Source: Escherichia phage phiWec187
Reading direction: 5' to 3' (one strand)
DNA: 64,000 bases
Sequence record: LC739536.1
In this document: piece after piece, positions 1 through 64,000 of the stretch
Numbering within the stretch: position 1 is the first letter of the stretch
How the letters are laid out: every line of letters begins with the position of its first letter
Notes under the pieces: model-generated
What the model saw: only the letters and a program-made list of their open reading frames with translations
Databases searched by the model: none
Told to the model about the DNA's origin: nothing
Made by a program: the position numbers and the translations under genes

Positions 1-190
1 TCTCCTTCCAATTATTCCCTTCAGTAAAAATAATACCTTCATAAAACAACCATCTGGAACCTTTTTCAACAGGAACAGGAAGCTCTTCTTCAGTAAAGTT
101 ATAAACCTCTCTAGCATCTTCTAAAAGTGATGCAAATGTTTTTGGACTTACTGTTACGCGAGGAGCATTGATCAGTTGATCTAGCATCAT
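1..190 (-). CDS. hypothetical protein, 3' end beyond window start
   Basis: ATG at 188-190 (minus strand) preceded by AAGGAGG at 200-206; frame open to position 1. Confidence 0.4.
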   Translation of the reverse strand, partial: MMLDQLINAPRVTVSPKTFASLLEDAREVYNFTEEELPVPVEKGSRWLFYEGIIFTEGNNWKE

Positions 191-203
191 TCTACTATCC
201 TCC

Positions 204-530
204 TTACCAAACGTGTTGAGAAATAATAGTTTCCGTTTCAATGTTATATTTTTCAAGAATTTGTGCATAGGCTTCTTTTGCATTCTTATTTAGTTGCTCA
301 AGATCTACAGCTACACTTCCTTCGCCACCTTCTAAATAAATCCCATATATGCAATAAGATGCATCAGCGTCATAGAAAGGTGAGATACGGCTTAAATCAA
401 GACCTTCTTGTAAGAACCAATTAAAATCTCCATCAAATTCTTCTTCAATTCTAGGATCTTCTCCTACAGCCTCTTCCCATTTATTAAAAGGTGCACCCTG
501 TAACATACGCCATTCAGTGGCAACTCCCAT
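204..530 (-). CDS. hypothetical protein
   Basis: 108-aa ORF in co-directional gene array. Confidence 0.5.
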   Translation of the reverse strand: MGVATEWRMLQGAPFNKWEEAVGEDPRIEEEFDGDFNWFLQEGLDLSRISPFYDADASYCIYGIYLEGGEGSVAVDLEQLNKNAKEAYAQILEKYNIETETIISQHVW

Positions 531-666
531 TATCTTCCTCCTCTTCTTTTTCTTCCGTGTGAACGAAGCCTAAACCGTTACAATTCCAACACGGAATAAA
601 TTGTTCCATACTAACAATAAAATTCCCAGTACCACCGCAGATAGGACAAATACTTACATCATCCAT
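523..666 (-). CDS. small zinc-ribbon-like protein (about 47 aa)
   Basis: Not in ORF track; hand translation MDDVSICPICGGTGNF...CWNCNGLGF has CxxC...CxxC; stop overlaps the next start. Confidence 0.3.
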
Positions 667-668
667 TA

Positions 669-875
669 TTAAAGCTCCTCAATCTTTTCTAACATCTGTT
701 TTAACTCATTCTCTGTTAACAGAATTTCTGTGATACCATCATAAGTTTCTACCATCAGAGTAAAACATTTCTCTCCATCTGAACACACAAAAGCACCACC
801 TTCATCTTCTGTTAAGTCAGAATTAATATCTACATCAACAAAATCAATCATCTTTTTCTCCTTTGATAATTTCAA
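669..875 (-). CDS. hypothetical protein
   Basis: 68-aa ORF, acidic. Confidence 0.4.
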   Translation of the reverse strand: MKLSKEKKMIDFVDVDINSDLTEDEGGAFVCSDGEKCFTLMVETYDGITEILLTENELKQMLEKIEEL

Positions 876-1062
876 ACTTGGCTACACCATTAACTATAAT
901 GTGACCGCAAGACATAACTCCTAGCCAATGATCACCATTCTTTTTTAAACGTTTACCGTAAACATCACAGAAACCATTCTGTAATTCGGAAGCCTCATAA
1001 GAGGCTCCCTTTTCGAAAACGTCTTTGAAGTCAGAAATTAATCCAACACAAAGTAGTTTCAT
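844..1062 (-). CDS. hypothetical protein
   Basis: 72-aa ORF; start overlaps nrdB stop. Confidence 0.4.
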   Translation of the reverse strand: MKLLCVGLISDFKDVFEKGASYEASELQNGFCDVYGKRLKKNGDHWLGVMSCGHIIVNGVAKFEIIKGEKDD

Positions 1063-2147
1063 TAAAAGTCTAACTCCTCGTCATCACTTACATCTTTATT
1101 TGCTGAATTCAGTTTGTAAGCTGTAATTTGGATCTCCTGTGCTGCTGCTTGAATTTGATCTGGATTTAACCAAACATCCATCCAAGGCAGTGGACTTTTC
1201 TTCGGTGCACGGAATTTGTGTTTCATTTTCAGTCTGCGATAGATAGGCGCAGCATTGAAGTAAACCCAAAGTTTGAACAACTCTGCGTTACCACCAACGA
1301 TAATCCTTCCTTCACTAAACAGATAGTCACACCAATCTTCCTCTTGTCCAACTACCGTGTCAAGAATTTCTGTCAGAACGTAGATATTATCTTCGTATAC
1401 TTTTCTCCAGACAGGATCTTTCAGCAGTGCATCAATAATAGCATAATCCATTTTAACGTGCAATAGTTCATCCAACATAATTTTTTGAATGAGTTTAGCT
1501 GCACCTACAAACAGTTGCTGCTCTGCTAAGGCAAATGTTGCAGCAAAAGATGATATGAATTGAATGCCTTCCAGACCGATAAGTGCAATCATTCCTTTCA
1601 GAATCAGTAGACGAAGGTTATCATCCTTCTCAATCAGACCTAGAGCATACTTATGCCCTGCCTCTGCCAGATCACTCATTATCTCTTCAACTATACCCAT
1701 CCTCTGGAAGATTCTTTCGTTCTCCATAATCTGATCGATAACTTCATTTGGATTAGGGATACACTGACGAATAATTTCAGAATATGTCAAAGCGTGTAAA
1801 ACTTCCATTTCTGATTGCTTCATCATCATTGCACATGCTTCGTTGTTGCTTAAAAATGGTGCAAACAAAGTGATAATTGATTTAGCAAGTGAGTCATTTT
1901 CCCATTGGAAAGATAGGTTTTTGATCATAACATCATAGTTGCTTTTAGAACAAGCTACGAAATCTTTTCGTGTCTGATCTAAGTTTACTTCGTTTTCATC
2001 CCAATCTTGCTGTTTTTGTAGTTTGTACAGACGATGCATTTCTGGGTATGTTACATTAATAGAATCAAAAATACCTAACTGTTCTCCCAAAAATACAGGG
2101 TAGAAACCTTCTTTGTAAGTGTCGTTGTATAAATTAATCGCTGCCAT
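1062..2147 (-). CDS. nrdB: ribonucleotide reductase small subunit, class Ia
   Basis: 361 aa with R2-like length and acidic C-terminal tail ...DDEELDF; GGAGGA RBS upstream; adjacent to nrdA. Confidence 0.85.
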   Translation of the reverse strand: MAAINLYNDTYKEGFYPVFLGEQLGIFDSINVTYPEMHRLYKLQKQQDWDENEVNLDQTRKDFVACSKSNYDVMIKNLSFQWENDSLAKSIITLFAPFLSNNEACAMMMKQSEMEVLHALTYSEIIRQCIPNPNEVIDQIMENERIFQRMGIVEEIMSDLAEAGHKYALGLIEKDDNLRLLILKGMIALIGLEGIQFISSFAATFALAEQQLFVGAAKLIQKIMLDELLHVKMDYAIIDALLKDPVWRKVYEDNIYVLTEILDTVVGQEEDWCDYLFSEGRIIVGGNAELFKLWVYFNAAPIYRRLKMKHKFRAPKKSPLPWMDVWLNPDQIQAAAQEIQITAYKLNSANKDVSDDEELDF

Positions 2148-2469
2148 TTAAATCCTCCACAATATCACACATTGCTTTTATTGTATCAATGTGTTTTCTC
2201 TCCATACCATTCTCTATGTAAGCCTTCTCTAATGCGTTCCATACACTCTTTGTGAGTAGTACAGTAACCTCTCCGTCATATCTTGCCCTGGTTAAAGCAT
2301 ACCAGGTAGCTATGGGATCATTGGAAGCCCATATTTCAACACTGGAAAATTGAAAACCTGCAATATAATGACAACACCAATCGAATGTAAAATCTTTACT
2401 ATCTACCAGTGTATAATTTCCCCTGCGTCTTTGTGGTGTTGCCCCAGGTAATACAACTAATGTAGGCAT
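2134..2469 (-). CDS. hypothetical protein (start moved to internal ATG at 2469)
   Basis: Track start 2511 overlaps the nrdA stop and would translate a GC hairpin; ATG at 2467-2469 follows AAGGAGG. Confidence 0.45.
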   Translation of the reverse strand: MPTLVVLPGATPQRRRGNYTLVDSKDFTFDWCCHYIAGFQFSSVEIWASNDPIATWYALTRARYDGEVTVLLTKSVWNALEKAYIENGMERKHIDTIKAMCDIVEDLNGSD

Positions 2470-2482
2470 ATTCCTCCTTAAG

Positions 2483-2500
2483 AAAGGGGGGACAAAGCCC
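2483..2500 (-). terminator. GC hairpin between nrdA and next gene (attenuator or terminator)
   Basis: Minus strand GGGGGCTTTGTCCCCC then TTTCTT, then AAGGAGG and ATG. Confidence 0.4.
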
Positions 2501-2510
2501 CCTAGTTTCA

Positions 2511-4775
2511 TTACATTTTACAGGCGCTACACCCCTCGTCTTCAGAATCTTCTTGAGCGAGTGAGGATGCCGATTTTGTTCTGCTATTTAGATAGTACAA
2601 AGATTTACCACCAAGTTTTGCAAACTGAAGGATATATTGCATTTCTGATTTAATGGATAAACGACCACCTTCCATCTTAGAGTAGTCAATCCACTTATCA
2701 CATGATGCACCTTGATCTAAGAATTTAGTCAACAGGCCATATGCTTCAGCCATATCTTTATCTGGTGTATCCCAAGCCGATTGGTAAATATCTTTTAGTT
2801 TATCGTAGTCTGGCACAATAAACAGAACATTACCCTTTTGGCTTTGTTTATAAACTATAGTATCACGTACAGGATACACAGAGTTAGTCGTATTACTTAC
2901 AAGACTACTGGACTCATTTGGAGCAATAGCTGCTAATACGCTATTTCGGATACCACCTTGTGCAATGATATCTTGTCGTAAACCTTCCCAATCCATTTTA
3001 AGTTTAAAATTGCCAATATCGTCTACAGCTTTAGCGTAGGTATCAATAGGCAACCATCCTTCAGGCCATTTGGTTTTATGCATCCATTCTGCATTACCTT
3101 TCTCTTTTGCCAAACGAAGAGAAGCTCTTGCTAACCAATAATAATGTCTTTCTGCTAATTCGTGAATTAGTTTTTTGCCGTAAGGATCTGAATAAGTAAC
3201 AAAATTACTTGCCAGATAATGTGCAAGGTTTGTAATACCTACACCGATAGACCTACGTGCTTTAGCAGTGATTTCGTTATGTTTAAACGGATACTGCATT
3301 GTTTCAATAACATTATCAATAGTCAGAACGGTATAATATGCAACATCTTCATATTCTTCTGGTGTAACACGACCAGCTACAATAGAAGACAGGAAGCATA
3401 ATGCCAATTCTTGATCTTCTGTATTCTCACCTGTGAAAAGATCAGTCATATTGTGAAATGCTTTCGTAGGTAAGAAAATTTCTTGGCACAAGTTTGACTG
3501 GTAAATAACATCCTTAAACGGAGTATGCTTATTAGCATTATCCGCAAAGAACATATAAATACGTCCTGTCTCTGCTCTTTGTGTAATAATTTCTGCCAGA
3601 AGATCTCGTGCTTTTACAAACTTCTTCTTAATTCGTTTGCGACTAACTTTTTCATATACTTCTTCAAACTCTTCCTCGCTTTTATAAAGCGCCTCATAGA
3701 GTTCTGGTGCTTCGTCATAACTGACTAGCATCCAATCTTTACCTTTTGCTGCACGGCGCAGGAAAGCATTGTTTACTACAATAGAGTAATCAAGTTTATC
3801 TACTCGTTTTTCACTAACAGTAGTTGGGTTTTTCAAACGTACCAGATCTTCAAAATCAGGTTCTAGTATTGTAAACGTTACTGTTGCACTTCCACCACGA
3901 CTTGCTTGTTTTGATGCTCCAACACTTGTCTCCATCCATTTCAGATATGGTAAAAGACCACCGTGAACGATACGGTTGTTCTTAACACCTTGTCCTGTGG
4001 CACGGGTTTGAAGGTTAACACCAATACCTGCATTATTCAATGTATATTCATGCGCAAGATAGTTAGCAATTGCTAAAGATTCTGCTGTATCGTCTGCTCT
4101 AAACAGACAACAAGAAGCACTACCTTTAATCTTAGTACGCAAAGTTGTTAAATAAGGCGATGGTAAATTAATCTTAAGATCACTTACGTAGGTATATAGA
4201 CGTTTAATGTCTTCTACTCTGCGGTCTTTTGGTTGGATTTCCATTACCTTCATTGCTACACCAATGAATAAAAACTGTGGTGATTCAAAAACAACATCAT
4301 TGATCGCATCTTTCACAAGATACTTATCAACCATCTGGCGCAGTACGGAATAACCATAAGTTAGGTTTTTATCGTGATTGACAATCTTACCAATCTCAAT
4401 AATTTCTTCTTCTGTATAATCCATTTTCCCCCAATAGCCTTTACTTACAGACATATTGTAGAAATCCAGGAGGGAGGGGATATTGTGATATCCCCCATGA
4501 GCCTGTTTATAGATCATACCAAGAAGTAACCGACCTGCCATATCACTATATGCCTGATCTTTCTTATCAATACATGCTGCTATCATAGCTTTATGTAAAT
4601 CACGAGTAGGCACACCGTCGTAACAACGTTTAACAGCTTCGAGTTCGATTTCAGACCAATTTAATTTACCAGCAGCAAACTCTGACCATTTACGAAGTTT
4701 TTCTGGATTAAATTCTTCTTTCTTGCCGTTTGTTTTTGTTACATAACGGATAGATTTGCTTAGATACTGAGTCAC
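2511..4775 (-). CDS. nrdA: ribonucleotide reductase large subunit, class Ia
   Basis: 754 aa; N-terminal ATP-cone-like segment; NxCxE-like NLCQEI; C-terminal cysteine pair CSACKM. Confidence 0.9.
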   Translation of the reverse strand: MTQYLSKSIRYVTKTNGKKEEFNPEKLRKWSEFAAGKLNWSEIELEAVKRCYDGVPTRDLHKAMIAACIDKKDQAYSDMAGRLLLGMIYKQAHGGYHNIPSLLDFYNMSVSKGYWGKMDYTEEEIIEIGKIVNHDKNLTYGYSVLRQMVDKYLVKDAINDVVFESPQFLFIGVAMKVMEIQPKDRRVEDIKRLYTYVSDLKINLPSPYLTTLRTKIKGSASCCLFRADDTAESLAIANYLAHEYTLNNAGIGVNLQTRATGQGVKNNRIVHGGLLPYLKWMETSVGASKQASRGGSATVTFTILEPDFEDLVRLKNPTTVSEKRVDKLDYSIVVNNAFLRRAAKGKDWMLVSYDEAPELYEALYKSEEEFEEVYEKVSRKRIKKKFVKARDLLAEIITQRAETGRIYMFFADNANKHTPFKDVIYQSNLCQEIFLPTKAFHNMTDLFTGENTEDQELALCFLSSIVAGRVTPEEYEDVAYYTVLTIDNVIETMQYPFKHNEITAKARRSIGVGITNLAHYLASNFVTYSDPYGKKLIHELAERHYYWLARASLRLAKEKGNAEWMHKTKWPEGWLPIDTYAKAVDDIGNFKLKMDWEGLRQDIIAQGGIRNSVLAAIAPNESSSLVSNTTNSVYPVRDTIVYKQSQKGNVLFIVPDYDKLKDIYQSAWDTPDKDMAEAYGLLTKFLDQGASCDKWIDYSKMEGGRLSIKSEMQYILQFAKLGGKSLYYLNSRTKSASSLAQEDSEDEGCSACKM

Positions 4776-4786
4776 TTCCTCTCCTA

Positions 4787-5047
4787 TTAATTGTGCATGT
4801 TTAGAACATCTACATCATAACCGCCACGCATCTCGTTATATAAGCCATTTGCGTATAGAAAACCTTCAAAATGATCTATACCTTCAAAACCTTTTGCCTT
4901 TGCTTTGCGGTCTGCTTCTTGTCTTTTTGGTGATAATCTTTTAGATGTATCAAGGATAACTGTTACATTGCAACCTAATGTTTCATCAAAATAGACTTCA
5001 ATTTCACAGCCTTCATATTTATTACTTTCTGTCATTTGGCCTCTCAA
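4787..5047 (-). CDS. hypothetical protein
   Basis: 86-aa ORF downstream of nrdA. Confidence 0.45.
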   Translation of the reverse strand: MRGQMTESNKYEGCEIEVYFDETLGCNVTVILDTSKRLSPKRQEADRKAKAKGFEGIDHFEGFLYANGLYNEMRGGYDVDVLNMHN

Positions 5048-5458
5048 TTAGAATTCAGAATCATCATCTCGTGATGGATCATGTTCATTTCCGAAGTCTT
5101 CCATTTTGATATGAGAGCTACCCCAACCTGTAAAATCTTCTTCTCCAAAGTGCAAAATATCTACACCTTGATAGATTCGCTTATATTTATAGTCTTGTCG
5201 AACTGGGAAAGTATACAATGTAGTATTTGCAAACACCACACGTCGATTGTTGTTACTACGAATATTAACACCACGTTCTACTGTATAATGTCCATCGGTA
5301 GACATACCAAGCATTACTAATGCTGCTCGCAATGTGGTGTTATGATACTCGTGAGGAATTTTTCCTCCATGCTTTTTAGCCATTTCTTTCCAGATCGGTG
5401 TAGCCTTAATGGTAGACATACTTACGGTCGCCCAAATGGTTGTATTAATTAGTGACAT
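5048..5458 (-). CDS. hypothetical protein with acidic C-terminal tail
   Basis: 136 aa ending ...SRDDDSEF; own promoter and RBS upstream. Confidence 0.45.
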   Translation of the reverse strand: MSLINTTIWATVSMSTIKATPIWKEMAKKHGGKIPHEYHNTTLRAALVMLGMSTDGHYTVERGVNIRSNNNRRVVFANTTLYTFPVRQDYKYKRIYQGVDILHFGEEDFTGWGSSHIKMEDFGNEHDPSRDDDSEF

Positions 5459-5509
5459 AAATTCTCCTTCTCTCTTTTAAGGAGAGCATAGCTCTCCTAA
5501 CGTTAGCCT

Positions 5510-5538
5510 ATACTACACGAATCTCAATTAAAAGTCAA
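5510..5538 (-). promoter_or_regulatory. sigma70-like promoter on minus strand
   Basis: Minus strand TTGACT-N17-TAGTAT, then 5' UTR hairpin and GAAGGAG RBS. Confidence 0.45.
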
Positions 5539-5555
5539 CTATAATTTTAAGTTGA

Positions 5556-6527
5556 TCACCATTTTGTATGGTTCGTCAAAAGTTGACGATGTTGAATCCA
5601 ACCACAGAAGTTTCCACTCCACAAACGATGTTTACGATCCATATGTGTAATACCTTCTTCCCAAGAGGAAGGGAACGGAGGAATATTAATACCACCTTTC
5701 TGTTGTTTTAATCCTGACAAATCCATTTCTTTCATTGGCGTTGCCTGGTGTTCAAACGGGGATGCATGTACCTTTTGTCCAGACAGCAAACGAGAATAGA
5801 TATCCAATGCTTTATCTTTAGTATCATTCAACTTACGATAACTTACCTGAGCGCAACAAGAAGCTGAAATAGCTTTTGCTTCATCTTCTGTCAACATTTT
5901 CTCGTTGGAGAAGGTTTCACCCAAGAAATAACGGATCATACCAGTTTCTGGATCTCGATCACGATTAACGTAAGGTGTATGCCATTCTCCTGGGAAAAGA
6001 AGATATGGTTCAGAAGATTCATACAGTTTTTTAATTTCTTTAGCAAGAGCCTCAATAGTAGGATCTGCATCAGCATCTACGCGCAACCACAAGAAGTTTT
6101 CTAGTTCTGTAGTGGTTACTACAGTCTTCATACGCTGAAATGGTTCTAGTAGGCGGTTTGCAACCTGTTTATGATAACCAGCAAGGGCAAACTCTTCTGC
6201 AAAACGTGCAGCACTTAGTGCAGCCAAGTCCCACCATTCTTTTGCAGTATAACCTGCATCAATCAGGGCATCATGATCTGTGCCTTTATCTTGCATACCT
6301 GGTTGGTTAGCACCAAAACGATAAGGACGTGCTGGAGATTGCCGTACCATTTCAATCAGGGTTTTAACAGGGATAGCTCGACTTGATGCGGCATTACGAG
6401 AAAACAAACGATGCGTCATCAATTCAGAGTGAATGATTCGAGGATATTCAAGTTCAAAGGTAACAATATCCTTACCTTCAGATGTTTGAGAGTGTGCAAT
6501 AATTTTTGCTGAAATAGAATCTGTCAT
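5556..6527 (-). CDS. thyX: putative flavin-dependent thymidylate synthase (ThyX-like)
   Basis: Segment THRLFSRNAASSR resembles the ThyX RHR-x7-S motif; sits in nucleotide-metabolism cluster. Confidence 0.5.
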   Translation of the reverse strand: MTDSISAKIIAHSQTSEGKDIVTFELEYPRIIHSELMTHRLFSRNAASSRAIPVKTLIEMVRQSPARPYRFGANQPGMQDKGTDHDALIDAGYTAKEWWDLAALSAARFAEEFALAGYHKQVANRLLEPFQRMKTVVTTTELENFLWLRVDADADPTIEALAKEIKKLYESSEPYLLFPGEWHTPYVNRDRDPETGMIRYFLGETFSNEKMLTEDEAKAISASCCAQVSYRKLNDTKDKALDIYSRLLSGQKVHASPFEHQATPMKEMDLSGLKQQKGGINIPPFPSSWEEGITHMDRKHRLWSGNFCGWIQHRQLLTNHTKW

Positions 6528-6536
6528 TATTTCTCC

Positions 6537-7127
6537 TTAAGGTAGTAAAATACTTTCAATTTCTTCCCACTGATTATCTAAACCAGTGATAATTACATTA
6601 GGAAGTTTCTTTAACTCTTCCAAGTATGGATCTTCGTAAATAGTGTTGAAATATATTTTCAACGTTTCATCTGGAAATAGGACAAGATTTTCAGCCCTAT
6701 CGTCAATAGTTACGTCGCAAGGTAATAAGTATTTTTCTTTTGTTGCGAAAAAGCCATTACCAGATGTTCTACTAAAGTCCACTTTATCTAAAGATCGTGT
6801 TACGTGTCTATATTTAGAACTAAGGTGTCCACCCTTAGTGTGGCTTGCTATAGATATATTAGCTCCATTTGCAATTATACGATGAACAACATCTGTACTA
6901 TTAGGTACTACTCCCATAGTATCATATAGATGTTGGTTATCCCAAAAAGAGTAAGGATCTACACCAAATTGCTTTTTAAAATCAGGAAAATATTTCGTAA
7001 TATCATAATGCACAGTCTTATGTGCCTTATCAAATTTGATATTAGATCTACTTACCGCATTTAACCAATTTAACCATTCTATATCCGCAGGAGCTATTAC
7101 TAAATCCCAATCACATACTAGACGCAT
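6537..7127 (-). CDS. putative HAD-family 5'(3')-deoxyribonucleotidase (start at internal ATG)
   Basis: From M39 the N-terminus reads MRLVCDWDLV (DxDxV); later LPCDVTIDDR; track start 7241 overlaps tdk by about 130 nt. Confidence 0.4.
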   Translation of the reverse strand: MRLVCDWDLVIAPADIEWLNWLNAVSRSNIKFDKAHKTVHYDITKYFPDFKKQFGVDPYSFWDNQHLYDTMGVVPNSTDVVHRIIANGANISIASHTKGGHLSSKYRHVTRSLDKVDFSRTSGNGFFATKEKYLLPCDVTIDDRAENLVLFPDETLKIYFNTIYEDPYLEELKKLPNVIITGLDNQWEEIESILLP

Positions 7128-7674
7128 TATTTCTCCTGTTATAACATTTTCTACACATTGTTTCGTAAATGTCTTCTCCCCCAATAACAATCTGTTCTTT
7201 AGAGTCGATAAGTCTAGCATTAAAAATAGCCTTTCTTCCACATTTACAAATGCTTTTCAATTCTGTAATTGAATCTGCTATGGCTAATAACCGTTCAGAA
7301 CCTTCAAACAATTCTGTAGCAAAATCTGTTTTAAGTCCATAGCAGAATACAGGAATATCGTAATTATCTACCACATCTCCAAGAATGTCAACCATATCTT
7401 TAGTTAGGAATTGTGATTCATCCACAAATACTGCATCTACTGGATTTTCTTTAAGCTGTGTATAAATTTCCAGCATATCTTCTTTTGTTTTAACTGGTTT
7501 TGCTTCCTCTTTAATACCTATCCTAGAAGCAATAGCACAACCAGATCTGGTATCTAAAGCCGAAGTTAAAAGAAGAACTTTCATATTTCTTTCTTTATAG
7601 TTCCAAGCTGTTTGTAAAAGATGTGTGCTTTTACCACTGTTCATTGGACTATATCGGAAATAAAGTTTAGCCAT
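7111..7674 (-). CDS. tdk: thymidine kinase
   Basis: P-loop SPMNSGKST, VDESQF and C-terminal zinc-binding cysteines. Confidence 0.85.
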   Translation of the reverse strand: MAKLYFRYSPMNSGKSTHLLQTAWNYKERNMKVLLLTSALDTRSGCAIASRIGIKEEAKPVKTKEDMLEIYTQLKENPVDAVFVDESQFLTKDMVDILGDVVDNYDIPVFCYGLKTDFATELFEGSERLLAIADSITELKSICKCGRKAIFNARLIDSKEQIVIGGEDIYETMCRKCYNRRNNASSM

Positions 7675-7719
7675 ATTTTCTCCTCTAACGCTCCCATTTG
7701 TGGGAGCGATAATACTGTA

Positions 7720-8295
7720 TTATTTCTCTTCGTCAAGAAGAATTTTTACTATTTGTTTTCTTCGCTTACTTACTGTACTTTCTGGTGAAATTCCGCGCTT
7801 CGTTAGCCAATTTTTATCCTTTTTAGACTGGCATAAAGCTATCGCTTCTTTCTCCGCTTTTGCTTCCCTGAATGTCATATCGTGCTTGTCAGCATAAGCC
7901 AGGATAGCGTTACACTGCTTACAAACTACACGCAGGTCGTCTTCTGTTACATACAATAGGCGTAAAACAAAACTTGGGATATCTTCATAACAGGTTAATG
8001 TACCTGCTGCATTAATATGGTCTACTTGAAAGTCTTTCATACCTCCTGTATATCCACACAATTCACATTTACAATTCCAAACCTGTTTCGGTTTGCCTGT
8101 TTTCTTATCTAAAACTACATTGCCATCTTTATCCAACCTATCGGCTTTAAATCGTACAGATTGGATCTTTTTTATCTTATTCGGGTGTCTCACCCATGCT
8201 TTCCTTAAGCAACCCCTTAAATATGTATAAAAGGCTGCTTGAGTTTTCCAAGGTGTTCCATCTCCCCAAATAACTTTAGGTTCTTTATTTTCCAA
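7720..8295 (-). CDS. HNH-family endonuclease
   Basis: CKCELCGY...DHINAAG and CKQCN arrangement typical of HNH nucleases. Confidence 0.5.
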   Translation of the reverse strand: MENKEPKVIWGDGTPWKTQAAFYTYLRGCLRKAWVRHPNKIKKIQSVRFKADRLDKDGNVVLDKKTGKPKQVWNCKCELCGYTGGMKDFQVDHINAAGTLTCYEDIPSFVLRLLYVTEDDLRVVCKQCNAILAYADKHDMTFREAKAEKEAIALCQSKKDKNWLTKRGISPESTVSKRRKQIVKILLDEEK

Positions 8296-8479
8296 TAGTG
8301 CTCACCTTTTTAGCTACATAATCTCCAGGTGGAATGTTATACTTAAAGAAAAGCATACGGTCTAAACCAGCTTTACACATGTTTTCTGGGATTGTGATTG
8401 TATATAGGAGTTTATCTCCACGTTTATTGTATATTTTATATACTTCACCCTCTCCGTATTGTTTACCGTGAGAAGCCAT
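8285..8479 (-). CDS. hypothetical protein
   Basis: 64-aa ORF. Confidence 0.35.
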   Translation of the reverse strand: MASHGKQYGEGEVYKIYNKRGDKLLYTITIPENMCKAGLDRMLFFKYNIPPGDYVAKKVSTIGK

Positions 8480-8864
8480 CTACACTCTCCTTCAATGTTT
8501 CAATAGCATCTGCTGCTTCAATATACTTACCTTTGTACATTGCTTTTAAAGCCTTACGAACAAGATCATCGTCTGTGTATAAATCAATTAGCTGATTAGC
8601 TAACTCAATTTTTACAGGATTTTTTAAGTTAGGGTAGGCTTCATACAACATATTGTAATACTTATCACTTAATTCTTTTTCAATATGAATAACGTGAATC
8701 GCTTTGTTTAGGTTGATCACACGATCACCTTTGTTTCGACAAGCATACTTAGCTAACTTAGTGAAACAAGGAGTTGCACCAATTAGATATGCAAGTTCCA
8801 AAGGTTGCATACGCATACGTTTGTAGTGATCACCATCAATTTGAATATCCAGTGCTGTAGTCAT
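8463..8864 (-). CDS. hypothetical protein
   Basis: 133-aa ORF downstream of hairpin terminator. Confidence 0.45.
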   Translation of the reverse strand: MTTALDIQIDGDHYKRMRMQPLELAYLIGATPCFTKLAKYACRNKGDRVINLNKAIHVIHIEKELSDKYYNMLYEAYPNLKNPVKIELANQLIDLYTDDDLVRKALKAMYKGKYIEAADAIETLKESVDGFSR

Positions 8865-8871
8865 AAATCCT

Positions 8872-8902
8872 CCAAAAATAAAGGGGCTTTCGCCCCTTTT
8901 TT
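8872..8902 (-). terminator. rho-independent terminator, likely bidirectional
   Basis: AGGGGC-TTTC-GCCCCT flanked by T-runs on both strands. Confidence 0.5.
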
Positions 8903-8903
8903 A

Positions 8904-9866
8904 TTAAATTCCAATAACAGTGTTTACACGCTTCTCTTTGCTACGCAAATTAACACGTCCACGAGACAGGCTATTACATGATGTGCATCTTAGCACTTGG
9001 AATGTACTAACCGCTGTTGTGTAAACCTTACCAGGAACAACTTCAAGGTGCTCTTTACCGCAACGAGGACAACGAAGTTTTTCATCGTCATAGAATGCAG
9101 ATACGTTAGGATGTTGTGGAATCCACGCACGAAGTTTGATGTAAAGATCTCTAAGAGAAACAACATCACCATCATTGTATGTTTGCATACGGAAGAAGGC
9201 ATGTCTGTCCCCTTCACAACATGCTTTCCACAAAGGAAAACCTTCATTATCAAGTTTAAAGTTTTCTGTATCAAAATACAAACACATTTCTTTAAGCGCA
9301 TTAGAAGGTAGTGCAAACTGCTTCTTAGCTGCCTTGAGTGTATCAATTACAACATAATGTGATGGTGGCTCCATACCGTGAAAAGCAAAACGTTGGTTAA
9401 TATAAGCCTTATCAAACTTAATACCATTGTGCGCGATCACAATATCTGCATCGTCAAGTAAGTGCCAGAGATCTTGACATAATTCCCAATCATCTGTATG
9501 ATCTATGTCAAACAAAGGGTAATTGCTAAGGTTCTTACCTTCTACTTCCCCTGTTTCTAAGTCAGCAGATGAATAGGAAAGCAAGTAACCTCGACGAATA
9601 ACTTGTTCAGGTGCAATAAAGGCTTTGAAACGTGAGAAGCTATACACAATCTCCGGTGCTGTCTCTACGTCAATAATTTTAATTACTGGCCCACCTTTAT
9701 CTTGCGGAGCACCGCGATGTGGTGAATTTACACGAGCTAAGTAATCATTTACTGTGCTCTTCTTAGTAGAACTTCCCAACACCTCTTGTGCAATCTTACG
9801 CGAAGAATAACCTTGTGCTTTCATAGATACAATCAAGGCTTTCTGTTCGTCTGTTAATTTACTCAA
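8904..9866 (-). CDS. putative DEDD-type 3'-5' exonuclease with N-terminal HTH and C-terminal zinc ribbon
   Basis: IIDVETAP and IAHNGIKFD resemble Exo I/II motifs; CPRCG...CTSCN at C-terminus. Confidence 0.45.
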   Translation of the reverse strand: MSKLTDEQKALIVSMKAQGYSSRKIAQEVLGSSTKKSTVNDYLARVNSPHRGAPQDKGGPVIKIIDVETAPEIVYSFSRFKAFIAPEQVIRRGYLLSYSSADLETGEVEGKNLSNYPLFDIDHTDDWELCQDLWHLLDDADIVIAHNGIKFDKAYINQRFAFHGMEPPSHYVVIDTLKAAKKQFALPSNALKEMCLYFDTENFKLDNEGFPLWKACCEGDRHAFFRMQTYNDGDVVSLRDLYIKLRAWIPQHPNVSAFYDDEKLRCPRCGKEHLEVVPGKVYTTAVSTFQVLRCTSCNSLSRGRVNLRSKEKRVNTVIGI

Positions 9867-10897
9867 TGTTCCTCCTGCTCTGAAATATATGCTTGTAGCA
9901 TACTTTCAAAAGTTGTTTCATCATTCGCCCAACGTTTCATATATACCAACTGAAAAATTGTCTCTATCCATTCATCAGTTGTCATTTCTACTTCTTCACC
10001 ATCCCAAGAAGTAAATTTAACGCCATCTGGGAACCATTCATAATACTGATCTTTAACTGTCTGAAAAAGTTCAGCCTGTGTTTTACATTTGGAAATAAGA
10101 TTAAAGCAAGTAATATCTCCAAACTTAACATCGAAATCTTGGTAAGGTCGAATACTATCTGTCTTATCGCCCATTAGCATTTGATAAGCTAACCAGTAAC
10201 TACCCCAACCCTTAATTTCTTTTTTCTTACCTTTTTCTACGATCCAGATATCACCGATAGATTCATCAATCAGAATAATACAAGGATTTTTATAAACACC
10301 ATCCTCTTTATAAAAGTTAAAGAGTAAACTTGGTGTGTGCAAGCTATCTTTGTCGATAGATGCTACAATATGAGAAAACTTACCAGTTTCCTTGTAGGCT
10401 TTATACCCTGCATATCCATAGATTTCTAAAGCATCGTCTGCCTCAATACCAGTAACAACGTCACCGTTATGTTTTTCAACTAGATAATCTTTAGTATCTG
10501 ATAAATGGATTGGTCTTAAATCTGATCGTTCTGATTTATATTCTTTTGGCATTTTGAAAGAATGCCGGAAGGTTTTTCCTACCCCGATGACACCGCAATA
10601 CTTTTGAAGTTTTAGGTGATCCATCATCTGGGTTATTTTTGTCTTTGCAGCTTGAAACGTAAAAGAAATATTATCTGGGACTATTTGAACATCTTTTATT
10701 TCAAAATCTTCTCTAGAGAACAACTTCTTACCAGCAGCTTCGCGTTGCGCGTTAAGTGCTCCTAACCATCCTCCAATATTTTTTGAAGATTTACCCCAAA
10801 AATCTGTTCTTGTTTCAAACTCTTTTACATTACCGGAAGCCTTGTGTACAGCGTGGATTTTTCTTTGTTCTAAAGCTGAAGACGCTTGGAACGCCAC
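9863..10897 (-). CDS. putative 5'-3' exonuclease / flap endonuclease
   Basis: GIEADDALEIYGYAGY and IVASIDKD match FEN-family signatures. Confidence 0.5.
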   Translation of the reverse strand: MAFQASSALEQRKIHAVHKASGNVKEFETRTDFWGKSSKNIGGWLGALNAQREAAGKKLFSREDFEIKDVQIVPDNISFTFQAAKTKITQMMDHLKLQKYCGVIGVGKTFRHSFKMPKEYKSERSDLRPIHLSDTKDYLVEKHNGDVVTGIEADDALEIYGYAGYKAYKETGKFSHIVASIDKDSLHTPSLLFNFYKEDGVYKNPCIILIDESIGDIWIVEKGKKKEIKGWGSYWLAYQMLMGDKTDSIRPYQDFDVKFGDITCFNLISKCKTQAELFQTVKDQYYEWFPDGVKFTSWDGEEVEMTTDEWIETIFQLVYMKRWANDETTFESMLQAYISEQEEH

Positions 10898-10989
10898 TTG
10901 ATCGTAGTCTATTGCAAGAATTGTGTTCTCGTCAACATATTTGTGCAGGTCTTCCGGTTGGATTAAAATGTAACCGCTAATATTACCTC

Positions 10990-11202
10990 CTATTCATCAT
11001 CTGAACTCTCTGTTGAGAATGTTCGTGTGTATGGACACTGACGACTTGCAGAAACCTCTATAACCTTGTCGTACATACCGTTAGAGTAAAAACAGTATTT
11101 TGTACTTCCAGAAACTTGTTCTCCAGAATTAATTAAAGTTATTTGACCAGCATAAGAATAAGAACTGATTACTAAAAGTAAACCGACAAGAAGTTTTTTC
11201 AT
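10990..11202 (-). CDS. small secreted protein
   Basis: N-terminal signal-peptide-like MKKLLVGLLLVISSYSYA; own promoter upstream. Confidence 0.45.
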   Translation of the reverse strand: MKKLLVGLLLVISSYSYAGQITLINSGEQVSGSTKYCFYSNGMYDKVIEVSASRQCPYTRTFSTESSDDE

Positions 11203-11244
11203 GGTGTGTCTCCTTAAAAGCCCACCTAACTAAGTAGGTAGGCA

Positions 11245-11273
11245 TATTAACACATATTAAATTAGTAAGTCAA
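11245..11273 (-). promoter_or_regulatory. sigma70-like promoter on minus strand
   Basis: Minus strand TTGACT-N17/18-TAATAT upstream of signal-peptide gene. Confidence 0.4.
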
Positions 11274-11276
11274 GTA

Positions 11277-12161
11277 TTATTTTTGAATAGTTGACTTAAT
11301 AAGGTCTTGCATAATACCACGGATTTCATTAAAGCACAGAAGAACAGATGCTTCAAAAGATCCTTCTTCATCGTTAAAGTATTTAGGGAATTTAATACCA
11401 CTCAACTTAAATTCTTTATCAACAATAAAGTTAACGAAACCGTCATATTCCAGGCCAATGGCAACAACGTGCTTACCATCTTCCATAAGTTCTACTGCAC
11501 GAGATTCATAAAGGGATTCTTTACTCCATACAACCACACCTTCCGAATCTTCAAGTTTAATATAATTACCAAGGGTCAGTCGTTCAGCCTCATGTTCTTC
11601 TAAGATGGTATCAAAACCTTTAATAATGGCTTCTTCGTGTACACTAAACGGCAGGACTGGGAAAGTACCCAACACCCCACGAAGAAACACAGCAATATCT
11701 TCACTAATTTTCTTAGTACCATTAAGAACGTAGGTAATACTGTTTTCAGTGTCTACAACAACATAGTTATAGAAATCATCTGCCTCTGTCTCTGGGAGCA
11801 GAGAAAACACGATATCAGCCTCAATTGCTTTTTTACTTTCTTTGTCCAGGAAGAATTCTTTAGTAGGGTTTGCAGCAATAAACTCTTGTTCCATCTCCTG
11901 GAGTTTTTCATTAAGAATGCGTTTAACTTTTTTCTTGTTAACTTTCTTAACAGATTGCCCTACTTTAATAACCTCTAAACCAGAGAACACTTTTACATAG
12001 GAACCATCATCTTCAAAACGAACAAGACCAATGGTATGTGCTTGTTGACCCTGTGCCACAACAAAATCCAGCGGTTTGTCTGTTACTGTGTTCAGTGCGG
12101 AAATAGACAGACCATCACCAGAAATCAGGGTTACGCAAGATTTGAAATTTTTAGCAAACAT
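11277..12161 (-). CDS. hypothetical protein
   Basis: 294-aa ORF; weak N-terminal resemblance MFAKNF to RdgC-type proteins, not relied on. Confidence 0.4.
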   Translation of the reverse strand: MFAKNFKSCVTLISGDGLSISALNTVTDKPLDFVVAQGQQAHTIGLVRFEDDGSYVKVFSGLEVIKVGQSVKKVNKKKVKRILNEKLQEMEQEFIAANPTKEFFLDKESKKAIEADIVFSLLPETEADDFYNYVVVDTENSITYVLNGTKKISEDIAVFLRGVLGTFPVLPFSVHEEAIIKGFDTILEEHEAERLTLGNYIKLEDSEGVVVWSKESLYESRAVELMEDGKHVVAIGLEYDGFVNFIVDKEFKLSGIKFPKYFNDEEGSFEASVLLCFNEIRGIMQDLIKSTIQK

Positions 12162-12171
12162 AGTTTTCTCC

Positions 12172-12450
12172 TCAAATAATAACTACAAAATATTTTACAC
12201 CATCATATTCGACAATATGATCAGGATATTTAAATCCTTTATAAGATTTACCAAACAGACTAACAGCCTCATTAGCTTTGTTTTGCGGATTACTCAGCCA
12301 CTGTTCTTCTGTGTAAAACTTAAACTCTGTTCTCTTACCTTCTTTTTCTAAACCAACAATTTCCTGTGTGATATCTTCAATACCTGCATTCTTCAAGGAT
12401 TTGATTACCTGACGCAAACCGTGTTTAAAGATATCTTCTGCTGTTAACAT
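12172..12450 (-). CDS. hypothetical protein
   Basis: 92-aa ORF. Confidence 0.45.
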   Translation of the reverse strand: MLTAEDIFKHGLRQVIKSLKNAGIEDITQEIVGLEKEGKRTEFKFYTEEQWLSNPQNKANEAVSLFGKSYKGFKYPDHIVEYDGVKYFVVII

Positions 12451-12460
12451 AATACCTCCA

Positions 12461-12480
12461 ATAAGCCCCGAAGGGGCTTT
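12461..12480 (-). other. GC stem-loop in intergenic spacer
   Basis: AGCCCCGAAGGGGCT; no T-run on minus strand. Confidence 0.3.
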
Positions 12481-12485
12481 ATTTC

Positions 12486-13208
12486 TTAAGCAATGATTGC
12501 TGCGATATTAGGTTTAACAAAGGTAGATGGTTTCATAATTTTACCTTTGTCATCAAAGAATACGTACACCTTTTGAACTTCGTTATATACAGCATGTACC
12601 CCAGTATAAGAACCTTCTGCACGATCTTTGCTTCGCATCTCGATAGCATCGCACTCTTTTTCAAGAGCTTCAATAATATCCTTAGTTTCCCAAATAGCTA
12701 GGAGTTGCTTCTTGGTAGGATACTTGGACTCATTGCTATTCAACACTTCACGCATAACCTTCTTCTCGTTATAAACAGAACGCACCAAAGTATCTCGTGC
12801 CATACGGGTAAGTGTAAGAGACATTAAGGCAAATTGCAAGTCATTTTCTACCATTTTATCAAATTCAATGATAACATCGTAAATGTTCTCTGCCAGAACA
12901 TCTCCTGTTGGCATTTCCAGAGCTTTATCAACACCTTCTTTACCAAAGAACATAAACGCCAGGTAGGATGCTACCACAAAAATATCTGCTGCTGCATCAA
13001 GTAATTCAACGTGATCATTTTCCTGTGCTGCTGCTTGAAACTCTTTAAGTTCTTCTCGTACAAAAGAAAGTTGAGCTTCAAACATCTCTTGAGTAAATTC
13101 TGGAGTTACTCCACCGCGTGCCTTAGCATTCCAAGCAACAATTTGATCGGCAGCTTTGATAAAGAAGCTATTGTCCACTTTTACTTGTTTGAAAAAATTC
13201 TCGATCAT
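12486..13208 (-). CDS. putative MazG-like nucleotide pyrophosphohydrolase
   Basis: REELKEFQAAAQENDHVELLDAAADIFVV resembles the MazG EExxE...D helix motif. Confidence 0.4.
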   Translation of the reverse strand: MIENFFKQVKVDNSFFIKAADQIVAWNAKARGGVTPEFTQEMFEAQLSFVREELKEFQAAAQENDHVELLDAAADIFVVASYLAFMFFGKEGVDKALEMPTGDVLAENIYDVIIEFDKMVENDLQFALMSLTLTRMARDTLVRSVYNEKKVMREVLNSNESKYPTKKQLLAIWETKDIIEALEKECDAIEMRSKDRAEGSYTGVHAVYNEVQKVYVFFDDKGKIMKPSTFVKPNIAAIIA

Positions 13209-13217
13209 TGTTTCTCC

Positions 13218-13424
13218 TTATTTAAAATATTGTTCTAACAAAACACTAATGCGAACTACCGATTCGCCCATATACGCCCCAGCACAGAGGAAAACAACAA
13301 ATCTACAAAAATTGCAGTACCATTTGTCCACTGGAAACGAGGCTAACATTATAATTGCAATAGCAATTAACATCATAAGAACTGTTACTAATACCATATT
13401 ACCTCTTACTCTGCTGGTTCCCAA
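13218..13424 (-). CDS. small membrane protein
   Basis: 68 aa with two hydrophobic helices. Confidence 0.4.
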   Translation of the reverse strand: MGTSRVRGNMVLVTVLMMLIAIAIIMLASFPVDKWYCNFCRFVVFLCAGAYMGESVVRISVLLEQYFK

Positions 13425-14569
13425 GTACCTGGAATCATCTTACGTAAACGGACACCTGTTGGTTTCGTAGGTATTCCACCATCGGAAAACTCTTCATACT
13501 CAATCTCAACAAATTTACCAATTAACATTTCGGCATTTTCTGCTTTACGATAGTTAATGGTTTCATCTGAATCCTTACGCATCAGGAATTCGACTACTTT
13601 ACCATTTTCCATCTCTCCTGTCAATACCCCGTCACCATTTTTATCACGCTTTGCACTTACCACTTTAACTTCAAGCGTCTGACGTGGTTTACGTTTAATA
13701 ACATCATAAGAACGTTTATCGAATTCGTAAACACCTTTTGCGTTACGATACACCACACCTTCCGCTTTCTCGCGTAGGGCTTTTGCATAGAAAGCCTCAA
13801 ACTGTTCTTGGTTTTCAATGTACTCTGTATGTACTACACAAATAAGTTCATCTAAACCTTTATCTTCAACAACTTCTTTTAGAGCAGCCAAAACTTGAAC
13901 CCTCTTCTCAAATGGTACAGATGCCACAGGAACATCATATACATAGTATTTAAGAAGCGGTGTGTTAGCATTATGCTTTTTCCACGCACTATTAATTTGT
14001 TGAAGGCTAAGGACACCCAAGCCAGCAAAAACTTCACCGTCAAGAGGATGACCAACTACTTCTTTAATGAAGGTTGGAATTTCTTCCCAGTGAGGTGGAA
14101 GTTTATATACCTCCCCAGCTTTAGATAAACATTCACCTTGCATGTTAATCATTGAACGTAGACCATTCAATTTATATTGTGCATAACCTGGGAACAAAAC
14201 ACGGTCAGCATAATCTTTATAATCCTGACATTTCATGGGTGTGGAAGGAACATGGTTTTCAGCTTCCTCTTTTGTTTTATAATACCCATTCTTAAGTTGC
14301 TTTGTCCATTTGGCAAGAGCTTCTATTTCAGCTTGTTCTTCTGCTGTTGTTTCATTTGAGCGACCAATATTTTTAGGTTCTGCCGTATAAGATTTGCTAG
14401 TGATCTTTCCACCTAATTGACCATGAGCAACAGTTACAACACTACCTTCGGTATAGACTGACCACTGTCTAATTTTACCTGTAGAAGTTTTACCATACAA
14501 TGTAGGATTAGTTTGTTTCATCTTTAACCTCCAGTTGCGAAAGAACCCATTTAGCCATTTCAATTTCAC
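13406..14569 (-). CDS. ATP-dependent polynucleotide ligase (nucleotidyltransferase superfamily)
   Basis: Motif I KLNGLR, motif III LDGEVF, motif IV EGVVYR, motif V DVIKRK in correct order and spacing. Confidence 0.55.
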   Translation of the reverse strand: MKLKWLNGFFRNWRLKMKQTNPTLYGKTSTGKIRQWSVYTEGSVVTVAHGQLGGKITSKSYTAEPKNIGRSNETTAEEQAEIEALAKWTKQLKNGYYKTKEEAENHVPSTPMKCQDYKDYADRVLFPGYAQYKLNGLRSMINMQGECLSKAGEVYKLPPHWEEIPTFIKEVVGHPLDGEVFAGLGVLSLQQINSAWKKHNANTPLLKYYVYDVPVASVPFEKRVQVLAALKEVVEDKGLDELICVVHTEYIENQEQFEAFYAKALREKAEGVVYRNAKGVYEFDKRSYDVIKRKPRQTLEVKVVSAKRDKNGDGVLTGEMENGKVVEFLMRKDSDETINYRKAENAEMLIGKFVEIEYEEFSDGGIPTKPTGVRLRKMIPGTWEPAE

Positions 14570-14711
14570 CGTGTAGTCTGCCTAGTTCATAGGCATCATC
14601 AATATTACCACCAGTGTAATCATCCACCATAAAGTAAGGATCTTCACTACTGTTAGGCGCGTTTGCAATTCTCGTTAGTTCTTCAATAAATGTCATAGTT
14701 AACCTTACCAA
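14508..14711 (-). CDS. hypothetical protein
   Basis: 67-aa ORF overlapping neighbours. Confidence 0.3.
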   Translation of the reverse strand: MVRLTMTFIEELTRIANAPNSSEDPYFMVDDYTGGNIDDAYELGRLHGEIEMAKWVLSQLEVKDETN

Positions 14712-14929
14712 TTATACACAAGAGTTTGAATTTCTTCCATCAAATCTTCAAGATCTGTATCAACATATTCAGAAGATGTTGCCATAAAGTATGTAATCAT
14801 TATAAACCCTTCCGAAGAAAGGGCATCAAGGATATCATTAAACATATCTTCCATTTCAGTATTCTCACCAAATGAGAATAACATTTGTTGGTCTTCGCTT
14901 ACACCTTTAACATAGATGGCTGTACTCAT
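14705..14929 (-). CDS. hypothetical protein
   Basis: 74-aa acidic ORF. Confidence 0.4.
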   Translation of the reverse strand: MSTAIYVKGVSEDQQMLFSFGENTEMEDMFNDILDALSSEGFIMITYFMATSSEYVDTDLEDLMEEIQTLVYNW

Positions 14930-14932
14930 ATA

Positions 14933-15253
14933 TTAATCCTTAAGACGTTCATTTAAATCTGCAATAACATCACCTAAATCTTCACATTCCAGTGTTAACT
15001 CTGAAACTTGTCCACTCAAATAACAAACTTCTTCATTTAGATCTGAAATAATGTTTTCTAATGAATCTACTTGGTCATCATATGAACGTTTTGTTTCTTC
15101 AAGTTCTTCCGTAAGATCATTAATCAAACGGAGCAAAGATAAGATATAACCGTCTCCTGTCTCGTTCCTCCACTCACTTCCGTAGCGATAAATAATAATT
15201 TCACCATTATCAACTACTGTAAAATACTTACCTTCACCAGAATAAATTTCCAT
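14933..15253 (-). CDS. hypothetical protein
   Basis: 106-aa ORF. Confidence 0.45.
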   Translation of the reverse strand: MEIYSGEGKYFTVVDNGEIIIYRYGSEWRNETGDGYILSLLRLINDLTEELEETKRSYDDQVDSLENIISDLNEEVCYLSGQVSELTLECEDLGDVIADLNERLKD

Positions 15254-15262
15254 AAACTCTCC

Positions 15263-15667
15263 TTATTGTAGCTTAAGTGAACTGCGAAGACGTTCCTCTT
15301 GCTGATCACGAATATGTTGTGGAACCTCATGAATTGAATCGTTACCGTGCCTATTCTCCACAACTAAAGAAATAACTTGATAACCAAACTCTTCGGCAAG
15401 AGTTAAATAAGGTTTAAGTTCTTTTTCTGTAGTAGAGGTATTAGAAACAATAATCTTTTCAACACCATACTGCATATATTTTTGTACTTTGACACGACAC
15501 CATTGGTGTGCTTTATGGATATTCTCTTGTTTCCACTCATACACACCATCTTCAGTGTAGTGGTATTGATCTGCCTCACAAATAGGCCAATGATTTTCAG
15601 AGATAATTTCTGCTACTGTAGATTTACCTGCACCTGAAACACCACGTAAAATGATAAGTTGTTTCAT
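15263..15667 (-). CDS. P-loop kinase, polynucleotide-kinase-like
   Basis: N-terminal MKQLIILRGVSGAGKST Walker A. Confidence 0.5.
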   Translation of the reverse strand: MKQLIILRGVSGAGKSTVAEIISENHWPICEADQYHYTEDGVYEWKQENIHKAHQWCRVKVQKYMQYGVEKIIVSNTSTTEKELKPYLTLAEEFGYQVISLVVENRHGNDSIHEVPQHIRDQQEERLRSSLKLQ

Positions 15668-16600
15668 TTAGCCTCCAAAGAAGTTTTCTATTTCTTTACG
15701 TCGCTCTTGTGGATCTAGAGCAGCCCATTGAACCTTCGTAAAGTTATTTCGAAGCCATTCTAGCAAAGTATAATATTCTTCGTCAACAATTTGTTTAGCA
15801 TTGTTTGGGTTGTCCCAAATCATATCCCACTTCTTATTGCCACCACGCATAAGGAACTTCTTAGCAAGATAGTATGGTGACTTAATCTTTAAGAGTAAGT
15901 TAAACGGATAGTTTGTTTCACGAACAACAAAGCCTTCGTGTCGACAATGTTTAGACATTTCAACAACATCTGAAAATTTAATCATCGGATAAACTTCAGG
16001 ACGTTTAAATTTTGTAATAGATGCAATCCCATCAAGAACACCTTCAGGTAACATGAAACTTGTTCCATCAAGATTTTGAATTCTTGCTCCAATTAAGTAT
16101 GCGCCTGGTTCTTCTTCGACAATATGTGGATCAGAAGGATCACAGATTTCAAAAAGAAAAGTTGCTTTTGCACTCTCTGTCCACTTAATGAAATACTCTA
16201 TGTCGTCACACTCGGAAACAATACGGTTCTTTGCCATAATTGCGAAATCTGATTCTAGGCTCCCTGTTGTTGATACAACAAGTTTCCCTTTGTACACACC
16301 TACAGATGCCATAAAACCGTTTACTTTACGGACAGCATCTACAATTTCGTCTGCTGGAAGATCTGTACCATTTTCAAAACGATTAAAGATTTTAGTAAAA
16401 GGCCAAATAACAACATTGTCTTCTGAGTCAACAACCAACCCACGACAATCTAAAAGTCGTTTGTCAACGTTCCACAAATTATCCCAGAATACATTGTTTT
16501 TGTATTTAAGCACAGCAAGACCAGCATACTCTCCAGATTTAACTTCTTTTTTATGCACTAAACCTTTTGCAATCAGGTCATCACAATTGAACTTAGCCAC
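15668..16600 (-). CDS. putative RNA-ligase-like nucleotidyltransferase
   Basis: Motif I KVNGF, motif IV EGFVVRE, motif V LLLKIK with Rnl2-like spacing. Confidence 0.45.
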   Translation of the reverse strand: MAKFNCDDLIAKGLVHKKEVKSGEYAGLAVLKYKNNVFWDNLWNVDKRLLDCRGLVVDSEDNVVIWPFTKIFNRFENGTDLPADEIVDAVRKVNGFMASVGVYKGKLVVSTTGSLESDFAIMAKNRIVSECDDIEYFIKWTESAKATFLFEICDPSDPHIVEEEPGAYLIGARIQNLDGTSFMLPEGVLDGIASITKFKRPEVYPMIKFSDVVEMSKHCRHEGFVVRETNYPFNLLLKIKSPYYLAKKFLMRGGNKKWDMIWDNPNNAKQIVDEEYYTLLEWLRNNFTKVQWAALDPQERRKEIENFFGG

Positions 16601-16601
16601 C

Positions 16602-17153
16602 TTAATCTCCTTTGATTATCTTATGATGGTCTACAACAACAATATCACGCTTATCCATAATAGATATGATTTCGTCAAAATGCAAGATTTTCCCGTGTGC
16701 ATCCCAACCAACATCCAACATCTTCCCATACAAATGATCAGGGAATGATCCGTGAGAGTGTCCGTGTAGCATGATTGATCCATGCCCTTGTTTATTCCAT
16801 GCAGCCATAGGGTAATGGCTTAAGACGAAAAACAGCTTCTGATATTTCACTTCGTCATAATAAATCACTTCTCCATACTCTGCAAGCACTTTTCTGTGTT
16901 TACTGTAATCATGGTTCCCAACACAGTAAGTAATATCCCCTTGGAGACGGGAAGCAATCTTACGGGTATCTTCTTCAGTCCCGAAACAGAAGTCCCCAAG
17001 ATGGTACATCTTTACTCCTGGTGTTGTGGCACATTTATTCCATGCTTCGATCAGTGCTTCTGTCATATGCTCCATATCTTCCCACGGGCGATATTCAGGA
17101 GCAAACTCTCGGATACGTTTGTGCATAAAATGCAAATCACTTGTAATAAACAT
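16602..17153 (-). CDS. calcineurin-like metallophosphoesterase
   Basis: DLHF, GDFCFG, GNHDY and GHSHG metal-binding motifs in canonical order. Confidence 0.7.
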   Translation of the reverse strand: MFITSDLHFMHKRIREFAPEYRPWEDMEHMTEALIEAWNKCATTPGVKMYHLGDFCFGTEEDTRKIASRLQGDITYCVGNHDYSKHRKVLAEYGEVIYYDEVKYQKLFFVLSHYPMAAWNKQGHGSIMLHGHSHGSFPDHLYGKMLDVGWDAHGKILHFDEIISIMDKRDIVVVDHHKIIKGD

Positions 17154-17512
17154 TAGTATAATCCCTCGCTGAATAGTTCACTGTTGTGACCATTTCTTTC
17201 GTAGTTAATTTGTTTGGCGTTATCTGCAATGATATAAGCATCTTTGCGACTCCACCAATTATAATACTGATCAATAAACCCTTGATTATCAGGTAAGCAA
17301 AACAGTTTATCAATCAATCCTGCATCTTTTAAAACATTAAGTTGTGCAGATAGTACAGGATTTGCATGCCTAACACAAGGAATAATTAACTCTTCACCAT
17401 TGTTGAGAATATACTTATTCGCAGCGCATACTATAACACGTTGAGCATAGTGATCCTCACCAATCCAAGTAAGAGGTTGGTAACAAATATCATGTTGATT
17501 AGTAGCGCACAT
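17153..17512 (-). CDS. hypothetical protein
   Basis: ATG at 17510-17512 preferred over track TTG at 17515. Confidence 0.45.
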   Translation of the reverse strand: MCATNQHDICYQPLTWIGEDHYAQRVIVCAANKYILNNGEELIIPCVRHANPVLSAQLNVLKDAGLIDKLFCLPDNQGFIDQYYNWWSRKDAYIIADNAKQINYERNGHNSELFSEGLY

Positions 17513-17661
17513 CAATTTTCTCCGTACTCTTTTAATCTATCAGCGAAAAAACTGTAGTCAGGAAGTAAAAGATCATTACTCGTATTGCTCCAGTTTTCTT
17601 CCTCTTCATAGATAAAACGCCCTTCATCCTCTTCTTGCTCTGACCAAACTGAGTAATGCAT
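17512..17661 (-). CDS. small acidic protein (about 49 aa)
   Basis: Not in track; hand translation MHYSVWSEQEEDEG...; stop overlaps next ATG. Confidence 0.3.
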   Translation of the reverse strand: MHYSVWSEQEEDEGRFIYEEEENWSNTSNDLLLPDYSFFADRLKEYGEN

Positions 17662-17670
17662 AATACCTAC

Positions 17671-18045
17671 TTAATAGTTAACACGTTTAATTTCAACACC
17701 ATAGGATGAAATAAAATTTTCCTTAGCTAACATATATTTACCAGCAGCAGAAGGATTTGATGTATGAACATAGATAGTTTTAAGAGCATCCCATTCACCC
17801 GCGTACAACATACACTCTACATCTAAGAATGCATGATATCCTTCCTGATCTTCTCCAAGATCATTATCGAAGTGTATCTCTGAGATATCATTGAAATTAT
17901 CTTCATCTGAAATAAAAGATAACCAATCCTCAAAAGATTTTAACCAAATGGCATCCTCATAACCATAATCTTTAGGATCTCTTAAATCGTCTAACCAAAG
18001 AATTTTAGCCACTATTAACCCCCTTCCTGTTTCTCTTCTTTCCAA
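17671..18045 (-). CDS. hypothetical protein
   Basis: 124-aa ORF. Confidence 0.45.
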   Translation of the reverse strand: MERRETGRGLIVAKILWLDDLRDPKDYGYEDAIWLKSFEDWLSFISDEDNFNDISEIHFDNDLGEDQEGYHAFLDVECMLYAGEWDALKTIYVHTSNPSAAGKYMLAKENFISSYGVEIKRVNY

Positions 18046-18206
18046 GTTTTACCATTATCTACCAACTTCTTAGAAACAGCAAATCTTTCTCCATTGATAT
18101 AAAACAAATAAAGAATAAAGGATTTTCCTATAGTTACAGTATCTACTACTTCTACACGCTTCACACCTTGCATGTATTTGGCTTTACCTGAATAAATAAG
18201 GAACAT
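18015..18206 (-). CDS. hypothetical protein
   Basis: 63-aa ORF. Confidence 0.35.
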   Translation of the reverse strand: MFLIYSGKAKYMQGVKRVEVVDTVTIGKSFILYLFYINGERFAVSKKLVDNGKTWKEEKQEGG

Positions 18207-18484
18207 TACTTATTCCTTTTGTTGTTGATCACATCTAAAGCTGTGTAAGGCTTGTTTGTACCGCTGTATTCCAGAATAATTGGTACATATTCATAGACCA
18301 ACTCAAAAGTACCATACATAGAATCTGCAACTGAAATAAGCATTTCAGTGCTTTTGTCGTTCTTAATTAATGAAAATCTTGCCCCTGGTTTATTGAGCAC
18401 TTCATATTTCTTACCTGCTGTCAGCAAACCTGAATACCATTCATTTTGCACAACAGACAAACACTTCAGATAAGTTTTTCTCAT
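18206..18484 (-). CDS. hypothetical protein
   Basis: 92-aa ORF. Confidence 0.45.
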   Translation of the reverse strand: MRKTYLKCLSVVQNEWYSGLLTAGKKYEVLNKPGARFSLIKNDKSTEMLISVADSMYGTFELVYEYVPIILEYSGTNKPYTALDVINNKRNK

Positions 18485-18822
18485 TTCTTTTTGCTCCTTC
18501 TTTTAGGTTTCTCGTATAAACCTAACACAGCCGACTCTTTTGCGCAAATAGGAACTGACTTCATTCCTCGTTTTTTAGCTTCTGGTAGATTCAAAACCCA
18601 CCAGCCAAACCAGTACAATTCATCTTCTGTGAAAGGATCTGCCATAGGATCTGCATCACGTGCTTCAAATTTAGCAAGAGCTTCTTCTATCTTTTCTATA
18701 GGAGTATCAAAGACAAAAGCCTCTGTGTCAAATTTTTGTTTCTTAGGAGCGGCTTTTGCCGCCCCATCTTTAGATGCGCGCTTTGTTACGGATCGCTTCT
18801 TCGGTGTTTTCGCCATCAACAA
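18481..18822 (-). CDS. hypothetical basic protein
   Basis: Lys/Arg-rich N- and C-termini. Confidence 0.45.
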   Translation of the reverse strand: MLMAKTPKKRSVTKRASKDGAAKAAPKKQKFDTEAFVFDTPIEKIEEALAKFEARDADPMADPFTEDELYWFGWWVLNLPEAKKRGMKSVPICAKESAVLGLYEKPKRRSKKK

Positions 18823-19009
18823 CCTCCATGCGGTGTAAGAAATCTTGCTGGAATCGCCAATACTGTTGACCAGTCCTTACATCTTCGTAGATCACAACAG
18901 GATCAAATACTTTAGATACACCCGCTGGTTTAGGAAAGCCAACTACACGATATAAACCGCCTTTGCTAATACAAGAATATGTTACATCAGTTAAAATTTC
19001 TTTTTTCAT
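18770..19009 (-). CDS. hypothetical protein
   Basis: 79-aa ORF. Confidence 0.4.
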   Translation of the reverse strand: MKKEILTDVTYSCISKGGLYRVVGFPKPAGVSKVFDPVVIYEDVRTGQQYWRFQQDFLHRMEVVDGENTEEAIRNKARI

Positions 19010-19203
19010 TTCTTAATAAACTCCAATACAGGTACGTGATCAGCAGTTAAAGTTACACAATTGTAACTTACCTTTTCAACTTCAGAGAATGCTTCAACCC
19101 ATAGCAAGAAATTCTCTTTAGCTTCTTCATAATTCAATGTTGACTTAACAACATGGAACTCACCAAGGATGACTCTATAGATTGTTTGCATAGTTTGATT
19201 CAT
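19006..19203 (-). CDS. hypothetical protein
   Basis: 65-aa ORF. Confidence 0.4.
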   Translation of the reverse strand: MNQTMQTIYRVILGEFHVVKSTLNYEEAKENFLLWVEAFSEVEKVSYNCVTLTADHVPVLEFIKK

Positions 19204-19269
19204 TTATTTTTCCTTTGTTTAAAATGTGTTAAACAATCGCAAATGCTTGTGACGCACTTTGTGATCCCA

Positions 19270-19638
19270 CTAATTAATGTCAGCACTATGATTGTTGAGA
19301 GTATAGGATACTCCATCGCCCAAGTCAACATGAATCTCAACTCCTAACTGTCTTTCTAATGGTAAACGTTTTGAGAATTGATAATTACAAAGTTTACAGT
19401 CTAAGTCAAGCAATTCATGTTTGCTTAAACCTAGGATGATAACTTTGCTTCCCACTGTCCACTCAATACCTTCAAAGTTATCTCTTCTTTTCAAAATGTC
19501 AAGTAAGAAGATGATTTGTTGCCATTCCGTAGACAAGTCTTCTTCATAGAACGCAGAACAAAAAGTTTTATCATCGTAGAAAGCATACATTATGCCTCCA
19601 TCTATTGTTTCACTTCTAACGTAACGTGTGACCCTCAT
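19270..19638 (-). CDS. hypothetical protein
   Basis: 122-aa ORF; first gene of the minus-strand block. Confidence 0.45.
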   Translation of the reverse strand: MRVTRYVRSETIDGGIMYAFYDDKTFCSAFYEEDLSTEWQQIIFLLDILKRRDNFEGIEWTVGSKVIILGLSKHELLDLDCKLCNYQFSKRLPLERQLGVEIHVDLGDGVSYTLNNHSADIN

Positions 19639-19769
19639 TATTTCCTCCTGTACGGCTCTGTAACGAGCTAATAGCCTCTAAGATATGCAATCACCTTACC
19701 TCACAGTAAAACTCGTTACAATCGTTTTTAGGAGGTTTAGGTTGTACTTAAAAATAATCTAAAAAGGTG

Positions 19770-19798
19770 TTGACAAACGCAAAAAAGTATGCTACCCT
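19770..19798 (+). promoter_or_regulatory. sigma70-like promoter in divergent region
   Basis: TTGACA-N17-TACCCT, followed by GC-rich hairpin. Confidence 0.3.
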
Positions 19799-19979
19799 AA
19801 CCCCCGAAAAACGCCGAGCGCAGCGAGGGGGTGTTATCTAATCTTGTGATACATGATCTAACAGACAACTGAGTAGTCTACATATAGCACTATGTTATGT
19901 CTATAATACTAACATACATACTCTATACTAACAATAGATTCTTTATTAATTTTATTATTAATTAAATAATAAATATCTA

Positions 19980-20008
19980 TTGACTTTAGATCTATCTGTA
20001 TGTAGAGT
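19980..20008 (+). promoter_or_regulatory. sigma70-like promoter for Prs-like gene
   Basis: TTGACT-N17-TAGAGT with AT-rich UP-like tract 19920-19979. Confidence 0.5.
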
Positions 20009-20047
20009 AGAGAACATAAAGTCCTAACTCAACTAAGGAGATAAACA

Positions 20048-20941
20048 ATGAAAGTTAGTATTCTACATGGTGTTGACTGTTATGTTACTGATGTAGACGT
20101 TAAAGTCTTTACATTCTCTGGTGGAGAACAACATGTTCAACTAGATACGAATCTATCAGGTTTCAATCATGCTACAGACAGAATCTTACTCTCTTTAGAA
20201 GTAAGATCTGCTAAAGACTTGATGACTTTGGTTATGACTAAGAATGCATTGGACAATATGCTATATCATAAACCATATTGTGTTGATTTACTCATGCTGT
20301 ATGTACCGTATGCACGACAAGACAGAGTGTGTGAGCCTGGGGAAGCATTCGGAGTTAAAGCCTTTGCTTCTATAATTAATTCATTAAATTTCTCACGTGT
20401 TATCGTTGCTGATCCACATAGTGATGTTACTCCAGCAGTGTTTGACAGACTCTGTGTAATACCTCAAGAAGAGATTGCTTACGAAACTTTAAAGTGGAAG
20501 TTACGTATGGAGAATTTTGCTCTTGTTAGTCCTGATGGTGGTGCTCTTAAGAAAATATTTAAATTATCTAAGAAAATGTCTTTAGATGTGTTCTGTGCAG
20601 AGAAGGTTAGAGATACTGCAACAGGTGCTATTGTTCGTACAGACATTTCTGTACAGGATTTCAATAAGCGTAACCTGATGATCGTAGATGATATCTGTGA
20701 CGGCGGTAGAACTTTTATTGAATTGGCTAAAGTGCTACGTGCTCGTAACGCAGGTAAGATTGAGTTATATGTTACACACGGTATCTTTTCTAAAGGTCTT
20801 AAAGAGTTAAGTGAGCACTTTGACTGCATTCATTCTCTTAATGTGTGGGAAGATAACATCCAAGAAGATTCCGGTGTTCTTGTTAAGAATCAGTCAGATT
20901 TGCAACAACAAATTGTATCTCCATACGTGTGGAATTTTTAA
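20048..20941 (+). CDS. prs: ribose-phosphate pyrophosphokinase family protein (Prs-like)
   Basis: PYARQDR, DPHSD, VSPDGG and DDICDGGRT signatures; consensus promoter and AAGGAG RBS upstream. Confidence 0.8.
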   Translation: MKVSILHGVDCYVTDVDVKVFTFSGGEQHVQLDTNLSGFNHATDRILLSLEVRSAKDLMTLVMTKNALDNMLYHKPYCVDLLMLYVPYARQDRVCEPGEAFGVKAFASIINSLNFSRVIVADPHSDVTPAVFDRLCVIPQEEIAYETLKWKLRMENFALVSPDGGALKKIFKLSKKMSLDVFCAEKVRDTATGAIVRTDISVQDFNKRNLMIVDDICDGGRTFIELAKVLRARNAGKIELYVTHGIFSKGLKELSEHFDCIHSLNVWEDNIQEDSGVLVKNQSDLQQQIVSPYVWNF

Positions 20942-20951
20942 ATAATAAGTG

Positions 20952-20980
20952 TTGACAATAGGGAGTATGCTTAGTAAGAT
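20952..20980 (+). promoter_or_regulatory. sigma70-like promoter for NadV-like gene
   Basis: TTGACA-N17-TAAGAT; -10 lies inside inverted repeat GGGAGTAT...ATACTCCC. Confidence 0.5.
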
Positions 20981-21012
20981 ACTCCCACACTAACAAACAA
21001 GGAGACATAACT

Positions 21013-22746
21013 ATGAATATTTTTGCACCTTTTGCTACTGATTGGTATAAACCTGGTCACAAGCAGATGTACAACCAAAATACAAAACTCATTTTCTCTA
21101 ATTTAACTCCTCGTAATGATAAAAACTTTGCACACTATGCAGATCGTGAAGCACGTGGTGTAATTGTTTTAGGTATTCGTCGAGCAGTTACTGATGCTCT
21201 TGTAACTATGTGGGATGGCTTCTTTAAAATGTCTCGTAGTGCAGCAGTAAATAAATTTTATCGTATGTCTAAGAATGCATTAGGTGCTTCTGCTCCTTCT
21301 GCTGAATGTTGGGGAGAATTGCACGATTTAGGTTATCTTCCGCTAGAAGTTCGATCTCTGCCAGAAGGTGTTTTGTGTCCTATTGGTGTTCCTGTGTTTA
21401 CTGTGCATAACACTTTAGAAAAATTCTTTTGGTTAACTAACTATGTGGAAACACTCTTGTCAGATGAAACTTGGAAGACAATGACTAATGCCACAGCAGC
21501 TTTTCAGTATAAGCGTATCGCTATGGCGTATGCGATGGCAACGTGTGATAACATTGATCACGTTAATTTCCAGTGTCATGACTTTAGCCTACGTGGTTTA
21601 AGCAATATCGAAGATGGTTATAAGAGTGGTATCGCTCATTTGGCATCTTTCACAGGTACAGATAATATTCTGGCTATTGAAACTGTGCATGATTACTATG
21701 GTATTGATTATGATCAGTTTGTTGCAGGTTCTATTCCGGCAACAGAACATTCAGTAGCAACGACTAACATTGGAGCTATTGTTGAAGATCTGAAGAAACA
21801 TTTCCCACATCTTAAAGATGATGTTGATGGGCTTCGTTATGTAGCAGAGAAAGAGTTTCTTCGCCGCTATATTGAAGAAATTGTTCCAGAAGGTTTTTGT
21901 TCATATGTAGCAGATTCTTATGATTACTGGGCTGTCTTGACTCGCATTCTGGTAGAATTGAAAGAGTCCATTATGTCACGAAATGGTCGTCTTGTTATTC
22001 GTCCAGACTCAGGAGATCCGGTTAAAGTTGTTGCAGGATACAATGTTGAATCTTTTGATAACTATGAAGACCTTTTAAATAATGGTATTGCTACAGCCAC
22101 TGAAGTAGTACATTTGGCTGATGTTAATAAGTATTACAATGTTCTTCAGGATTGCAGTGTTGCTGATTGTATTGATGAAACTTATGAGATTCCTTATTGT
22201 GAAGCAGTAGGTTCTATTCAAATCCTTTGGGAAGTGTTTGGTGGTACTATCAACCGAAAAGGCTACAAGGTTCTTGATCAGCACATCGGTATGATTTATG
22301 GTGATTCTATTACTGTTGAACGAGAACACGAGATCTTACGCCGACTGAAGAAGAAAGGTTTTGCAGCTTCCAATATTGTATTTGGTGTTGGTAGTTATAC
22401 TTATCAGTTCAATACACGAGATACTTTTGGTTTTGCTGTTAAAGCAACAGGTAGTATCATCGGTGAACACGAAATTTTGGTAAGTAAGGAGCCTAAAACT
22501 GATCCTGGTAAACGCTCTGCAAAAGGTTTTATTAAGGTTGTTAAGGATACAAATGGTAAACTTTCTCTTGTGGATAATCTTTCTTTTAAAGATATCCAAG
22601 ATGAAGACAATGAGTTAAAAGTTATCTTCAGGGATGGTACGGTTATTACACCACAAGTAGAAGGACGTGATGAAACATTTACTGATATCCGTAACCGTGT
22701 TGATGTAGAGGTTCTTCGTACTATGGGAACCATCCAGGTTGACTAA
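21013..22746 (+). CDS. nadV: nicotinamide phosphoribosyltransferase family protein (NadV/NAMPT-like)
   Basis: 577 aa; N-terminus ATDWYKPGHKQMY is NAMPT-like; own promoter. Confidence 0.75.
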   Translation: MNIFAPFATDWYKPGHKQMYNQNTKLIFSNLTPRNDKNFAHYADREARGVIVLGIRRAVTDALVTMWDGFFKMSRSAAVNKFYRMSKNALGASAPSAECWGELHDLGYLPLEVRSLPEGVLCPIGVPVFTVHNTLEKFFWLTNYVETLLSDETWKTMTNATAAFQYKRIAMAYAMATCDNIDHVNFQCHDFSLRGLSNIEDGYKSGIAHLASFTGTDNILAIETVHDYYGIDYDQFVAGSIPATEHSVATTNIGAIVEDLKKHFPHLKDDVDGLRYVAEKEFLRRYIEEIVPEGFCSYVADSYDYWAVLTRILVELKESIMSRNGRLVIRPDSGDPVKVVAGYNVESFDNYEDLLNNGIATATEVVHLADVNKYYNVLQDCSVADCIDETYEIPYCEAVGSIQILWEVFGGTINRKGYKVLDQHIGMIYGDSITVEREHEILRRLKKKGFAASNIVFGVGSYTYQFNTRDTFGFAVKATGSIIGEHEILVSKEPKTDPGKRSAKGFIKVVKDTNGKLSLVDNLSFKDIQDEDNELKVIFRDGTVITPQVEGRDETFTDIRNRVDVEVLRTMGTIQVD

Positions 22747-22817
22747 ATAAAAACTTCGTGATAAGATTAAGGTAAGGAGAGCCTGCAACTGCCCTGGATG
22801 GGCTTCACGAAGGATTT

Positions 22818-23039
22818 ATGAAACAACATAATTTTTATTTTCGTTGCCGAGCCTGTAACAGACACTTGACTAATCACTCCCGTAGAGACAGGAATGGTAA
22901 TATTCAAGAGTCGGATCTATGCTCGATTTGTACAAGTTTGGCATTCGACGACAGTCCCGAAAGGGTTTATCAACATCAAAGTGTAACTGATCTTCTTCTA
23001 AATTACACAGCACCAGAGGAGGAATTAGATTTCACATAA
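22818..23039 (+). CDS. zinc-ribbon protein with acidic C-terminal tail
   Basis: CRACNRH...CSICTS pair; ends PEEELDFT, similar to the NrdB tail. Confidence 0.5.
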   Translation: MKQHNFYFRCRACNRHLTNHSRRDRNGNIQESDLCSICTSLAFDDSPERVYQHQSVTDLLLNYTAPEEELDFT

Positions 23040-23052
23040 TTAAGGAAACAGT

Positions 23053-23166
23053 ATGTCTACAGAAATTATTTTTGGCTTATCTGTTTTTATTGCTATTGTA
23101 TCTTTTGTATGCGGTTATACACTATTTTTATTGCTGTTGTATCTTTGGTATGCTGCTCTACACTAG
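23053..23166 (+). CDS. small hydrophobic peptide (about 37 aa)
   Basis: Not in track; AAGGAA RBS then ATG; hand translation is one transmembrane-like segment. Confidence 0.25.
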   Translation: MSTEIIFGLSVFIAIVSFVCGYTLFLLLLYLWYAALH

Positions 23167-23200
23167 GTTACAGATCAAGAAAAAATATTGTAAAAACTAG

Positions 23201-23230
23201 TTGACAACATAGCTAGTTATTTGCTAAGAT
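23201..23230 (+). promoter_or_regulatory. sigma70-like promoter
   Basis: TTGACA-N18-TAAGAT. Confidence 0.45.
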
Positions 23231-23260
23231 AAGCCCAAGTTAAACAAAAAGGAGAAAACT

Positions 23261-23527
23261 ATGACAGAACGTACTTATGGTAAAGAATTGATTGAGAAGC
23301 ACGTATTGATTGATAATAAAGGTGGAGCAATCTTTATTTTTGAACCTGAATCAGTTCTTACTGAAAACGAAAATGGTAGCGTTAGCCTTAAAACAGAAAG
23401 TTTGGTAATTGACTTCCTTGCTCTTCTGGATGAAATGGGGCTTCCTCACGAAGAAGAAGCAGCTATTGCTTTGATTGCAGTTCTTCTGGAGAAACGCGAA
23501 GCTGGTGAAATGACCCAGTATGCTTAA
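23261..23527 (+). CDS. hypothetical protein
   Basis: 88-aa ORF with promoter TTGACA-N18-TAAGAT upstream. Confidence 0.5.
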   Translation: MTERTYGKELIEKHVLIDNKGGAIFIFEPESVLTENENGSVSLKTESLVIDFLALLDEMGLPHEEEAAIALIAVLLEKREAGEMTQYA

Positions 23528-23534
23528 TATTCAA

Positions 23535-23610
23535 GGTTCCATAGCTCACTGACGAGAGCGCACACCTCATAAGTGTCGAGGGCAGGGATTGTAACCCTGG
23601 GGAACCACCA
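23535..23610 (+). tRNA. tRNA-Met or Ile2 (anticodon CAT)
   Basis: Hand-folded cloverleaf; anticodon loop CTCATAA; encoded CCA. Confidence 0.55.
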
Positions 23611-23641
23611 TTTAAAAGGAGGTGCTATGCATCTCCTATAT

Positions 23642-23727
23642 GCAAGTGTGGTGGAATTGGTGATACACATTGTGCTTAAAACGCAACGCTTAAATGCTTG
23701 AGGGTTCGAATCCCTCCACTTGCACCA
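23642..23727 (+). tRNA. tRNA-Leu (anticodon TAA), long variable arm
   Basis: 7-bp acceptor, loop CTTAAAA, T-loop GGTTCGAATCC, encoded CCA. Confidence 0.6.
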
Positions 23728-23743
23728 AAACCTAAAAATATCT

Positions 23744-23772
23744 TGACATTTACTTAGTTTTTTGTTATAGTT
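23744..23772 (+). promoter_or_regulatory. sigma70-like promoter within tRNA cluster
   Basis: TTGACA-N17-TATAGT, 10 nt before tRNA at 23783. Confidence 0.5.
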
Positions 23773-23782
23773 ACTATGAAAA

Positions 23783-23864
23783 CGGGGTGTATCTCACCTG
23801 ACTTCTAATCAGGCGTTAACCGAGTAATTGGAGTATGCAGGTTCGAATCCTGTCACCCCGGCCA
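23783..23864 (+). tRNA. atypical tRNA-like gene (possible anticodon TCT)
   Basis: Perfect acceptor and canonical T-arm; stem-loop CCTGA-CTTCTAA-TCAGG; D-arm region too short. Confidence 0.4.
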
Positions 23865-23882
23865 AAAAGTTTTAAAAACTAC

Positions 23883-23911
23883 TTGACAAGCAAGATAGTT
23901 TTATGTTAGAT
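23883..23911 (+). promoter_or_regulatory. sigma70-like promoter within tRNA cluster
   Basis: TTGACA-N17-TTAGAT upstream of tRNA-Ser at 23928. Confidence 0.45.
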
Positions 23912-23927
23912 TTAAAGTATGGTAACA

Positions 23928-24017
23928 GGAAGGTAGGGCGCAGCGGTGCGCAACCAGGTTTGAACCCTGGCCCATTGTAGCGATACGGTGATGGTTCGAC
24001 TCCATTATCTTCCTCCA
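23928..24017 (+). tRNA. tRNA-Ser (anticodon TGA)
   Basis: Anticodon loop TTTGAAC, long variable arm, encoded CCA. Confidence 0.6.
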
Positions 24018-24196
24018 AATTCTCTTAGGAGCTTTATGAATTATAAAACTATTGGACAGGTTGTTACCTGAGTTAAGATTGTAAATAATAAAGTTGTTTA
24101 TGAGTATTCTAATCTTCAACAATCCGAAGATGGTAAGAATATTCGTATGGTAAAAACAGAACAAAAAGATTCCGGTTGTTTTGAATAATTAAAAAC

Positions 24197-24282
24197 GGTA
24201 GATTGGTGAAATGGTAGCCACAACAGTTTGCTAAACTGTCGTCGGAAACGGCGTGTAGGTTCAAGTCCTACATCTACCGCCA
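24197..24282 (+). tRNA. tRNA-Ser (anticodon GCT)
   Basis: Anticodon loop TTGCTAA, variable-arm hairpin, T-loop GGTTCAAGTCC, CCA. Confidence 0.6.
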
Positions 24283-24416
24283 AGTTATCTTTAATGTAGC
24301 TTGTAATCTTACTTTAGCAGAGTAAACTTTCGGCAGATGGTGGCAGCCATTTTACCGATACCCCAATACTTCATAGCTAAGTGCCGCAAACACTGGCTAT
24401 TTTAAAGATAATTTAT

Positions 24417-24492
24417 ACATCGTTAGCTTAGTTGGTAGAGCAAGGTGCTTTTAACTCCAAGGTCGAAGGTTCGAATCCTTCACGATGTACCA
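24417..24492 (+). tRNA. tRNA-Lys (anticodon TTT), tentative
   Basis: D-arm GCTTAGTTGGTAGAGC; loop CTTTTAA with one stem mismatch; CCA. Confidence 0.5.
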
Positions 24493-24497
24493 AACAC

Positions 24498-24584
24498 GTA
24501 GGTATCGCATAGCGGCAATTGCTGGAGACTGTAAATCTCCTGCCCTTCGGGGCTTCGTTGGTTCGAGTCCAACTACCTGCACCA
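24498..24584 (+). tRNA. tRNA-Tyr (anticodon GTA)
   Basis: Anticodon arm GGAGA-CTGTAAA-TCTCC; variable-arm hairpin; CCA. Confidence 0.65.
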
Positions 24585-24591
24585 AATTAAA

Positions 24592-24676
24592 GATGGATTG
24601 GCCTAGTGGTTGGGCGACGGACTGTTAATCCGTGAACGAAAGTTCTAGCAAGGTTCAAATCCTTGATCCATCGCCA
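24592..24676 (+). tRNA. tRNA with anticodon GTT (Asn) and unusually long variable arm
   Basis: Anticodon arm ACGGA-CTGTTAA-TCCGT; 15-nt variable hairpin; T-loop GGTTCAAATCC; CCA. Confidence 0.5.
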
Positions 24677-24680
24677 AATA

Positions 24681-24749
24681 GTGCTTGTAGAGTTAATAGA
24701 AACCTCTAGAATTTTCTAGAATTGTAGGTATCAAATCCTACCAAGCAAA
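24681..24749 (+). ncRNA. degenerate tRNA-like element
   Basis: 6-bp acceptor-like pairing and T-arm-like hairpin but anticodon loop of 6 or 8 nt and no CCA. Confidence 0.25.
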
Positions 24750-24755
24750 TATTTT

Positions 24756-24830
24756 GCTCCTATCGTATAACGGCTATTACGGTTGCCTTGTAAGCAACTT
24801 ATCAGGGTTCGAGTCCTTGTGGGAGCACCA
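24756..24830 (+). tRNA. tRNA-Thr (anticodon TGT)
   Basis: Anticodon arm GTTGC-CTTGTAA-GCAAC; T-loop GGGTTCGAGTCC; CCA. Confidence 0.65.
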
Positions 24831-24852
24831 ATTTAACTCTAAAGGAGTGTAT

Positions 24853-25176
24853 GTGACAGAAAAAGAGTTAGAGAAATATTTTAATATCAATGTTTTCGAT
24901 GGCTTTGATGATATTGAAGATGTTGAAAGATATTATGAAGTAGAGTTAGATAAGGATAACATTGTAATTCTTTCTGCCACTTACGATTGTGCATATTATG
25001 AAGGCGAATCTCACGTTTATTTCTATGATATGAAAACATCTTTGTTTTATGAAGTACACGCATATCATTGTTCTTGCTATGGCTTAGAAGGTCAGTGGGA
25101 ACCTGAAGAAATAGGTGATTTGGACTTTACTATTGCATATCTAAACAGACGTGGTTCATCTACTATTTTAAAATAA
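24853..25176 (+). CDS. hypothetical protein inside tRNA cluster (GTG start)
   Basis: Track start 24754 overlaps tRNA-Thr; AAGGAG at 24842-24847 then GTG at 24853. Confidence 0.4.
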   Translation: MTEKELEKYFNINVFDGFDDIEDVERYYEVELDKDNIVILSATYDCAYYEGESHVYFYDMKTSLFYEVHAYHCSCYGLEGQWEPEEIGDLDFTIAYLNRRGSSTILK

Positions 25177-25190
25177 ATATCAAAAGCCTC

Positions 25191-25220
25191 TTGACAAAGG
25201 GGCTAATAATATGTTAGAGT
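25191..25220 (+). promoter_or_regulatory. sigma70-like promoter within tRNA cluster
   Basis: TTGACA-N17/18-TAGAGT upstream of tRNA-Gly at 25232. Confidence 0.45.
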
Positions 25221-25231
25221 AATATTGTTAA

Positions 25232-25306
25232 GCGGGTATAGTGTTAATGGTAGCATATGAGGTTTCCACCCTCCAGGTGCAGGTTCAAGTCCTGTTACTC
25301 GCTCCA
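25232..25306 (+). tRNA. tRNA-Gly (anticodon TCC)
   Basis: Anticodon loop TTTCCAC; T-loop GGTTCAAGTCC; CCA. Confidence 0.6.
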
Positions 25307-25737
25307 AGATTATTTAAATGGAATCGCTAGAGAAAATTTCTCTTTTCGCTCATGGTTTTCTCCTTCAAACTCTAGCGGTTCTTTTTAAGTGATTTTTTAG
25401 TTTATTGGAGATTCACTTCCTTAGTGTGAGCTAAAATCGAGGAGCCATCGAACTGTCTGATTAATGATTTGCGAATCATTATAGTTTTAAGACCCCGGTA
25501 GTTTTATGGTGTACCTCTTGAATGTGAATGATGACGGGTTTATGGTTATCCTGGTCGTTAAATATCCAAAAACCTATGTTCCCCTTGAGGGCTTGCGCAG
25601 GTAATGCCAATAAGTCCTGCATTTTCATTTAAAAGAGAATTTATAATGGAAAAAGATGAACTTAAGTATGCTAAGCCTCTGGCTTCTGCTGCACGAAAAG
25701 CAGTTCGTCACTTTGTGGTAACACTGAAGTAATTTAT

Positions 25738-25812
25738 TGGAGATTAGCCTAGTGGGAAGGCAACGGCCTTTGAAGTCGTGATGACTAGGTTCGATTCCTA
25801 GATCTCCAGCCA
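25738..25812 (+). tRNA. tRNA-Gln (anticodon TTG)
   Basis: Anticodon arm ACGGC-CTTTGAA-GTCGT; T-loop GGTTCGATTCC; CCA. Confidence 0.65.
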
Positions 25813-25819
25813 AGATTTA

Positions 25820-25895
25820 CAGTGCGTAGCGCAGTTGGTAGCGTGGGAGCCTTGGACGCTTCAGGTCGCAGGTTCGAGTCCTGCCGCACTGACCA
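25820..25895 (+). tRNA. tRNA-Pro (anticodon TGG)
   Basis: C1:G72 acceptor; anticodon loop CTTGGAC; CCA. Confidence 0.65.
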
Positions 25896-25900
25896 AATTT

Positions 25901-25975
25901 GCAGAGATAGCTGAGACGGATTAGTGCTACCCTGAAAAGGTAGAAAGGATGGATCGTTACCATCTCTCTGCACCA
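25901..25975 (+). tRNA. tRNA-Phe (anticodon GAA)
   Basis: Anticodon arm CTACC-CTGAAAA-GGTAG; CCA. Confidence 0.65.
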
Positions 25976-26052
25976 AATAACACCATCCAAGGAGTAGACT
26001 TGGTTAACTGTCAATAGCACATTGAGGCTTCTTACAGTGGTGTACTTATTAT

Positions 26053-26137
26053 GGCTAAGTGGTGGAATGGTATACACGATACGCTTAGAACGTATTGCCC
26101 CAAGGGATTGTGAGTTCGAGTCTCACCTTAGCTACCA
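26053..26137 (+). tRNA. tRNA-Leu (anticodon TAG), long variable arm
   Basis: Anticodon arm ATACG-CTTAGAA-CGTAT; T-loop GAGTTCGAGTCTC; CCA. Confidence 0.65.
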
Positions 26138-26152
26138 AATTATTACAGATTG

Positions 26153-26231
26153 TGCGGGATAGAGGAGTCTGGTCGTCCTCGCCAGTTTCATATGCTGGAG
26201 ATCATCGGTTCGAATCCGATTTCCGCCTCCA
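26153..26231 (+). tRNA. tRNA with anticodon CAT (Met or Ile2), mismatched first acceptor pair
   Basis: Anticodon arm CCAGT-TTCATAT-GCTGG; T-loop GGTTCGAATCC; CCA; 1:72 pair U-C. Confidence 0.5.
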
Positions 26232-26289
26232 ATAAATACCTCCCTTCTGGTGTAATGATTAAATTACATTGACACTTCAAGGAACTCAT

Positions 26290-26372
26290 AGCCGGGTAGA
26301 TTTAAAAGAGTATGGTACTCAATATGGCTCCAAACCATAGATCAGGGGGTTCGATTCCTCACCTTGCTGCCA
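26290..26372 (+). tRNA. atypical tRNA-like gene, possible tRNA-Trp (anticodon CCA)
   Basis: Anticodon arm TATGG-CTCCAAA-CCATA; T-loop GGGTTCGATTCC; CCA; D region too long. Confidence 0.35.
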
Positions 26373-26377
26373 ATTAT

Positions 26378-35296: not shown

Positions 35297-35845
35297 ATGC
35301 TTATAGCTAGTGACCTTGTACCTATGATCCGCATATTGGTATTTAACCCTTCACAAGAAACACTTCCTGATGCAATGATTGAACAAATCATTCAAACGTG
35401 GATAGATGTGCTAGGGAATGATGATGCCAATAAATGTGCTGTACTGTGGAACAGTCTGATCTCTGTACTTGAATACTTGTGGAATACAGACGTACTAAAT
35501 CATAATACACAAACAGGTGGTGCTCTTTCTAGAAAAGAGAAAGTTGGCGAAGTACAGGTTGAAGTAACCTTTGGTACTGGACAGACAGAATACATTTCAC
35601 CTTGGGAAAATATCTATAAAGGATATCTTGATGGTGATATGATGATACCTGGTTGTACTTCTGGTAGAGGTGTAACGAGTAAAGTATTAGTTGGTGGTGT
35701 TGATGCTCGCGAAATTGATCGTGTCAACAGTGATCCTAATTCAGTAAATGGTTTAGGTGGTGTTGGTAGTGTAGATCGACATACGAGAAATATCAAATAT
35801 ACCAGAAACTATGGCCCCATTGGTTACTACAGAAGGGATAAATAA
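35297..35845 (+). CDS. hypothetical head-tail joining protein
   Basis: 182 aa between capsid and tail genes. Confidence 0.3.
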   Translation: MLIASDLVPMIRILVFNPSQETLPDAMIEQIIQTWIDVLGNDDANKCAVLWNSLISVLEYLWNTDVLNHNTQTGGALSRKEKVGEVQVEVTFGTGQTEYISPWENIYKGYLDGDMMIPGCTSGRGVTSKVLVGGVDAREIDRVNSDPNSVNGLGGVGSVDRHTRNIKYTRNYGPIGYYRRDK

Positions 35846-36333
35846 TGAAATGTGAGATCACACGTGGCGATGATATGTCGTTAGATGAATATTTTATTAA
35901 AATGCTGGCTCTAGATAATATAGAAATAGATGCTGGTTTTCTTACTGCTGTTCGCCATCCAGAATCAGATCTCACTATCCCTGCAATTGCTGCCATACAA
36001 CAGTTTGGTAATGAAACAAACAATACTCCTGCACGTCCGTTTTTAACGGACGGTGCAGTCCATGCCAGTAAAGAAATACCTAAGCATTTTGAAGAAGTGT
36101 TTAGAAATTATTTACTTCGTGGAAGGGGTTTAGCTGCCTTTGAACCTATTGCAAAAGTTTCACGAGAATCTATTGCTAAAGCGATTGCTCTGCAACGTTA
36201 TAGACCGCTATCTCCTGTGACTATTAAAATCCGTAGAGATAAAGGTAACTACTCTTCTCATATTCTTATTGATACTGGACACTTAATTAACAGTATCGAA
36301 TCAGAAATCAAGAAGGGTCGTTCTAAAAAATAA
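35845..36333 (+). CDS. hypothetical structural protein
   Basis: 162-aa ORF, translationally coupled. Confidence 0.35.
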   Translation: MKCEITRGDDMSLDEYFIKMLALDNIEIDAGFLTAVRHPESDLTIPAIAAIQQFGNETNNTPARPFLTDGAVHASKEIPKHFEEVFRNYLLRGRGLAAFEPIAKVSRESIAKAIALQRYRPLSPVTIKIRRDKGNYSSHILIDTGHLINSIESEIKKGRSKK

Positions 36334-36334
36334 C

Positions 36335-36363
36335 TTGCAATAAGTCTGTTTTTGATGTATACT
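36335..36363 (+). promoter_or_regulatory. sigma70-like promoter
   Basis: TTGCAA-N17-TATACT. Confidence 0.45.
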
Positions 36364-36377
36364 AAAAAGGAGATACA

Positions 36378-36794
36378 ATGCTATTAGACCAATTTACTCT
36401 CCTTGATCTTACAACGTATCAGGGTCGTAAAAGAACCTATGTTCAAGATCCTGATTCGCCAATTTCCAATATGGGTAATACAGTAGCATACGAAGACTTT
36501 ACAATAGAGGCTGCAAGTTTGCAACCAATATCAGGTAGAACACTTCAAGCACTGCCAGAAGGATACAGATCTAAGGCACAATATAGCTTCTGGACAAAAA
36601 CAGAAATCAGAGGCATTCAGCAAGGATCAGATCAATTATCTGACCAAATACTAATAGATGGACAATGGTTTTCCATTTATTCTTTGAAAGACTGGACAAG
36701 AACATCTTTCTTAATACACACACATTGTGTTGCTATTCTAGATGACCAGAATAACACCTATTCTTATTCTGAGGAGGGTGGTAATTTTGGCTAA
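36378..36794 (+). CDS. hypothetical structural protein
   Basis: 138 aa; promoter TTGCAA-N17-TATACT upstream. Confidence 0.35.
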   Translation: MLLDQFTLLDLTTYQGRKRTYVQDPDSPISNMGNTVAYEDFTIEAASLQPISGRTLQALPEGYRSKAQYSFWTKTEIRGIQQGSDQLSDQILIDGQWFSIYSLKDWTRTSFLIHTHCVAILDDQNNTYSYSEEGGNFG

Positions 36795-37443
36795 TATCTA
36801 TGAACAAATTGAATTGTATGAAAATACGATATTATTAAATATCGCTAAGTTCTTACAAAGACTCGTGGGGCTTCCGGTTTATGTTATGGATAAGCCATTT
36901 GTTAAACCAACAACCCCATATCTGACATTACGTATTGTATCATCTGATGATTCAGGTGGTTGGTCACAAAAATATTCTTTTAGTGAAGATGCGTTTTCAT
37001 ATCTAATGGACAATAAGTATGAAATAGAACTTATGGCTTTTAGAGGAAGACCAATGACACTTTTAAGTTATGTTCTTGCGGCACTTCGTGGTGCAGATGA
37101 ATTAAAATACCAGTATCTTTATTCCAAAGGTATTAGCTTCTTGTCTGCAACAAATGTTGCACAGGCTAACACTGTTCTGGATGGAGATAAAACTGAACAA
37201 AGAGCGAGAATATTTCTTACATTCAATACTACGATGGTTATTGAGGATTTAGTAACTACCGAAATTGAAGCAATTAATATGAACATTCATTCGTTCAGAG
37301 ATGATTACGATGATCCTACTCCAATAGATCTTCCTTTGGATAAGATTTACATTGTTGCTCACAGAAGTAAAACCTATTACTTTACGACGACTGATGATGG
37401 ATCATTAATTAAGTATATCCCAACGGATAATTCATTGGAATAA
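36787..37443 (+). CDS. hypothetical structural protein (TTG start)
   Basis: Track start 36742 is inside previous gene; AGGAGG at 36772-36777 then TTG 36787. Confidence 0.35.
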   Translation: MANIYEQIELYENTILLNIAKFLQRLVGLPVYVMDKPFVKPTTPYLTLRIVSSDDSGGWSQKYSFSEDAFSYLMDNKYEIELMAFRGRPMTLLSYVLAALRGADELKYQYLYSKGISFLSATNVAQANTVLDGDKTEQRARIFLTFNTTMVIEDLVTTEIEAINMNIHSFRDDYDDPTPIDLPLDKIYIVAHRSKTYYFTTTDDGSLIKYIPTDNSLE

Positions 37444-37463
37444 AGTTTCTAACAGGAGCATAA

Positions 37464-38870
37464 ATGGCAACTTTTCGTGATAAGGTAGTTTCCGTAACCC
37501 TTACCTACGGTGCTACTTCAATTAGTGAAACACAGTTTGATATCCCTCTAATTCTTACAGGGCATAACGTTACTGGCAATCTTGTAGATTATTTCACTTC
37601 TTCAGACGCACTTCTGCAAGCAGGTTTTGGCACTGCCGATCCAGCTTATAAAATGGCAAAACTACTATTTGACGGTCTGTTCGCACCAGAACAAGTTATC
37701 GTCGGTAAGCGTGATGTTTCTAAAACGACTCTAACTCCAGTAGTTGAAGATAGTGCAACTTACGTTATCACTATTAAAGCAAATTCAAAAAGCAAGGACT
37801 TCAAGTTTGTTGCCGATGATACTGCAACTGCTCAAGAGATTGTTGTTGGTTTAACAGAAATGATCAACGCAGACGTAGTGTATAAAGAATTTTTCACTGT
37901 GTCAAACGATGGTAGTGTTATCACTGTAACCCCAGTTGCAGGTAAATACGCTACTATGGATAGTTCAGGATTCACAACTAACGTAGAATATGCAAATGAT
38001 ATCTTAGAAGATATTGCTAAAATTGCAGACTATGAAAACAGTTGGTTCTGGTTACTATCTGATTCTCACGCAGAACAAGATATTATCGATCTAGCAGGTT
38101 ATGTAGAAGAGCACGATAAAGTGTACTTCTTCTCTACCTCGCAACCAGGTGTTCTAACTAAAGAAGAAGATAACATTCTAGAACGCTTAGGTGATATGGG
38201 CTACAATAACACTTGTATGGCATTGTGGATGACTAACGCTGATACAGTGTTCCCAGAAGCTGCTGTAGTTGGTTCTATCTGCTCTGCAACACCAGGTACT
38301 ACTACCTTGCATGGTAAAACCCTTGTTGGTATCGAGATTGAAAAACTTGGTCAGACAGCAGAAAACTTTATCGTTCAACAGAATGGTAATATTTACCGTA
38401 AAGAACACGGTGTTCTGTTCTACCGTGATGGCTTCATGGTAAGTGGTTTCTATGTTGACTATGTGGTACACGCTCTGTGGTTCAAAGCTCGCGTAGAAGA
38501 ATCTCTGTTCGCTCTATTCAAACAGCAATCTATGCTTGGTAGTGGTGTTAGAGCAACTTCTGCTGGTCTTGCTTTGATTCGTCAGGCTGTTACTGCAAAC
38601 CCAATCCAAGTAGGTATTAACAATGGTTCTATTGCCAATGAGGTAGTAACTTCAGAGGAAACAGGACTTCTGGTAAGCCTTAAACCTACTATCTATATCC
38701 CATCTCGTGCAGATATGACTGATGCTCAAATCAATGCACGTTTGGTTGATGGTATGGTTATTGAATACGTATATGCTGGATTCTTCCACTATGTTAAAGT
38801 GCAGGTAAACGTTCTGACGAACCGCACTGCAAATAGCCAGAATTCCAATAGCTCTACTGTATCTTCATAA
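37464..38870 (+). CDS. putative tail sheath protein
   Basis: 468 aa in sheath, tube, chaperone, tape-measure order; hairpin downstream. Confidence 0.45.
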   Translation: MATFRDKVVSVTLTYGATSISETQFDIPLILTGHNVTGNLVDYFTSSDALLQAGFGTADPAYKMAKLLFDGLFAPEQVIVGKRDVSKTTLTPVVEDSATYVITIKANSKSKDFKFVADDTATAQEIVVGLTEMINADVVYKEFFTVSNDGSVITVTPVAGKYATMDSSGFTTNVEYANDILEDIAKIADYENSWFWLLSDSHAEQDIIDLAGYVEEHDKVYFFSTSQPGVLTKEEDNILERLGDMGYNNTCMALWMTNADTVFPEAAVVGSICSATPGTTTLHGKTLVGIEIEKLGQTAENFIVQQNGNIYRKEHGVLFYRDGFMVSGFYVDYVVHALWFKARVEESLFALFKQQSMLGSGVRATSAGLALIRQAVTANPIQVGINNGSIANEVVTSEETGLLVSLKPTIYIPSRADMTDAQINARLVDGMVIEYVYAGFFHYVKVQVNVLTNRTANSQNSNSSTVSS

Positions 38871-38876
38871 TTAAAA

Positions 38877-38900
38877 GCAGCGGGGGAAACCCCGCTTATA
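38877..38900 (+). terminator. hairpin after sheath-like gene (weak T tract)
   Basis: AGCGGGG-GAAA-CCCCGCT then TTATAT. Confidence 0.35.
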
Positions 38901-38928
38901 TGAAAAGTAGTATAAAAGGAGATCCACT

Positions 38929-39408
38929 TTGGATAAAATGCTTACTGGCGTAATGGCCTATGATCCTTCTCAAGTAATCCTGTCTTTGGGTGGTTGGGAA
39001 CCTTGGGGTTTCGCCGCAGATACCAAAATTGTTATTAACAAAACTAACGATATCATCAACCCATATTCAGGTACTGATGGTGACGTTTCCTTGGCTCTTA
39101 GTCGTAACCGTTTAGGTACGCTAACAATGTCACTGCAACGTACTTCCCCAGCAAACGAAGTTCTTGCTGCTTATGCACAAACGATGTATTCTACTCGTCA
39201 AGTAGCATTTAGCGTATATCTAGAAGACCCTCGCGGATATTATATCAGCACAATTGGTTGGATTCAAAGCCAACCGGACGACACTATTGGTGAAACTATT
39301 CAAGAAAACCAATGGGTAATTGGTCTTAAAGATGCAAGCCTACTTCGTTCTACTGTAGGTGTTGGTGTTAACGCACTTAACTCTATTAGTGCTCTAACTA
39401 TTCAGTAA
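38929..39408 (+). CDS. putative tail tube protein
   Basis: 159 aa after sheath-like gene; terminator at 39414-39440. Confidence 0.4.
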   Translation: MDKMLTGVMAYDPSQVILSLGGWEPWGFAADTKIVINKTNDIINPYSGTDGDVSLALSRNRLGTLTMSLQRTSPANEVLAAYAQTMYSTRQVAFSVYLEDPRGYYISTIGWIQSQPDDTIGETIQENQWVIGLKDASLLRSTVGVGVNALNSISALTIQ

Positions 39409-39413
39409 CAAAA

Positions 39414-39440
39414 AGGGCAGAAATGCCCTTTATTTTTAAA
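39414..39440 (+). terminator. rho-independent terminator after tube-like gene
   Basis: AGGGCA-GAAA-TGCCCT then TTATTTTT. Confidence 0.5.
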
Positions 39441-39451
39441 GAGAGGAAATA

Positions 39452-39934
39452 ATGGAACAACAAAAAGATAATACTATTGCAAAATTTGCTCGTCCAGAAG
39501 TAATGGTTGAAATTGATCTGGATGAAGGACGCAGTGTAAAATTTAGAGTTCTCAAGTGGAGTCCAACTAAAGTTTTTGAAAGGATTCCAGAACTAGGTAG
39601 TGTACTAGCTGTTCCTATGACAATGTATAATACTGCTCTTATGTCAGCAGACGAAGATCTAGAAGCTCGTATTGCTATGGCGCTGATCCAATTATTCAGT
39701 GGTCTGGAAGAAAAAAACTTAGCCGCATTCTTACGTAAAATTTTAGATGAAGTTTACACAGAAGCAGGTCACAGTGTTTCCGATAATTTTGATGAATTGT
39801 TTTTTGCTCACCCAGAATTAGTTGTTGACTTAGCTGCAAAAGTTCTTGAGGTGAACTATGCCCCTTTTTTCAAACGAGGTTTCGGAAAACTGTTGACCCA
39901 ATTTCAAGGAATAGAGACTCTAGCGAAGAGTTAA
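39452..39934 (+). CDS. putative tail assembly chaperone (zero-frame product)
   Basis: 160 aa immediately upstream of tape measure; slippery heptamers near 3' end. Confidence 0.45.
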   Translation: MEQQKDNTIAKFARPEVMVEIDLDEGRSVKFRVLKWSPTKVFERIPELGSVLAVPMTMYNTALMSADEDLEARIAMALIQLFSGLEEKNLAAFLRKILDEVYTEAGHSVSDNFDELFFAHPELVVDLAAKVLEVNYAPFFKRGFGKLLTQFQGIETLAKS

Positions 39935-40209
39935 GTCCGGCAATTAAATCAGCAATTGAAATTGCCTCACAAACCCTTAGCTTGACATGGTATGAAGTAA
40001 TTCTTTGTAAGGTAATTAAGAATACCTCCGAAACCTTGTCCTCATTAGATAATTATGGTGTAGATTATCTACTTAAAATTTATGAATATTTAACATTTGA
40101 AGACTATGTACAAGATCTTCACGTTAAAGATGCGGATATTAAACGTGGTCAACAGAGAACAATAAGAGAACTGGATACGGCTATGAAAAAATTAATTCCA
40201 GATTCATAA
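39862..40209 (+). CDS. -1 frame extension of tail assembly chaperone
   Basis: -1 frame open from 39850 to 40209; track ORF 39982-40209 lacks an ATG and is read as the fusion C-terminus. Confidence 0.4.
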   Translation, partial: PFFQTRFRKTVDPISRNRDSSEELSPAIKSAIEIASQTLSLTWYEVILCKVIKNTSETLSSLDNYGVDYLLKIYEYLTFEDYVQDLHVKDADIKRGQQRTIRELDTAMKKLIPDS

Positions 40210-40228
40210 GTAATACGGAGGATTACCC

Positions 40229-42208
40229 TTGTTAGAAATTAACACTTCCAAGATTAAGAATACAGTAACGTTTACTGTAGATAAAGACAGTTTAAAAAAT
40301 ACTAAAGACGCAATTAAAAACCTTAAAACTTTTACAGAATCTATTGAACCATCTTTAAATATGACTAAAATGCGTCGTCAATTTAAAAGTATGGAAGAGT
40401 ATGCTAAAAGAATAAGGCAGCAAATGTCAGGTCTTGGCGGCGGTAATCCTCCACCAATCCCACCAACCGGAGGTTCAAGCGGTGGTGGAAAAGGAGGAAG
40501 TGGTAGAGGTGGTTCTGGATCTTCTGGAGGACGTAAAACACCAGAGGAAAGAGCCGCAGAAGCCGCCGCTAAACGTGCAGCACTTGCTAATATGAAGCAA
40601 GACGATTTTAGTTTTAAAGCTATGCCTTTTACAAAAGCAGACAGCAGAATTCTAGAAAAATCTAAAAAGATTGTAGAAGAAACTGTTGAACTTTATCGTA
40701 AAGGTGTAATCACTAGCCAACAAATGAATAATACTTTGGCTAGACAGTTAGAAGAACTACGAAGATCTCATAAAGAGAAGAATGCACAACTTCTTGATGA
40801 AGAGAGAGCTAGACGCAGAATTGCCCGTCTGCAAGAAGCAGAAGATAAAAGAAGACAGCGTATCCGAGAAAGAGAAAGAAAGGATTTCGAACGTCAGCAA
40901 AGAAGAGAAAAAGAAGCAAGACAACGCGACAGACAACGTAAGCTATCTGGTGTAGGTAATGCTGCTATTGCTCTTAACCCTGCTATGTTTGGTGCTGCTC
41001 TTTTAGGTGCTGGTTTATATCAAGGTATAAGTAAAATTTCCGAAGGTATTACTGCATCGGCAGAGCGTGTTAATATGGTTAGTAGAGGTGGTCAGAACGT
41101 ACAGGTAAACCCTAACGCAATCTTAACAATGCGTACTTGGGGTGAAATGAACGGTGTAGACTCTGCTAGTATTATTAAAGCTATTGATAACCTTAAAGAC
41201 GTTCGTGAACGTTTAGGTAACACTGTACTCCACTCTGAATTTGATGAAAAATCAGGTAAATGGAAAGGTGGAGATAGTGGTATTAATGAAATCATGAACC
41301 AATTTGGTTGGACAAAAGAAGATGTTGCTAAATTCCAGAATAGACCTTTAGACTTTGTTCAAGCACTTGTTAATGAAGGTCAAAAAAGAGGAATGAACTC
41401 TGCGCAAATTGGTCGTCTGATGGAAAACCTTGGTGATGACTTAATGCACTACCAACGTATGTTTTTGGATAATGGTAAAGAGTTTATGGAAGTCCTGAGA
41501 ATGTTAAGTAATTCAGGTGCAACTCTTAACGACGAAAACATCCAAGCAGCACAAGATTTTGTTAAGCTAAGAGCACAAATTAATGCAGCAGGAGAAGGTT
41601 TTACCAATAACTTACTTGTAGGTTTTATGGATGGTTTAAAATCTGCACCAGATTTTGCAGAGAATATGAAAACTTTCCAAGAGGCTGCTCGTGGTCTTGG
41701 TGAAATGTCTGGTAGTATTGTAAGTAGCCTTGCAAAAATTGCAAAATATTTCCTTGATTTTTCAAATAAGGTTGGGCCAAAAAATAATACTAAAGAAGCT
41801 GTAAGAGATTATTATAATGGTACGCAGTATGGGTACGATGCACAGGTTGGTGGTAATCCTTGGGCTTATTGGCCTATTGGAAGAGATCAACATCTACCTG
41901 AAAATCAACCTTTAGGTAACTTTGATAGTAGTTTCTTAACTAGTGCCTTAAATCCAAGTGCTTCTAGTATTGGTTACAATAGACCTGATTTAACAGCATC
42001 TATGCTAACACCACGCCAAGGTGTTCCAGTACCGTTAAGTGTAGAGAATACAGTTGTTATCCCAGACAACGCATTCCAGATTAATGTTATTCCAGATGGT
42101 TATGGTTTTAGTAATTATCTAGATGCGACAATGAATACCAGTTTTAGTAACTTCTCACAAGGTTTAACTCTTCAGTTAAGCAGTGGACAATCTTCTACTG
42201 GTGGTTAA
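40229..42208 (+). CDS. tail tape measure protein
   Basis: 659 aa, TTG start after GGAGG; Gly-rich stretch and Arg/Glu/Lys coiled-coil; follows chaperone pair. Confidence 0.6.
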   Translation: MLEINTSKIKNTVTFTVDKDSLKNTKDAIKNLKTFTESIEPSLNMTKMRRQFKSMEEYAKRIRQQMSGLGGGNPPPIPPTGGSSGGGKGGSGRGGSGSSGGRKTPEERAAEAAAKRAALANMKQDDFSFKAMPFTKADSRILEKSKKIVEETVELYRKGVITSQQMNNTLARQLEELRRSHKEKNAQLLDEERARRRIARLQEAEDKRRQRIRERERKDFERQQRREKEARQRDRQRKLSGVGNAAIALNPAMFGAALLGAGLYQGISKISEGITASAERVNMVSRGGQNVQVNPNAILTMRTWGEMNGVDSASIIKAIDNLKDVRERLGNTVLHSEFDEKSGKWKGGDSGINEIMNQFGWTKEDVAKFQNRPLDFVQALVNEGQKRGMNSAQIGRLMENLGDDLMHYQRMFLDNGKEFMEVLRMLSNSGATLNDENIQAAQDFVKLRAQINAAGEGFTNNLLVGFMDGLKSAPDFAENMKTFQEAARGLGEMSGSIVSSLAKIAKYFLDFSNKVGPKNNTKEAVRDYYNGTQYGYDAQVGGNPWAYWPIGRDQHLPENQPLGNFDSSFLTSALNPSASSIGYNRPDLTASMLTPRQGVPVPLSVENTVVIPDNAFQINVIPDGYGFSNYLDATMNTSFSNFSQGLTLQLSSGQSSTGG

Positions 42209-42215
42209 TGCATAA

Positions 42216-42242
42216 AGCCTCGCTTCGGCGGGGCTTTTTATT
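42216..42242 (+). terminator. rho-independent terminator after tape measure gene
   Basis: GCCTCGC-TTCG-GCGGGGC then TTTTTATTT. Confidence 0.55.
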
Positions 42243-42246
42243 TGTC

Positions 42247-42278
42247 TTGACAAAGAGTTGTTTTTCGTGATAAAATGA
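42247..42278 (+). promoter_or_regulatory. sigma70-like promoter with extended -10
   Basis: TTGACA-N17 then TGATAAAAT after tape-measure terminator. Confidence 0.45.
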
Positions 42279-42323
42279 GTGATAAGGGAGAATGTTTCTT
42301 ATCACATTAAGAGGTAAAATTAT

Positions 42324-43040
42324 ATGGCAGCAAACACTCCAGAACAACACGTTCAAGCGGTTTATAAAGCGGAACAAGAAATAAATTCTACAAAAAACAC
42401 AAATAACTCTGCCTCTACTGTGAAAGGGGAGAATGGTTTTTGTATTTTAGCAAGTGTTTACAATAGTGCAAGTGATCAATATATTCAAAACTACCAAGCT
42501 ATAGTTTTTGATGCTGTTCCAAATATCGGTGTAAAACGTCAAGCTGATGTTACGAGCTATCCTGTAGAAAATGGTGCTAATGTATCGGATCACGTTCAAG
42601 TTAAAAATAATACTTTCTCTTTATCAGGAATGATTACAGAGACACCTGTAAGATTGATGCGAGATATGCTATATAGTGCTGGTGTTAACGGTACTCGTAT
42701 CAGTCAAGCAATTACTTACTTAGATAAAATATTTGATCAAAGACAGCCTATCATTTTAATAACAGAACATAAGGTGTATGAGAATGTTATTTTGAAAGGC
42801 ATATCATATGAATATCAAACAGAGTATGCAATGCAATTTGACTTGGAATTTGAACAAGTAAGATTAGTTTCTTACGGAGAAACCAACGCTATTGCACTTA
42901 AGACTCAACCAAATAAAAACACAGGTGTTAAGAACAAAACAAACGCAACAGGTAGCAAACCAGATGCTGATTTGAACAAACGAGCAGGACAAGCAACAGG
43001 CACTGAACATTTGAGTAATGACAGTCCAGATGGTAAGTAA
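42324..43040 (+). CDS. hypothetical tail/baseplate protein
   Basis: 238 aa after tape measure; extended -10 promoter upstream. Confidence 0.35.
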   Translation: MAANTPEQHVQAVYKAEQEINSTKNTNNSASTVKGENGFCILASVYNSASDQYIQNYQAIVFDAVPNIGVKRQADVTSYPVENGANVSDHVQVKNNTFSLSGMITETPVRLMRDMLYSAGVNGTRISQAITYLDKIFDQRQPIILITEHKVYENVILKGISYEYQTEYAMQFDLEFEQVRLVSYGETNAIALKTQPNKNTGVKNKTNATGSKPDADLNKRAGQATGTEHLSNDSPDGK

Positions 43041-43054
43041 TAAGGAGTAATATT

Positions 43055-43474
43055 TTGGCTATTTCATCTTATTCAAGAGTAAGTAGAAGCACTTCAAATA
43101 GCGGATATAACGCGGTATTTATTGATCAAAAGTTAGGTTATTCTTCTTGGTACTTACCTACAGAACAGTACCCAGATCAAACATATACAGTAACTCTCGA
43201 TGGAGTAGATTATGATATACGTTTGAGATGGAATACAAGAGATCAAGCGTGGCAAATGCAATTAGGATTATCAGGAGACAATCCTAGTGTAACTTTTAAA
43301 GTAACCAATGGTTTAGATCTTCTAGAACCATATAAGTATATAGAATCTGTGCCGGATGGTCAACTTTATTTGGTAGATACTGTTAAAATAAACGGTAGAC
43401 CTAATTACTATGACACAGGTGTAGATAAAAGATTTGCTTTGGTTTATATCGACGCTCTTCCATATCAAGCATGA
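43055..43474 (+). CDS. hypothetical tail/baseplate protein
   Basis: 139-aa ORF. Confidence 0.35.
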   Translation: MAISSYSRVSRSTSNSGYNAVFIDQKLGYSSWYLPTEQYPDQTYTVTLDGVDYDIRLRWNTRDQAWQMQLGLSGDNPSVTFKVTNGLDLLEPYKYIESVPDGQLYLVDTVKINGRPNYYDTGVDKRFALVYIDALPYQA

Positions 43475-43490
43475 TAAAAGGAGTTTTTAA

Positions 43491-44501
43491 ATGGCAGAAG
43501 AAAGAAATTACACAAAAGCTCCTGCACCAAATCTAAACAGAGCATACAAACTGTTAATAGGTACAGCTACTAATACTAAAGAAAAAAGGACAAAAAATTC
43601 CTCTTTCAAATCTACAGTAGACTTAGATACTAAACTAGGGGATGCTAAAAAATCAACCCCTAATTTGTATGTTATTACGGAGCACCAAATATCTTTCACA
43701 ATAAGAAAAGATAATAATAAAGATCCTAATCAAGCCGAGATAACTATTTATAACCTAAGTGATGATACTGTTAATTATATTAACAAGGGTATTCGTAACA
43801 ACTTGGCTGTTGCTTTAGCGGTAGGTTATGAAGGTCAAGAGTTAATTATGATCTTTAAGGGAACGGTGCAATGGGTGAGTGATACCTTTAACAATACAGA
43901 CAGACGTACAGTGTTACATTGTCTGGATGGTGGTATTAACATCTCCGAAGCAAGGACAAGCAGAAGTTATCCGAAAGGTACAAAAGTAAGTAAGGTTGTT
44001 AAAGATTTAGTTAAAGATTTAGGTACTACAGAAGGTAATATTCACGTAGACACAGAGAAAACTTTATCATCTGCAACAGCTATGTGTGGGAACACATCAC
44101 ATTACTTAGAAAGTATCTGTAAAGGTATTGATCATAATGTGTCAATACAAGACGGATCTGTTTACGTAACACCAAGATCACAAATGTCTAGCGCAAGATG
44201 CGCATATATTAGTGCAGAAACAGGTTTAATTGGTAGTCCAGAACCTTTCCACAACGATATTAAACCGACACAAAAAGTAACTAAATCTTCTAAGAAAGCT
44301 AAAAAGCCTACAGATGGTGTTAAGTTCAGATGTGAGATGAACGGTGCTATCCTACCAGAAAAAACTGTTTGGCTCAAGAGCCATAACTACGATGGTGGTT
44401 TTAAGGTAGTATCTGTTGTTCATACAGGAGATAGGGAAGGTAAAGACTGGACAACTGAAGTAGAGTCTGTATCTGTATCTGCAATTATTAAGAAGGGCTA
44501 G
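43491..44501 (+). CDS. putative baseplate hub protein
   Basis: 336 aa located before spike and wedge genes; assignment by position. Confidence 0.3.
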   Translation: MAEERNYTKAPAPNLNRAYKLLIGTATNTKEKRTKNSSFKSTVDLDTKLGDAKKSTPNLYVITEHQISFTIRKDNNKDPNQAEITIYNLSDDTVNYINKGIRNNLAVALAVGYEGQELIMIFKGTVQWVSDTFNNTDRRTVLHCLDGGINISEARTSRSYPKGTKVSKVVKDLVKDLGTTEGNIHVDTEKTLSSATAMCGNTSHYLESICKGIDHNVSIQDGSVYVTPRSQMSSARCAYISAETGLIGSPEPFHNDIKPTQKVTKSSKKAKKPTDGVKFRCEMNGAILPEKTVWLKSHNYDGGFKVVSVVHTGDREGKDWTTEVESVSVSAIIKKG

Positions 44502-44503
44502 AA

Positions 44504-45241
44504 ATGGATGCTTTAAATTTTGTAACAGCAATCCGTGGATTAATCAACGAGCAAGTTGCGGAAGTACATACATCTTTACCTGTAAGGGTAATTGGTGTAG
44601 ATTATGGATCTAAGACAGTAACTTTAGAATCTATCGTAAAAAATACCAGATCTACTGAAGATGAAATAGATTACCCAACATTCCACGATGTTCCTTTTAT
44701 GGTAAATGGTGGCGGTACAGGTAGAATTTCATTCCCAATCAAAGCAGGAGATATTGGTGTTGTTGTCTTTTCAGAAAGAGATCCGTCGAATGCTTTCCAG
44801 ACAGACGGAGATACAGCCAGCAGCGGAACATTAATTCAACCTTGTGGTTTGTATCCAGCCTGTTTTATTCCTAAGATAGCAACAGCTACAGATTCTTCAG
44901 AAGAAGTAGACTCTGAAAAAGTTGTTATCTCAAATAATAAGCAAACTTACGCTTCGTTTGATCCTAACGGTAATATATCTGTGTACAACACACAAGGTAT
45001 GAAAATAGATATGACACCAAACAGTATCGTCCTTACCGATGCAGGAGGGGGAAAACTTACACTGCAAGGTGGAACTATGACATATAAAGGTGGTACTGTA
45101 AATTTAAACGGTTTAACAATCACACCTGACGGTCGTATGACAGATAGTGGTGGCATTGGTTTACACACACATACACACCCTGTACGCGGTGTTGAAACTG
45201 GTGGTGGCACTGTTACTTCCGACAAACCAAATGGAGGTTAA
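44504..45241 (+). CDS. putative baseplate spike protein (gpV-like)
   Basis: N-terminal PVRVIGVDYGSKTVTL OB-like segment; Gly-rich C-terminus. Confidence 0.4.
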   Translation: MDALNFVTAIRGLINEQVAEVHTSLPVRVIGVDYGSKTVTLESIVKNTRSTEDEIDYPTFHDVPFMVNGGGTGRISFPIKAGDIGVVVFSERDPSNAFQTDGDTASSGTLIQPCGLYPACFIPKIATATDSSEEVDSEKVVISNNKQTYASFDPNGNISVYNTQGMKIDMTPNSIVLTDAGGGKLTLQGGTMTYKGGTVNLNGLTITPDGRMTDSGGIGLHTHTHPVRGVETGGGTVTSDKPNGG

Positions 45242-45244
45242 CAG

Positions 45245-45880
45245 ATGGGAATACCATTTGATTTAAAACTTGATGGTTCTAACGATTTAGTAATGGTGGA
45301 TGGTGATTTAACACTAACCACAACTAAAAGTGAAATTGCAGCACAGACGCTTGGAATAACACTTAGAACTTTCCGTGGAGAATGGTTCCTCAACTCTAAT
45401 TTTGGGGTTCCATATCTGCAAGAGATTATTGGTGTTGCCAAGAAGAAAGAGATTGTTGATCGCATTTTCTTATCAACTATCGCAAGTAATGTTTATATAG
45501 ATAATATTAATTCCTACACATCCTCTTATGATAGAGATGATAGGTATTACTCAATGAACGTTACTGTTACAGTTGGTGAACAAGTTGTTAGTGCTCTATT
45601 CAGTACACAGCCGTCTGAAGAATATATCTATCCAGAAGCTGGTGACGATAATGCAGCAATCACTTGTGAAGCATTTGAAATTGTTGAATCTGCAAATAGA
45701 CTCTATCGCTTTATTAACATTGTTGGTCTTCCTAAAGATACTTATTCTACTTGGTGGAATGAGTGGTCTAACGAGGCATTGATTGAAAAATACCTTGTTA
45801 ACGAAGCCAATAAAGGTCTTGCAACCAATTACAACTATACTATAACAGCAACAATGGGAGCTACAAATAATAATGGCTGA
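45245..45880 (+). CDS. putative baseplate wedge protein (gp25/gpW-like)
   Basis: LRTFRGEWFLNSNFGVPYL resembles the gp25-family core motif. Confidence 0.45.
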   Translation: MGIPFDLKLDGSNDLVMVDGDLTLTTTKSEIAAQTLGITLRTFRGEWFLNSNFGVPYLQEIIGVAKKKEIVDRIFLSTIASNVYIDNINSYTSSYDRDDRYYSMNVTVTVGEQVVSALFSTQPSEEYIYPEAGDDNAAITCEAFEIVESANRLYRFINIVGLPKDTYSTWWNEWSNEALIEKYLVNEANKGLATNYNYTITATMGATNNNG

Positions 45881-46346
45881 TTTAACTACAATCAAGGTGT
45901 CTGATCTACCTGTAACAACATCTGTTTCAGACACAGATTATTTTGTAACAGATCAATCAGGCATCACTAAGAAAACATCATTACGTGTTCTTCTTGCGGG
46001 TGCTGGTGTTACACGAAATCGTCTTTCTGCAAGGGGTACTGTTACAAACACCCTAGCTTTAGATATTAGCACGGCAGAGTATTTCTCTGCCACTTTATCT
46101 AGTCCAACTTGCAGTATTTCATTTAGTAATGTTCCAGTTACAACTAACATTGTTCAAAACTTTACGCTATCCCTACGTCAAGGCAGTGGAGCAAATAAAG
46201 TAACGTGGCCTCAATCTGTTAAATGGAGTTTTGGTCGCGCTCCTGTTTTGAGTTATAAACAGGGAGCTACAGATATTTTTGAATTTGTTAGTTATGATAA
46301 TGGAGCTACCTGGATAGGTAGTTTAGTGATGGCAGGAGTGATTTAA
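45873..46346 (+). CDS. hypothetical baseplate protein
   Basis: 157-aa ORF. Confidence 0.35.
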   Translation: MADLTTIKVSDLPVTTSVSDTDYFVTDQSGITKKTSLRVLLAGAGVTRNRLSARGTVTNTLALDISTAEYFSATLSSPTCSISFSNVPVTTNIVQNFTLSLRQGSGANKVTWPQSVKWSFGRAPVLSYKQGATDIFEFVSYDNGATWIGSLVMAGVI

Positions 46347-49222
46347 TGTCAAGAATTAAGCACAGAATTGACAATGTTTTTCAACTGATCGATGGACATA
46401 TTCAGTTCTTAGATCGTAATACAGGTTTAACTGTAGATCCTACAGTGCAACACTATGTATTAAACCCACAAAACGTTCTAGCTAATAACAGACACTTTAT
46501 AAACTGGACTGCTCAAGAAGGGCAACCAAACGGGGATGCTACAACAGAAGGTCAATCCGTGCTTATTCTTGGTTGCGCTTATGCATACCTAGCTTCCGGC
46601 GATACAAAGTATTTAGACTCTGCTAAAAAATATTGGCAAGCCTATATAGATTACTTCTTTGGTGGTCAACCTATCCCAGATCCGCCAGCAAAGTATCGCC
46701 CTAACTGGATTATTAACGGTAAAGAACCACGTCTTGCACATTATCCTCTTACAGATGATGGCTACCCTACACACGGAGGTTTTAAGGGTAGCTTAATGAC
46801 GTGGACTAACGGTAGAACAGTTATTCCTCATGGTGCTCCGCATTGGGGAGAATACCTTGACAAAGCATGGTTTGCTTTTAATGGTAATCTAGGATGGAAC
46901 TCTGTAAACGCTACAGTTTATGCTGTTAATGCAGATGGTACAACAGATTGGTCTAAGAAGGGAGATCAATGGGATGTTGATTGGATCATTGATCGTCTAG
47001 GACGTAAAGTTGATTGGGATGGAAATATCTTAGAAGAAGGTTTTCCAACATCTCAATACGGAACAGTTCAACTAAAAAATACTTCTGTAAATGGTACATA
47101 TAAATTTAACTATGCGACTTGTAACCCTGTTGAACACGGTGGTTATTTAATGGAGCGTAACACTATGTGGCATAACAGACCAGTTAACGTTCCGGTAGAA
47201 ATGGGCTTTCAGGATAATGCGTCAGATGCCGAAACTTGGTGGTGTGATGCTAATTACCTGATGTACCAAATTACAGGAGAAAGAAAATATTGGTTATGCT
47301 GGCAGTCTTCACTGTTAGTGTGTCAAGATTACTCAAACATTGATATGTTTGATAAATTCTTCCGTAAGTCTACATATGCAACTATTCCGTTTACAGATGG
47401 TATCTCTTACGATTATTCGTATCCATCTACAGCAATACCTAAATATTCAAGAGATACTTTAGGTTATATTGTTATTAGACAAGATGTTGCTGCTCAAACA
47501 ACATTAGAACAGCAATCCATTTGGTTTAAAGTTGATCAGAACTCTAAGTTACGAGTTCAGTTCCAAGGTGTAGATGACGCAGGACATGGTATCCTTTTCC
47601 GTCCAGAATTGAAGCTAAGTAATACCAAAGATGAAAATAACACAGTAACTTACCGTTGTGGCTTACCACTAGGTACAGCTAATATGACAAGCATGGATAT
47701 TCCATTATCCAGCTTTATGAGAAGTACCCCTCCAAATGGTGGAACATATATTATCGCAGATCCGCGAATTATTGTTGACTGGGGTGACAATACTGTGGTA
47801 CAATTTAAGTATGTAACAGGTATTACTGGAACTAATGATGACCAGATTGTTACTGCATCAATGGATACGGATGGTGGTGTCACTGTTGGTTTTTGGTTAA
47901 CCCCTACATCAAAAGCTAATGTTAAGTCTATCACATATAGAACATATGAAGATGACTTTAACATGACTATCACGGATGCTCAAGGTTGGAGATGGTGGGC
48001 TATGCTACCTAAAACGCAAGGAGCATGGAGTACGAAGACTTTATCAGCCTCTGATTTTAAGTTAAGTGCTTACCAGCCTAATCATCCAGAAACAGATCCT
48101 AAACCTTCAGCAATAAATCTTACTGCTGTAGATCAGGTAAATTTAGTTCTCGATACGGCTCCTGTCAATGGTTTAACAGGAACAATAGATTTCTATTGTA
48201 TTAACGATGTGCCTGAAAGATATTCGTCATCTTCTGGTGATGATTATACCATGTACTTCCGTATCACTGTACAGGCTTCAAGTCCTCATACTGCTAAGTT
48301 AGGTGATTGTACTATTATTGACTATAAGTTAAATAGTCTTAATTACACACCAGGAATAATTCCATTCTCTAATATCAGTGACCCAAACACTGCATTGTAT
48401 GATGGCTGGCGTGGTATTCCATACCCAGGATACCAATACCCTTCCTTATACTGTTTTGCAGGTAGAGATATTGATTGGACGCGTTTAAATAACAGTATCA
48501 ATTTCTTGTATGATTCTCAAATGTGGTTTTATAACACATTCGATCCTGTGATGCCTGGGCCTATGGCACAAGCGTATGTGTGGGATCGTTGGGATGCAAG
48601 AAAATACGGTGAACCAAATACGTTCACAATGAAACACTGGAATGAAAAAGCGTGGGATGGTTATGAAGCTCGTGCATTCTACTGTGCTTGTCATGCTGTA
48701 TACGAACTTGTACAAAGAGGAGAAACACCTCCTGAAAAACTAGTAACAGTTTGTAAAAATTGGATCAACTATCTTAAATGGTTCCAAGACAATAATGATG
48801 GAAGAACACCAACTATCTTTAACCCAGATGGTACAGTTCTTGCGCCTATAGATGACTTTACTAGTCATATGTCTGCACTGTTTATGGCGGGTTGTTCAAT
48901 CATGGGCTTGGCAGGTTATGATTCACAAATTCCAAACATTGGTATTGTAGCAGACAGATGTTTTGATCTGATTCAGCAAAACTATATTGTGCTTTCCCCT
49001 AACCATCCGATGAATGGTTCCTGGAGTGTTGCACCACGCCCAGATTCAGATAACGGAATGTTCTTTGGTTTCCATGCTGGAGAACTATTACGTGGTTTTG
49101 GTTTATATGCCTTGTATCGTAAACTAAACCCTCAAAACGCTTTACCAATTTTGGATAATAGTAACATACCAACACTAACTGTTCTAACTATGAATGATAT
49201 TAGTGTTGATGTAACCAAATAA
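46346..49222 (+). CDS. large structural protein, function unknown
   Basis: 958 aa inside baseplate/fibre module; Trp/Tyr-rich. Confidence 0.4.
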   Translation: MSRIKHRIDNVFQLIDGHIQFLDRNTGLTVDPTVQHYVLNPQNVLANNRHFINWTAQEGQPNGDATTEGQSVLILGCAYAYLASGDTKYLDSAKKYWQAYIDYFFGGQPIPDPPAKYRPNWIINGKEPRLAHYPLTDDGYPTHGGFKGSLMTWTNGRTVIPHGAPHWGEYLDKAWFAFNGNLGWNSVNATVYAVNADGTTDWSKKGDQWDVDWIIDRLGRKVDWDGNILEEGFPTSQYGTVQLKNTSVNGTYKFNYATCNPVEHGGYLMERNTMWHNRPVNVPVEMGFQDNASDAETWWCDANYLMYQITGERKYWLCWQSSLLVCQDYSNIDMFDKFFRKSTYATIPFTDGISYDYSYPSTAIPKYSRDTLGYIVIRQDVAAQTTLEQQSIWFKVDQNSKLRVQFQGVDDAGHGILFRPELKLSNTKDENNTVTYRCGLPLGTANMTSMDIPLSSFMRSTPPNGGTYIIADPRIIVDWGDNTVVQFKYVTGITGTNDDQIVTASMDTDGGVTVGFWLTPTSKANVKSITYRTYEDDFNMTITDAQGWRWWAMLPKTQGAWSTKTLSASDFKLSAYQPNHPETDPKPSAINLTAVDQVNLVLDTAPVNGLTGTIDFYCINDVPERYSSSSGDDYTMYFRITVQASSPHTAKLGDCTIIDYKLNSLNYTPGIIPFSNISDPNTALYDGWRGIPYPGYQYPSLYCFAGRDIDWTRLNNSINFLYDSQMWFYNTFDPVMPGPMAQAYVWDRWDARKYGEPNTFTMKHWNEKAWDGYEARAFYCACHAVYELVQRGETPPEKLVTVCKNWINYLKWFQDNNDGRTPTIFNPDGTVLAPIDDFTSHMSALFMAGCSIMGLAGYDSQIPNIGIVADRCFDLIQQNYIVLSPNHPMNGSWSVAPRPDSDNGMFFGFHAGELLRGFGLYALYRKLNPQNALPILDNSNIPTLTVLTMNDISVDVTK

Positions 49223-49230
49223 GGAAAATA

Positions 49231-51306
49231 ATGAAACAGGCTATTTTTACTGTAACTCGAAATACGAGAGTAAATGCCAGTTCATTCAGCTATAAGACCG
49301 TCGATGGAACGGCGGTCGCTGGTAGAGATTATGTAGCTAAACAGGGAACAGTAACGTTCCCTTCTGATGCAGATTCTGCTACTGTAGTGGTTGATGTATA
49401 TGAACGCCCGGCAAACTCTTTAGATCTTTATTTTACTCTTGAGATTACTAGCATAAGTCAAAATAACATGATGATCAATGAAGAAATTCGTTGTGTTATT
49501 ACGACTAATCAATCGAATACAACCCCGCTAACTTGGCCTGTTGTGAAGTCTAGAATGTTTGATCCTAAGTTTTGGACAATAGATTCTCAAGCAACAGAAA
49601 GTTGTTCTATTATCTCTAATGGTGATTCTTTCACAGCAAGAATGGTTAATAGGACAGTGGCTGGTCTTGCTGGGATTATTTGGTCAACTTACGATAAATA
49701 TGATCACAAAGGATTAGGCTACCAAGAACATTCTGATTTAAGTAAAGAAAAACTTTGGTTTAAAATGGAACTTAGTCAAGGTGTTCCTGGATTAAAAGAA
49801 GAAAAATTAATGCCATCCTTAACAGTGACACTGAAGGATGAAACAGTTCATTATATATCTCTAAACTTTTATGCAGAAGAAGTTTCAGAGGACGGTAAAA
49901 CAGCAATAATCAAATTAGATTTCTCAAATTTAAAATCTGGGCCAGAAAATGATATTGTTGTTGACACTACACAGATAGATAACATGTTCTTCTCCTTGAT
50001 TTCCGCAAGGTATCAAGAAATTGAAGATGTTATACCAGTAGACAATATAGATCTTTCCTTTAAGTTTACCATACTAGAGCCTGATACTGGTTACAGTATG
50101 ATGAATATGGGTAATTTAAATGTTCCGGCGCACACCATAAGAATGTGTACATCTTATGATGATATGTATAACCTAACCCCAGAGCGAGTTATTTCTAACA
50201 CCTATAGATTAGGTTATAGAGATATGATTAACCATTATAATGGTATGTCACACTATTATCAATTTAGTTGGGATGCTGGATCTAATAAATGGGCTTTGAA
50301 CAGAACAGAATATTTAAACCCAGCAACAGAGGCCTGGTTTGATAATTTCCACGCTAATGCAAAAGCTATGGGCTACACAGTAATGAACTCCTTAAGTTTT
50401 GAAATTATGAGTACAGTGTGTCCTGTAGAATGGGTACAACATACTTGGAATGATGATCTGGCTGCTACAGGTTATGAGCCACCAAGTTATGTTTTATCTC
50501 CTTCAATTGATGAAGGGATGAATTATTTACAAGGTGTAATAAATAAGATAGCTTCTATATCCGCTGCTAATGATCTTCCGGTTATTATTCAGGTTGGTGA
50601 ACCGTGGTGGTGGTATAACACAGCTACCAATCTCCCGTGTATTTATGATTATGCAACCAAAGTTGCATTTAATAATGAAACTGGATTATATGCACAAGAT
50701 GTTGGTACAGTTAAGAATTATAAAACTGGTACACCATATGATGAATATTATGCATTCTTATCTAAAACATTAGGACTGCGTGTTGCTAAATTTGCAACAG
50801 ATACTAGATTAGCATATCCTGGAGCAAAAGTTACATTGTTACCATTTGTACCATCCATCTTAGGTAACGGTATGATGGAATTTGTTAACTTCCCTAAAGA
50901 TTATTATATCCCAGAAAACTTTGACTTTTATTGTTCAGAATGTTATGACTGGTTGTTGGAAGGTCAGATGGAAAGATCTTTCGATGCTATCACAATACCT
51001 AATGAACAATTAGGTTTTAGTTATGATAAGATACATTATCTTGCAGGGTTTGTTCCAGATGCAACTCTAGCACCATTATATGGCTTTGATCCTGAATCAG
51101 ACTACAGAACATATTTGTGGAAAATGATTATAGGTAATATTGTATTGAATGACCAGAGGTTTGTTGGTTTGTATCAATACATATGGGCTTATCCACAAAT
51201 TATGGCAGATTCATTAACTGTTCTTAATTCAAAATCCCAAGTTTTTTATATGGGTAACGTACCTCTGAATGTCTTTTTACAAGATACAGTATATGTTTCT
51301 TCTTAA
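49231..51306 (+). CDS. large structural protein, function unknown
   Basis: 691-aa ORF following the 958-aa gene. Confidence 0.4.
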   Translation: MKQAIFTVTRNTRVNASSFSYKTVDGTAVAGRDYVAKQGTVTFPSDADSATVVVDVYERPANSLDLYFTLEITSISQNNMMINEEIRCVITTNQSNTTPLTWPVVKSRMFDPKFWTIDSQATESCSIISNGDSFTARMVNRTVAGLAGIIWSTYDKYDHKGLGYQEHSDLSKEKLWFKMELSQGVPGLKEEKLMPSLTVTLKDETVHYISLNFYAEEVSEDGKTAIIKLDFSNLKSGPENDIVVDTTQIDNMFFSLISARYQEIEDVIPVDNIDLSFKFTILEPDTGYSMMNMGNLNVPAHTIRMCTSYDDMYNLTPERVISNTYRLGYRDMINHYNGMSHYYQFSWDAGSNKWALNRTEYLNPATEAWFDNFHANAKAMGYTVMNSLSFEIMSTVCPVEWVQHTWNDDLAATGYEPPSYVLSPSIDEGMNYLQGVINKIASISAANDLPVIIQVGEPWWWYNTATNLPCIYDYATKVAFNNETGLYAQDVGTVKNYKTGTPYDEYYAFLSKTLGLRVAKFATDTRLAYPGAKVTLLPFVPSILGNGMMEFVNFPKDYYIPENFDFYCSECYDWLLEGQMERSFDAITIPNEQLGFSYDKIHYLAGFVPDATLAPLYGFDPESDYRTYLWKMIIGNIVLNDQRFVGLYQYIWAYPQIMADSLTVLNSKSQVFYMGNVPLNVFLQDTVYVSS

Positions 51307-51317
51307 GGATCTCTAGT

Positions 51318-51563
51318 ATGAGAAAATTTTTAATAGGTATGTTTTGTACATATCCTGATAATAAAGTCAGTTCTACTAAAGTTTGGAATGCTATTGGTAT
51401 GATTGTTATGTCCAGTATGTTTATTTATTTGGGAATTGATAAAGAAATTCCTGAATGGATGGGCTGGGCTTTTGTTTTTATGATCACACCATCCAGACTG
51501 ATGAAGAATTTAATAGATTTACGTTGGGGCAGATCACCTGCCCCTGATAAGGAGGATAACTAA
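51318..51563 (+). CDS. small membrane protein
   Basis: 81 aa, two hydrophobic segments, charged C-terminus; embedded among baseplate genes. Confidence 0.35.
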   Translation: MRKFLIGMFCTYPDNKVSSTKVWNAIGMIVMSSMFIYLGIDKEIPEWMGWAFVFMITPSRLMKNLIDLRWGRSPAPDKEDN

Positions 51564-53050
51564 TGGCAGATTATGGTTTAACAGATGCTGGTTTTGTCAT
51601 TCCAACGTTTGATGATATTTTAAATAATTATATGACAGCATTGAAAAACACTTTCGGTGCAGATACAGCTACATCTGAAGATACTGTCTTTGGTCAACTG
51701 TTTCGTATTATTGCATATACAGATTACACCCTTTGGGAAGGTATGCAAGGTGTTTACAATACCCAAACCTTAGATGGTGCAGAAGGTATTTATCTTGATG
51801 AAATTTTCTCTAAAAGGGGTTTTTATCGTAAAGCTGCTTCTGCTGGTAGTGGTTATGCTTATGTTAAATCTAACAATAAGGCAGCTTGGACTTATGAGCT
51901 AAGCACAGATGTTTATTTTAATGCCGATAACGATTTGACATATTATGTCAGTGCACCAACAATGTTGAATGCTAAGATTGGAGCATATACCATTTCTAAA
52001 GCAAACGCAACAGCTTCTGGTGAAACTTCTATTACTTTCTACATTCAAAGTGCTATTGACGGTGGTCTTAACAGTAAAACACTAAGTCCTAGCAATACAA
52101 ACTTTATTTTAGATCTCACGAATTTCATTAAAGCTAACGTATCAACAACAGATCGTGCTTTAGTATGGAATGATGCTAGTAATGTTTACATGGGTTATAA
52201 TCCAGAAGATAATGTTAACCCAATAGGTTTAGTAACACCAGTGAAATTTTACGCATCTATTGCAATAGGTACAAAATGGAGTGAAATTCCAGTTACGTGT
52301 TCAGACGTTGGTTATAATCCAGTAGGTACAGAAAGTATCACAGGTATTTCTTCAACGTTTACAGGCTTTTTAGATACAGGTAACTTCTATCCATTCTCTC
52401 CAGGTACAGATGTTGAAACAGATGCAGAATTCCGTTCTCGTTTCAATGATAATATGGATGAAGCTAATGCTGCTACTCGTGCTGCTATTGTTAAAGCTCT
52501 GCTACTGACAGATGGTGTGACAAAGGTTAAGATTTATGATAACCCTACATTACATGATCAGGAACATGCTCCAGCTATGACATTCCAGACTATTGTGTAT
52601 GGTGGTACAGCAGAAGAAGTTGCACAGGTTATTTATAATACTAAACCTATTAACACCTTAACCTATGGTACAACAGCAATTACTATCGTAACAGAAGATG
52701 GCGGTCAAGAAGTAATTCGTTTTTCTCCTGGTGACAATGCTGAATATTCACTTAAACTGATATATCAAACTGGCAATGGTAGTGTGTTAAGTACAACAGA
52801 AAGAGAAAATATTGTTTCTGCTCTTTCAAACCTACAGGCTTATTTTGAGTTAGGGTCAACAGTAACTAACGATCAGATAAAAGGTGTAATTTATTCTGCA
52901 CTTGCGTTCGGACGCTTGACTTCTCTCCGTGTTTATGTTAAACTTAATACTGAGGATGACAGTAAATATAATGAGGGAGATATCACTCCAGCGTACAATG
53001 TTGTACCATCCTTTGACCTTGATAATATTTCCTACGAGTACGGAGTCTAA
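51563..53050 (+). CDS. putative baseplate J-like protein
   Basis: 495 aa; position before I-like and fibre genes. Confidence 0.35.
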   Translation: MADYGLTDAGFVIPTFDDILNNYMTALKNTFGADTATSEDTVFGQLFRIIAYTDYTLWEGMQGVYNTQTLDGAEGIYLDEIFSKRGFYRKAASAGSGYAYVKSNNKAAWTYELSTDVYFNADNDLTYYVSAPTMLNAKIGAYTISKANATASGETSITFYIQSAIDGGLNSKTLSPSNTNFILDLTNFIKANVSTTDRALVWNDASNVYMGYNPEDNVNPIGLVTPVKFYASIAIGTKWSEIPVTCSDVGYNPVGTESITGISSTFTGFLDTGNFYPFSPGTDVETDAEFRSRFNDNMDEANAATRAAIVKALLLTDGVTKVKIYDNPTLHDQEHAPAMTFQTIVYGGTAEEVAQVIYNTKPINTLTYGTTAITIVTEDGGQEVIRFSPGDNAEYSLKLIYQTGNGSVLSTTERENIVSALSNLQAYFELGSTVTNDQIKGVIYSALAFGRLTSLRVYVKLNTEDDSKYNEGDITPAYNVVPSFDLDNISYEYGV

Positions 53051-53052
53051 AA

Positions 53053-53682
53053 ATGGCAGTGAGTGTTGACCATGTGACAACGTGGGATAGTATCAATGAA
53101 GATGTTAAAGACCTACTGATTGAAGATTTTAAATCTTCTCCGAACATTGTCAAACTACTCTATATCATTTCTAGCGAAAAACAAAAGATAGATCAGGCAA
53201 TGATCTATCTTGCCAAACACCGCTTGATCTCTACTGCAACTGGTAAGTATTTAGATCTTATTGGTGAAGAGATGGGGATGGAAAGAAATGGTGCTACAGA
53301 TGAAGAGTATCGTACAATATTAAAAATCAGGGCTTATCGTGTTGCGTCTTCTGGTACGCGAGATGATATCATTGATATGTTCGCTCGTTTTACAGGAACA
53401 GAAAAAGAAACGATCAATACATACGTTGGATTAAATAAAACATTCGACGTATTCTTTTATAATTTGTGTCTACAATCCGATCAGGCAGTAGCACAGTTAC
53501 TTAACGTTTTCCCGATCCTAAGTAGTTATCGCTTAGGTGCGAAAGCGGGTTCAGCCTTTGGTTTCACTTCCTATTATGCCACAACTCCACCTCATGGCAT
53601 AGGTGGTTTAGGTTCTCTTTACACAGAGGCTGAAGGAGATGATACAGGGCGAATGACTATGCTGATAGCTCAAATAGAATAA
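53053..53682 (+). CDS. putative baseplate/tail protein (gpI-like position)
   Basis: 209-aa ORF following J-like gene. Confidence 0.3.
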   Translation: MAVSVDHVTTWDSINEDVKDLLIEDFKSSPNIVKLLYIISSEKQKIDQAMIYLAKHRLISTATGKYLDLIGEEMGMERNGATDEEYRTILKIRAYRVASSGTRDDIIDMFARFTGTEKETINTYVGLNKTFDVFFYNLCLQSDQAVAQLLNVFPILSSYRLGAKAGSAFGFTSYYATTPPHGIGGLGSLYTEAEGDDTGRMTMLIAQIE

Positions 53683-53695
53683 GGAGTTACCCTTA

Positions 53696-54676
53696 ATGGC
53701 AAAGCCACAATACTACCCTGACTGGGCGACACAAACAGTAACCCTCCCAGGAACGGGAAACACAAACAAGATTAGACCAAAAGAAACCATCCGTAATGTT
53801 GGTATGGACTTTGGTCAGATTATGACTTGTGAAGAAATGAACTGGATCTTAAACAATATTGGGTCTTGGATTCGCTATATGCAAGATGAATTCTTCCCAA
53901 CATTGCCTACTACATATCTTCCTATAGTCGGTACTAAAATTACAATGGCAGGTGATGCTACAGGTGAAGTTACATGGAATGGTAATGCTGCTGTAACATT
54001 ATCTATTCAAGTAGTAGATAACAGTCATAATCACTTATCAGCTAACATTACAGACGCAACATCGAACCAAGTTGTAGGAAATGTCCTTGTTAAGCGTGAT
54101 AATGGTGGTGCTATCTATGCAGGTGATATTTACACTTGTGGTACAGGTGCTACAGATCCTGCAACATTATTTTTTAGAAACTATAATGGACAAACAGTAG
54201 GCAATATGTCTTCTGAACCAGGTGCAGGTGGTCAACTCTATATTTATAGAATAAATCCATCTACTGGAGGAACATCTTGTGGAGTCCGTTTGTATGATGC
54301 AGGTTATGTTTTAATAGACAATCCTCGTTCTAATTCTGGTCAAGATACTGGCAATGGTAATGCTCTTGTAAGATTAGATTATCTTAACTCAAGACTAAAC
54401 TCATTGCAAAGTACACTGCAAAATAATATTAACAACGTTAATAGCAACTTGCAAGGCCAAATTAATAACATTAACAATAGAGTTTCTTCTGTTGTGTCTT
54501 CTATCCGTCTAGGTACACGTATTAAAGCTGGTGTATCTGAATCTCCTTTCTATGCTGGTCACGTGATCACAGGTTGGGGTTTTGGTGATAAGAAAGAACT
54601 TCGTGGTGCTTGGTATTGGTCTGCTCCGCTACAATATTACATTAATGGTAGGTGGATAACAGTAACCAACGTTTAG
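53696..54676 (+). CDS. putative tail fibre protein
   Basis: 326 aa with Asn/Gln/Leu-rich coiled-coil and Gly-rich beta region. Confidence 0.4.
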   Translation: MAKPQYYPDWATQTVTLPGTGNTNKIRPKETIRNVGMDFGQIMTCEEMNWILNNIGSWIRYMQDEFFPTLPTTYLPIVGTKITMAGDATGEVTWNGNAAVTLSIQVVDNSHNHLSANITDATSNQVVGNVLVKRDNGGAIYAGDIYTCGTGATDPATLFFRNYNGQTVGNMSSEPGAGGQLYIYRINPSTGGTSCGVRLYDAGYVLIDNPRSNSGQDTGNGNALVRLDYLNSRLNSLQSTLQNNINNVNSNLQGQINNINNRVSSVVSSIRLGTRIKAGVSESPFYAGHVITGWGFGDKKELRGAWYWSAPLQYYINGRWITVTNV

Positions 54677-54688
54677 TAAGGAGAACAC

Positions 54689-55240
54689 ATGAAAAAAGAT
54701 GTTATTTACACTGGCTTTGAACTATATCAACCAGAATTGACAGAAGAAAATGTCATCTATCTTTCAATAGGTGCTGGTTTTCTTAAAGATAAAGATGGTA
54801 ATGATTGGTACGAAATTCAGAAATATTTATCCAAAAATTACCCTGATGCCTATTTCTTAACTCTAGATCACAACAATGTAGTTGTTGCAGCTACGAAAGA
54901 TGTTTCTACATATTTTCCCGCTGGTCTTACTGTTCTTGTAACATACAATGTTCCAGATAAAATAGAAGAAGAAAGCAACCTAGGGTCGTGGAGATATGAC
55001 AATGGTAAGTTTATTTCTCATAATGGGTTTGCAATAGAAGATGCCAACCTTAAAATGGAAAAAGAATTAACTTGGGCCACAAATCAAATATCTGCAATTC
55101 AAGATTTAGAGGAATTACAAGGTTTATCTGAAGAACAAAAAGATTGGTTAGGAAAAGTTAAACTCTATCGTGCAACATTAATTCAAATTAACGTTGAAGA
55201 TGCACCTAATATAACTTGGCCTACAAGACCTAAGAAATAG
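54689..55240 (+). CDS. putative tail fibre assembly protein
   Basis: 183 aa immediately after fibre gene. Confidence 0.35.
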   Translation: MKKDVIYTGFELYQPELTEENVIYLSIGAGFLKDKDGNDWYEIQKYLSKNYPDAYFLTLDHNNVVVAATKDVSTYFPAGLTVLVTYNVPDKIEEESNLGSWRYDNGKFISHNGFAIEDANLKMEKELTWATNQISAIQDLEELQGLSEEQKDWLGKVKLYRATLIQINVEDAPNITWPTRPKK

Positions 55241-55249
55241 GGGCAATGT

Positions 55250-55591
55250 ATGGAGCTAACAGAAGTATGGGATATCGCTAAAGAGGCGATTATCCCTCTT
55301 ATTGGCGTAATCTGGGTGGTCTTCAAACAGAAGATAGATGATATGGCAAGTGATTTGGATAAAATGGAAGACAAATACCGCGAACTAGAAAAGAAGTTGG
55401 TGTTTGTTGAATCCACTTATGCTACCAAAGCAGAACTTGCTCAAATGCTTAACCAGATCAACTCTACATTAATGGCAAATAATACTGCCTTAGAACAGAA
55501 GATTGAAAAAATAATGGATTTAAAAAATGCTCCTGTTCAATTAATGCTAGAGGAGATTACAAAGCGCACACAAAGTAAGGACAAAAATTAA
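55250..55591 (+). CDS. hypothetical membrane-anchored coiled-coil protein
   Basis: 113 aa; N-terminal hydrophobic segment then coiled-coil. Confidence 0.35.
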   Translation: MELTEVWDIAKEAIIPLIGVIWVVFKQKIDDMASDLDKMEDKYRELEKKLVFVESTYATKAELAQMLNQINSTLMANNTALEQKIEKIMDLKNAPVQLMLEEITKRTQSKDKN

Positions 55592-58005
55592 TGGCGAATT
55601 TTCCAACATATCCTGCTACGACACTAGAACAAGGTGTTGATCTGGTTATATTCTCGTCTAACCAGATGCATGATGTTATTAATGGGGATGCTACAGCAAC
55701 TGTAGAAACCGAAACAGGTTTAATACCTACACTGCGTAAAGCACTTGTTGATAACTTCTTCTTTAAGAGTCCTGTTGCTTGGTCAGCAGGATCAACTGAA
55801 ACTGTATTTAACCAGTTACGTTATTTTGAAAACGGTATCTTGAGTGGGTACTATTATGCCCCATCTGCCACTACTGCGAACCCTGTACCTATGCAGGGCA
55901 CACCTGTAGGGGACAGTAACTGGACTCTGTACGCTCTTAAAACTGAACAGTTAGCTTCAGATGTGTATCCTTGGTATTTTAAAGGTGCTACAGGATATGA
56001 AACAGAAATCAGTCCTCCTTATATCTTTGATAATGCTATTGTCACCATTAACGGTGTAATTCAGATTCAAGGTGAAGCATTTACTATCAAAGATAGTAAA
56101 ATTATTCTGGCAGAACCATTAGGTTTAGATCCGTCTACTGGTCTACCTAACAAATTGTTTGCTTTTATTGGTAAAACAACAGCTTCTACTTCTTACGTAG
56201 AGAAAAACCTTTTGTCATCTACTACTGGTGCAGCAATGGTTGGTCTTCCATCTGGAGGCAACCTGTTACAAGCTCAATACTTTGTAACGCCTGAGCAGTT
56301 TGGTGCAATTGGTGATGGAGTTACCGATGATACTCAAGCAATTTTAAAAACTATCACTTTCGCTAACACGAATAACATTCAAGTACGTGCAGATAAGAAT
56401 TATAGATTCACAAGCTCAATTGCTATGTCTGGTATTCGTTGGTATGGTGGTACATTCACTGGTAACGGTGGAACAATGATTTCTACTGTGTCCTGTTGGA
56501 TGGAAAACGTTCGCTTTGAAAAATGTTATGTTAAGATGTTAGGTGGTGATTGCCGATTCTATCGTAATATCTTCTCCAACGCAACATCTACAGCAGCATT
56601 CTTAATGCAAGCAATGACAAGTGAAGGTACGTTGGACTTCAGTTACAACGAAATGTATGGTTGTAAATATGCGATCCTGCAACAAGGTACTGGAGAAGTA
56701 ATGACCTACGGGCGTTACTCTAACAACTATATTCACGATATCAAAGGTGATGCTATTGAACTTAACGTAGTTCAAAAACACTACACTGAAGGTTTGATTA
56801 TCGAGAATAACCACATTGCTAACGTAGATGCTTCTGGACAAGGTGCAAACTGGGGTATTGGTATTGGTGTAGCAGGTAGTGGCCCATATGGTGTTGATGT
56901 TCCTGATTCACAATATGTACGTAATTTCAGTATCGTTGGGAATAGGGTTTACAATTGCCGTCAATGTTTACACGTTGAAATGGGTAAAAACTTCACAATA
57001 CGTGATAATGAAGTTTATCCTAACACAGCAGTTTCAACAGGTACAGGTTTAACTACTTGTGGTGTTGCATTATACGGATGCCAAGATTTTGAAGTTGATG
57101 GTTTAACTGGTTATCTGCTCAATGATCCGTCTGTTTCAACACGTATGGTCTTTATTGACTGGGGTGTTAACAGTGGAAGATATGCGGGGCCACCAATTAA
57201 CTTTACAATTAAGAATTTGGATATTCCAGAATCTTCAATTGAGATTGCAACATCTGGATCAGATGCCTGGGAAAACTCTACAATTGTTAGTAATATCAAT
57301 TGTAATATTTTTAAATGGCGTGGGCTACCATCTAGCTCTACCTTTAATAATATTCGTTGCCGTAGTATTGACTTTATTGGTCAACACGGAAGCGGAGAAG
57401 GAAGTGGTGGCGGTTTCTATACTCGCAGCCAATTCACGTATATGAAGTGGGTAGGATGTACAGCACTTAGCGGAGATGAAACAACAGTTTCTTTTGCTAA
57501 AATCTACACTGATCGTTGCGATCAGGTTGGAAATAACTTTGGTGTTCCAACTGCTGTTGATGGTACAGGTCATCGTGGGCCAGTTTTAACTACTATTTCT
57601 GAACAATATTTTACAGCTTATGATGAATTCCCAGGTGGGCGTGAATTCCCTACTGGAACAGTTATTCATTGTGCAAGCGGTAAAAAACATGTTGTTACAG
57701 TAGGTGGTGCTTTCTTTAGTGACAACGAGAAAATAAAAGCAACTGTTACAGGTCAAACCTATCTACAGTCTAATGCTTTAAACTGGGCTAGTAATGGCTA
57801 CGCTAAAGCAGCAGGTACTAAGATTGTTATTCCAGGTGCAGGTGCAAATGGCGGCGATCTTGTGACAACTATAGCACGTGCTACATATGTGACAAATAGT
57901 TTGTACACAATAGATATTGCAGATCCAATTGTAACACCTACAGCAGAGAATACACAAATTAAAGCTCTGAATCCTGTTACTTTTGTTACTGTCAATAATG
58001 CTTAA
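55591..58005 (+). CDS. tailspike with pectate-lyase-like beta-helix domain
   Basis: FGAIGDGVTDDTQAILKTI is the signature of right-handed beta-helix glycanases in tailspikes. Confidence 0.55.
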   Translation: MANFPTYPATTLEQGVDLVIFSSNQMHDVINGDATATVETETGLIPTLRKALVDNFFFKSPVAWSAGSTETVFNQLRYFENGILSGYYYAPSATTANPVPMQGTPVGDSNWTLYALKTEQLASDVYPWYFKGATGYETEISPPYIFDNAIVTINGVIQIQGEAFTIKDSKIILAEPLGLDPSTGLPNKLFAFIGKTTASTSYVEKNLLSSTTGAAMVGLPSGGNLLQAQYFVTPEQFGAIGDGVTDDTQAILKTITFANTNNIQVRADKNYRFTSSIAMSGIRWYGGTFTGNGGTMISTVSCWMENVRFEKCYVKMLGGDCRFYRNIFSNATSTAAFLMQAMTSEGTLDFSYNEMYGCKYAILQQGTGEVMTYGRYSNNYIHDIKGDAIELNVVQKHYTEGLIIENNHIANVDASGQGANWGIGIGVAGSGPYGVDVPDSQYVRNFSIVGNRVYNCRQCLHVEMGKNFTIRDNEVYPNTAVSTGTGLTTCGVALYGCQDFEVDGLTGYLLNDPSVSTRMVFIDWGVNSGRYAGPPINFTIKNLDIPESSIEIATSGSDAWENSTIVSNINCNIFKWRGLPSSSTFNNIRCRSIDFIGQHGSGEGSGGGFYTRSQFTYMKWVGCTALSGDETTVSFAKIYTDRCDQVGNNFGVPTAVDGTGHRGPVLTTISEQYFTAYDEFPGGREFPTGTVIHCASGKKHVVTVGGAFFSDNEKIKATVTGQTYLQSNALNWASNGYAKAAGTKIVIPGAGANGGDLVTTIARATYVTNSLYTIDIADPIVTPTAENTQIKALNPVTFVTVNNA

Positions 58006-58008
58006 TTA

Positions 58009-58032
58009 AAAAGGGGCGAAAGCCCCTTTATA
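58009..58032 (+). terminator. hairpin terminator after tailspike gene
   Basis: AAAAAGGGGCGAAAGCCCCTTTAT; same sequence as the 8881-8900 hairpin on the opposite strand. Confidence 0.45.
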
Positions 58033-58046
58033 AAAGGAGTAGTAAA

Positions 58047-60008
58047 GTGATTTTAACACGTCCAAATAGTGCCATTGCAGACATGGTAGAGTCTCGCTAT
58101 AGAAAGCGTAGAAGTTTTGCAAGTGGTTTTACCTTAAGAGATGCTCGTGAAGCATTGCTCTTTGAAACTGACGGTAACTACTATCAGTGGAAAGGTTCTC
58201 TACCTAAAGTTGTACCTGCTAACTCTACTCCTACATCTACTGGAGGGATTTCAGATACAGCTTGGAAAAATGTGGGTAATGCAGATGACATTGCTCAAAT
58301 AGAATCAGAATTAGATGCTATTGAAGCTGAAATTGAAGATCTTAGAGAATCCATTCCAGAGGCTGGTAAATCAGCTTACCAGATTGCCGTAGACAATGGT
58401 TTCCAAGGTACTGAGACAGAGTGGTTGGCTTCTTTAAAAGGTGATCCAGGTGCTCCATTAAAGCTACTAGGGACGCTATCTAATACCAACCAATTACCTA
58501 CAACTGGAAACAATGCAGGGGATGCATGGATTGTAGGCGAGAATATGTATGCTTGGGATGGTACTGCTTGGAGAAAAGTAAACTCACAGGGGCCAGAAGG
58601 TAAATCTGCTTATGAAGTATGGCTTGCAGCAGGAAACGAAGGTACAGAACTAGATTATCTTGCCGCAATTAAAGGTGATAAAGGGGAGCCTGGCCCAGAG
58701 GGGCCACAAGGTGTGCCAGGTAATAATGCTAATGGTTTTGATTACCAAGGCGCAGCTAATTCCGTTTCAGATCTTCCTTCTGCATCTCCTGGAAACACAT
58801 CTCAAGCATGGAGTATTGGTACATATCTATACGTGTCAAACGGTGTAGAATGGATCAATATGGGCGCTATAGTGGGGCCAAAAGGAGATAAAGGCGACAA
58901 AGGAGATAAGGGTAACACTGGTGATTCAGCTTATCAAGTCTGGTTAAATGCTGGTAACGTTGGTACTATTGACGAATATATTGCCTCTCTGAAAGGAGAA
59001 AAAGGTGATAAGGGAGACAAGGGTGATCAAGGTGAACAGGGTATACAAGGCTTGACGGGGCCAACTGGTGCAGGGTTGACCATTATTGACATTCTGACTA
59101 GCACTTCTGAACTACCACAAACTGGAGAAGATGGCGATGGTTATCTGATCAATAATGAACTTTGGGTCTGGTTGCAAGGAGCCACAGAGTGGACAAATGT
59201 TGGTCGTTTAGCTGGTACTCCAATCACTGCAAAAGGACACGTTGCGTCTGCAAGTGCACTTCCTCCTACAGCCAATTACGGTGATGCTTATCTGACGGAA
59301 GATACAGGTCATCTTTACATTTACACCTATGATGAACAAACTCAAACTGCTGAATATGTAGATATGGGTAGTTTGAAAGGTGATAAGGGTGAAAAAGGTG
59401 ACGCTGGTACTAACGGTACAGACGGTGCAACTTGGATTGTTAAAACAACAGATCCAATCTCTAGTGATGGTAAACAAGGTGATTATGCCTTTAATATCTC
59501 CACTGGCGAGGTGTTCTTAAAAACATCTGCAACTATCTGGACTTCTCAAGGTACACTACCTAGTATCACAGATGCACCTAGTGATGGTAAGACTTATGCT
59601 CGTAAAGATGGAGCATGGGAAGAACTCACTAATTCTGTAGATGGTCAAGATATAGTTCCAACAAAAGTAACAACTAATTTTATAGAGGTTACAGCATATA
59701 CTAACAATTCTGTTACAGGGGACTGGACACCTCCAGGAACACATAACATGAATGTGTTGAATCTTACTGGTAACTCTACTATAAAAGCATGGCCTGGTGT
59801 CGAAGATAGCACAAAACCTAAACCATTCTCTGCAATAGTTTATCTTATCCAAGATGCCACTGGAGGTCGTACTGTTACTTTAGATCCATCTTACAAAGTA
59901 ATTGGTTCCAGTGATATTAATACAGATCCTAACGGAGTAACAATACTACAACTAACATATTGTGGTGTTGGCGATTACGTGGATGCTATTGTTGCTAAAC
60001 GCACATAA
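58047..60008 (+). CDS. tail fibre with collagen-like and fibre-repeat modules
   Basis: Gly-X-Y runs (GDKGDKGDKGNTG, GEKGDKGDKGDQGEQG) alternate with three repeats of a GKSAYQ...WL...LKGD module. Confidence 0.55.
   Translation: MILTRPNSAIADMVESRYRKRRSFASGFTLRDAREALLFETDGNYYQWKGSLPKVVPANSTPTSTGGISDTAWKNVGNADDIAQIESELDAIEAEIEDLRESIPEAGKSAYQIAVDNGFQGTETEWLASLKGDPGAPLKLLGTLSNTNQLPTTGNNAGDAWIVGENMYAWDGTAWRKVNSQGPEGKSAYEVWLAAGNEGTELDYLAAIKGDKGEPGPEGPQGVPGNNANGFDYQGAANSVSDLPSASPGNTSQAWSIGTYLYVSNGVEWINMGAIVGPKGDKGDKGDKGNTGDSAYQVWLNAGNVGTIDEYIASLKGEKGDKGDKGDQGEQGIQGLTGPTGAGLTIIDILTSTSELPQTGEDGDGYLINNELWVWLQGATEWTNVGRLAGTPITAKGHVASASALPPTANYGDAYLTEDTGHLYIYTYDEQTQTAEYVDMGSLKGDKGEKGDAGTNGTDGATWIVKTTDPISSDGKQGDYAFNISTGEVFLKTSATIWTSQGTLPSITDAPSDGKTYARKDGAWEELTNSVDGQDIVPTKVTTNFIEVTAYTNNSVTGDWTPPGTHNMNVLNLTGNSTIKAWPGVEDSTKPKPFSAIVYLIQDATGGRTVTLDPSYKVIGSSDINTDPNGVTILQLTYCGVGDYVDAIVAKRT
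58880..59420 (+). repeat. collagen-like Gly-X-Y coding repeats
   Basis: Reiterated AAAGG(A/T)GA(T/A)AAGGG units at about 58881, 58990 and 59377. Confidence 0.5.
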
Positions 60009-60009
60009 T

Positions 60010-60035
60010 CAAAGCCCCTTCTGGGGCTTATTATT
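60010..60035 (+). terminator. hairpin terminator after collagen-like fibre gene
   Basis: AGCCCC-TTCT-GGGGCT then TATTATTT. Confidence 0.45.
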
Positions 60036-60047
60036 TAAGGAGATTAA

Positions 60048-62867
60048 ATGTATCCTATTCCTTTATTTATGTCAACAACATCAGCTTCAGTAGTAACAGC
60101 TACATCTATAACTACTTCCTCTATTGGTATTGCAATAGTTGGTGGTAAAAAACAACTGACATACACAGTTACACCGGAAGATGGTGCATTATTTGATATA
60201 GCTTTTTCATCTTCAGATAATACCAAAATGGTTATAGATAATAGTGGTATGATGGAGTTTGTTGCCGAAGGTGGTTTTGATGCAATAATGACAGCTAAAA
60301 ATAATTTAGGTGCTGTCTTAACTGATCAATCTGGTGGTTATGCTTCAGAATTAAGTGTGTACACTGAAAGTCTATCGGCTATGGATGTAGGCACTACTCA
60401 ACAGTTGGTTGCTACAATCAGTCCAGAAGGTGCTAAAGACCTTCCAGATATGGTAATTACATACACCACAACAGATCCAGAAGTAGCTACTGTAAGCCCT
60501 ACAGGGTTAATAACTGCTCTTAAAGATGGCGGTTGCCGTATAGGTTGTACTGCAACGTATCAAGGAACAGTTGTGGCCTCTGATAGGTCTTATTTAGGTG
60601 TTAATGCTATTCCTGTTATTTCTAATGTAACAGCCGTGGCAAACAGTTATGGAGACGTTCGTGTTGCTTGGGATGTAACTGATCCGCTAGACGGTGATAC
60701 TTATACTGTAGAAGTATTAGATTTAAGTAATAATAGTGTTCAGTGGACTACAACAACCACGAATACTTACGCTTACTTTGATATCTCTGACTCTATTCCT
60801 CTTTATGGGTTTGCTCCAACATACCTTAAAATTAGCGTTAAGAGCACCAAAGCAGCAGCCGTTATCTTTAATAACTCAATAGCTACAGATGATTCGTTCA
60901 TTAAAGAAGTTATTGTCTTTGCTGGACAAGATAACGTAAATGCACACTTTACAGAACTATCTGGTGCAAATAAAGCAGCAATGAGTAGCACAACAGCCCG
61001 TAATGCATATGCCACGCAACGTGGTTTAGCAAATGCTGAAGTTCTTCCGTTAAATACAGCTTCTGGATCATCAGCAGCAGATAAATATGCAGATGATAAA
61101 GCCGGAACAGGAACACCAGACAACTACTGGTATGATCTGGATAACACAGCAGATGGGCCATGCTTAACTAACTTTATCACTAAAGTCACACCTTATGCAA
61201 GTAAGGTTAAAGCCATTATTTGGGGACAAGGTGAAAATGATGCTGTATCAGCATCTTCGACTGTTGCAGGTAGGTACAGTAACACTACACGTTACCATGA
61301 TGCTACGATAGCCATCTTTGATAAGATGCGTACAATAGTTCCTGCTTCTCAAGCAAAAATTGTTTGGCAGATCCTAGGACGTTCTTATTTATATGGTGTA
61401 GAAGTTAATGGTGTGGATTGGCAGAAGTACAGAAATGTACAAAGAACCATCTCTACAGCACGTGATGATGTTATCATTGGTTCTTGGGTAGATGGTGCTG
61501 AACGTTACAGTGGTTATGTTTATGAAGAAGGTATTGATGGTCGTATCCATTATATTTCTTCTGTATACCAAACAGCAGCTACAAAACTTGCTAAATCAGC
61601 AGCAGACGGTACAGACTTAACATCAACGTCACCTGTTTGGGTTGATATGGCTGTTCCAACTGGAGCAACAGCTACTTCCCAATCTAATCAAGATACAATT
61701 TTAGCATGGGATGCTCAAGGCTATAGTAAACACTACTTCCGTAATATTAACGTCTTAACCGCATCTGTATTAACTGAACAAACGCTTAATACGAACAGTT
61801 ATACGTTTACCTATGCAGATCAAGTAGCACAATATGGCTTTGCAGCAGGAACTACTATATTTGATGTTGCATATTATGACGAAGCAAATGATGTGTTATC
61901 TCCTTTAGTACGTTTTAATGTTAACGTTACAGCAGGAACCGTAGAAGATAAACCTGTAGTGATGGATTATGATTTAACACAAGAAACTCTTCCATCAGAT
62001 GTTAAGGTTAATGGTGGGAACTCTTTTGCTCGTACTTCTGGAGATACACTTGTAGCCACTAACACCTTGGTTGCTCCGTTGGAGTATATTGGTACTACCC
62101 CTGTAGGTAGACGTGTAACAGCTAACACAGCTACACAAATTTTTGTCAACAACGCCTTAACAAGTGCAAGCCCGTGGGTAAAGACCAACTTAACTGTTGC
62201 AGCTTCATCTGATAACTCTCCGGTTGGAACTACTGCTAATGTATTCAAATTAACTCCGACTACAACCTCTGGTAGTCATATCTTAACTGCAACATATACT
62301 AACGCGTACAACATATCTGCCGGACGTAACTGGTCTGCCTCTGTTTTCTTGAAAGCGAACGGGATTACTAAGGCCAAACTAAGATTAAAAGCAGGAACTG
62401 AAGTTAATGAGGGTACTTTTGATTTAGCAGCAGGTACATTCACAGGAAGTGAAGCTAATATTATATCTATGGGCAACGGTTGGTATCGTGCTATTCTGCA
62501 TAAAACAGGGATAGCCAAACAGTCCTCCATAAGTTTTGAAATAATTGCCTTGGATGCAACTGGTGCGGAGATTTTCGCTGGAGATGGTACTAGTAACCTT
62601 GCAGTTTGGTTGCCACAGCTTGAAGGTGCTTCTACAGGAGAAACATCAAAAGCTGGATCGCCTTATGTCTGCACATATCCTGGAAATTTAGGAGGAGTAT
62701 CCTTCACTATACCAAGGAACGGACATACTGGTGTGGATGTTTACTATTCCAACGGAGACGTTGTTCGTGACGTATTCTCTGGTACGGCATCTACTTGGAC
62801 AATAAACTACTCCAGCTTGTACGATTGGGGATCAGTCTTTATTACAGGTTTGAAATATTACGACTAA
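60048..62867 (+). CDS. tail fibre / receptor-binding protein with Ig-like domains
   Basis: 939 aa; two Big_2-like segments in N-terminal third; Thr/Ser-rich; terminator downstream. Confidence 0.5.
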   Translation: MYPIPLFMSTTSASVVTATSITTSSIGIAIVGGKKQLTYTVTPEDGALFDIAFSSSDNTKMVIDNSGMMEFVAEGGFDAIMTAKNNLGAVLTDQSGGYASELSVYTESLSAMDVGTTQQLVATISPEGAKDLPDMVITYTTTDPEVATVSPTGLITALKDGGCRIGCTATYQGTVVASDRSYLGVNAIPVISNVTAVANSYGDVRVAWDVTDPLDGDTYTVEVLDLSNNSVQWTTTTTNTYAYFDISDSIPLYGFAPTYLKISVKSTKAAAVIFNNSIATDDSFIKEVIVFAGQDNVNAHFTELSGANKAAMSSTTARNAYATQRGLANAEVLPLNTASGSSAADKYADDKAGTGTPDNYWYDLDNTADGPCLTNFITKVTPYASKVKAIIWGQGENDAVSASSTVAGRYSNTTRYHDATIAIFDKMRTIVPASQAKIVWQILGRSYLYGVEVNGVDWQKYRNVQRTISTARDDVIIGSWVDGAERYSGYVYEEGIDGRIHYISSVYQTAATKLAKSAADGTDLTSTSPVWVDMAVPTGATATSQSNQDTILAWDAQGYSKHYFRNINVLTASVLTEQTLNTNSYTFTYADQVAQYGFAAGTTIFDVAYYDEANDVLSPLVRFNVNVTAGTVEDKPVVMDYDLTQETLPSDVKVNGGNSFARTSGDTLVATNTLVAPLEYIGTTPVGRRVTANTATQIFVNNALTSASPWVKTNLTVAASSDNSPVGTTANVFKLTPTTTSGSHILTATYTNAYNISAGRNWSASVFLKANGITKAKLRLKAGTEVNEGTFDLAAGTFTGSEANIISMGNGWYRAILHKTGIAKQSSISFEIIALDATGAEIFAGDGTSNLAVWLPQLEGASTGETSKAGSPYVCTYPGNLGGVSFTIPRNGHTGVDVYYSNGDVVRDVFSGTASTWTINYSSLYDWGSVFITGLKYYD

Positions 62868-62869
62868 TA

Positions 62870-62900
62870 AAAAAGGAGCCATTAGGCTCCTTTTCTTTTA
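62870..62900 (+). terminator. bidirectional terminator between convergent genes
   Basis: GGAGCC-ATTA-GGCTCC flanked by A-run and TTTTCTTTT. Confidence 0.55.
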
Positions 62901-62902
62901 TC

Positions 62903-63334
62903 TTAATCAGTGAAAATTACGCTCACATCTTCTTTAGAGAAGAGTTTATGATCTTCACCTTTTGTCTCAAGAGTTTCATACAGGTTAAGAAGTTCTGAAA
63001 CATCTTTCTCTACCAGTTTCTTCAATGTTGCAATTTTCTGTTTGCGATTCTTAATACGTTCAGCTACAACCTTACGTTGGTATCCGGCAGTACGATAACC
63101 TGAGAAAGTTACACCAGTAAGACTTGCAGTTACAGGATCGTAGTGACGTTCAATCTGAAATTTATTAAAAGGTACAGCGTCATCACGAATAATCTTACCG
63201 CCATTACTTACTTGACGAAGACCAGTAACTTGCTCAAGTCGTGCCATAGAAATCTTTGGAGACAGACCAGAATCCAGGTTCATACCGTTGTTAATCAGTG
63301 CTTTCAGGGTGATTTTGCTGTTCAGTGTACTCAT
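62903..63334 (-). CDS. hypothetical protein
   Basis: 143 aa; GGAGGA RBS 8 nt before ATG at 63334. Confidence 0.45.
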   Translation of the reverse strand: MSTLNSKITLKALINNGMNLDSGLSPKISMARLEQVTGLRQVSNGGKIIRDDAVPFNKFQIERHYDPVTASLTGVTFSGYRTAGYQRKVVAERIKNRKQKIATLKKLVEKDVSELLNLYETLETKGEDHKLFSKEDVSVIFTD

Positions 63335-64000
63335 TTAGTCGTTCCTCCGCTTGCTTAAAAATATTTACATCGGCTTCACAGCCTAAGTATTCTCTACCTG
63401 TTAAAAGTGCCGCAACTTGTGTTGTTGCACTTCCAGAGAAGAAGTCTAAGACTACATCTCCTTCGTTGGTGTGTATATTAATAAGGTCACAAAACAAAGT
63501 CAAGTGTTTTTGTGTTGGATGAAAACGATCTGCTCCTTGATAGATAGGATACTCGAACACACCCTTATGGTAGGAAGCATTGAAGGTTGGCTTCGAACCT
63601 TTAACACAAACAATAGCCATCTCTTTAGCGTTACTAAGGTAGTTAACACCACTGTTGATGGGTACAGGGTTTGTTTTAATCCATTCAATAGTACGGAACA
63701 TACGAAAACCAAGCGGTTCAAGGATTTCACGTAGCTCCTGGATCTTCCAGATATCATACCAAACTATACAAGTACCACCTTTTCTAAGCACCCTGTAGGC
63801 TTCTTTGAATACTTCTTTAAAGTAAGGAATATCTACAACATCCCAATCACCAAAGTTGTAAGATACACGGAATCTATCCGTATCTTTTCCAGTCGGCTCT
63901 CCAGATTGAAAATTTGTGTCACGAGAAATAGCATATGGTGGGTCAGTAAGAATCAAATCTACACTATTGCTTTCGAGGGTTTGCAGGTAGTTTAACGCGG
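63291..64000 (-). CDS. DNA amino-methyltransferase (DPPY motif), 5' end beyond window
   Basis: Motif IV DPPY near N-terminus and motif I LDFFSGSATT; frame stays open upstream of the track start to position 64000. Confidence 0.75.
   Translation of the reverse strand, partial: ALNYLQTLESNSVDLILTDPPYAISRDTNFQSGEPTGKDTDRFRVSYNFGDWDVVDIPYFKEVFKEAYRVLRKGGTCIVWYDIWKIQELREILEPLGFRMFRTIEWIKTNPVPINSGVNYLSNAKEMAIVCVKGSKPTFNASYHKGVFEYPIYQGADRFHPTQKHLTLFCDLINIHTNEGDVVLDFFSGSATTQVAALLTGREYLGCEADVNIFKQAEERLNEYTEQQNHPESTD

Follow-up and report, generated by a model that had tools for sequence, protein, structure and literature searches.

A rearranged, phage-specific ThyX-like protein as the putative thymidylate synthase of Escherichia phage phiWec187

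Escherichia phage phiWec187 (LC739536.1) is a phi92-like coliphage (Justusliebigvirus), and the 64,000-nucleotide stretch of its DNA that we analyzed (hereafter, the window) encodes a 323-aa ThyX-like protein that is probably the phage's own working dUMP-to-dTMP synthase and that belongs to a rearranged, phage-specific ThyX clade. The protein has the ThyX fold and a Thy1 domain, but its sequence sets it apart from canonical ThyX, as it falls short of the TIGR02170 cutoff, has lost both the first Arg of the ThyX motif and the Tyr "lid" of the active site, and has a rearranged chain. The gene, which already carries the name "putative thymidylate synthase" in GenBank, starts with an ATG and has AAGGAGAAATAATG just upstream as its ribosome binding site (RBS), while the translated ORF carries MTHRLFSRNAASSRA. 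The features of the gene are as follows:

5556..6527, minus strand: ThyX-like CDS, 323 aa; ThyX-fold, putative flavin-dependent thymidylate synthase of the "long/rearranged" phage clade
6003..6527, minus strand: N-terminal part, residues 1-175; matches canonical ThyX residues ~54-212, with a short beta-hairpin ahead
6375..6416, minus strand: variant ThyX motif, residues 38-51, T-H-R-L-F-S-R-N-A-A-S-S-R-A, the counterpart of T. maritima R78-H79-R80...S88-G-R90-Y91
5559..6002, minus strand: C-terminal part, residues 176-323; holds the relocated canonical residues ~6-66
5748..5768, minus strand: H-A-S-P-F-E-H, residues 254-260, equivalent to T. maritima H53-E-T-P-F-E-H59 of the flavin/folate-site segment

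The AF2 model of the protein (pLDDT 82, pTM 0.83) yielded ThyX or PolB for all 50 of the Foldseek PDB matches listed (probability 1.00), and the significant named matches in a BFVD structure search were thymidylate synthases. The ThyX fold expected in an earlier sequence-only reading of this DNA is therefore predicted. The Pfam Thy1 score was 37 bits relative to a gathering cutoff of 24.8 (E 3.9e-9), PHROG_85 ("thymidylate synthase") matched at E 8.5e-109, and hhalign aligned the protein to a canonical ThyX profile with a probability of 97% (E 8e-11). A PDB sequence search using the protein as a single query returned no match at E <= 1, and a 28-sequence clade profile returned marginal ThyX matches only (E 0.6-1.2), so Foldseek and hhalign were needed to establish the relationship. 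Of the ThyX-family profile comparisons that the earlier reading had proposed as a check, the one with Thy1 succeeded, although its match is limited to profile positions 59-186 (protein residues 22-170), and the one with TIGR02170 failed, as its match is similarly limited to residues 22-175 and misses the equivalog cutoff by a wide margin (35.8 vs 87.9 bits).

The architecture of the protein differs from that of canonical ThyX (T. maritima TM0449 1O26/1KQ4, PBCV-1 A674R 4FZB, and M. tuberculosis), which the Foldseek search nonetheless recovered with a probability of 1.00 and a TM of about 0.5 on the target. Canonical ThyX proteins are about 220 aa rather than 323 aa, and their residues ~17-58, a segment that includes S30 and H53-x-T55-P-F-E58-H59, lie between strands 1 and 2. 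In the AF2 secondary structure of the phage protein, a loop of 5 residues connects strands 1 and 2 in place of the canonical helical insert, and the segment is missing from this position. A matching segment is located past the helical core at residues ~196-262, with the relocated motifs SCCAQVSY at 223-230 and VHASPFEH at 253-260; the N-terminal flavin/folate segment is thus absent from its canonical place and present near the C-terminus. The N-terminal part (1-175) aligned to the canonical profile by hhalign at E 1.3e-11 (probability 97%), while the C-terminal part aligned at E 2.2e-5 to the same profile and at 1.3e-4 to T. maritima ThyX alone. A canonical N-terminal HMM found matches in the C-terminal part only, in 65 of 121 clade members. 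The last 25 residues can be aligned in two ways, either to the canonical W-F-R-H-R or, with hhalign, to strand 3 and the N163/R165 region. We also considered whether the C-terminal part might be an autonomous, degenerate second ThyX domain. Residues 176-323 modeled alone gave a pLDDT of 59 and a pTM of 0.42, whereas the whole protein folds confidently, and Foldseek searches with this partial model returned no match at E <= 0.001. The poor stand-alone model argues against autonomy; it does not bear upon the relocation itself. Judging from the sequence, the C-terminal segment would fold back and thereby complete a single ThyX-like active-site domain, and the chain rearrangement likely arose through permutation by duplication, in which complementary parts are deleted after the duplication. 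No published description of a ThyX permutation turned up in a literature search.

To match residues, we employed a T. maritima ThyX sequence verified against PDB 1kq4, took the residue roles in solved ThyX from PMC6514825 and PMC11940539, and derived all clade conservation figures from an alignment of 121 representatives. The ThyX motif is R-H-R-x7-S (PMC2826268). Residues 37-51 of the phage protein read M-T-H-R-L-F-S-R-N-A-A-S-S-R-A, and alignments to T. maritima ThyX place residues 38-48 as xHR-x7-S (T38-H39-R40-x7-S48) with Thr at the canonical first-Arg position, which confirms the variant motif previously noticed in the 323-aa product of the minus-strand ORF at 5556-6527. H39-R40 of the motif are kept, while Thr occupies the first position in 116/121 representatives (96%). 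In solved ThyX, the first Arg touches the flavin ring and dUMP (PMC6514825). This position is not universal, however, as four of eight fetched canonical-type phage ThyX sequences also lack the Arg (three Lys, one Asp). The sequence-only reading was correct about the first Arg, but this is not the sole deviation, since the Tyr of S-x-R-Y is also replaced by Ala (S48-S49-R50-A51). Ala51 is present in 121/121 representatives and the corresponding Tyr in 9/9 aligned canonical ThyX sequences, where it covers dUMP C5 and flavin N5 and has been reported as critical for activity (PMC11940539, PMC6514825). By alignment, T38, A51, and the rearranged chain are clade-wide hallmarks rather than quirks of the phiWec187 gene.

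The dUMP-binding Arg/Ser set, which we defined as Mtb R87, S105, R107, and R199 plus T. maritima R147 (PMC6514825), is retained in the clade as R30 (97%), S48 (99-100%), R50 (100%), R125 (99-100%), and R149 (100%), with the equivalence of T. maritima R147 and R125 based upon a match between the ARxxLP and NRLLEP motifs. H39, N144, S229, H254, and R314 are likewise 100% conserved (n=121), and within HASPFEH the values are 98% for S256, 94% for E259, and 99% for H260 (n=121). Strong conservation of polar residues extends over thousands of clade sequences, with about 10 positions at 100%. For the FAD-phosphate Arg (Mtb R190, Hp R165), the candidate is position 308, which is weakly placed and is K/R in most members and Cys here. 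Overall, the phage protein shares with canonical ThyX the Thy1 domain, the H-R of RHR, S-x-R, the ARxxLP Arg, the equivalents of N169 and R174, and the H-x-S/T-P-F-E-H and VS[YF] segments. It differs by having T/T/D in its N-terminal part in place of N163/R165/H178 and by the additional invariant motifs QPGMQ, HKQ, WHxPY, and a C-terminal Q-x-R, among which the clade-specific W-H-x-P-Y spans residues 182-186 of the C-terminal part and the Q-x-R ends a conserved WSGN...Q-x-R tail at residues 303-314. Inteins occur at five sites in the clade, each within a conserved motif, including inside the T-H-R...S-x-R-A motif of other members and directly after H254 in six representatives. Inteins favor functionally critical sites.

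The ThyX-like gene lies among other genes of nucleotide metabolism:

7111..7674, minus strand: thymidine kinase CDS, 187 aa (Pfam TK E 1.2e-54; PHROG_592); its 3' end overlaps the HAD start
6537..7127, minus strand: HAD-superfamily phosphatase CDS of the NT5C family, 196 aa (start/RBS, motifs, Pfam NT5C, mdN alignment)
7104..7112, minus strand: HAD motif I, D6-W-D8, nucleophile and general acid/base Asp
6699..6704, minus strand: HAD motif IV, D142-D143, invariant in 22 homologues and equivalent to the DD of mdN ...LLIDDRP
5048..5458, minus strand: small conserved ORF, 136 aa, between the ThyX-like gene and nrdA (PHROG_15711 E 1.7e-89)
4787..5047, minus strand: small conserved ORF, 86 aa (PHROG_15807 E 1.2e-56)
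2511..4775, minus strand: NrdA, class I ribonucleotide reductase large subunit CDS (Pfam Ribonuc_red_lgC E 7e-99)
1062..2147, minus strand: NrdB, ribonucleotide reductase small subunit CDS (Pfam Ribonuc_red_sm E 3.3e-33)

Neither of the ORFs at 5048..5458 and 4787..5047 matched Pfam or NCBIfam, and the phAPEC8 annotation includes a gene that corresponds to the former in size and position. The HAD ORF begins with an ATG preceded by GGAGAAATAATG as an RBS, it shares 17 nt at its start with the 3' end of the thymidine kinase gene (7111-7674), and its extent of 6537-7127 equals that annotated in phage muut. Its DxDxV and DD motifs, which the sequence-only reading had assigned to a 5'(3')-deoxyribonucleotidase, were upheld as D6-W-D8-L-V, which aligns with D-M-D-G-V of the human mitochondrial 5'(3')-deoxyribonucleotidase (mdN, 1mh9) and whose D6 and D8 are invariant in 22 homologues, and as D142-D143, which belongs together with K130 and K132 to the invariant motifs III/IV (I141-D142-D143-R144, aligned with mdN IDDR). 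In agreement with an NT5C-type assignment, 19 of the 22 homologues matched Pfam NT5C at E <= 0.01 (best E 8e-13), and the only match to other HAD families was a single weak one to HAD_2. The protein's own NT5C score is just below the cutoff (23.0 vs 24.8 bits, E 8e-5). It is colinear with mdN, and comparison with mammalian cdN/mdN (NT5C; 1MH9) placed the D-x-D and DD of the HAD core in register over residues 2-145, although they share very little sequence similarity (E 0.7 to PDB sequences). The sequence comparisons support an NT5C-type HAD phosphatase, which most likely dephosphorylates pyrimidine dNMPs and would form a substrate cycle with the thymidine kinase. The deoxyribonucleotidase of phage T5 (Dmp) may be a functional analogue.

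HAD substrate specificity is not readable from core motifs, and the protein might have a different substrate; possibilities include ribonucleotides and, from the phage's dTDP-sugar pathway, sugar phosphates or nucleotide-sugar intermediates. Compatible with this are the NT5C score below the cutoff, the weak PDB profile match to mdN (E 0.7), the "unknown function" annotation of its PHROG_420, and its narrow distribution, as the 26 homologue clusters found occur only on phi92/phAPEC8/rV5-type contigs. We consider it somewhat unlikely given the NT5C matches among the homologues with a sole weak competitor, the full-length mdN alignment with both Asp motifs in register, and a gene that overlaps that of thymidine kinase and abuts that of the thymidylate synthase.

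ThyA, DHFR, dUTPase, and canonical ThyX are all missing from the window and from phage muut (99% identical), in whose annotation the ThyX-like gene is the only thymidylate synthase. In tblastn searches of the window and muut with E. coli ThyA, FolA, and Dut and T. maritima ThyX, nothing scored better than E about 1, with T. maritima ThyX returning no match even at E 10, and a PROSITE-type ThyA pattern had no match in the window or the complete muut genome. As muut and window coordinates diverge beyond about 20 kb due to indels, the window genes were re-derived from ORFs. These searches substantiate the earlier remark that no ThyA-like protein occurs in the window, lead us to reject a ThyA located elsewhere on the strength of the window and the complete muut genome, and together with the fold and the Pfam domain bear out the call of a ThyX-type rather than ThyA-type enzyme. 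Phage ThyA-type enzymes (T4 Td, dUMP/dCMP hydroxymethylases) have the same expected role of providing dTMP for phage DNA, but their fold and mechanism are unrelated, and neither a ThyA sequence or motif nor a DHFR partner is found here. The presence of RNR and absence of DHFR are in common with the genomic company of canonical ThyX.

The rearranged clade is represented in about 1000 phage records and at least about 1500 clusters at 50% identity, including the phi92, phAPEC8, rV5, PVP-SE1, ICP1, PAK_P1, N4-like, and phiCbK groups. Its members adjoin RNR genes in phAPEC8 and in rV5-like, ICP1, PAK_P1-like, and phiCbK-like phages, a dCTP deaminase gene in an N4-like phage, and a dNMP kinase gene in CcrSwift. 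A scan of 185,579 species genomes with two peptide patterns recovered a single locus, which lies on a 60-kb Bacteroidota MAG contig; because the patterns are narrow, this result says little beyond the clade being rare in cellular genomes. The clade is essentially phage-restricted. Phi92-like and Vequintavirinae phages have been described as "exceptionally susceptible" to restriction-modification systems (PMC8594841), which argues against a protective pyrimidine modification, and a literature search for DNA modification in Justusliebigvirus found none.

From the retained dUMP-binding set, the company of dNTP genes, and the restriction sensitivity, a dUMP-to-dTMP synthase is the best reading of the protein. 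The proposed reaction is the flavin-dependent conversion dUMP + CH2-THF + NAD(P)H -> dTMP, in which invariant residues specific to the clade may stand in for the missing first Arg (T38) and Tyr lid (A51), with R/K44, W-H183-x-P185-Y, G77-M78, Q312, and R314 as candidates. We were also interested in the alternative that the clade keeps the ThyX fold but has changed its chemistry or its substrate, the latter of which the sequence-only reading had left open in view of the first-Arg change. With its Tyr lid gone, water might reach the exocyclic methylene such that 5-hydroxymethyl-dUMP is released, or the enzyme might methylate another uracil or cytosine nucleotide, like PolB on UMP. The prevalence of T38 and A51 at positions where both canonical residues touch substrate or flavin (PMC6514825, PMC11940539) is consistent with such a change, as are the unreached TIGR02170 cutoff and the high rank among the structural matches of PolB, a ThyX homologue whose substrate differs. 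Thymidylate synthase relatives, there of the ThyA type, also feed phage base modification (PMC8989533), which provides a precedent. PolB itself (UMP/dUMP C5-methylase of polyoxin biosynthesis, Streptomyces cacaoi, 4P5A; E about 1e-4, TMt 0.51-0.53) demonstrates that the ThyX fold can accept a different nucleotide, but it has canonical length (239 aa) and order, is found by T. maritima ThyX at E 3.7e-34, and is no closer to the phage protein than is true ThyX. The first-Arg change is real, whereas the evidence leans against another substrate: R149, which reads the uracil ring, is invariant, as is the Arg/Ser set that binds the phosphate, the phi92-like and rV5-like phages, all of which carry the gene, are exceptionally restriction-sensitive (PMC8594841), and there is no second thymidylate synthase in the phage. 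Furthermore, the neighbors across six diverse phages encode RNR, dCTP deaminase, and dNMP kinase, with hypermodification genes (kinase, transferase, or other) absent beside the gene. Altered chemistry or substrate is therefore unlikely.

Quite unlikely, in our estimation, is a more specific scenario in which a phage-only permuted ThyX, derived by duplication and complementary loss and devoid of the first Arg and Tyr lid, performs a different flavin-methylene chemistry, which could involve another acid or lid residue, a dimer of pseudo-dimers with fewer active sites, or 5-hydroxymethyl-dUMP as the product of some members. A catalytically dead ThyX relic that binds nucleotide or flavin, e.g. as a regulator or decoy, would agree with the loss of two residues held critical in canonical ThyX, but it is highly improbable, as the very strong polar conservation over thousands of sequences, the targeting of conserved motifs by inteins, and the persistent linkage with dNTP-synthesis genes fit an enzyme under catalytic constraint.

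As a dUMP-to-dTMP synthase, the ThyX-like enzyme would act in concert with NrdAB, thymidine kinase, and the NT5C-type phosphatase to raise and balance dTTP for a 37%-GC genome, and dTTP would additionally supply a dTDP-sugar pathway in phi92-like phages. The dUMP would have to be provided by enzymes of the host, since a dUTPase and a dCMP/dCTP deaminase are lacking in the phage. As a gene call, the finding is ordinary, because the gene was already named a putative thymidylate synthase and the combination of ThyX, thymidine kinase, and RNR is common in phages. Its rearranged form is a distinct ThyX variant that ranks among the most frequent "thymidylate synthases" in large phages of Gram-negative bacteria; our searches found no experimental work on any member in the searchable literature, no biochemical or structural study of the clade, and no solved structure in the PDB. 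If active, the clade would show, as a natural experiment, which ThyX residues are indispensable, a matter that bears on the use of ThyX as a target for antibacterials, and thousands of phage gene annotations would gain a firm basis; should it turn out not to make dTMP, these annotations would be wrong.

Across window positions 5000-8000, the 25 best-matching phage records were 98.6-99.2% identical over the full length, and the annotated ones among them are phi92-like E. coli myoviruses of ~146 kb (Eryne, EmilieFrey, muut, and outra included) of the genus Justusliebigvirus, subfamily Stephanstirmvirinae. In the annotated phi92-like records, the 323-aa ORF is already labelled "putative thymidylate synthase", the HAD ORF is a "hypothetical protein", and the gene after it is "thymidine kinase". 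Under the name "Campylobacter phage", four 146-kb records without annotation (MG065639.1, MG065645.1, MG065656.1, and MG065689.1; phages A150, A145, C3, and A110a; host C. jejuni) share 98.7% identity with the window region across 3 kb, which suggests phi92-like coliphage genomes that were mislabelled or arose from contamination. The genes of interest are arranged as follows.

Features around the ThyX-like gene
4787-5458, minus strand: two small ORFs of 86 and 136 aa (PHROG_15807 and PHROG_15711), between the ThyX-like gene and nrdA
5556-6527, minus strand: ThyX-like coding sequence, 323 aa; ATG start with AAGGAGAAATAATG upstream
5604-5606, minus strand: codon for C308 in the ThyX-like product, a candidate FAD-phosphate Arg position
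6537-7127, minus strand: HAD coding sequence, 196 aa when read from the preferred ATG at 7127, as in the annotation of muut; this ATG is preceded by GGAGAAATAATG
7111-7674, minus strand: thymidine kinase gene, tdk (Pfam TK, E 1.2e-54)

On the coding strand, the ThyX-like gene is preceded by tdk and the HAD gene and followed by the two small conserved ORFs and then nrdA and nrdB. The small ORFs had no Pfam or NCBIfam match; ORFs of matching size occupy the same position in phage phAPEC8, and both may belong to the nucleotide module. The first 17 nt of the HAD gene overlap the end of tdk, which suggests translational coupling from tdk through the HAD gene to the ThyX-like gene. The start context GGAGAAATAATG is shared by the HAD and ThyX-like genes (window 7128-7141 and 6528-6541, respectively, minus strand).

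The sequence-only reading had taken the 323-aa protein to be of the ThyX type, which holds for fold and pathway. Fold and domain are supported by Pfam Thy1 (37 bits, cut-off 24.8), PHROG_85 "thymidylate synthase" (E 8.5e-109), and structural comparison. An AF2 model built with 28 homologues (pLDDT 82, pTM 0.83) yielded 140 Foldseek matches in the PDB at E ≤ 0.001, and the 50 listed of these were all ThyX or the ThyX homologue PolB (probability 1.00, target TM ~0.45-0.56); the BFVD matches bearing names were phage "thymidylate synthases". The ThyX family profile was matched above its cut-off, whereas the curated NCBIfam equivalog for characterised ThyX, TIGR02170, scored 35.8 bits, under its cut-off of 87.9. 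A phmmer search of the protein against the PDB found no match, and tblastn with T. maritima ThyX did not recover the gene even at E 10. The Pfam and TIGR matches were limited to residues 22-170/175 (profile positions ~59-190), with no match to the first ~58 profile positions and the C-terminal 150 residues uncovered. The protein is therefore ThyX by fold and domain, but it is not the same protein as characterised ThyX.

We aligned the protein with 120 cluster representatives (clustering at 50% identity) drawn from 150 listed; the underlying search gave 4968 clusters with E ≤ 0.001, of which 1492 reached E ≤ 1e-30. The alignment was mapped onto T. maritima ThyX, whose numbering is used for canonical residues unless stated, via a canonical profile of T. 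maritima and eight canonical phage ThyX sequences. Residues 14-184 aligned with canonical 54-212 (hhalign, probability 97%, E 8e-11).

T. maritima residues, window counterparts, and conservation
R78: T38 (Thr in 116/121)
H79: H39 (121/121)
R80: R40 (96/121)
N85: N45 (117/121)
S88: S48 (120/121)
R90: R50 (121/121)
Y91: A51 (Ala in 121/121)
R147: R125 (120/121)
N169: N144 (120/121)
R174: R149 (121/121)

Residues 37-51 read MTHRLFSRNAASSRA. Eight residues ahead of the T38-H39-R40 motif lies R30 (117/121), at the place matching a dUMP-binding Arg in M. tuberculosis (R87) and H. pylori (R66). In the M. tuberculosis enzyme, R95, R199, R87, S105, and R107 bind dUMP, the flavin ring is an additional contact of the first RHR Arg, and Y108 forms a Tyr lid above dUMP C5 and flavin N5 (PMC6514825), while Y91 and S88 of T. 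maritima are strictly conserved and activity-critical (PMC11940539). Taken with these published roles, the mapping indicates that the nucleotide-binding set is kept save for the first Arg and that the Tyr lid is lost. The fit to RHR-x7-S originally noted, apart from the first Arg, is present as T38-H39-R40...S48, but the Tyr is gone as well (A51). Judging from the alignment, T38 and A51 are hallmarks of the whole clade, a large phage group of ThyX-fold proteins with rearranged chain order, and not peculiar to the window gene. Because the RHR motif likewise starts with a residue other than Arg in four of the eight phage ThyX sequences of canonical type (three Lys, one Asp), while all eight retain R-Y, the Tyr-to-Ala change is the sharper clade discriminator.

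In canonical ThyX, strands 1 and 2 are separated by ~40 residues, comprising two helices and a G-H53-x-T55-P-F-E58-H59 loop, whereas the AF2 model has a five-residue join between strands 6-14 and 20-29. The C-terminal part holds S-C-C-A-Q-V-S229-Y230-R (cf. canonical R-A-A-R-V-S30-F), then a helix, then V-H254-A-S256-P-F-E259-H260 (cf. canonical G-H53-E-T55-P-F-E58-H59), with clade conservation of 100% for S229 and H254, 99% for H260, 98% for S256, and 94% for E259. When residues 176-323 were compared with the canonical profile, 195-262 aligned with 8-66 and 297-321 with 154-179 (hhalign, E 2.2e-5, probability 76%); against T. maritima ThyX alone, E was 1.3e-4. An HMM of canonical 8-66 matched 65 of 121 clade members, always at 71-84% of protein length though with weak per-sequence scores (median 6.5 bits, best 23 bits), and had no N-terminal match in any of the 121. 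From these alignments, we infer relocation of the N-terminal flavin/folate-site segment of canonical ThyX to a place behind the helical core. The simplest route would be tandem duplication plus complementary deletion, with the hairpin 188-201 and the conserved tail W-S-G-N306...Q312-x-R314 as putative second-copy remnants. An autonomous C-terminal domain is disfavoured, as this part modelled poorly alone (pLDDT 59) and that model had no PDB match; it is probably a portion of one compact fold. Candidate counterparts of the FAD-phosphate Arg (M. tuberculosis R190) are position 308 and R314. Position 308 is K/R in 75/121 clade members but Cys in the window phage and in the phages most closely related to it; the clade may thus vary in its flavin site.

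Inteins gather in conserved catalytic motifs. Fifteen of the 150 representatives (P0133, P0138, P0141, P0142, P0162, P0202, P0207, P0229, P0234, P0240, P0247, P0248, P0251, P0257, and P0261) are 520-680 aa long with insertions of ~170-340 aa, and in five of seven representatives scanned the insertions contained Pfam intein splicing (some with HNH) or LAGLIDADG_3 domains. The five insertion sites, H33|S34, directly behind T-H-R (residues 40-42), S48|S49, directly behind R149, and right after H254 (six representatives), all fall within conserved motifs, the relocated one included, and this placement independently hints that these motifs form the active site. Some records annotate the gene as two adjacent "thymidylate synthase" CDSs, as in phage ECP26 (BFVD A0A4Y5TVX3 and A0A4Y5TVY4; 245 and 97 aa) and Pseudomonas phage TIETA (3495-4807; 966 and 345 nt), which could reflect a frameshift, sequencing error, or a truly split gene.

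The DxDxV and DD motifs first seen in the adjacent protein correspond to D6-W-D8-L-V and D142-D143, invariant among 22 homologues. The protein itself scored 23.0 bits against Pfam NT5C, just below the cut-off of 24.8, and 19 of the 22 homologues matched NT5C (best E 8e-13), with no competing family save one weak HAD_2 match. The family profile aligned with human mitochondrial 5'(3')-deoxyribonucleotidase over residues 2-145 with D-x-D and I-D-D-R in register, at an E of only 0.7. This family is small (26 clusters). In phAPEC8 and an rV5-like phage, a length-matched hypothetical-protein gene of ~600 nt lies just before the ThyX-like gene, separated from it in one of them by a 201-nt ORF, and no such gene is annotated beside the clade gene in ICP1, PAK_P1-like, N4-like, or phiCbK-like phages. 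NT5C matches, motif alignment, and gene context together support an NT5C-type HAD phosphatase; of the proposed 5'(3')-deoxyribonucleotidase, the phosphatase class thus stands, and dNMPs are the likely substrate, judging by the family and the gene context. Mammalian cdN/mdN form a substrate cycle with TK, and the HAD protein and thymidine kinase would form a dTMP/dUMP substrate cycle.

No ThyA-like protein had been seen in the window, and our searches agreed. The tblastn queries were T. maritima ThyX (identical to PDB 1kq4) and, from E. coli, ThyA, FolA, and Dut; no match was better than E ~1 in the window or the whole muut genome. Neither matched the ThyA signature pattern, and the muut annotation lists no second thymidylate synthase and no DHFR, dUTPase, or dCMP/dCTP deaminase. 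An ORF at window 12486-13208 (minus strand) encodes a MazG/PRA-PH-type nucleotide pyrophosphohydrolase (Pfam PRA-PH, E 3.2e-7). Since no dUTPase or dCMP/dCTP deaminase was recognisable, this enzyme or host enzymes may supply dUMP or sanitise pools. Elsewhere in the window, the stretch 20048-22746 (plus strand) resembles an NAD+ salvage module of the phage, with one gene that is PRPP-synthetase-like and another of the nicotinamide/nicotinate phosphoribosyltransferase family (Pfam NAPRTase, E 2.5e-37). ARAGORN detected a 15-tRNA-gene array (23535-26453, plus strand), and GC skew flips sign at ~20 kb, coinciding with the switch of coding strand.

The clade occurs in 1034 phage records. RNR genes lie 1-3 kb from the clade gene in phAPEC8, an rV5-like phage, ICP1 (gp193), a PAK_P1-like phage, and the phiCbK-like CcrSwift, where a dNMP kinase gene also directly precedes the clade gene; its neighbour in an N4-like Klebsiella phage is a dCTP deaminase gene ~0.6 kb away. 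Typical base-hypermodification genes were absent from the clade-gene neighbourhoods of all six of these diverse phages. This context and the invariant uracil-reading Arg make ordinary dUMP-to-dTMP synthesis a quite probable function, even though two residues considered important are absent. Just beyond the left end of the window, ~1 kb past nrdB on the side opposite the ThyX-like gene, muut carries a dTDP-sugar operon (11740-15001; glucose-1-phosphate thymidylyltransferase, 4,6-dehydratase, 3,5-epimerase, and reductase), described as "putative dTDP glycosylation machinery" in the BASEL paper. As this operon uses up dTTP, sugar activation, in addition to DNA synthesis, may be a purpose of the phage thymidylate genes.

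We found no complementation, enzymology, or structure of any clade member in the literature, and the clade is apparently uncharacterised. While the gene itself was already annotated, what is added here is its place in a rearranged ThyX-like phage clade of very large size, whose proteins carry a Thr-His-Arg motif, have no Tyr lid, and fail the curated ThyX equivalog.

Follow-up and report, generated by a model that had tools for sequence, protein, structure and literature searches.

Stable GC-rich hairpins placed after stop codons, two of them identical, are probable terminator/attenuator elements of a phi92-like phage

The GC stem-loops dispersed along the genome of Escherichia phage phiWec187 most probably act as terminator or attenuator hairpins that punctuate operons and also protect the upstream message. 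As such, they would belong to an established class, that of Rho-independent terminator/attenuator and 3'-protective hairpins. The DNA analyzed here (the window) is a 64,000-nt stretch of a phi92-like myophage (Justusliebigvirus; LC739536.1) that is 99.1 to 99.3% identical to phage inny. All nine GC stem-loops listed in the initial annotation (at 2483, 8882, 12463, 38877, 39414, 42216, 58013, 60012, and 62875) were confirmed, and additional hairpins absent from that list were identified at 5480, 7689, 26566, 26960, 30099, and 34865. With a perfect hairpin defined as a stem of at least 6 bp that includes at least 4 G-C pairs, perfect GC hairpins are ~4-fold more common in the window than expected (26 versus 7.0 in block shuffles), which bears out the earlier description of the genome as "punctuated" by such structures. 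Twelve of the 26 are located in the 7.4% of the DNA that lies outside ORFs (P ~8e-9), a count that rises to 13 when the inny annotation is used to correct the gene start at 2469.

Two of these hairpins, hereafter copies A and B, share the same sequence. Exact matches to AAAAGGGGCGAAAGCCCCTT were found at two sites within the window, 8881 to 8900 on the minus strand and 58009 to 58028 on the plus strand; no third site with up to 3 mismatches was detected in the window, and 100 shuffles yielded 0 matches. The identity, first put at roughly 20 nt, extends to 24 nt, AAAAAGGGGCGAAAGCCCCTTTAT, in an exact-repeat search (8878 to 8901, minus strand; 58008 to 58031, plus strand). Over 8878 to 8907 and 58002 to 58031, the copies match at 29 of 30 positions, TAA stop codon included, and the window contains no longer inverted repeat. 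Given this length and the absence of matches in the shuffles, a chance origin of the identity was rejected. The layout is common to both sites: a stop codon, 4 nt, AAAGGGGC-GAAA-GCCCCTTT, a ribosome-binding site, and the next start, which lies 9 to 18 nt beyond the copy. The stem consists of 8 bp, including 5 G-C pairs, and carries a GAAA loop; the intergenic spaces are 39 nt (copy A) and 41 nt (copy B). According to both GC skew and ORFs, gene direction switches near 20 kb, from the minus strand on the left to the plus strand on the right. As the two blocks of genes diverge in transcription, copies A and B are both in the sense orientation, with GAAA in the mRNA of each. Thus, the location of the two hairpins on opposite strands, which had been singled out at the outset, is correct for the DNA but has no special meaning, since divergent transcription accounts for it.

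Copy A (8878 to 8901, minus strand; stem proper, 8880 to 8899) reads AAAAA-GGGGC-GAAA-GCCCC-UUUAU in the sense RNA. Upstream of it is the gene for a DNA polymerase 3'-5' exonuclease (pol-exo) subunit, Phi92_gp084 (8904 to 9866, minus strand), identified by PHROG 403 (E 6e-108), Pfam RNase_H_2, and the annotation of phage Paula; its TAA, at 8906 to 8904, is 4 nt from the stem. On the 3' side of the stem come UUUUUGG (the U-tract), GGAGG (the ribosome-binding site), and the AUG at 8864 of Phi92_gp083 (8463 to 8864, minus strand), a gene with no assigned function that is kept at this site in most relatives. The candidacy of gp083 as a mobile HNH endonuclease was rejected, given that it has no Pfam match and that its PHROG is one of unknown function. 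The U-tract of copy A is good (UUUAUUUUU), the terminator scan flags the copy on the minus strand, and the Paula GenBank record (LR865361.1) places terminator_042/043 at this site. The predicted folding energy is -15.4 kcal/mol for the sense strand versus -13.0 for the antisense strand (z -2.7, shuffle test).

Copy B (58008 to 58031, plus strand; stem proper, 58010 to 58029) is the same 24-mer, located between the genes for the colanidase tailspike, Phi92_gp150 (55591 to 58005, plus strand), and a tail fiber with a collagen-like repeat, Phi92_gp151 (58047 to 60008, plus strand). The TAA of the tailspike gene, at 58003 to 58005, again lies 4 nt from the stem, and the 3' side holds AAAAGGAG, with the ribosome-binding site, followed by GUG at 58047. 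The U-tract in the sense direction is poor (UUUAUAAAA), with just UUUAU ahead of an A-run; the terminator scan flagged neither strand at copy B, and the Paula record has terminator_032 at this site on the antisense strand only. The fold is nevertheless stable, at -16.8 kcal/mol sense versus -14.0 antisense (z -3.4, shuffle test).

Many of the other hairpins in the window likewise follow genes. A diverged relative of the shared hairpin (39410 to 39437, plus strand) follows the tail-tube gene and reads AAAAA-GGGCA-GAAA-UGCCC-UUUAUUUUU, with a good U-tract (z -4.2; Paula terminator_035/036); it is identical to copy A at 24 of 28 positions, and the four differences amount to two compensatory base-pair swaps. 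A 13-bp hairpin with a U-tract (34865 to 34895, plus strand; -18.7 kcal/mol, z -3.3; Paula terminator_037) follows the major capsid protein gene, and AAAGCCUCGC-UUCG-GCGGGGCUUU with a U-tract (42214 to 42237, plus strand; z -3.5; Paula terminator_034) follows the tape-measure gene. After the tail-sheath gene, AGCGGGG-GAAA-CCCCGCU (38879 to 38896, plus strand; z -3.3) has a sense GAAA loop and a weak or absent U-tract. The tRNA cluster ends with AGCCUCC-UUAUC-GGAGGCU and UUUU (26566 to 26584, plus strand). The late operon ends, between convergent genes, with the 10-bp hairpin AAAAGGAGCC-AUUA-GGCUCCUUUU (62871 to 62894; z -4.0; Paula terminator_029-031), which looks like a bidirectional terminator. 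The hairpin after the nrdA-like ribonucleotide reductase gene, GGGGGC-UUUG(U)-(C)CCCCC (2485 to 2503, minus strand), is weak by the shuffle test (z -1.0). Two intergenic hairpins lack a U-tract: AGGAGAGC-UAU-GCUCUCCU (5480 to 5498, minus strand), after the thymidylate synthase gene, and CGCUCCCA-CAAA-UGGGAGCG (7689 to 7708, minus strand), before the thymidine kinase gene. Because several members (5480, 7689, and 38879) are without a U-tract, the hairpin family appears to be functionally mixed. A known RNA family was rejected as an explanation: Rfam covariance models at the gathering threshold gave 14 matches in the window, all of them to tRNAs and none coinciding with a hairpin.

At some sites, the loop differs between close relatives, taking the form UUCG, UUCU, or UUC. 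The hairpin after the gp089 gene, AAGCCCC-UUC-GGGGCUU (12463 to 12479, minus strand; Paula terminator_041), has the loop UUC in the window, UUCG in inny, and UUCU in Paula. The hairpin after the tail fiber gp151 gene, AAGCCCC-UUCU-GGGGCUU (60012 to 60029, plus strand), has an identical stem, with UUCU in the window and UUCG in both inny and Paula.

The core 18-mer of the shared hairpin recurs elsewhere in the genome, as anticipated: the complete genomes of inny and Paula each contain five copies, all in sense and 3 to 9 nt after stop codons, in Sir2-like, lysozyme/PhoH, pol-exo, tailspike, and DNA polymerase gene contexts. The five copies have in common an A-run, the core, and a T-run, with no further homology in the flanks; their U-tracts are good in two cases, moderate in one, and weak in two. 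The copies show no variation among the window, inny, and Paula, in contrast to other hairpins, whose loops do differ among these 99%-identical genomes. Among the post-stop tetraloop hairpins of inny, 14 of 21 have GNRA or UNCG loops in the sense strand versus 1 in the antisense strand (P ~1e-3 for the strand asymmetry; 2e-14 against loop chance). This 14:1 sense bias points to a role at the RNA level, and both A and B possess the extra-stable tetraloop C-GAAA-G in sense. Five identical copies among 31 tetraloop hairpins, compared with an estimated background of 1 in ~262, correspond to P ~1e-7; a uniform design space was rejected as the source of the five copies because P is ~4e-4 even at a 2% background. 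Popularity of the design alone is therefore not a full account of the reuse, which is far above the estimated background. Other hairpins in inny are reused two or three times as well.

The presence of a hairpin is better conserved than its sequence. The Sir2 and pol-exo site copies are orthologous between lineages with 78% amino acid identity and have an identical core; for these two, simple inheritance under purifying selection is a sufficient explanation. Across orthologous pol-exo sites (n = 16), six different hairpins were found, all starting 4 to 9 nt after the stop codon, with energies of -13 to -17 kcal/mol and GAAA, GGAA, UUCG, or UUAUU loops. One of these, AAACCCGC-TTCG-GCGGGTTT, occupies the pol-exo site in lineages L011 and L012 and two other sites in inny; in lineage L013, the GGGGC-GAAA hairpin follows an ATPase gene, where inny carries another hairpin. 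In other genera, a hairpin is kept at both orthologous sites, with different sequences. For example, a DNA search identified GGGAGC-AUUU-GCUCCC at site B of Citrobacter phage Tr1; the protein search for site B orthologues returned near-identical relatives and unrelated fiber fragments only.

Unrelated phages and bacteria frequently carry the GGGGC-GAAA-GCCCC design as well. The shared 18-mer is present in unrelated viral contigs (at least 120) and in cellular genomes (at least 120) from many phyla, archaea included. Among the matches listed, 104 of 112 unrelated viral instances are directly after the end of an ORF, and elsewhere the 18-mer is mostly between convergent genes.

From where these hairpins lie, their orientation and stability, the conservation of their structure, and their recurrence, we infer that they terminate transcription, with some level of read-through, and protect RNA. 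Matches to sigma-70-like promoters in the window showed no enrichment over shuffles, so the use of host RNA polymerase throughout infection is an assumption. Under it, host RNA polymerase would stop or attenuate at Rho-independent hairpins, each situated a few nucleotides past a stop codon and just before the ribosome-binding site that serves the next gene, and the 3'-terminal hairpin would shield the upstream message from 3'-exonucleases. Copy A, between pol-exo and gp083, would combine the full hairpin and U-tract anatomy. Copy B, between tailspike and tail fiber, is likelier to be a weak attenuator or a stability/processing barrier than an efficient stop because its U-tract is poor; judged by its sequence, "terminator" would be a weaker label for it than "attenuator or 3'-stabilizing hairpin." The identity of A and B would then result from the repeated use, by this lineage, of one small hairpin of great stability, in which an A-run and GGGGC lead into a GAAA loop with a closing C-G pair, followed by GCCCC and a U-run. 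The initial proposal of a reused terminator module or RNA stability element is supported by the post-stop position (4 nt after a stop codon in both copies), sense orientation, C(GAAA)G loop, five copies, retention of hairpins in relatives, and Paula annotation, but the terminator part is not supported by the U-tract of copy B. A literature search for published transcript maps of Justusliebigvirus found none.

In E. coli and its phages, including the rV5-like and phi92-like phages for which they have been predicted, the stems of Rho-independent terminators are GC-rich and 5 to 8 bp long. Copies A and B resemble such terminators in having a GC-rich stem with a 4-nt loop and a preceding A-run, and in being located just past a stop codon and co-oriented with the gene; Paula annotates both. 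The U-run that follows the stem is good in copy A, but copy B, like several other hairpins, has a weak or absent sense U-tract. For rV5-like phages, sigma-70-type promoters and Rho-independent terminators have been described, with 20 such terminators in rV5 (PMC3606486). Hairpins with UUCG and GAAA tetraloops have been described as terminators (PMC3972237), and extra-stable C(UUCG)G and GNRA hairpins occur in intercistronic regions of phage T4 and in terminators of E. coli (Tuerk et al. 1988 and d'Aubenton Carafa et al. 1990, as cited in PMC3972237). The phi92-like hairpins share with these the C-GAAA-G and C-UUCG-G loops, the short G/C stems, the location between cistrons, and the bias toward the transcribed strand; nothing of substance differs, and the phi92-like phage is another example.

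Of the other explanations, a single origin of the identical copies, through copying of a terminator cassette between intergenic sites or homogenization by short-patch recombination, is unlikely. Five identical 18-mers in a 147-kb genome against the background given above, the extension of the A/B match through the stop codon, the multiple use of other inny hairpins, and the occupation of differing sites by the same hairpin types across lineages (L011/L012 and L013 versus inny) are all in its favor. However, the flank homology is limited to low-complexity A/T runs, the identical 18-mer is spread across many phyla, and 14 to 24 nt is short for recombination. It is similarly improbable that the reused hairpins constitute a "house" terminator set, renewed through the replacement of cassettes and not through point mutation, or a sequence read by a specific factor. 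The small dispersed repeat envisaged in the initial annotation was rejected in the sense of a homologous or mobile (MITE/REP-like) element: no homology extends past 30 nt, the flanks have in common nothing other than the stop codon and the A- and T-runs, and the 18-mer is not confined to this lineage.

It is quite unlikely that the hairpins, and especially copy B, have no terminator activity at all and serve as elements of mRNA stability or processing. An endonuclease, for example, RNase E, would cut the AU-rich stretch 3' of the stem, and the hairpin would block 3'-exonucleases, leaving the upstream and downstream cistrons at unequal steady-state levels. The missing U-tracts at copy B, at the fifth core copy (before the DNA polymerase gene), and at 5480, 7689, and 38879 fit this mechanism, as do the failure of the scan to flag copy B and the AU-rich single-stranded segments 3' of the stems; the tetraloop bias suits any RNA-level role. 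Conversely, canonical U-tracts are present at copy A and at 34865, 39412, 42214, 26566, and 62871, and the prevalence of the 18-mer between convergent genes, among the matches listed, is terminator-like. The two roles are compatible with each other.

A very unlikely alternative is that exact GGGGC-GAAA-GCCCC is a binding or cleavage site of a phage or host protein, defining a five-transcript regulon. The invariance of the five copies in the window, inny, and Paula while other loops vary, together with the identical core at two orthologous sites in the more distant lineage, is compatible with such a site; against it, other lineages place unrelated stems and UUCG loops at the same site, no function is shared by the gene pairs flanking the five copies, and the sequence is widespread in unrelated organisms.

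Finally, it is extremely unlikely that the hairpins are cassettes like the PeSLs (promoter-early stem-loops) of T4-type phages (PMC2839356, PMC4122927) or recombination hot spots for module shuffling or inversion of the 49-kb segment: although T4-type PeSLs hold polyG/polyC stem-loops that function as terminators and bring about shuffling (PMC2839356), copy B is among tail-fiber genes that are mosaic in the phi92-like group, and a near-consensus extended -10 promoter, a strong promoter-like site, lies 3' of the 42214 hairpin (42247 to 42276), the short intergenic spaces leave no room for a promoter, no promoter-like match adjoins A or B, the adjoining genes are conserved core genes rather than ORFans, and the relatives are collinear in a single aligned piece across copy A (55 of 56) and copy B (54 of 56), with no inversion or breakpoint at either hairpin among the 56. 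Recombination or inversion between A and B, or module junctions there, is thereby largely refuted. The likeness to PeSLs consists of repeated intergenic stem-loops with G- and C-runs, of the terminator/attenuator type and in several copies per genome; unlike PeSLs, A and B have no sigma-70 promoter, lie outside hyperplastic ORFan regions, and do not form recombination junctions. In inny, a better PeSL candidate is a distinct family of hairpins in the early region (127 to 136 kb, beyond the window).

Bacterial repeats that double as terminators include REP/BIME elements and the paired uptake sequences of Neisseria and Haemophilus, families whose copies number from tens to thousands and which have a sequence-specific partner, either a transposase or an uptake receptor. 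The phi92-like hairpins are similarly identical short inverted repeats reused after genes, but they number five, have no known partner, and are substituted by other hairpins in relatives.

The identification of these hairpins as probable terminators or attenuators is of value chiefly for annotation, by marking likely transcription unit ends or attenuation points after the capsid, sheath, tube, tape-measure, tailspike, and fiber genes and several replication genes. The sense-strand bias of GNRA/UUCG loops offers a simple, sequence-only test for whether a palindrome acts as RNA rather than DNA. There is no new kind of system here; the 5-fold reuse and the lineage-specific assignment of hairpins to sites hint at terminator turnover, a modest question. 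The map may also be of use in engineering phi92-like therapeutic phages, for example, in swapping tail-fiber modules without upsetting expression.

An exact-repeat search confirmed that the hairpin placed on opposite strands by the initial annotation is shared: its 20-mer occurs exactly twice in the window and never in shuffled sequences. The exact sequence common to both copies is 24 nt long (AAAAAGGGGCGAAAGCCCCTTTAT; copy A, 8878-8901, minus strand; copy B, 58008-58031, plus strand); the match grows to 30 nt with 1 mismatch, TAA stop codon included, and the pair is the longest inverted repeat of the window. Copy A occupies a 39-nt intergenic space on the minus strand between gp084 (8904-9866), which encodes the DNA polymerase 3'-5' exonuclease subunit (pol-exo), and the downstream gp083, and reads, in transcript direction, ...AUU UAA U AAAAAA GGGGC GAAA GCCCC UUUAUUUUU GGAGG AUUU AUG. 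Copy B occupies a 41-nt space on the plus strand between the colanidase tailspike gene gp150 and the downstream tail fibre gene gp151, and reads ...GCU UAA UU AAAAA GGGGC GAAA GCCCC UUUAUAAA AGGAG UAGUAAA GUG. Along transcription, the layout of the two copies is the same, with an 8-bp stem 4 nt past the stop codon and GAAA as the mRNA loop; they lie on opposite DNA strands because transcription is divergent. In the sense direction, copies A and B fold at -15.4 and -16.8 kcal/mol, against -13.0 and -14.0 kcal/mol in antisense, a gain in stability of ∼2.4-2.8 kcal/mol. Downstream of copy B, gp151 contains 9-nt periodic repeats (AAAGGNGAN, 58881-59401) that encode a collagen-like Gly-X-Y segment (Pfam Collagen match).

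Pieces of the window of 2 kb and 24 kb match ∼55 complete phi92-like myophage genomes (genus Justusliebigvirus, subfamily Stephanstirmvirinae) at 95-99% identity. The closest relative is Escherichia phage inny (MN850601.1; 99.1-99.3% identity), position 19943 of which corresponds to window position 1; its complete genome and that of phage Paula (LR865361.1) were used for comparison. Over 24 kb, four "Campylobacter phage" records with C. jejuni as host (MG065639, MG065645, MG065656, and MG065689) share ∼97-98% identity with this group of E. coli phages, and their host attribution looks doubtful. The GC skew of the window changes sign at ∼20 kb, with minus-strand ORFs to the left and plus-strand ORFs to the right. 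The strand switch (19640-20050) is a divergent intergenic promoter region of ∼400 bp (∼19.65-20.05 kb). Within it lie several TTGACA/TTGACT boxes, an AT-rich stretch, and, at 19800-19830, a GC-rich patch; in inny, a repeat_region is annotated in the equivalent region.

The hairpin core, an 18-mer (AAGGGGCGAAAGCCCCTT), is present in five copies in both Paula and inny, two of which fall in the window. In inny, these lie between a Sir2-like gene and gp037 (4448), a lysozyme-like gene and PhoH (15734), pol-exo and gp083 (28822, copy A), the tailspike and tail fibre genes (78042, copy B), and gp160 and the DNA polymerase gene (88901, the fifth copy). Each of the five is sense-oriented and located 3-9 nt past a stop codon, and in four a ribosome-binding site follows within a few nucleotides; comparison of the five flanks revealed no shared sequence beyond the A-run and the T-run. 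After the tail-tube gene lies a sixth, diverged member (39410-39437), which matches copy A at 24/28 positions and shares its loop and UUUAUUUUU tail; the four mismatches amount to two compensatory base-pair swaps. Other hairpins are reused in inny as well, namely AAACCCGC-TTCG-GCGGGTTT (twice), AAGCCCC-TTCG-GGGGCTT (twice), and two early-region families. The AAGCCCC/GGGGCTT stem forms a second same-stem pair in the window (12463-12479, minus strand, and 60012-60029, plus strand; 47.5 kb apart, both sense), with loops TTC and TTCT, respectively, compared with TTCG and TTCG in inny and TTCT and TTCG in Paula. The DNA polymerase is split, with the exonuclease-subunit gene (window 8904-9866) located ∼57 kb from the polymerase gene (inny 86251-88830), and GAAA hairpin copies adjoin both halves.

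All nine GC stem-loops cited initially fold as such, and the described richness of the genome in these structures is borne out. Perfect hairpins (stem of ≥6 bp, ≥4 G-C pairs, loop of 3-8) number 26 in the window versus 7.0 in shuffled sequences, and 73 versus 14.1 in the whole inny genome, 42 of them intergenic. Twelve of the 26 (13 after one gene-start correction) are outside ORFs, in 7.4% of the sequence (P ∼8e-9). The feature is real and statistically solid.

In a perfect palindrome, the loop alone tells the strands apart, and loop asymmetry is therefore informative on whether an element acts as RNA or DNA. Among 21 inny tetraloop hairpins located ≤150 nt past a stop codon, with unambiguous gene direction, a GNRA or UNCG loop is on the mRNA strand in 14 and on the opposite strand in 1 (chance, 4.7% per strand; P ∼1e-3 for the asymmetry). 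In the window, the sense-to-antisense count is 5:0 (GAAA at 8880, 38879, 39412, and 58010; UUCG at 42214). This strand bias speaks for selection on the elements at the RNA level.

The orthologous sites were compared among relatives. For the pol-exo gene, 15 relatives from metagenomes (74-100% amino acid identity) were compared, and in every one a hairpin starts 4-9 nt past the stop, with fold energies of -13 to -17 kcal/mol. Together with the window, these sites display six hairpin sequences: GGGGC-GAAA-GCCCC, GGGGC-GGAA-GCCCC, GGGGC-UUCG-GCCCC, CCCGC-UUCG-GCGGG, GAGGGC-UUCG-GCCCUC, and GGGAGC-UUAUU-GCUCCC. At the tailspike site, Citrobacter phage Tr1 (same subfamily, other genus) carries GGGAGC-AUUU-GCUCCC 13 nt past the stop, followed by a ribosome-binding site. 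Therefore, place and structure are conserved, and sequence is not. At closer range, the five or six GAAA hairpins are identical among the window, inny, and Paula; the AAGCCCC-loop-GGGGCUU hairpins (12463 and 60012) vary in the loop (UUCG, UUCU, or UUC). One lineage at 78% amino acid identity keeps the 18-mer at two orthologous sites, those of Sir2 and pol-exo, and also carries it after an ATPase gene, where inny has another hairpin. Such assignment of hairpin types to different sites in different lineages would fit physical copying between sites as the source of the five-fold identity, an improbable alternative to a single optimum having been selected repeatedly. The replacement of the hairpin by unrelated ones in relatives makes a sequence-specific protein site unlikely. 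A recombination cassette resembling the promoter-early stem-loops (PeSL) of T4-type phages (PMC2839356) is excluded for copies A and B, where a promoter, an ORFan context, and breakpoints are all absent. Outside the window, the inny early region (127.4-136.5 kb), with its small ORFs, has its own repeated hairpins 41-50 nt past stop codons (GGCGGGAAA-TGG-TTTCCCGCC, three times, plus variants; GCGGCA-ATAG-TGCCGC, three times), which are possible PeSL-like candidates.

The 18-mer was found in at least 120 IMG/VR contig stretches and at least 120 GTDB genome stretches, the cellular matches listed including Gammaproteobacteria, Bacteroidota, Firmicutes, Ignavibacteria, and archaea. Among the viral matches listed that are unrelated to inny, 104 of 112 are directly 3' of an ORF end (58 between convergent genes, 31 sense only, and 15 antisense only). 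This spread and position mark a terminator design in wide use. The missing flank homology and the cross-phylum distribution exclude a dispersed repeat, the other initial proposal, as well as a mobile one; the main initial reading, a reused terminator module, is supported as the probable one. Of the other tetraloop GC hairpins in the ∼1.8 Mb of retrieved loci, 1 in ∼262 has the core, versus 5 of 31 in inny (P ∼1e-7; 4e-4 if the background were 2%), and the core is therefore over-used by the phi92-like lineage of inny.

Proper U-tracts follow copy A and the hairpins at 26566, 34865, 39412, 42214, and 62871; these hairpins are located after genes for abundant proteins (such as the capsid, tube, and tape measure) or at an operon end. 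The hairpin at 26566-26584 closes a cluster of 14 tRNA genes (23642-26450, plus strand; Rfam). Ten nucleotides past the post-tape-measure hairpin comes an extended -10 promoter close to consensus (TTGACA-18-TAAAAT with TG, 11/12), which makes this region (42214-42276) a terminator-promoter junction within the tail operon. At 30058-30120, a promoter-like TTGACA-18-TAAAGT with TG precedes a hairpin (30099-30120) and an ORF (30152-31720), and this hairpin looks more like a 5'-UTR stem-loop than a terminator. No good U-tract follows copy B, the fifth copy, or the hairpins at 5480, 7689, and 38879, which are more likely weak attenuators or stability or processing barriers.

The literature describes hairpins with UUCG and GAAA tetraloops as intercistronic elements of T4 and as terminators in bacteria (PMC3972237), and Paula's depositors annotated 43 terminators, including those at the pol-exo and tailspike sites. 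The feature is of a well-known kind, already annotated in the public record of a close relative. The best-supported reading is that these are predicted Rho-independent terminator or attenuator hairpins that would double as protective 3' structures.

Follow-up and report, generated by a model that had tools for sequence, protein, structure and literature searches.

Organization of the locus

The window, a 64,000-nucleotide stretch of Escherichia phage phiWec187 (LC739536.1), represents a phi92-like Justusliebigvirus and shares 98% DNA identity with phi92 and its relatives, in which the corresponding genes bear the annotations DNA ligase, ATPase, RNA ligase and phosphoesterase. Genes for a DNA ligase and an RNA ligase are located in one block with 1.1 kb between them. 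The following genes were identified:

12486..13208, minus strand: MazG-like NTP pyrophosphohydrolase, 240 aa (PRA-PH, E 3e-7; phi92 annotation)
13406..14521, minus strand: ATP-dependent DNA ligase, 371 aa, phi92 gp091 homologue (PF01068, phrog_114, AF2/Foldseek)
14508..15253, minus strand: three small ORFs of ~62, 74 and 106 aa, the last a predicted coiled coil (PHROG families of unknown function)
15263..15667, minus strand: P-loop polynucleotide-kinase-like protein, 134 aa (AAA_33, E 1.8e-10)
15668..16600, minus strand: ATP-dependent RNA ligase, 310 aa, phi92 gp096 homologue (PF09511)
16602..17153, minus strand: metallophosphoesterase, 183 aa (phrog_547, E 2e-54)
17153..17515, minus strand: 120-aa protein, phi92 gp098 homologue, between cREC and phosphoesterase (phrog_839)
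17671..18045, minus strand: cREC-domain protein (cyclic-phosphate-processing receiver domain), 124 aa (PF20274, E 1.4e-14, above cut-off)

A preliminary description had reported that both ligases carry KxNG instead of KxDG at motif I, and this observation is confirmed. Alignment via phmmer (DNA ligase) or via family profile and hhalign (RNA ligase) places both Asn residues in motif I, with KLNG matching motif I of the ASFV ligase and KVNG matching motif I of T4 Rnl1 and Trl1. Judging from its conservation across each of the two families, the residue is not there by chance. The interpretation attached to it, that both enzymes may act on RNA, was only partly supported, as outlined below.

DNA ligase

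The larger ligase matched PF01068 (E 1.9e-11) and phrog_114 (E 5e-75). Its start is almost certainly the ATG at 14521, as indicated by a GGAGG 7 nt upstream and by the same start being annotated in RefSeq phi92. The gene previously given as 13406-14569 was recovered but not its start, the GTG at 14569 being only a mechanical ORF limit, and the protein therefore has 371 and not 387 residues. An ASFV-type N-terminal DNA-binding domain (NTD, ca. residues 1-95) is followed by adenylation and OB domains, with these key elements:

14345..14374, minus strand: NTD loop and helix start, K50-N-I-G-R-S-N56-E-T-T (phmmer alignment to ASFV)
14156..14173, minus strand: motif I, K117-L-N119-G-L-R122 (Asn codon AAT at 14165-14167)
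13442..13471, minus strand: motif VI region of the OB domain, P-T352-K353-P-T-G-V-R-L-R360 (aligned to ASFV P-L402-Q403-A-R-A-V-G-F-R)

Further motifs are Ia (SKAGE), III (LDGEVF), IIIa (YYVYD), IV (EGVVYR) and V (IKRKPR), with III to V in canonical order as described before, and VI (PTKPTGVRLR) in the OB domain. The AF2 model (pLDDT 92.5) found the ASFV ligase as its top Foldseek match (6IMK/6IML/6IMN; TM 0.78 over ~410 columns, E 5e-25), which was also the top match by sequence (phmmer). Every structural neighbour with E <1e-10 among the best 50 listed is a DNA ligase. The NTD loop matches the DNA-groove loop K85-N-L-G-K89-K90-N91-A-T-T of the ASFV ligase, whose DNA contacts have been described (PMC6344480), and Q63 corresponds to ASFV Gln98. 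Within the DNA ligase family, K50, N51, G53, N56, T58, Q63 and A64 of the NTD as well as K353, G356 and R360 of the OB domain are invariant. On sequence and modelled structure, the 371-aa protein is most probably a replicative/repair ATP-dependent DNA ligase of the phage. DNA ligases of such size are able to seal some RNA-containing nicks, so its specificity for DNA may not be strict.

At motif I (...AQYKLNGLRS...), phmmer aligned 'qyklnglr' with ASFV 'QRKRNGVR' (K151-R-N153-G-V-R), where Lys151 is the adenylated residue of an enzyme that has Asn153 and has been shown biochemically to ligate DNA (PMC6344480). Of 121 DNA ligase homologues, 107 have Asn here and the other 14 Asp, and the two residues have switched at least 6 times, while rV5-like sister DNA ligases with the same NTD all have KLDG. 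N119 also covaries with OB residue 352, Asn occurring with Thr352 and Asp with Leu352. The motif I Asn in the DNA ligase is thus uninformative about an RNA substrate. The view that Asn marks RNA ligases, and that RNA is the substrate of both enzymes, could be argued from KxNG being given as motif I for the ligase domain of Trl1 (PMC6379707), a point on which the preliminary description was right, and from the shared gene block, a DNA ligase gene accompanying the RNA ligase in 36/80 loci. However, the OB domain with motif VI, the ASFV-type NTD with its conserved DNA-contact residues, the structural neighbours (all DNA ligases at E <1e-10 among the best 50 listed), the ASFV DNA ligase with the same Asn and the Asn/Asp interchange in close homologues and KLDG sister clade make this explanation very unlikely. 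The earlier fallback of a divergent DNA ligase lineage instead fits the larger protein, and the RNA assignment holds as a prediction for the 310-aa protein, a member of an RNA ligase family. In the DNA ligase, Lys117 would be adenylylated, and Asn119 would lie under the nick and help keep the hydration shell of the catalytic metal in place, by analogy with ASFV Asn153 and human Lig1 Asp570. Asn would be a tolerated lineage-specific substitute for Asp that drifts along with OB residue 352.

RNA ligase

The 310-aa protein combines an Rnl1/Trl1-type adenylyltransferase domain with a short helical C-terminal domain (ca. residues 242-310) and is, by profile comparison, a member of the T4 Rnl1/Trl1 superfamily. 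Three of its elements are relevant here:

16313..16327, minus strand: motif I, K92-V-N94-G-F (Asn codon AAC at 16319-16321)
16118..16132, minus strand: D157-P-H159-I-V, directly after motif III Glu151 (His159 codon 16124-16126)
15845..15874, minus strand: helix after motif V, Y243-Y-L-A-K-K248-F-L-M-R252 (conservation in representatives)

Motif I (...VRKVNGFMAS...) was aligned by the family profile ('rkvnGfm') with T4 Rnl1 'TKEDGSL' (Lys99/Asp101) and by hhalign with Trl1 'LKENGCI' (Lys148/Asn150). Beyond motif I, the usual motif order is kept: Ia (STTG), III (FEICD), IIIa (GAYLIG), IV (HEGFVVR) and V (LKIKS). Asn is found at motif I in all 121 close homologues (query included), in 147/148 representatives and in 80/80 viral loci, compared with KxDG in 119/119 T4-type Rnl1 proteins. 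His159, aligned with Trl1 His227 and T4 Rnl1 Arg166 by hhalign and hmmsearch, is His in 148/148 representatives, whereas the T4 type has Arg in 117/119. Lys248 and Arg252, 8 and 12 residues past the motif V Lys240, are kept in 146/146 and 145/145 non-gap representatives, respectively, the T4-type counterparts being His250 and Lys253. These alignments divide the ligases into a phi92 type (KxNG and His) and a T4 type (KxDG and Arg).

Asp at motif I +2 is very widely conserved among ligases, which would count in favour of a crippled or non-catalytic protein. Such a protein could be a pseudoenzyme, or it could assist tail-fibre assembly as a chaperone, in the manner of the second activity of T4 gp63. 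Some relatives are indeed annotated as 'RNA ligase and tail fiber protein attachment catalyst', hence the RNA ligase may have a T4 gp63-like second role, but this annotation is inherited from T4 Rnl1 via PHROG 562. Moreover, the remaining nucleotidyl-transfer residues (R53, K70, K92, G95, E151, E222, G223, K238 and K240) are invariant in the 148 divergent representatives, Asn leaves Trl1 and the ASFV ligase with full activity, and the gene lies among end-healing enzymes in an early-type block, away from tail genes. A non-catalytic protein is likewise very unlikely.

Both proteins are most probably unrelated covalent-lysine nucleotidyltransferases which acquired Asn at motif I +2 independently, since phages with the same RNA-ligase cassette have KLDG DNA ligases.

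A predicted RNA-repair cassette

The RNA ligase sits in what, by gene content, is a heal-and-seal cassette of cREC, metallophosphoesterase, ligase and polynucleotide kinase. The metallophosphoesterase (D6-x-H8, G-D54, G-N80-H-D and H-G-H-S-H motifs) matched Metallophos_2 below the Pfam gathering cut-off (E 3e-4) and Aquifex aq_1665 (1XM7) at E 1e-6. It adjoins the RNA ligase in 67/80 viral loci, is the middle domain in kinase-phosphoesterase-ligase fusions and is presumed to be the 3'-end healing enzyme. The kinase has a G9-VSGAGKS-T17 Walker A motif and an Asp33 aligned with T4 Pnk Asp35. Its tie to polynucleotide kinases, weak at the single-sequence level (T4 Pnk kinase domain 1LY1, E 0.02), comes mainly from PHROG profiles (phrog_505 'polynucleotide kinase', E 1.3e-9) and gene fusions. 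In 74/80 viral loci it is the ligase's neighbour, and in several it is fused to the ligase; close ligase homologues are single polypeptides of kinase, phosphoesterase and ligase or of ligase and kinase. At 49% ligase identity, the genes still follow one another as phosphoesterase, ligase, kinase, DNA ligase and MazG-like pyrophosphatase. Less constant are the MazG-like protein (12/80 loci), cREC and Sir2 (only about 12% of loci) and the homologue of the 120-aa protein (near the ligase in only 2/80 loci). Neither the 120-aa protein nor the three small ORFs had a significant Pfam match. The small ORFs, between kinase and DNA ligase, occupy the slot of Sir2 in rV5-like phages. The cassette of the phi92-like window has no sirtuin, and a relative has its Sir2 ~29 kb away. 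NAD+ salvage genes are found near the cassette.

Iyer et al. 2022 (Viruses 14:1977; PMC9503650) predicted RNA repair for a sirtuin/cREC-associated phage neighbourhood with Escherichia phage V5 and Proteus phage Mydo as prototypes. The gene set is the same as in our window, namely a 'T4-like tRNA ligase', cREC (predicted to open 2',3'-cyclic phosphates), nucleotide kinase, MazG pyrophosphatase as a conserved member and calcineurin-like phosphoesterase, but with a sirtuin where the phi92-like cassette has its small ORFs. The prediction for the neighbourhood is thus already known. Our new lead is the Trl1 likeness of the RNA ligase, both in overall structure, where Trl1-LIG is as near as T4 Rnl1, and in its Trl1-like Asn, putative 2'-phosphate triad His and invariant Lys/Arg pair; no mention of such an active-site signature was found in the consulted part of the paper.

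Drawing on what was directly observed, namely which families the proteins belong to, where their motifs lie, how residues are conserved, and the synteny and fusions of the genes, we consider it highly probable that the 371-aa DNA ligase accompanies a 310-aa sealing enzyme of an RNA (tRNA) repair cassette. In the literature searched, no published assay of any member of either phage ligase family was found. Substrates, step order and 3'-end chemistry are deduced as follows. A host anticodon nuclease would leave 2',3'-cyclic-PO4 and 5'-OH ends, the kinase would phosphorylate the 5'-OH, and the metallophosphoesterase, possibly with the cREC protein, would open or remove the cyclic phosphate. The RNA ligase would then seal via Lys92-AMP and AppRNA intermediates, with Asn94 as a fixed family signature paired with His159, as Asp101 is paired with Arg166 in T4-type Rnl1.

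The ligase might alternatively require or prefer a Trl1-like 3'-OH,2'-PO4 end, made by cREC or the phosphoesterase acting as cyclic phosphodiesterase, with phage sirtuin or host KptA using NAD+ to remove the 2'-PO4 left at the junction. Trl1 Asn150 hydrogen-bonds a sulfate mimicking 2'-PO4 (PMC6379707), His159 aligns with the triad residue His227 (a 2'-PO4 ligand; the H227A mutant is 420-fold slower), and the positions of Lys248/Arg252 recall Trl1 Arg334/Arg337 (+9/+12 from Lys325). Ends with a 2'-P are not joined by T4 Rnl1, where Asp stands for the Asn and Arg/His for the His/Lys. The presence of cREC, nearby NAD+ salvage genes and Sir2 inside rV5-like cassettes, with KptA-like action proposed for Sir2 in PMC9503650, are also in line with such chemistry. 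However, the family is nearer to T4 Rnl1 by sequence (62 bits vs 17-36 bits for Trl1), Asn also occurs in DNA ligases and so is not diagnostic, and basic residues at the putative triad positions are conserved in T4-type ligases too, so that they may serve to bind 3' ends in general. The plant tRNA ligase lacks the two arginines and yet requires 2'-PO4. Further, cREC and Sir2 are infrequent, and the constant partner is a metallophosphoesterase. The fused kinase-phosphoesterase-ligase homologues resemble CthPnkp, which as wild type makes 2'-OH ends. A low-sensitivity search around viral RNA ligase loci detected no KptA or 2H homologue. Overall, we regard Trl1-like chemistry as rather unlikely. 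Nevertheless, only the likeness of the RNA ligase to fungal tRNA ligase merits bench work, the DNA ligase itself being ordinary.

Comparison with known systems

The ASFV DNA ligase (AsfvLIG; PDB 6IMJ/6IMK/6IML/6IMN) shares with the phage DNA ligase the three-domain layout including the alpha/beta NTD, a fold termed completely novel by its authors, the K-x-N-G motif I and a Leu (phage Leu173) where the human enzyme has Phe635. The full-length TM of 0.78 is reached at 22% identity. The OB-domain nick residues differ (phage Thr352-Lys353, ASFV Leu402-Gln403), as do the hosts (bacterial and eukaryotic), and Asn is not fixed in the phage clade (14/121 Asp; sister clade entirely Asp).

T4 Rnl1 (PDB 2C5U, 5TT6) is the closest solved relative of the phage RNA ligase by sequence (profile E 1e-10, 62 bits), whereas structurally the phage protein is equally close to fungal Trl1-LIG and T4 Rnl1. 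Common to both phage systems are the adenylyltransferase with N-terminal sub-domain (R53 and K70 corresponding to T4 R54 and K75) and a tRNA-repair logic with separate end-healing enzyme. Where the T4 type has K-x-D-G, Asn165-Arg166 and His250/Lys253, all of them near-invariant, K-x-N-G, Pro-His159 and Lys248/Arg252 are found in the phage enzyme. The phage enzyme also lacks the 120-aa PF20819 C-domain of the T4 type, and a kinase and metallophosphoesterase replace the T4 kinase-HAD phosphatase.

With the Trl1 ligase domain (Rnl6; PDB 6N0T, 6N67, 9QW7) the phage RNA ligase has the Asn and the triad His in common, along with a basic pair after motif V (an invariant Lys/Arg in the phage family), although its sequence resembles T4 Rnl1 more closely. 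The phage triad would be His/Lys/Arg (putative, register tentative) compared with His/Arg/Arg, and Trl1 carries a GTP-dependent kinase and 2H cyclic phosphodiesterase as fused domains while the phage encodes separate kinase, metallophosphoesterase and cREC genes. Finally, bacterial Pnkp (Clostridium thermocellum; Rnl4) and Pnkp1-Rnl-Hen1 likewise combine a P-loop kinase with a calcineurin-type phosphoesterase and an ATP-dependent ligase, and fusions of close phage-ligase homologues follow the kinase-phosphoesterase-ligase order of bacterial Pnkp.

Gene positions and motifs

The 13000-17500 region was 97-98% identical to Escherichia phage phi92 and other Justusliebigvirus phages, and both ligases and all genes of the finding were located on the minus strand. 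The features are as follows:

13406-14521, minus strand: ATP-dependent DNA ligase, 371 aa (phi92 gp091, ATP-dependent DNA ligase)
13442-13471, minus strand: region of OB-domain residue 352 of the DNA ligase, covarying with motif I in homologous proteins P0121-P0240
14156-14173, minus strand: DNA ligase motif I, KLNGLR
15668-16600, minus strand: ATP-dependent RNA ligase, 310 aa (phi92 gp096, unnamed in phi92; annotated "RNA ligase" in relatives)
16313-16327, minus strand: RNA ligase motif I, KVNGF
17671-18045, minus strand: cREC protein, 124 aa (PF20274, E 1.4e-14), two genes upstream of the phosphoesterase-ligase-kinase trio (phi92 gp100, hypothetical)

Further phi92 counterparts are gp092-094 (small ORFs), gp095 (ATPase) and gp097 (phosphoesterase).

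The preliminary description had placed KLNGLR in the larger and KVNGF in the smaller ORF and had reported a canonical motif order for the larger protein. Both motifs were present at these places, and motifs Ia, III, IIIa, IV and V run in order in both ligases, the larger one included. The motif call in the larger ORF thus stands; its start at 14569 does not, as the GTG found there is only the mechanical limit of the ORF. The ATG at 14521 is preferred because a GGAGG lies 7 nt in front of it and it coincides with the annotated phi92 start, giving a DNA ligase of 371 aa. Residue numbers of this protein (Lys117, Asn119) are counted from the Met at 14521. Past motif V comes an OB domain, one segment of which resembles motif VI.

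The 371-aa DNA ligase

The 371-aa protein was assigned to Pfam DNA_ligase_A_M and to PHROG phrog_114 ("ATP-dependent DNA ligase"). Its top solved relative by sequence was the ASFV ligase, aligned from the NTD through the C-terminus, with the phage motif I segment "qyklnglr" opposite ASFV "QRKRNGVR" (adenylated Lys151). The K-x-[D/N]-G-x-R context of motif I is preserved, with Asn replacing the canonical Asp as in ASFV. Alignment against ASFV Lys151 for the DNA ligase and T4 Asp101 for the RNA ligase confirmed that the Asn occupies the motif I position in both phage enzymes. Using Foldseek, an AlphaFold model of the 371-aa protein (pLDDT 92.5) was superposed on the closed DNA-bound ASFV ligase with a TM of 0.78 over ca. 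410 columns, NTD included, which was well above Lig E, T4, Chlorella virus and cellular DNA ligases. Full-length superposition was also obtained on the DNA-bound Lig E, T4 and Chlorella virus ligases. The OB domain of the model shows beta strands over residues 281-360 and contains a conserved P-x-K-P-x-G-x-x-x-R (motif VI) segment. Apart from the motif I Asn, the ASFV and phage enzymes both have Leu where human Lig1 has Phe635 (phage Leu173), and ASFV residues 85-99, which touch DNA, have K-N-x-G-x-x-N-x-T-T...Q-A in common with the phage NTD. Leu173 and the DNA-contact residues of the NTD are invariant across the phage DNA ligase family. Based on alignment and model, we predict with high confidence that the 371-aa protein is an ASFV-type (NTD-AD-OB) DNA ligase.

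The ASFV ligase binds ATP at Lys151, seals DNA nicks and requires its NTD for DNA binding; its Asn153, which corresponds to Asp570 of human Lig1, is one of four nick-site residues called "unique" (PMC6344480). A genuine DNA ligase of the same architecture thus has Asn in motif I. The data do not support the suggestion of RNA as a possible substrate of both phage enzymes. The "unique" NTD and nick-site residues of the ASFV ligase are common to a large phage clade. The presence in phage ligases of features that the ASFV paper regards as unique and puts forward as drug targets (NTD fold, Asn153, Leu211) is relevant to how the ASFV enzyme arose, and the phage clade provides easy bacterial-virus models for it. 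The phage NTD (14237-14521, minus strand) has the fold which that paper calls completely novel and proposes as a drug target; a search of one literature library found no paper noting an ASFV-type NTD shared with phage ligases. On a metagenomic phage contig (L003, 7983-9079), a DNA ligase homologue is split into two ORFs, the first running from the N-terminus through motif I (KLNGLR) and the second beginning at motif III. A frameshift, a pseudogene or a mistake in sequencing could account for the split.

When the query was pooled with its 120 closest homologues (45-96% identity), the motif I +2 residue was Asn in 107 and Asp in 14 sequences, and at least six Asn/Asp changes were needed on a neighbour-joining tree of the DNA ligase homologues. 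The rV5-like sister DNA ligases (ca. 35% identity, same NTD signature) all carry KLDG, and the Asn as a lineage property common to both enzymes was rejected on this ground. Residue 352 covaries with motif I: Asn is accompanied by Thr in 104 of 107 sequences, Asp by Leu in 9 of 14, and Gln-Phe occurs with Asp in the rV5-like phages. This is the position of ASFV Leu402 and of human Lig1 Arg871, the latter being salt-bridged to the motif I Asp beneath the nick (PMC6344480). We infer that the motif I side chain and residue 352 of the OB domain adjust to each other. A literature search on Asp-to-Asn mutants of the Chlorella virus ligase returned nothing usable. The Asn of the DNA ligase is a drifting, lineage-specific substitution, real but ordinary.

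The 310-aa RNA ligase

The 310-aa protein matched Pfam RNA_lig_T4_1. A single-sequence phmmer search against the PDB gave no relevant match; a profile of 23 homologues matched T4 Rnl1 (E 1e-10), pairing Asn94 with Asp101 of K-E-D-G, and did not reach Trl1 at E <= 10. With an HMM of the 148-sequence family, the score of T4 Rnl1 was 62 bits, against 17-36 bits for Trl1 proteins; all Trl1 comparisons rest on the PDB sequences of C. glabrata and C. thermophilum. In Foldseek with the AlphaFold model (pLDDT 90), T4 Rnl1 and the ligase domains of fungal Trl1 shared the top place. The phi92-type family is nearer to T4 Rnl1 in these sequence comparisons and, as modeled, structurally equidistant from T4 Rnl1 and Trl1. 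Profile and model together indicate that the 310-aa protein is an RNA ligase of the Rnl1/Trl1 superfamily. An Rnl4/Pnkp-type ligase fold was rejected for this protein, and it did not conform to the Rnl4-type ligase module activated by Hen1.

At E <= 0.001 the family comprised 6,672 representative clusters, nearly all viral, and a profile scan of genome contigs with the ligase alignment yielded one locus, on a MAG contig that is probably viral. Literature searches for phi92 together with RNA ligase and for Rnl6 outside fungi returned nothing usable. Both phage genes were already annotated as ligases and the RNA-repair neighbourhood had already been described; the 371-aa and 310-aa proteins are new, uncharacterised members of known families.

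KxNG was found in all 121 close homologues (query included), in 147 of the 148 sequences representing 50%-identity clusters and in all 80 viral loci, whereas T4-type Rnl1 carried KxDG in 119 of 119 sequences. In view of the conservation across the 148 representatives, the Asn was rejected as the mark of an inactive enzyme. The sites that distinguish the two types, and their Trl1 counterparts, are listed below.

Table. Active-site signatures of phi92-type, T4-type and fungal Trl1 RNA ligases
Site; phi92 type; T4 type; fungal Trl1
Motif I; K-x-N-G; K-x-D-G; K-x-N-G
After motif III; Pro-His159 (148/148); Asn165-Arg166 (117/119); Glu-His227
After motif V; Tyr-x3-Lys248-x3-Arg252 (all non-gap); Tyr-x3-His250-x2-Lys253; Tyr-x3-Arg334-x2-Arg337

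After motif V, T4-type ligases had the His in 118 and the Lys in 114 of 119 sequences, and the T4 signature (K-x-D-G, N-R after motif III, H-x-x-K after motif V) was absent from the phi92 type. His159 lies 8 residues past the motif III Glu151, compared with ca. 9 for the triad His of Trl1, and was aligned with His227 in three independent alignments. Lys248 and Arg252 lie at +8 and +12 from the motif V Lys and the Trl1 arginines at +9 and +12, with an ambiguous helix register relative to Arg334/Arg337. Motif I Asn versus Asp cleanly divides phage Rnl1-like ligases into two internally invariant active-site signatures. In case of the RNA ligase, the Asn is a subfamily signature.

Asn150 of Trl1 touches the waters around the catalytic Mn2+ and forms a hydrogen bond to a sulfate regarded as a mimic of the substrate 2'-PO4 (PMC6379707). 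The remaining sulfate ligands are His227, Arg334 and Arg337, mutants of which slow RNA adenylylation 60- to 420-fold. Since the Trl1 structure has Asn150 at motif I, the initial attribution of KxNG to Trl1 was correct. As the motif I Asn is known from active enzymes of both kinds, DNA ligase (ASFV) and RNA ligase (Trl1), the finding as first framed is mostly explained. The likeness between Trl1 and the phage ligase goes beyond this Asn alone: the phi92-type signature as aligned appears to match the 2'-phosphate-binding residues of the fungal tRNA ligase. This match might link phage tRNA repair with phage sirtuins and with the unexplained KptA/Tpt1 enzymes of bacteria.

Probable repair cassette and genomic neighbourhood

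The RNA ligase gene is neighboured by genes for a P-loop kinase (134 aa) and a metallophosphoesterase (183 aa) in which the metal-binding motifs are complete. Asp33 of the kinase aligns with Asp35, the general base of T4 Pnk. Using the RNA ligase, 80 viral loci were retrieved and neighbours were scored within 10 kb. A kinase was present in 74 and a phosphoesterase in 67 loci, mostly directly adjacent; DNA ligase (36), MazG (12), Sir2 (11) and cREC (10) followed. The order phosphoesterase, ligase, kinase, DNA ligase, MazG-like pyrophosphatase is kept on a phage contig with a 49%-identical ligase. Close homologues of 700-812 aa combine kinase, metallophosphoesterase and ligase, in this order, in one chain (P0305, P0327, P0341, P0350) and other homologues are ligase-kinase fusions (loci with either kind of fusion: L042, L048, L055, L058-L061, L064, L066-L068). 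All fused homologues examined kept KxNG, the His and the Lys/Arg pair. Such fusions argue strongly for a single substrate on which kinase, phosphoesterase and ligase all act.

In rV5-like loci (L007-L016), Sir2 lies between kinase and DNA ligase. Compared with L007-L016 and L018, the Sir2 slot of the window is filled by three small ORFs of ca. 62, 74 and 106 aa (14508-15253, minus strand). No Sir2, KptA or LigT homologues were found in the 64-kb window, and single-sequence phmmer, which could miss divergent ones, found no KptA or 2H (LigT) homologues near the ligase in the 80 loci or in the window. The close relative phage alia encodes Sir2 ca. 29 kb from the cassette. Directly downstream of the DNA ligase lie genes for a MazG-like NTP pyrophosphohydrolase (12486-13208, minus strand) and an RdgC-like protein (11277-12161, minus strand); MazG is listed as a member of the repair neighbourhood by Iyer et al. 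2022 (PMC9503650). Prs-like (ribose-phosphate pyrophosphokinase) and NadV-like (nicotinamide phosphoribosyltransferase) ORFs of NAD+ salvage are found at 20045-20938 and 20962-22743 (plus strand), at the strand switch and with a GC skew sign change near 20 kb. A cluster of 15 tRNA genes (23535-26453, plus strand; including Lys(UUU), Tyr, Asn, Gln, two Met, two Leu and two Ser) lies 7 kb from the RNA-repair cassette, and these tRNAs could be substrates or back-ups under anticodon-nuclease attack.

Proposed mechanism and comparison with known systems

The DNA ligase is expected, with high confidence, to seal nicks in three steps via Lys117-AMP, with NTD and OB domain encircling the DNA. Asn119 would stand in for the usual Asp and may organise the metal-water network at the nick. 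For the RNA ligase, we predict a role in repairing anticodon-nuclease damage on host tRNAs or the phage's own tRNAs, with high confidence as to the outline. The kinase would generate the 5'-PO4 on cleaved RNA, processing of the 2',3'-cyclic phosphate would fall to the phosphoesterase and/or cREC, and the RNA ligase would seal via Lys92-AMP.

A more specific and rather doubtful proposal is that the phi92/rV5-type family represents the prokaryotic-virus counterpart of Trl1-LIG, whose Asn94-His159-Lys248-Arg252 pocket would take or need a 3'-OH,2'-PO4 end, with the 2'-PO4 junction removed with NAD+ by a phage sirtuin or host KptA/Tpt1. The phi92-type ligase seems to carry the residues that define 2'-PO4 recognition in the fungal tRNA ligase, but it is constantly paired with a metallophosphoesterase, an arrangement also seen in CthPnkp, and wild-type CthPnkp makes 2'-OH ends. 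One His-to-Asp substitution is enough to turn the CthPnkp product into 2'-PO4, and the phosphoesterase fold therefore does not settle the 3'-end chemistry. Further, cREC and Sir2 are found with only about one-eighth of the family, T4-type ligases keep basic residues at the same sites too, and the plant tRNA ligase enforces 2'-PO4 without the arginines. Trl1-like action on 2'-PO4 ends is thus unlikely on balance; if true, it would provide a natural substrate for bacterial KptA and allow the 3'-end chemistry of Rnl1-like ligases to be read from KxNG versus KxDG.

The broader outline of tRNA repair can be compared with several known systems. Trl1 contains a fused kinase and 2H cyclic phosphodiesterase, whereas the phage has a separate kinase gene, with the metallophosphoesterase and cREC as candidates for 3'-healing. 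The ATP gamma-phosphate ligands Arg54 and Lys75 of T4 Rnl1 correspond to R53 and K70 of the phage ligase, both invariant, while the T4 C-domain associated with tRNA specificity (PF20819), present in every full-length T4-type homologue, is absent from the 310-aa ligase. The enzyme set of Pnkp-type systems (5'-kinase, binuclear metallophosphoesterase, ATP-dependent ligase) has its counterpart in the adjacent gene trio, judging by predicted activities, and the domain order of the fused close homologues is Pnkp-like. The neighbourhood of rV5-/Mydo-like phages, as outlined by Iyer et al. 2022 (PMC9503650), comprises a "T4-like tRNA ligase", cREC, a nucleotide kinase, MazG, a sirtuin proposed to remove 2'-phosphates in a KptA-like manner and sometimes also a calcineurin-like phosphoesterase. 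Although the cassette of the window is without the sirtuin of that description, ligase, cREC, kinase, MazG and calcineurin-like phosphoesterase are all present in the window.

Follow-up and report, generated by a model that had tools for sequence, protein, structure and literature searches.

The late promoters of phage T4 carry the motif TATAAATA and are read with gp55, gp33 and gp45. The closest described promoter system is that of rV5, a related large myovirus with the gene order of the phage studied here. Across its genome, 33 TTGACA-N15-17-TATAAT-like promoters have been described, some of which precede the tRNA block and certain late genes; 11 carry an extended -10 (Kropinski et al. 2013, PMC3606486). 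The rV5 authors found no homologues of gp33, gp45 or gp55. They inferred that the phage may leave the host polymerase unmodified, and for late genes they suggested a distinct motif, tGTGGTAAAATA (PMC3606486). Certrevirus phages share an 'early' promoter, AAAA(N3-4)TGTTGAC(N17-19)TATAAT (Buttimer et al. 2020, PMC7344957). T4-type phages contain PeSLs, composite terminator/early-promoter motifs located at indel borders (Comeau 2014, PMC4122927; Arbiol 2010).

The window analysed here is a stretch of 64,000 nt of Escherichia phage phiWec187 (LC739536.1), a phi92-like E. coli myovirus of the genus Justusliebigvirus (98.9% to phi92; genome G+C of 37%). The promoter pattern and the inference of host polymerase are not new, as the rV5 genome paper had already reported both. 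A strict motif was defined as TTGAC[AT], a spacer of N16-18 and TAnnnT, and an N17-only version was also scored. On both strands of the window, TTGACW-N17-TAnnnT gave 17 matches against 3.1 expected, a number reached in 0 of 100 shuffles. When N16-18 was allowed, 14 plus-strand matches were observed within the plus-strand gene block, and 12 of them fell in its 4.2 kb of intergenic DNA, where 0.23 were expected (1000 dinucleotide shuffles of the same segments; maximum 3). The antisense strand of the same intergenic DNA had none. Coding DNA was at background (3 sense and 5 antisense matches versus 2.8 expected), and a loose sigma70 scan showed no enrichment (63 found versus 61.4 expected); only the near-consensus class rose above expectation. 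A previous sequence-only reading had counted at least twelve sites, all N17, between 19980 and 42278. The motif is indeed real and far from chance, but 11 sites lie between those positions and the twelfth is 210 nt upstream, and the N17 spacing holds for 6 of the 11, the other 5 being N18 (7 and 5, respectively, among all twelve).

All 12 sites are intergenic and co-oriented with the downstream genes, at 12-65 nt from start codons or tRNA 5' ends. They have in common an A-rich (UP-like) tract at -41 to -45, 5-9 nt 5' of the -35, and 9 of them carry a TGn extension (TG at -15/-14). The -10 hexamers are weak (mean of 4.1 consensus matches out of 6), and activity would depend on the -35, the TGn and the UP-like elements. 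TGn would compensate for weak -10 hexamers as in the extended -10 promoters of E. coli, but the classical ones often lack a good -35, whereas the window sites have a perfect one. Nine of the 12 sites map to a block at 19.7-26.7 kb:

19770-19798, plus strand: P19770, TTGACA-N17-TACCCT with TGn, followed by ~250 nt without an ORF
19980-20008, plus strand: P19980, TTGACT-N17-TAGAGT, 40 nt 5' of the Prs-like gene 20048-20941
20952-20980, plus strand: P20952, TTGACA-N17-TAAGAT, 33 nt 5' of the NAPRTase-family gene 21013-22746
22739-22767, plus strand: P22739, TTGACT-N17-TAAGAT with TGn; it overlaps the NAPRTase stop codon
23201-23230, plus strand: P23201, TTGACA-N18-TAAGAT with TGn, 31 nt 5' of ORF 23261-23527
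23743-23771, plus strand: P23743, TTGACA-N17-TATAGT with TGn (11/12 consensus), 12 nt 5' of tRNA 23783-23861
23883-23912, plus strand: P23883, TTGACA-N18-TAGATT with TGn, 16 nt 5' of tRNA-Ser 23928-24017
25191-25220, plus strand: P25191, TTGACA-N18-TAGAGT with TGn, 12 nt 5' of tRNA-Gly 25232-25306
26566-26636, plus strand: composite of a terminator (26566-26590, AGCCTCC-TTATC-GGAGGCT plus T run) and P26608 (TTGACT-N17-TATCCT with TGn), upstream of an ORF with its ATG at 26657

The Prs-like (Adps-like) gene is matched by PF14572/PF00156 and the NAPRTase-family (Namat-like) gene by PF04095, and together they form a NARP1-like NAD-reconstitution pair. The tRNA at 23783-23861 was detected by Rfam (38.6 bits) and missed by ARAGORN. 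This dense array of nine promoters would drive short non-structural units (NAD genes, small ORFs and tRNA genes), with a promoter of its own for each of the two NARP1-like genes and with three tRNA genes starting 12-16 nt after a -10. The array resembles the Certrevirus motif, which was found in related phages that lack an RNA polymerase gene, in its UP-like A tract, consensus -35 and long spacer and in its concentration among small ORFs and nucleotide-metabolism genes. In contrast to the Certrevirus motif, which was assigned to early/middle genes only, the phi92-like type also heads three structural operons. The features of the structural module are:

30058-30087, plus strand: P30058, TTGACA-N18-TAAAGT with TGn, 65 nt 5' of the portal gene (30152-31720)
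31752-31780, plus strand: P31752, TTGACA-N17-TAGACT, upstream of the protease, scaffold, decoration and major capsid genes
42217-42276, plus strand: composite of a terminator after the tape-measure gene (GCCTCGC-TTCG-GCGGGGC plus T run) and P42247 (TTGACA-N18-TAAAAT with TGn), the latter 48 nt 5' of the Dit-like tail gene (42324-43040)
34865-34895, plus strand: strong intrinsic terminator, with a 13-bp stem and a T run, 3' of the major capsid gene
27036-27065, plus strand: candidate weaker promoter TTGCTT-N18-TATGAT with TGn (position-weight-matrix score 8.1)
36335-36363, plus strand: candidate weaker promoter TTGCAA-N17-TATACT (position-weight-matrix score 9.5), 15 nt 5' of ORF 36378

The three strict promoters would head the portal operon, an operon that begins with the XkdF-type prohead protease gene (31817-32296) and includes the scaffold, decoration and major capsid genes, and one that runs from the Dit-like gene through ~20 kb of baseplate and fibre genes. 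The 10.5-kb run at 31780-42247, which contains capsid, neck, sheath, tube and tape-measure genes, has no strict site, and no strong promoter follows the terminator at 34865-34895. Transcription of the other structural genes (34.9-42.2 kb) would come from read-through of terminators, with at most the weak promoters at 27036 and 36335; the former would head a small-ORF/spanin/large-terminase operon and has a terminator-like hairpin plus T run (~26994-27028) upstream. Such sites do precede head, tail and tRNA genes, but most of them would drive the NARP1-like pair, tRNAs and small ORFs. With only 3 of 12 sites in the structural module, their placement "throughout" the structural-gene block was overstated.

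The promoters are conserved where the DNA around them is not. Phage KKP 3954, a Phapecoctavirus whose portal protein is 83% identical, has promoters with diverged spacers at the homologous places in the tRNA block and before the portal, protease and Dit-like genes. It also keeps the 26566-26636 composite (at its position 10479), the terminator, -35 and -10 of the 42217-42276 composite, and the P19770 -10 together with the CGAGCGCAGCGAG core of the hairpin CCCCCG...CGAGCGCAGCGAG...GGGGG that lies 3' of it. The three structural promoters are kept in Phapecoctavirus and in metagenomic relatives, again with divergent spacers. In ten more relatives, from metagenomes and with portal identities as low as 73%, TTGAC-N17/18-TGn-TAnnnT and a 5' hairpin precede the portal gene, the spacers and spacing being different, and the TTGACA -35 of P31752 is invariant in 11 relatives. 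No strict site was found before the portal or protease genes of the more distant FFH2 (rV5-like), GAP31 and phiTE, in which respect the rV5-type genomes differ from the phi92-like phage; the structural promoters are thus a feature of the subfamily Stephanstirmvirinae and not a universal one.

Hexamers and spacing, enrichment with placement, and hexamers conserved in relatives are all as expected of sigma70 promoters. It is likely (we would put the probability at about 75%, judging from the sequences) that the motifs are functional promoters of the phi92-like phage for host sigma70 holoenzyme, that they belong to one architectural class, and that the associated repeats are RNA hairpins. The class would combine an A-rich UP-like tract, a perfect TTGAC[A/T], a 17- or 18-bp spacer, usually TGn, and a rather poor TAnnnT.

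Phage-encoded transcription factors were looked for in the close relative muut, where 146 hypothetical proteins gave matches to 38 Pfam families. The 25 families with the best scores were inspected, and the search covers what is represented in Pfam. Neither these 25 families nor the muut annotation included a phage RNA polymerase, a sigma factor, AsiA, MotA or RpbA, and no homologue of the Srd-like gp11 of rV5 was found in the phi92-like genome. Like T4 late promoters, the sites are found upstream of structural genes in a large virulent myovirus relying on host core polymerase. Unlike in T4, TATAAATA was not enriched (8 found versus 6.9 expected, none upstream of structural gene starts) and no gp55-like sigma was found among the 25 inspected families. 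The rV5 late motif tGTGGTAAAATA and the extended-10-only motif TGnTAnAAT were not enriched either, and a k-mer search upstream of 33 structural genes gave no convincing alternative motif. That these searches found no homologue of a phage polymerase, sigma factor, AsiA, MotA or Srd and no enriched T4-type late motif makes reading by host sigma70 plausible. An unrecognised polymerase-binding factor or late activator may nevertheless be present among the ~140 small proteins of the genome without known function.

The stronger proposal, also made by the sequence-only reading, is that the whole structural block is read from recurrent promoters by unmodified host sigma70 polymerase without any late factor. 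Timing would then come from template copy number or similar effects. The promoters behave as genuine host-type ones, three conserved consensus sites head structural operons, neither the factors searched for nor a late-type motif was detected, and the rV5 authors made the same suggestion (PMC3606486). On the other hand, only three of the 12 sites are structural, none is found in 31.8-42.2 kb, many small early proteins have no assigned function, and the sites are distinct from the early promoter class, which suggests differential regulation. We regard this extension to the whole block as possible, but doubtful. In the literature searched, neither mapped transcript 5' ends nor in vitro transcription or timing of expression were found for this phage group.

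The early promoters of the same phage combine N16/17 spacers with a conserved 5' GC hairpin, whereas window-type promoters have N17/18 spacers and mostly TGn. An N16 spacer was present in 24 of 35 early and 0 of 21 window-type promoters (Fisher p = 1e-7), an N18 spacer in 0 of 35 and 10 of 21 (p = 1e-5), and TGn in 10 of 35 and 15 of 21, respectively. The difference was replicated in two genera. The conserved early hairpin, located downstream of the early promoters outside the window, was not found in the window. The window promoters are therefore architecturally distinct from the early ones, and the two classes may be regulated differently. The polymerase could be switched from the early N16/17 class to the N17/18 TGn class by a phage factor that has escaped recognition (an anti-sigma, an activator or an RNA-binding protein), in which case the window promoters would be middle/late promoters resembling ordinary sigma70 sites. 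Extended -10 promoters tolerate the loss of -35 recognition, for example under T4 AsiA, and this would fit such a switch. However, no candidate factor emerged from the 25 best-scoring of 38 Pfam families or from the Srd search, the -35 of the window promoters is perfect, in contrast to T4 middle/late promoters, and the class difference could equally be strength tuning or shared ancestry of duplicated early cassettes. A redirected polymerase is hence a tentative and rather unlikely explanation.

Several promoters are accompanied by repeats, and the main elements are:

20961-20986, plus strand: inverted repeat GGGAGTAT-N10-ATACTCCC, straddling the P20952 -10
30099-30120, plus strand: putative 5'-UTR stem-loop of the portal transcript, TCTACCCC-TTCAAT-GGGGTAGA (z = -2.6; -14.9 kcal/mol)
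31766-31806, plus strand: terminator-like RNA hairpin plus U tract, its 5' arm covering the P31752 spacer and -10
42279-42305, plus strand: stem-loop GTGATAAGGGA-GAATG-TTTCTTATCAC, beginning 3 nt after the P42247 -10

The hairpin at 31766-31801 is the main element of the 71-nt region 31740-31810 (-18.6 kcal/mol, fold z = -3.95), and has a stem p < 0.003 and 15 conserved pairs (18 pairs, 31761-31802, in the single-sequence fold). Among 11 sequences it shows one compensatory pair, three pairs changed from G-U to A-U or U-A, one invariant G-U pair, and only 1 of 165 cells broken. Its A-U-rich stem is followed by GUUUUU/GUUUUC. The G-U pairs, one of them invariant, and the U tract fit a plus-strand RNA rather than a symmetry of duplex DNA, and the stable stem-loop, U tract and compensatory change are those of an intrinsic terminator. 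We interpret 31766-31806 as a terminator-like RNA element that overlaps P31752. Hairpins of this sort would end or cap the RNA arriving from upstream and share DNA with the promoter that follows; a transcript initiated at that promoter would carry only the 3' arm. A second sort would be 5'-UTR stem-loops, which probably stabilise the new transcript. At the portal 5'-UTR position, relatives have hairpins of other sequences (TCTGCCC/GGGCAGA; GGTGAGGTTGTAT.../...ATACAGCCTTGCC), and the KKP 3954 equivalent of 42279-42305 is GGGAAGAT-CTTGC-ATCTTCC(C). P42247 transcripts would hold only part of the 42279-42305 5' arm. With regard to a promoter-proximal terminator of the lambda Q type, the T run after 30099-30120 is weak and none follows 42279-42305; no antiterminator family was among the 25 top-scoring Pfam families of the muut search.

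Promoter and stem-loop could also be, primarily, mobile or recombinogenic PeSL-like cassettes, whose recurrence would reflect gene shuffling and not a transcription programme. PeSLs, defined as terminator/early-promoter composites at indel borders (PMC4122927), combine an AT-rich upstream region, a sigma70-like promoter and an adjacent terminator stem-loop at borders of variable cassettes; the elements at 26566-26636 and 42217-42276 may be compared with them, as may the junction at P22739. P22739 marks the right-hand end of the NARP1-like cassette, which is missing in KKP 3954, and at this one examined junction homology resumes ~7 nt 5' of the -35. However, the stem-loops of the window vary in sequence and position: they lie just upstream of the promoter at 26566-26636, 42217-42276 and 25185-25220, overlap it at 31752 and 20952, or follow it, and about half of the sites have none. 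The window copies share only hexamers and the A tract, and would be poor substrates for homologous recombination; the repeated, sequence-conserved promoter/stem-loop copies of the phi92-like group, with the hairpin downstream of early promoters, are confined to the early region outside the window. A cassette role is compatible with promoter function, and as the primary explanation we consider it improbable.

Promoters with -10 elements that overlap inverted repeats had been proposed to carry operators. The repeat at 20961-20986 is present as described (fold z = -2.8; stem p ~0.03). P23201 has a 9-bp repeat, AACTAGTTG/TAGCTAGTT, around its -35 (p = 0.003), and the P25191 -35 lies in the loop of the hairpin AGCCTCTT-GACA-AAGGGGCT (25185-25204; fold z = -3.3). 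Together with 31752, significant repeats cover the -10 or -35 of about 4 of the 12 promoters, so the overlap is not general; the other 8 have no significant repeat. In favour of the repeats being operators of a DNA-binding repressor, whether encoded by the phage or by the host, one could point to an overlap above expectation (5 of 24 tests with p <= 0.04; binomial p = 0.002), to HTH-domain proteins in the genome (one muut hypothetical protein has an HTH_36 domain), and to repeats bracketing the -10 of the equivalent GAP31 and FFH2 promoters. The GAP31 equivalent of P20952, however, has another repeat (GGGGTG-TAGAAT-CACCCC), and the arms are unrelated in sequence between promoters, with no shared palindrome, so that they are not a common operator and no single repressor could recognise all of them. 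Since the best-supported stem, 31766-31801, needs G-U pairs, covaries and is followed by a U tract, as an RNA hairpin would, an operator function is very unlikely.

Chance matches in the AT-rich intergenic DNA of a genome with 37% G+C, to which the unenriched loose scan might point, are rejected by the intergenic shuffles with their strict strand bias, by the hexamers conserved across diverged relatives and by the covarying 31766-31801 hairpin. Within genes, where matches are at chance level, two examples could be either internal promoters or chance:

52916-52944, plus strand: TTGACT-N17-TAAACT with TGn, 109 nt 5' of ORF 53053
47775-47804: second match in a coding region

The segment 19500-32000 is 98.8-98.9% identical, over its full length, to phi92, muut (a complete close relative) and other Justusliebigvirus genomes of the Stephanstirmvirinae. 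Genes were assigned from the phi92 annotation and Pfam.

Gene layout of the window (coordinates; strand; content)
1-19638; minus; replication and nucleotide-metabolism genes
19639-20047; divergent intergenic region
20048 onwards; plus; plus-strand gene block
20048-20941; plus; Prs-like gene (PF14572/PF00156)
21013-22746; plus; NAPRTase-family gene (PF04095)
between the NAPRTase-family gene and the tRNA genes; plus; small ORFs
23535-26453; plus; 15 tRNA genes (ARAGORN)
23783-23861; plus; additional tRNA (Rfam, 38.6 bits, above the gathering score)
27970-30054; plus; spanin and large terminase
30152-31720; plus; portal
31817-32296; plus; XkdF-type prohead protease (Pfam PF14550, E = 2.6e-11)
after the protease, to 34848; plus; scaffold, decoration and major capsid proteins
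to 42208; plus; neck, sheath, tube, chaperones and tape measure
from 42324; plus; Dit-like tail protein, then ~20 kb of baseplate and fibre genes

The label 'DNA methyltransferase' carried by 31805-32296 in the RefSeq entries of phi92 and of the more distant relatives FFH2 and phiTE was rejected, as Pfam identifies an XkdF-type prohead serine protease. Its start is likely the ATG at 31817 rather than 31805.

The sequence-only reading had claimed at least twelve near-consensus sigma70 promoters with 17-nt spacers throughout the structural-gene block. On both strands of the window, TTGACW-N17-TAnnnT matched 17 times, against 3.1 expected. When spacers of 16-18 nt were permitted, 14 sense-strand matches were found in the plus-strand block; 12 of them lay in its 4.2 kb of intergenic DNA, which held no antisense match, and dinucleotide-preserving shuffles of these intergenic segments gave 0.23 expected matches and a maximum of 3 in 1000 shuffles. 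Matches in coding DNA stayed at the background level, with 3 on the sense strand and 5 on the antisense strand vs 2.8 expected. A loose consensus scan (at least 9/12 matches) showed no excess, with 63 matches vs 61.4 expected, so that only the near-consensus class is informative.

Near-consensus intergenic sites, named by the start of the -35 element (P19770 and so on)
19770; plus; orphan site in the divergent intergenic region
19980 and 20952; plus; ahead of the Prs-like and NAPRTase-family genes, respectively
22739, 23201 and 26608; plus; ahead of small ORFs
23743, 23883 and 25191; plus; 12-16 nt upstream of tRNA 5' ends
30058; plus; structural module, portal
31752; plus; structural module, protease-to-capsid operon
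42247; plus; structural module, Dit-like protein through the fibres

The recurrence is thus real, with strong statistics behind it; what had been misdescribed is the distribution of the sites. Eleven sites fall within 19980-42278 (six with N17 and five with N18 spacers), and the twelfth, 19770, lies slightly upstream of the point where the series had been said to begin. Nine of the 12 are in 19.7-26.7 kb, only three are in the structural module, and there is no strict site (TTGACW, 16- to 18-nt spacer, TAnnnT) between 31780 and 42247. In a promoter-matrix scan, which had been proposed as a check, weaker matches lying no more than 120 nt from the start of a structural gene were at chance level (7 vs 5.2 expected), and 'throughout' is therefore an overstatement. 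Two weaker plus-strand candidates are 27036 (TTGCTT-N18-TGa-TATGAT), which heads the terminase operon, and 36335 (TTGCAA-N17-TATACT).

Features outside the search pattern are common to the 12 sites: an A-rich, UP-element-like tract 5-9 nt 5' of the -35, an A at both positions 3' of it and, in nine, TG at -15/-14. The Phapecoctavirus relative KKP 3954, whose portal is 83% identical, has strict sites at the homologous positions of the tRNA block and also ahead of the portal, protease and Dit-like genes, with the hexamers retained and the spacers and flanks diverged. In ten metagenomic relatives (down to 73% portal identity) the TTGACA of the protease promoter is invariant, and TTGAC-N17/18-TGn-TAnnnT (TGn being the extended -10) is found upstream of the portal in all ten, even where the surroundings cannot be aligned. 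The more distant FFH2, GAP31 and phiTE were analysed by pattern search and folding. Their strict sites are again concentrated in the NAD/tRNA/small-ORF block; none precedes the portal or protease genes, which makes the three structural promoters a trait of the subfamily Stephanstirmvirinae.

The window promoters were compared with those of the early region, which lies outside the window. In muut (NC_052657; 66.5-74.4 kb, minus strand, locus L009) this region is a run of small ORFs with one promoter apiece, and carries 18 strict promoters; its counterpart in KKP 3954 (OR067838; 1.7-10.7 kb, minus strand, locus L024) carries 17. These 35 early promoters were set against 21 of the window type (12 from the window, 9 from KKP 3954).

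Early and window-type promoters (feature; early; window-type; Fisher test)
spacer N16; 24/35; 0/21; p = 1e-7
spacer N17; 11/35; 11/21
spacer N18; 0/35; 10/21; p = 1e-5
TGn extension; 10/35; 15/21; p = 0.002

Furthermore, a GC hairpin of conserved sequence, cacaTAGGGCGGGAAAtggTTTCCCGCC, follows at ~+5 to +28 in 13 of 18 early promoters of muut and 15 of 17 of KKP 3954; the motif does not occur in the window. These differences in spacer, TGn and hairpin place the window promoters, although sigma70-like, in a second architectural class. The early hairpin might serve to stabilise mRNA at its 5' end or as a regulator's target, or it might be a repeated cassette of the PeSL kind.

That reading had also held that unmodified host RNA polymerase transcribes the structural genes. 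No RNA polymerase, sigma or anti-sigma gene is annotated in muut. When its 146 hypothetical proteins were scanned against Pfam, 38 families were matched; the 25 best-scoring of these include no sigma, polymerase, AsiA, MotA or RpbA family, and their sole DNA-binding candidates are one HTH_36 and one weak HTH_11 match. The families listed by a PHROGs scan were all without annotated function, and tblastn and blastp searches of such phi92-like sequence as was available gave no homologue of rV5 gp11, an Srd-like protein. The T4 late motif TATAAATA (8 vs 6.9 expected) and the extended-10-only motif TGnTAnAAT of the rV5 'late' type (21 vs 21.1) are at chance level, and the top candidate upstream of 33 structural genes, the 8-mer CTTAATTC, was set aside as unconvincing (p = 3e-5, uncorrected for ~3800 candidates). 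The literature searched held no transcriptome of a Stephanstirmvirinae or Vequintavirinae phage. From the sequence evidence, the most economical reading is that the structural operons would be served by host sigma70 holoenzyme at the three conserved promoters, together with terminator read-through. The proposal of a host polymerase is thus supported in part, by the host-type promoters and the lack of a detected phage polymerase or sigma, but not in the form first given, with promoters spread over the structural block and operators.

The two architectural classes would be compatible with class-specific timing. In its full form this is an all-sigma70 programme with no sigma replacement, in which early genes would use N16/17 promoters with the 5' GC hairpin, and non-early genes (NAD rescue, tRNAs, portal, capsid operon and baseplate) N17/18 promoters with TGn; the switch would be made either by a hairpin-recognising factor or by altered supercoiling of the template. 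We consider this programme improbable as a whole (about 0.15). The nature of the switch, spacer-linked supercoiling sensitivity or hairpin recognition, is speculation: spacer length sets supercoiling sensitivity, with 16-nt spacers an acknowledged exception (PMC9303308).

Inverted repeats over several -10 elements had been put forward as possible operators. The example given, GGGAGTAT-N10-ATACTCCC at 20961-20986, is present (fold z = -2.8). Individually significant stems overlap the -10 or -35 of promoters 20952, 23201, 25191 and 31752, and 5 of 24 stem tests gave p <= 0.04 (binomial p = 0.002). The repeats stand, but a role as repressor operators is argued against, since the arms at different promoters are unrelated sequences, which excludes a common operator, and since the stem 31766-31801 at P31752 shows pairing of the RNA type. 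This stem keeps 15 pairs in 11 of 11 relatives (a single-sequence fold reaches 18), with one pair showing full compensation, three changes from G-U to A-U/U-A and one invariant G-U among the 11 sequences, and GUUUUU follows it. As G-U pairs form only in plus-strand RNA, 31766-31801 appears to be a terminator-like hairpin that would end the portal transcript. Its 5' arm spans the spacer and -10 of P31752, so transcripts started there would hold the 3' arm only and escape the hairpin.

Elsewhere, classical terminators directly adjoin promoters (26566-26636 and 42217-42276), and 5'-UTR hairpins lie downstream of the promoters of the portal (30099-30120) and Dit-like (42279-42305) genes. The relatives have hairpins of other sequence at these same two positions; the portal stems, described qualitatively, vary among them in length and sequence. 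In GAP31 and FFH2, unrelated repeats likewise bracket the -10 of equivalent promoters. The recurring theme thus seems to be a close coupling of RNA hairpins and promoters rather than repressor sites. Right after the major capsid gene, 34865-34895 (plus strand) is a very strong intrinsic terminator that no promoter follows. The neck and tail genes downstream presumably rely on read-through, a common means of setting capsid:tail stoichiometry.

The host-type pattern itself was already anticipated for rV5 and adds little conceptually. rV5 has 33 sigma70-like promoters genome-wide, 11 with an extended -10, from whose distribution its authors suggested that the host polymerase might be unmodified; homologues of gp33, gp45 and gp55 are absent, and a late motif, tGTGGTAAAATA, was proposed (PMC3606486). 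Certrevirus phages share AAAA(N3-4)TGTTGAC(N17-19)TATAAT (PMC7344957). PeSLs, the composite terminator/promoter cassettes of T4-type phages, mark indel borders (PMC4122927). The -35 of P22739 resembles them in lying near a cassette border relative to KKP 3954, but the promoter copies of the window share too little sequence to count as PeSLs. What is new is the split into two sigma70-type architectures and the recognition of the supposed operators as probable RNA hairpins; only the two-class architecture and the early 5' hairpin with its conserved sequence merit experiment. The result is a concrete transcription map of phi92-type phages, candidates for therapy whose host recognition is multivalent, and shows which predicted promoters and terminators delimit which operons. 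It can aid the design of time courses for the subfamily, and the promoters, like the insulating units of terminator and promoter, can be reused as engineering parts.

The Prs-like and NAPRTase-family pair (20048-20941, 21013-22746) fits the description of NARP1, an anti-defence NAD+ reconstitution pathway of Adps plus Namat (bioRxiv 10.1101/2024.02.11.579819). A strong, consensus host-type promoter precedes each of the two genes, and the structural operons begin at conserved host-type promoters. The cassette is missing in KKP 3954, where homology restarts ~7 nt 5' of the P22739 -35, so that its right-hand border coincides with a promoter -35.

The orphan P19770 (plus strand, TTGACA-N17-TACCCT, region 19770-19840) is followed by no ORF for ~250 nt. 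A hairpin, CCCCCG...CGAGCGCAGCGAG...GGGGG, lies 3' of it; the promoter's -10 and the CGAGCGCAGCGAG core are kept in KKP 3954, and muut has one further copy of the P19770-like -10 TGCTACCCT (locus L007, 19328). The promoter may give rise to a small RNA or to a transcript associated with an origin.

The Rfam tRNA 23783-23861 (plus strand) was missed by ARAGORN and is unannotated in phi92. It has the anticodon loop CTTCTAA (TCT, Arg) and an odd D region, and aligns poorly with the normal tRNA-Arg(TCT) of KKP 3954 or FFH2. The -10 of P23743, the best promoter in the window, ends 12 nt before it. In the inter-tRNA gaps 24283-24416, 25307-25737, 26232-26377 and 26454-26553 (plus strand), where no gene was called and Rfam gave no match at E <= 0.1, tRNA-like 3' halves were observed (for example GGGGGTTCGATTCCTCACC...GCCA, ~26350-26377), which may be decayed tRNAs or small stable RNAs.
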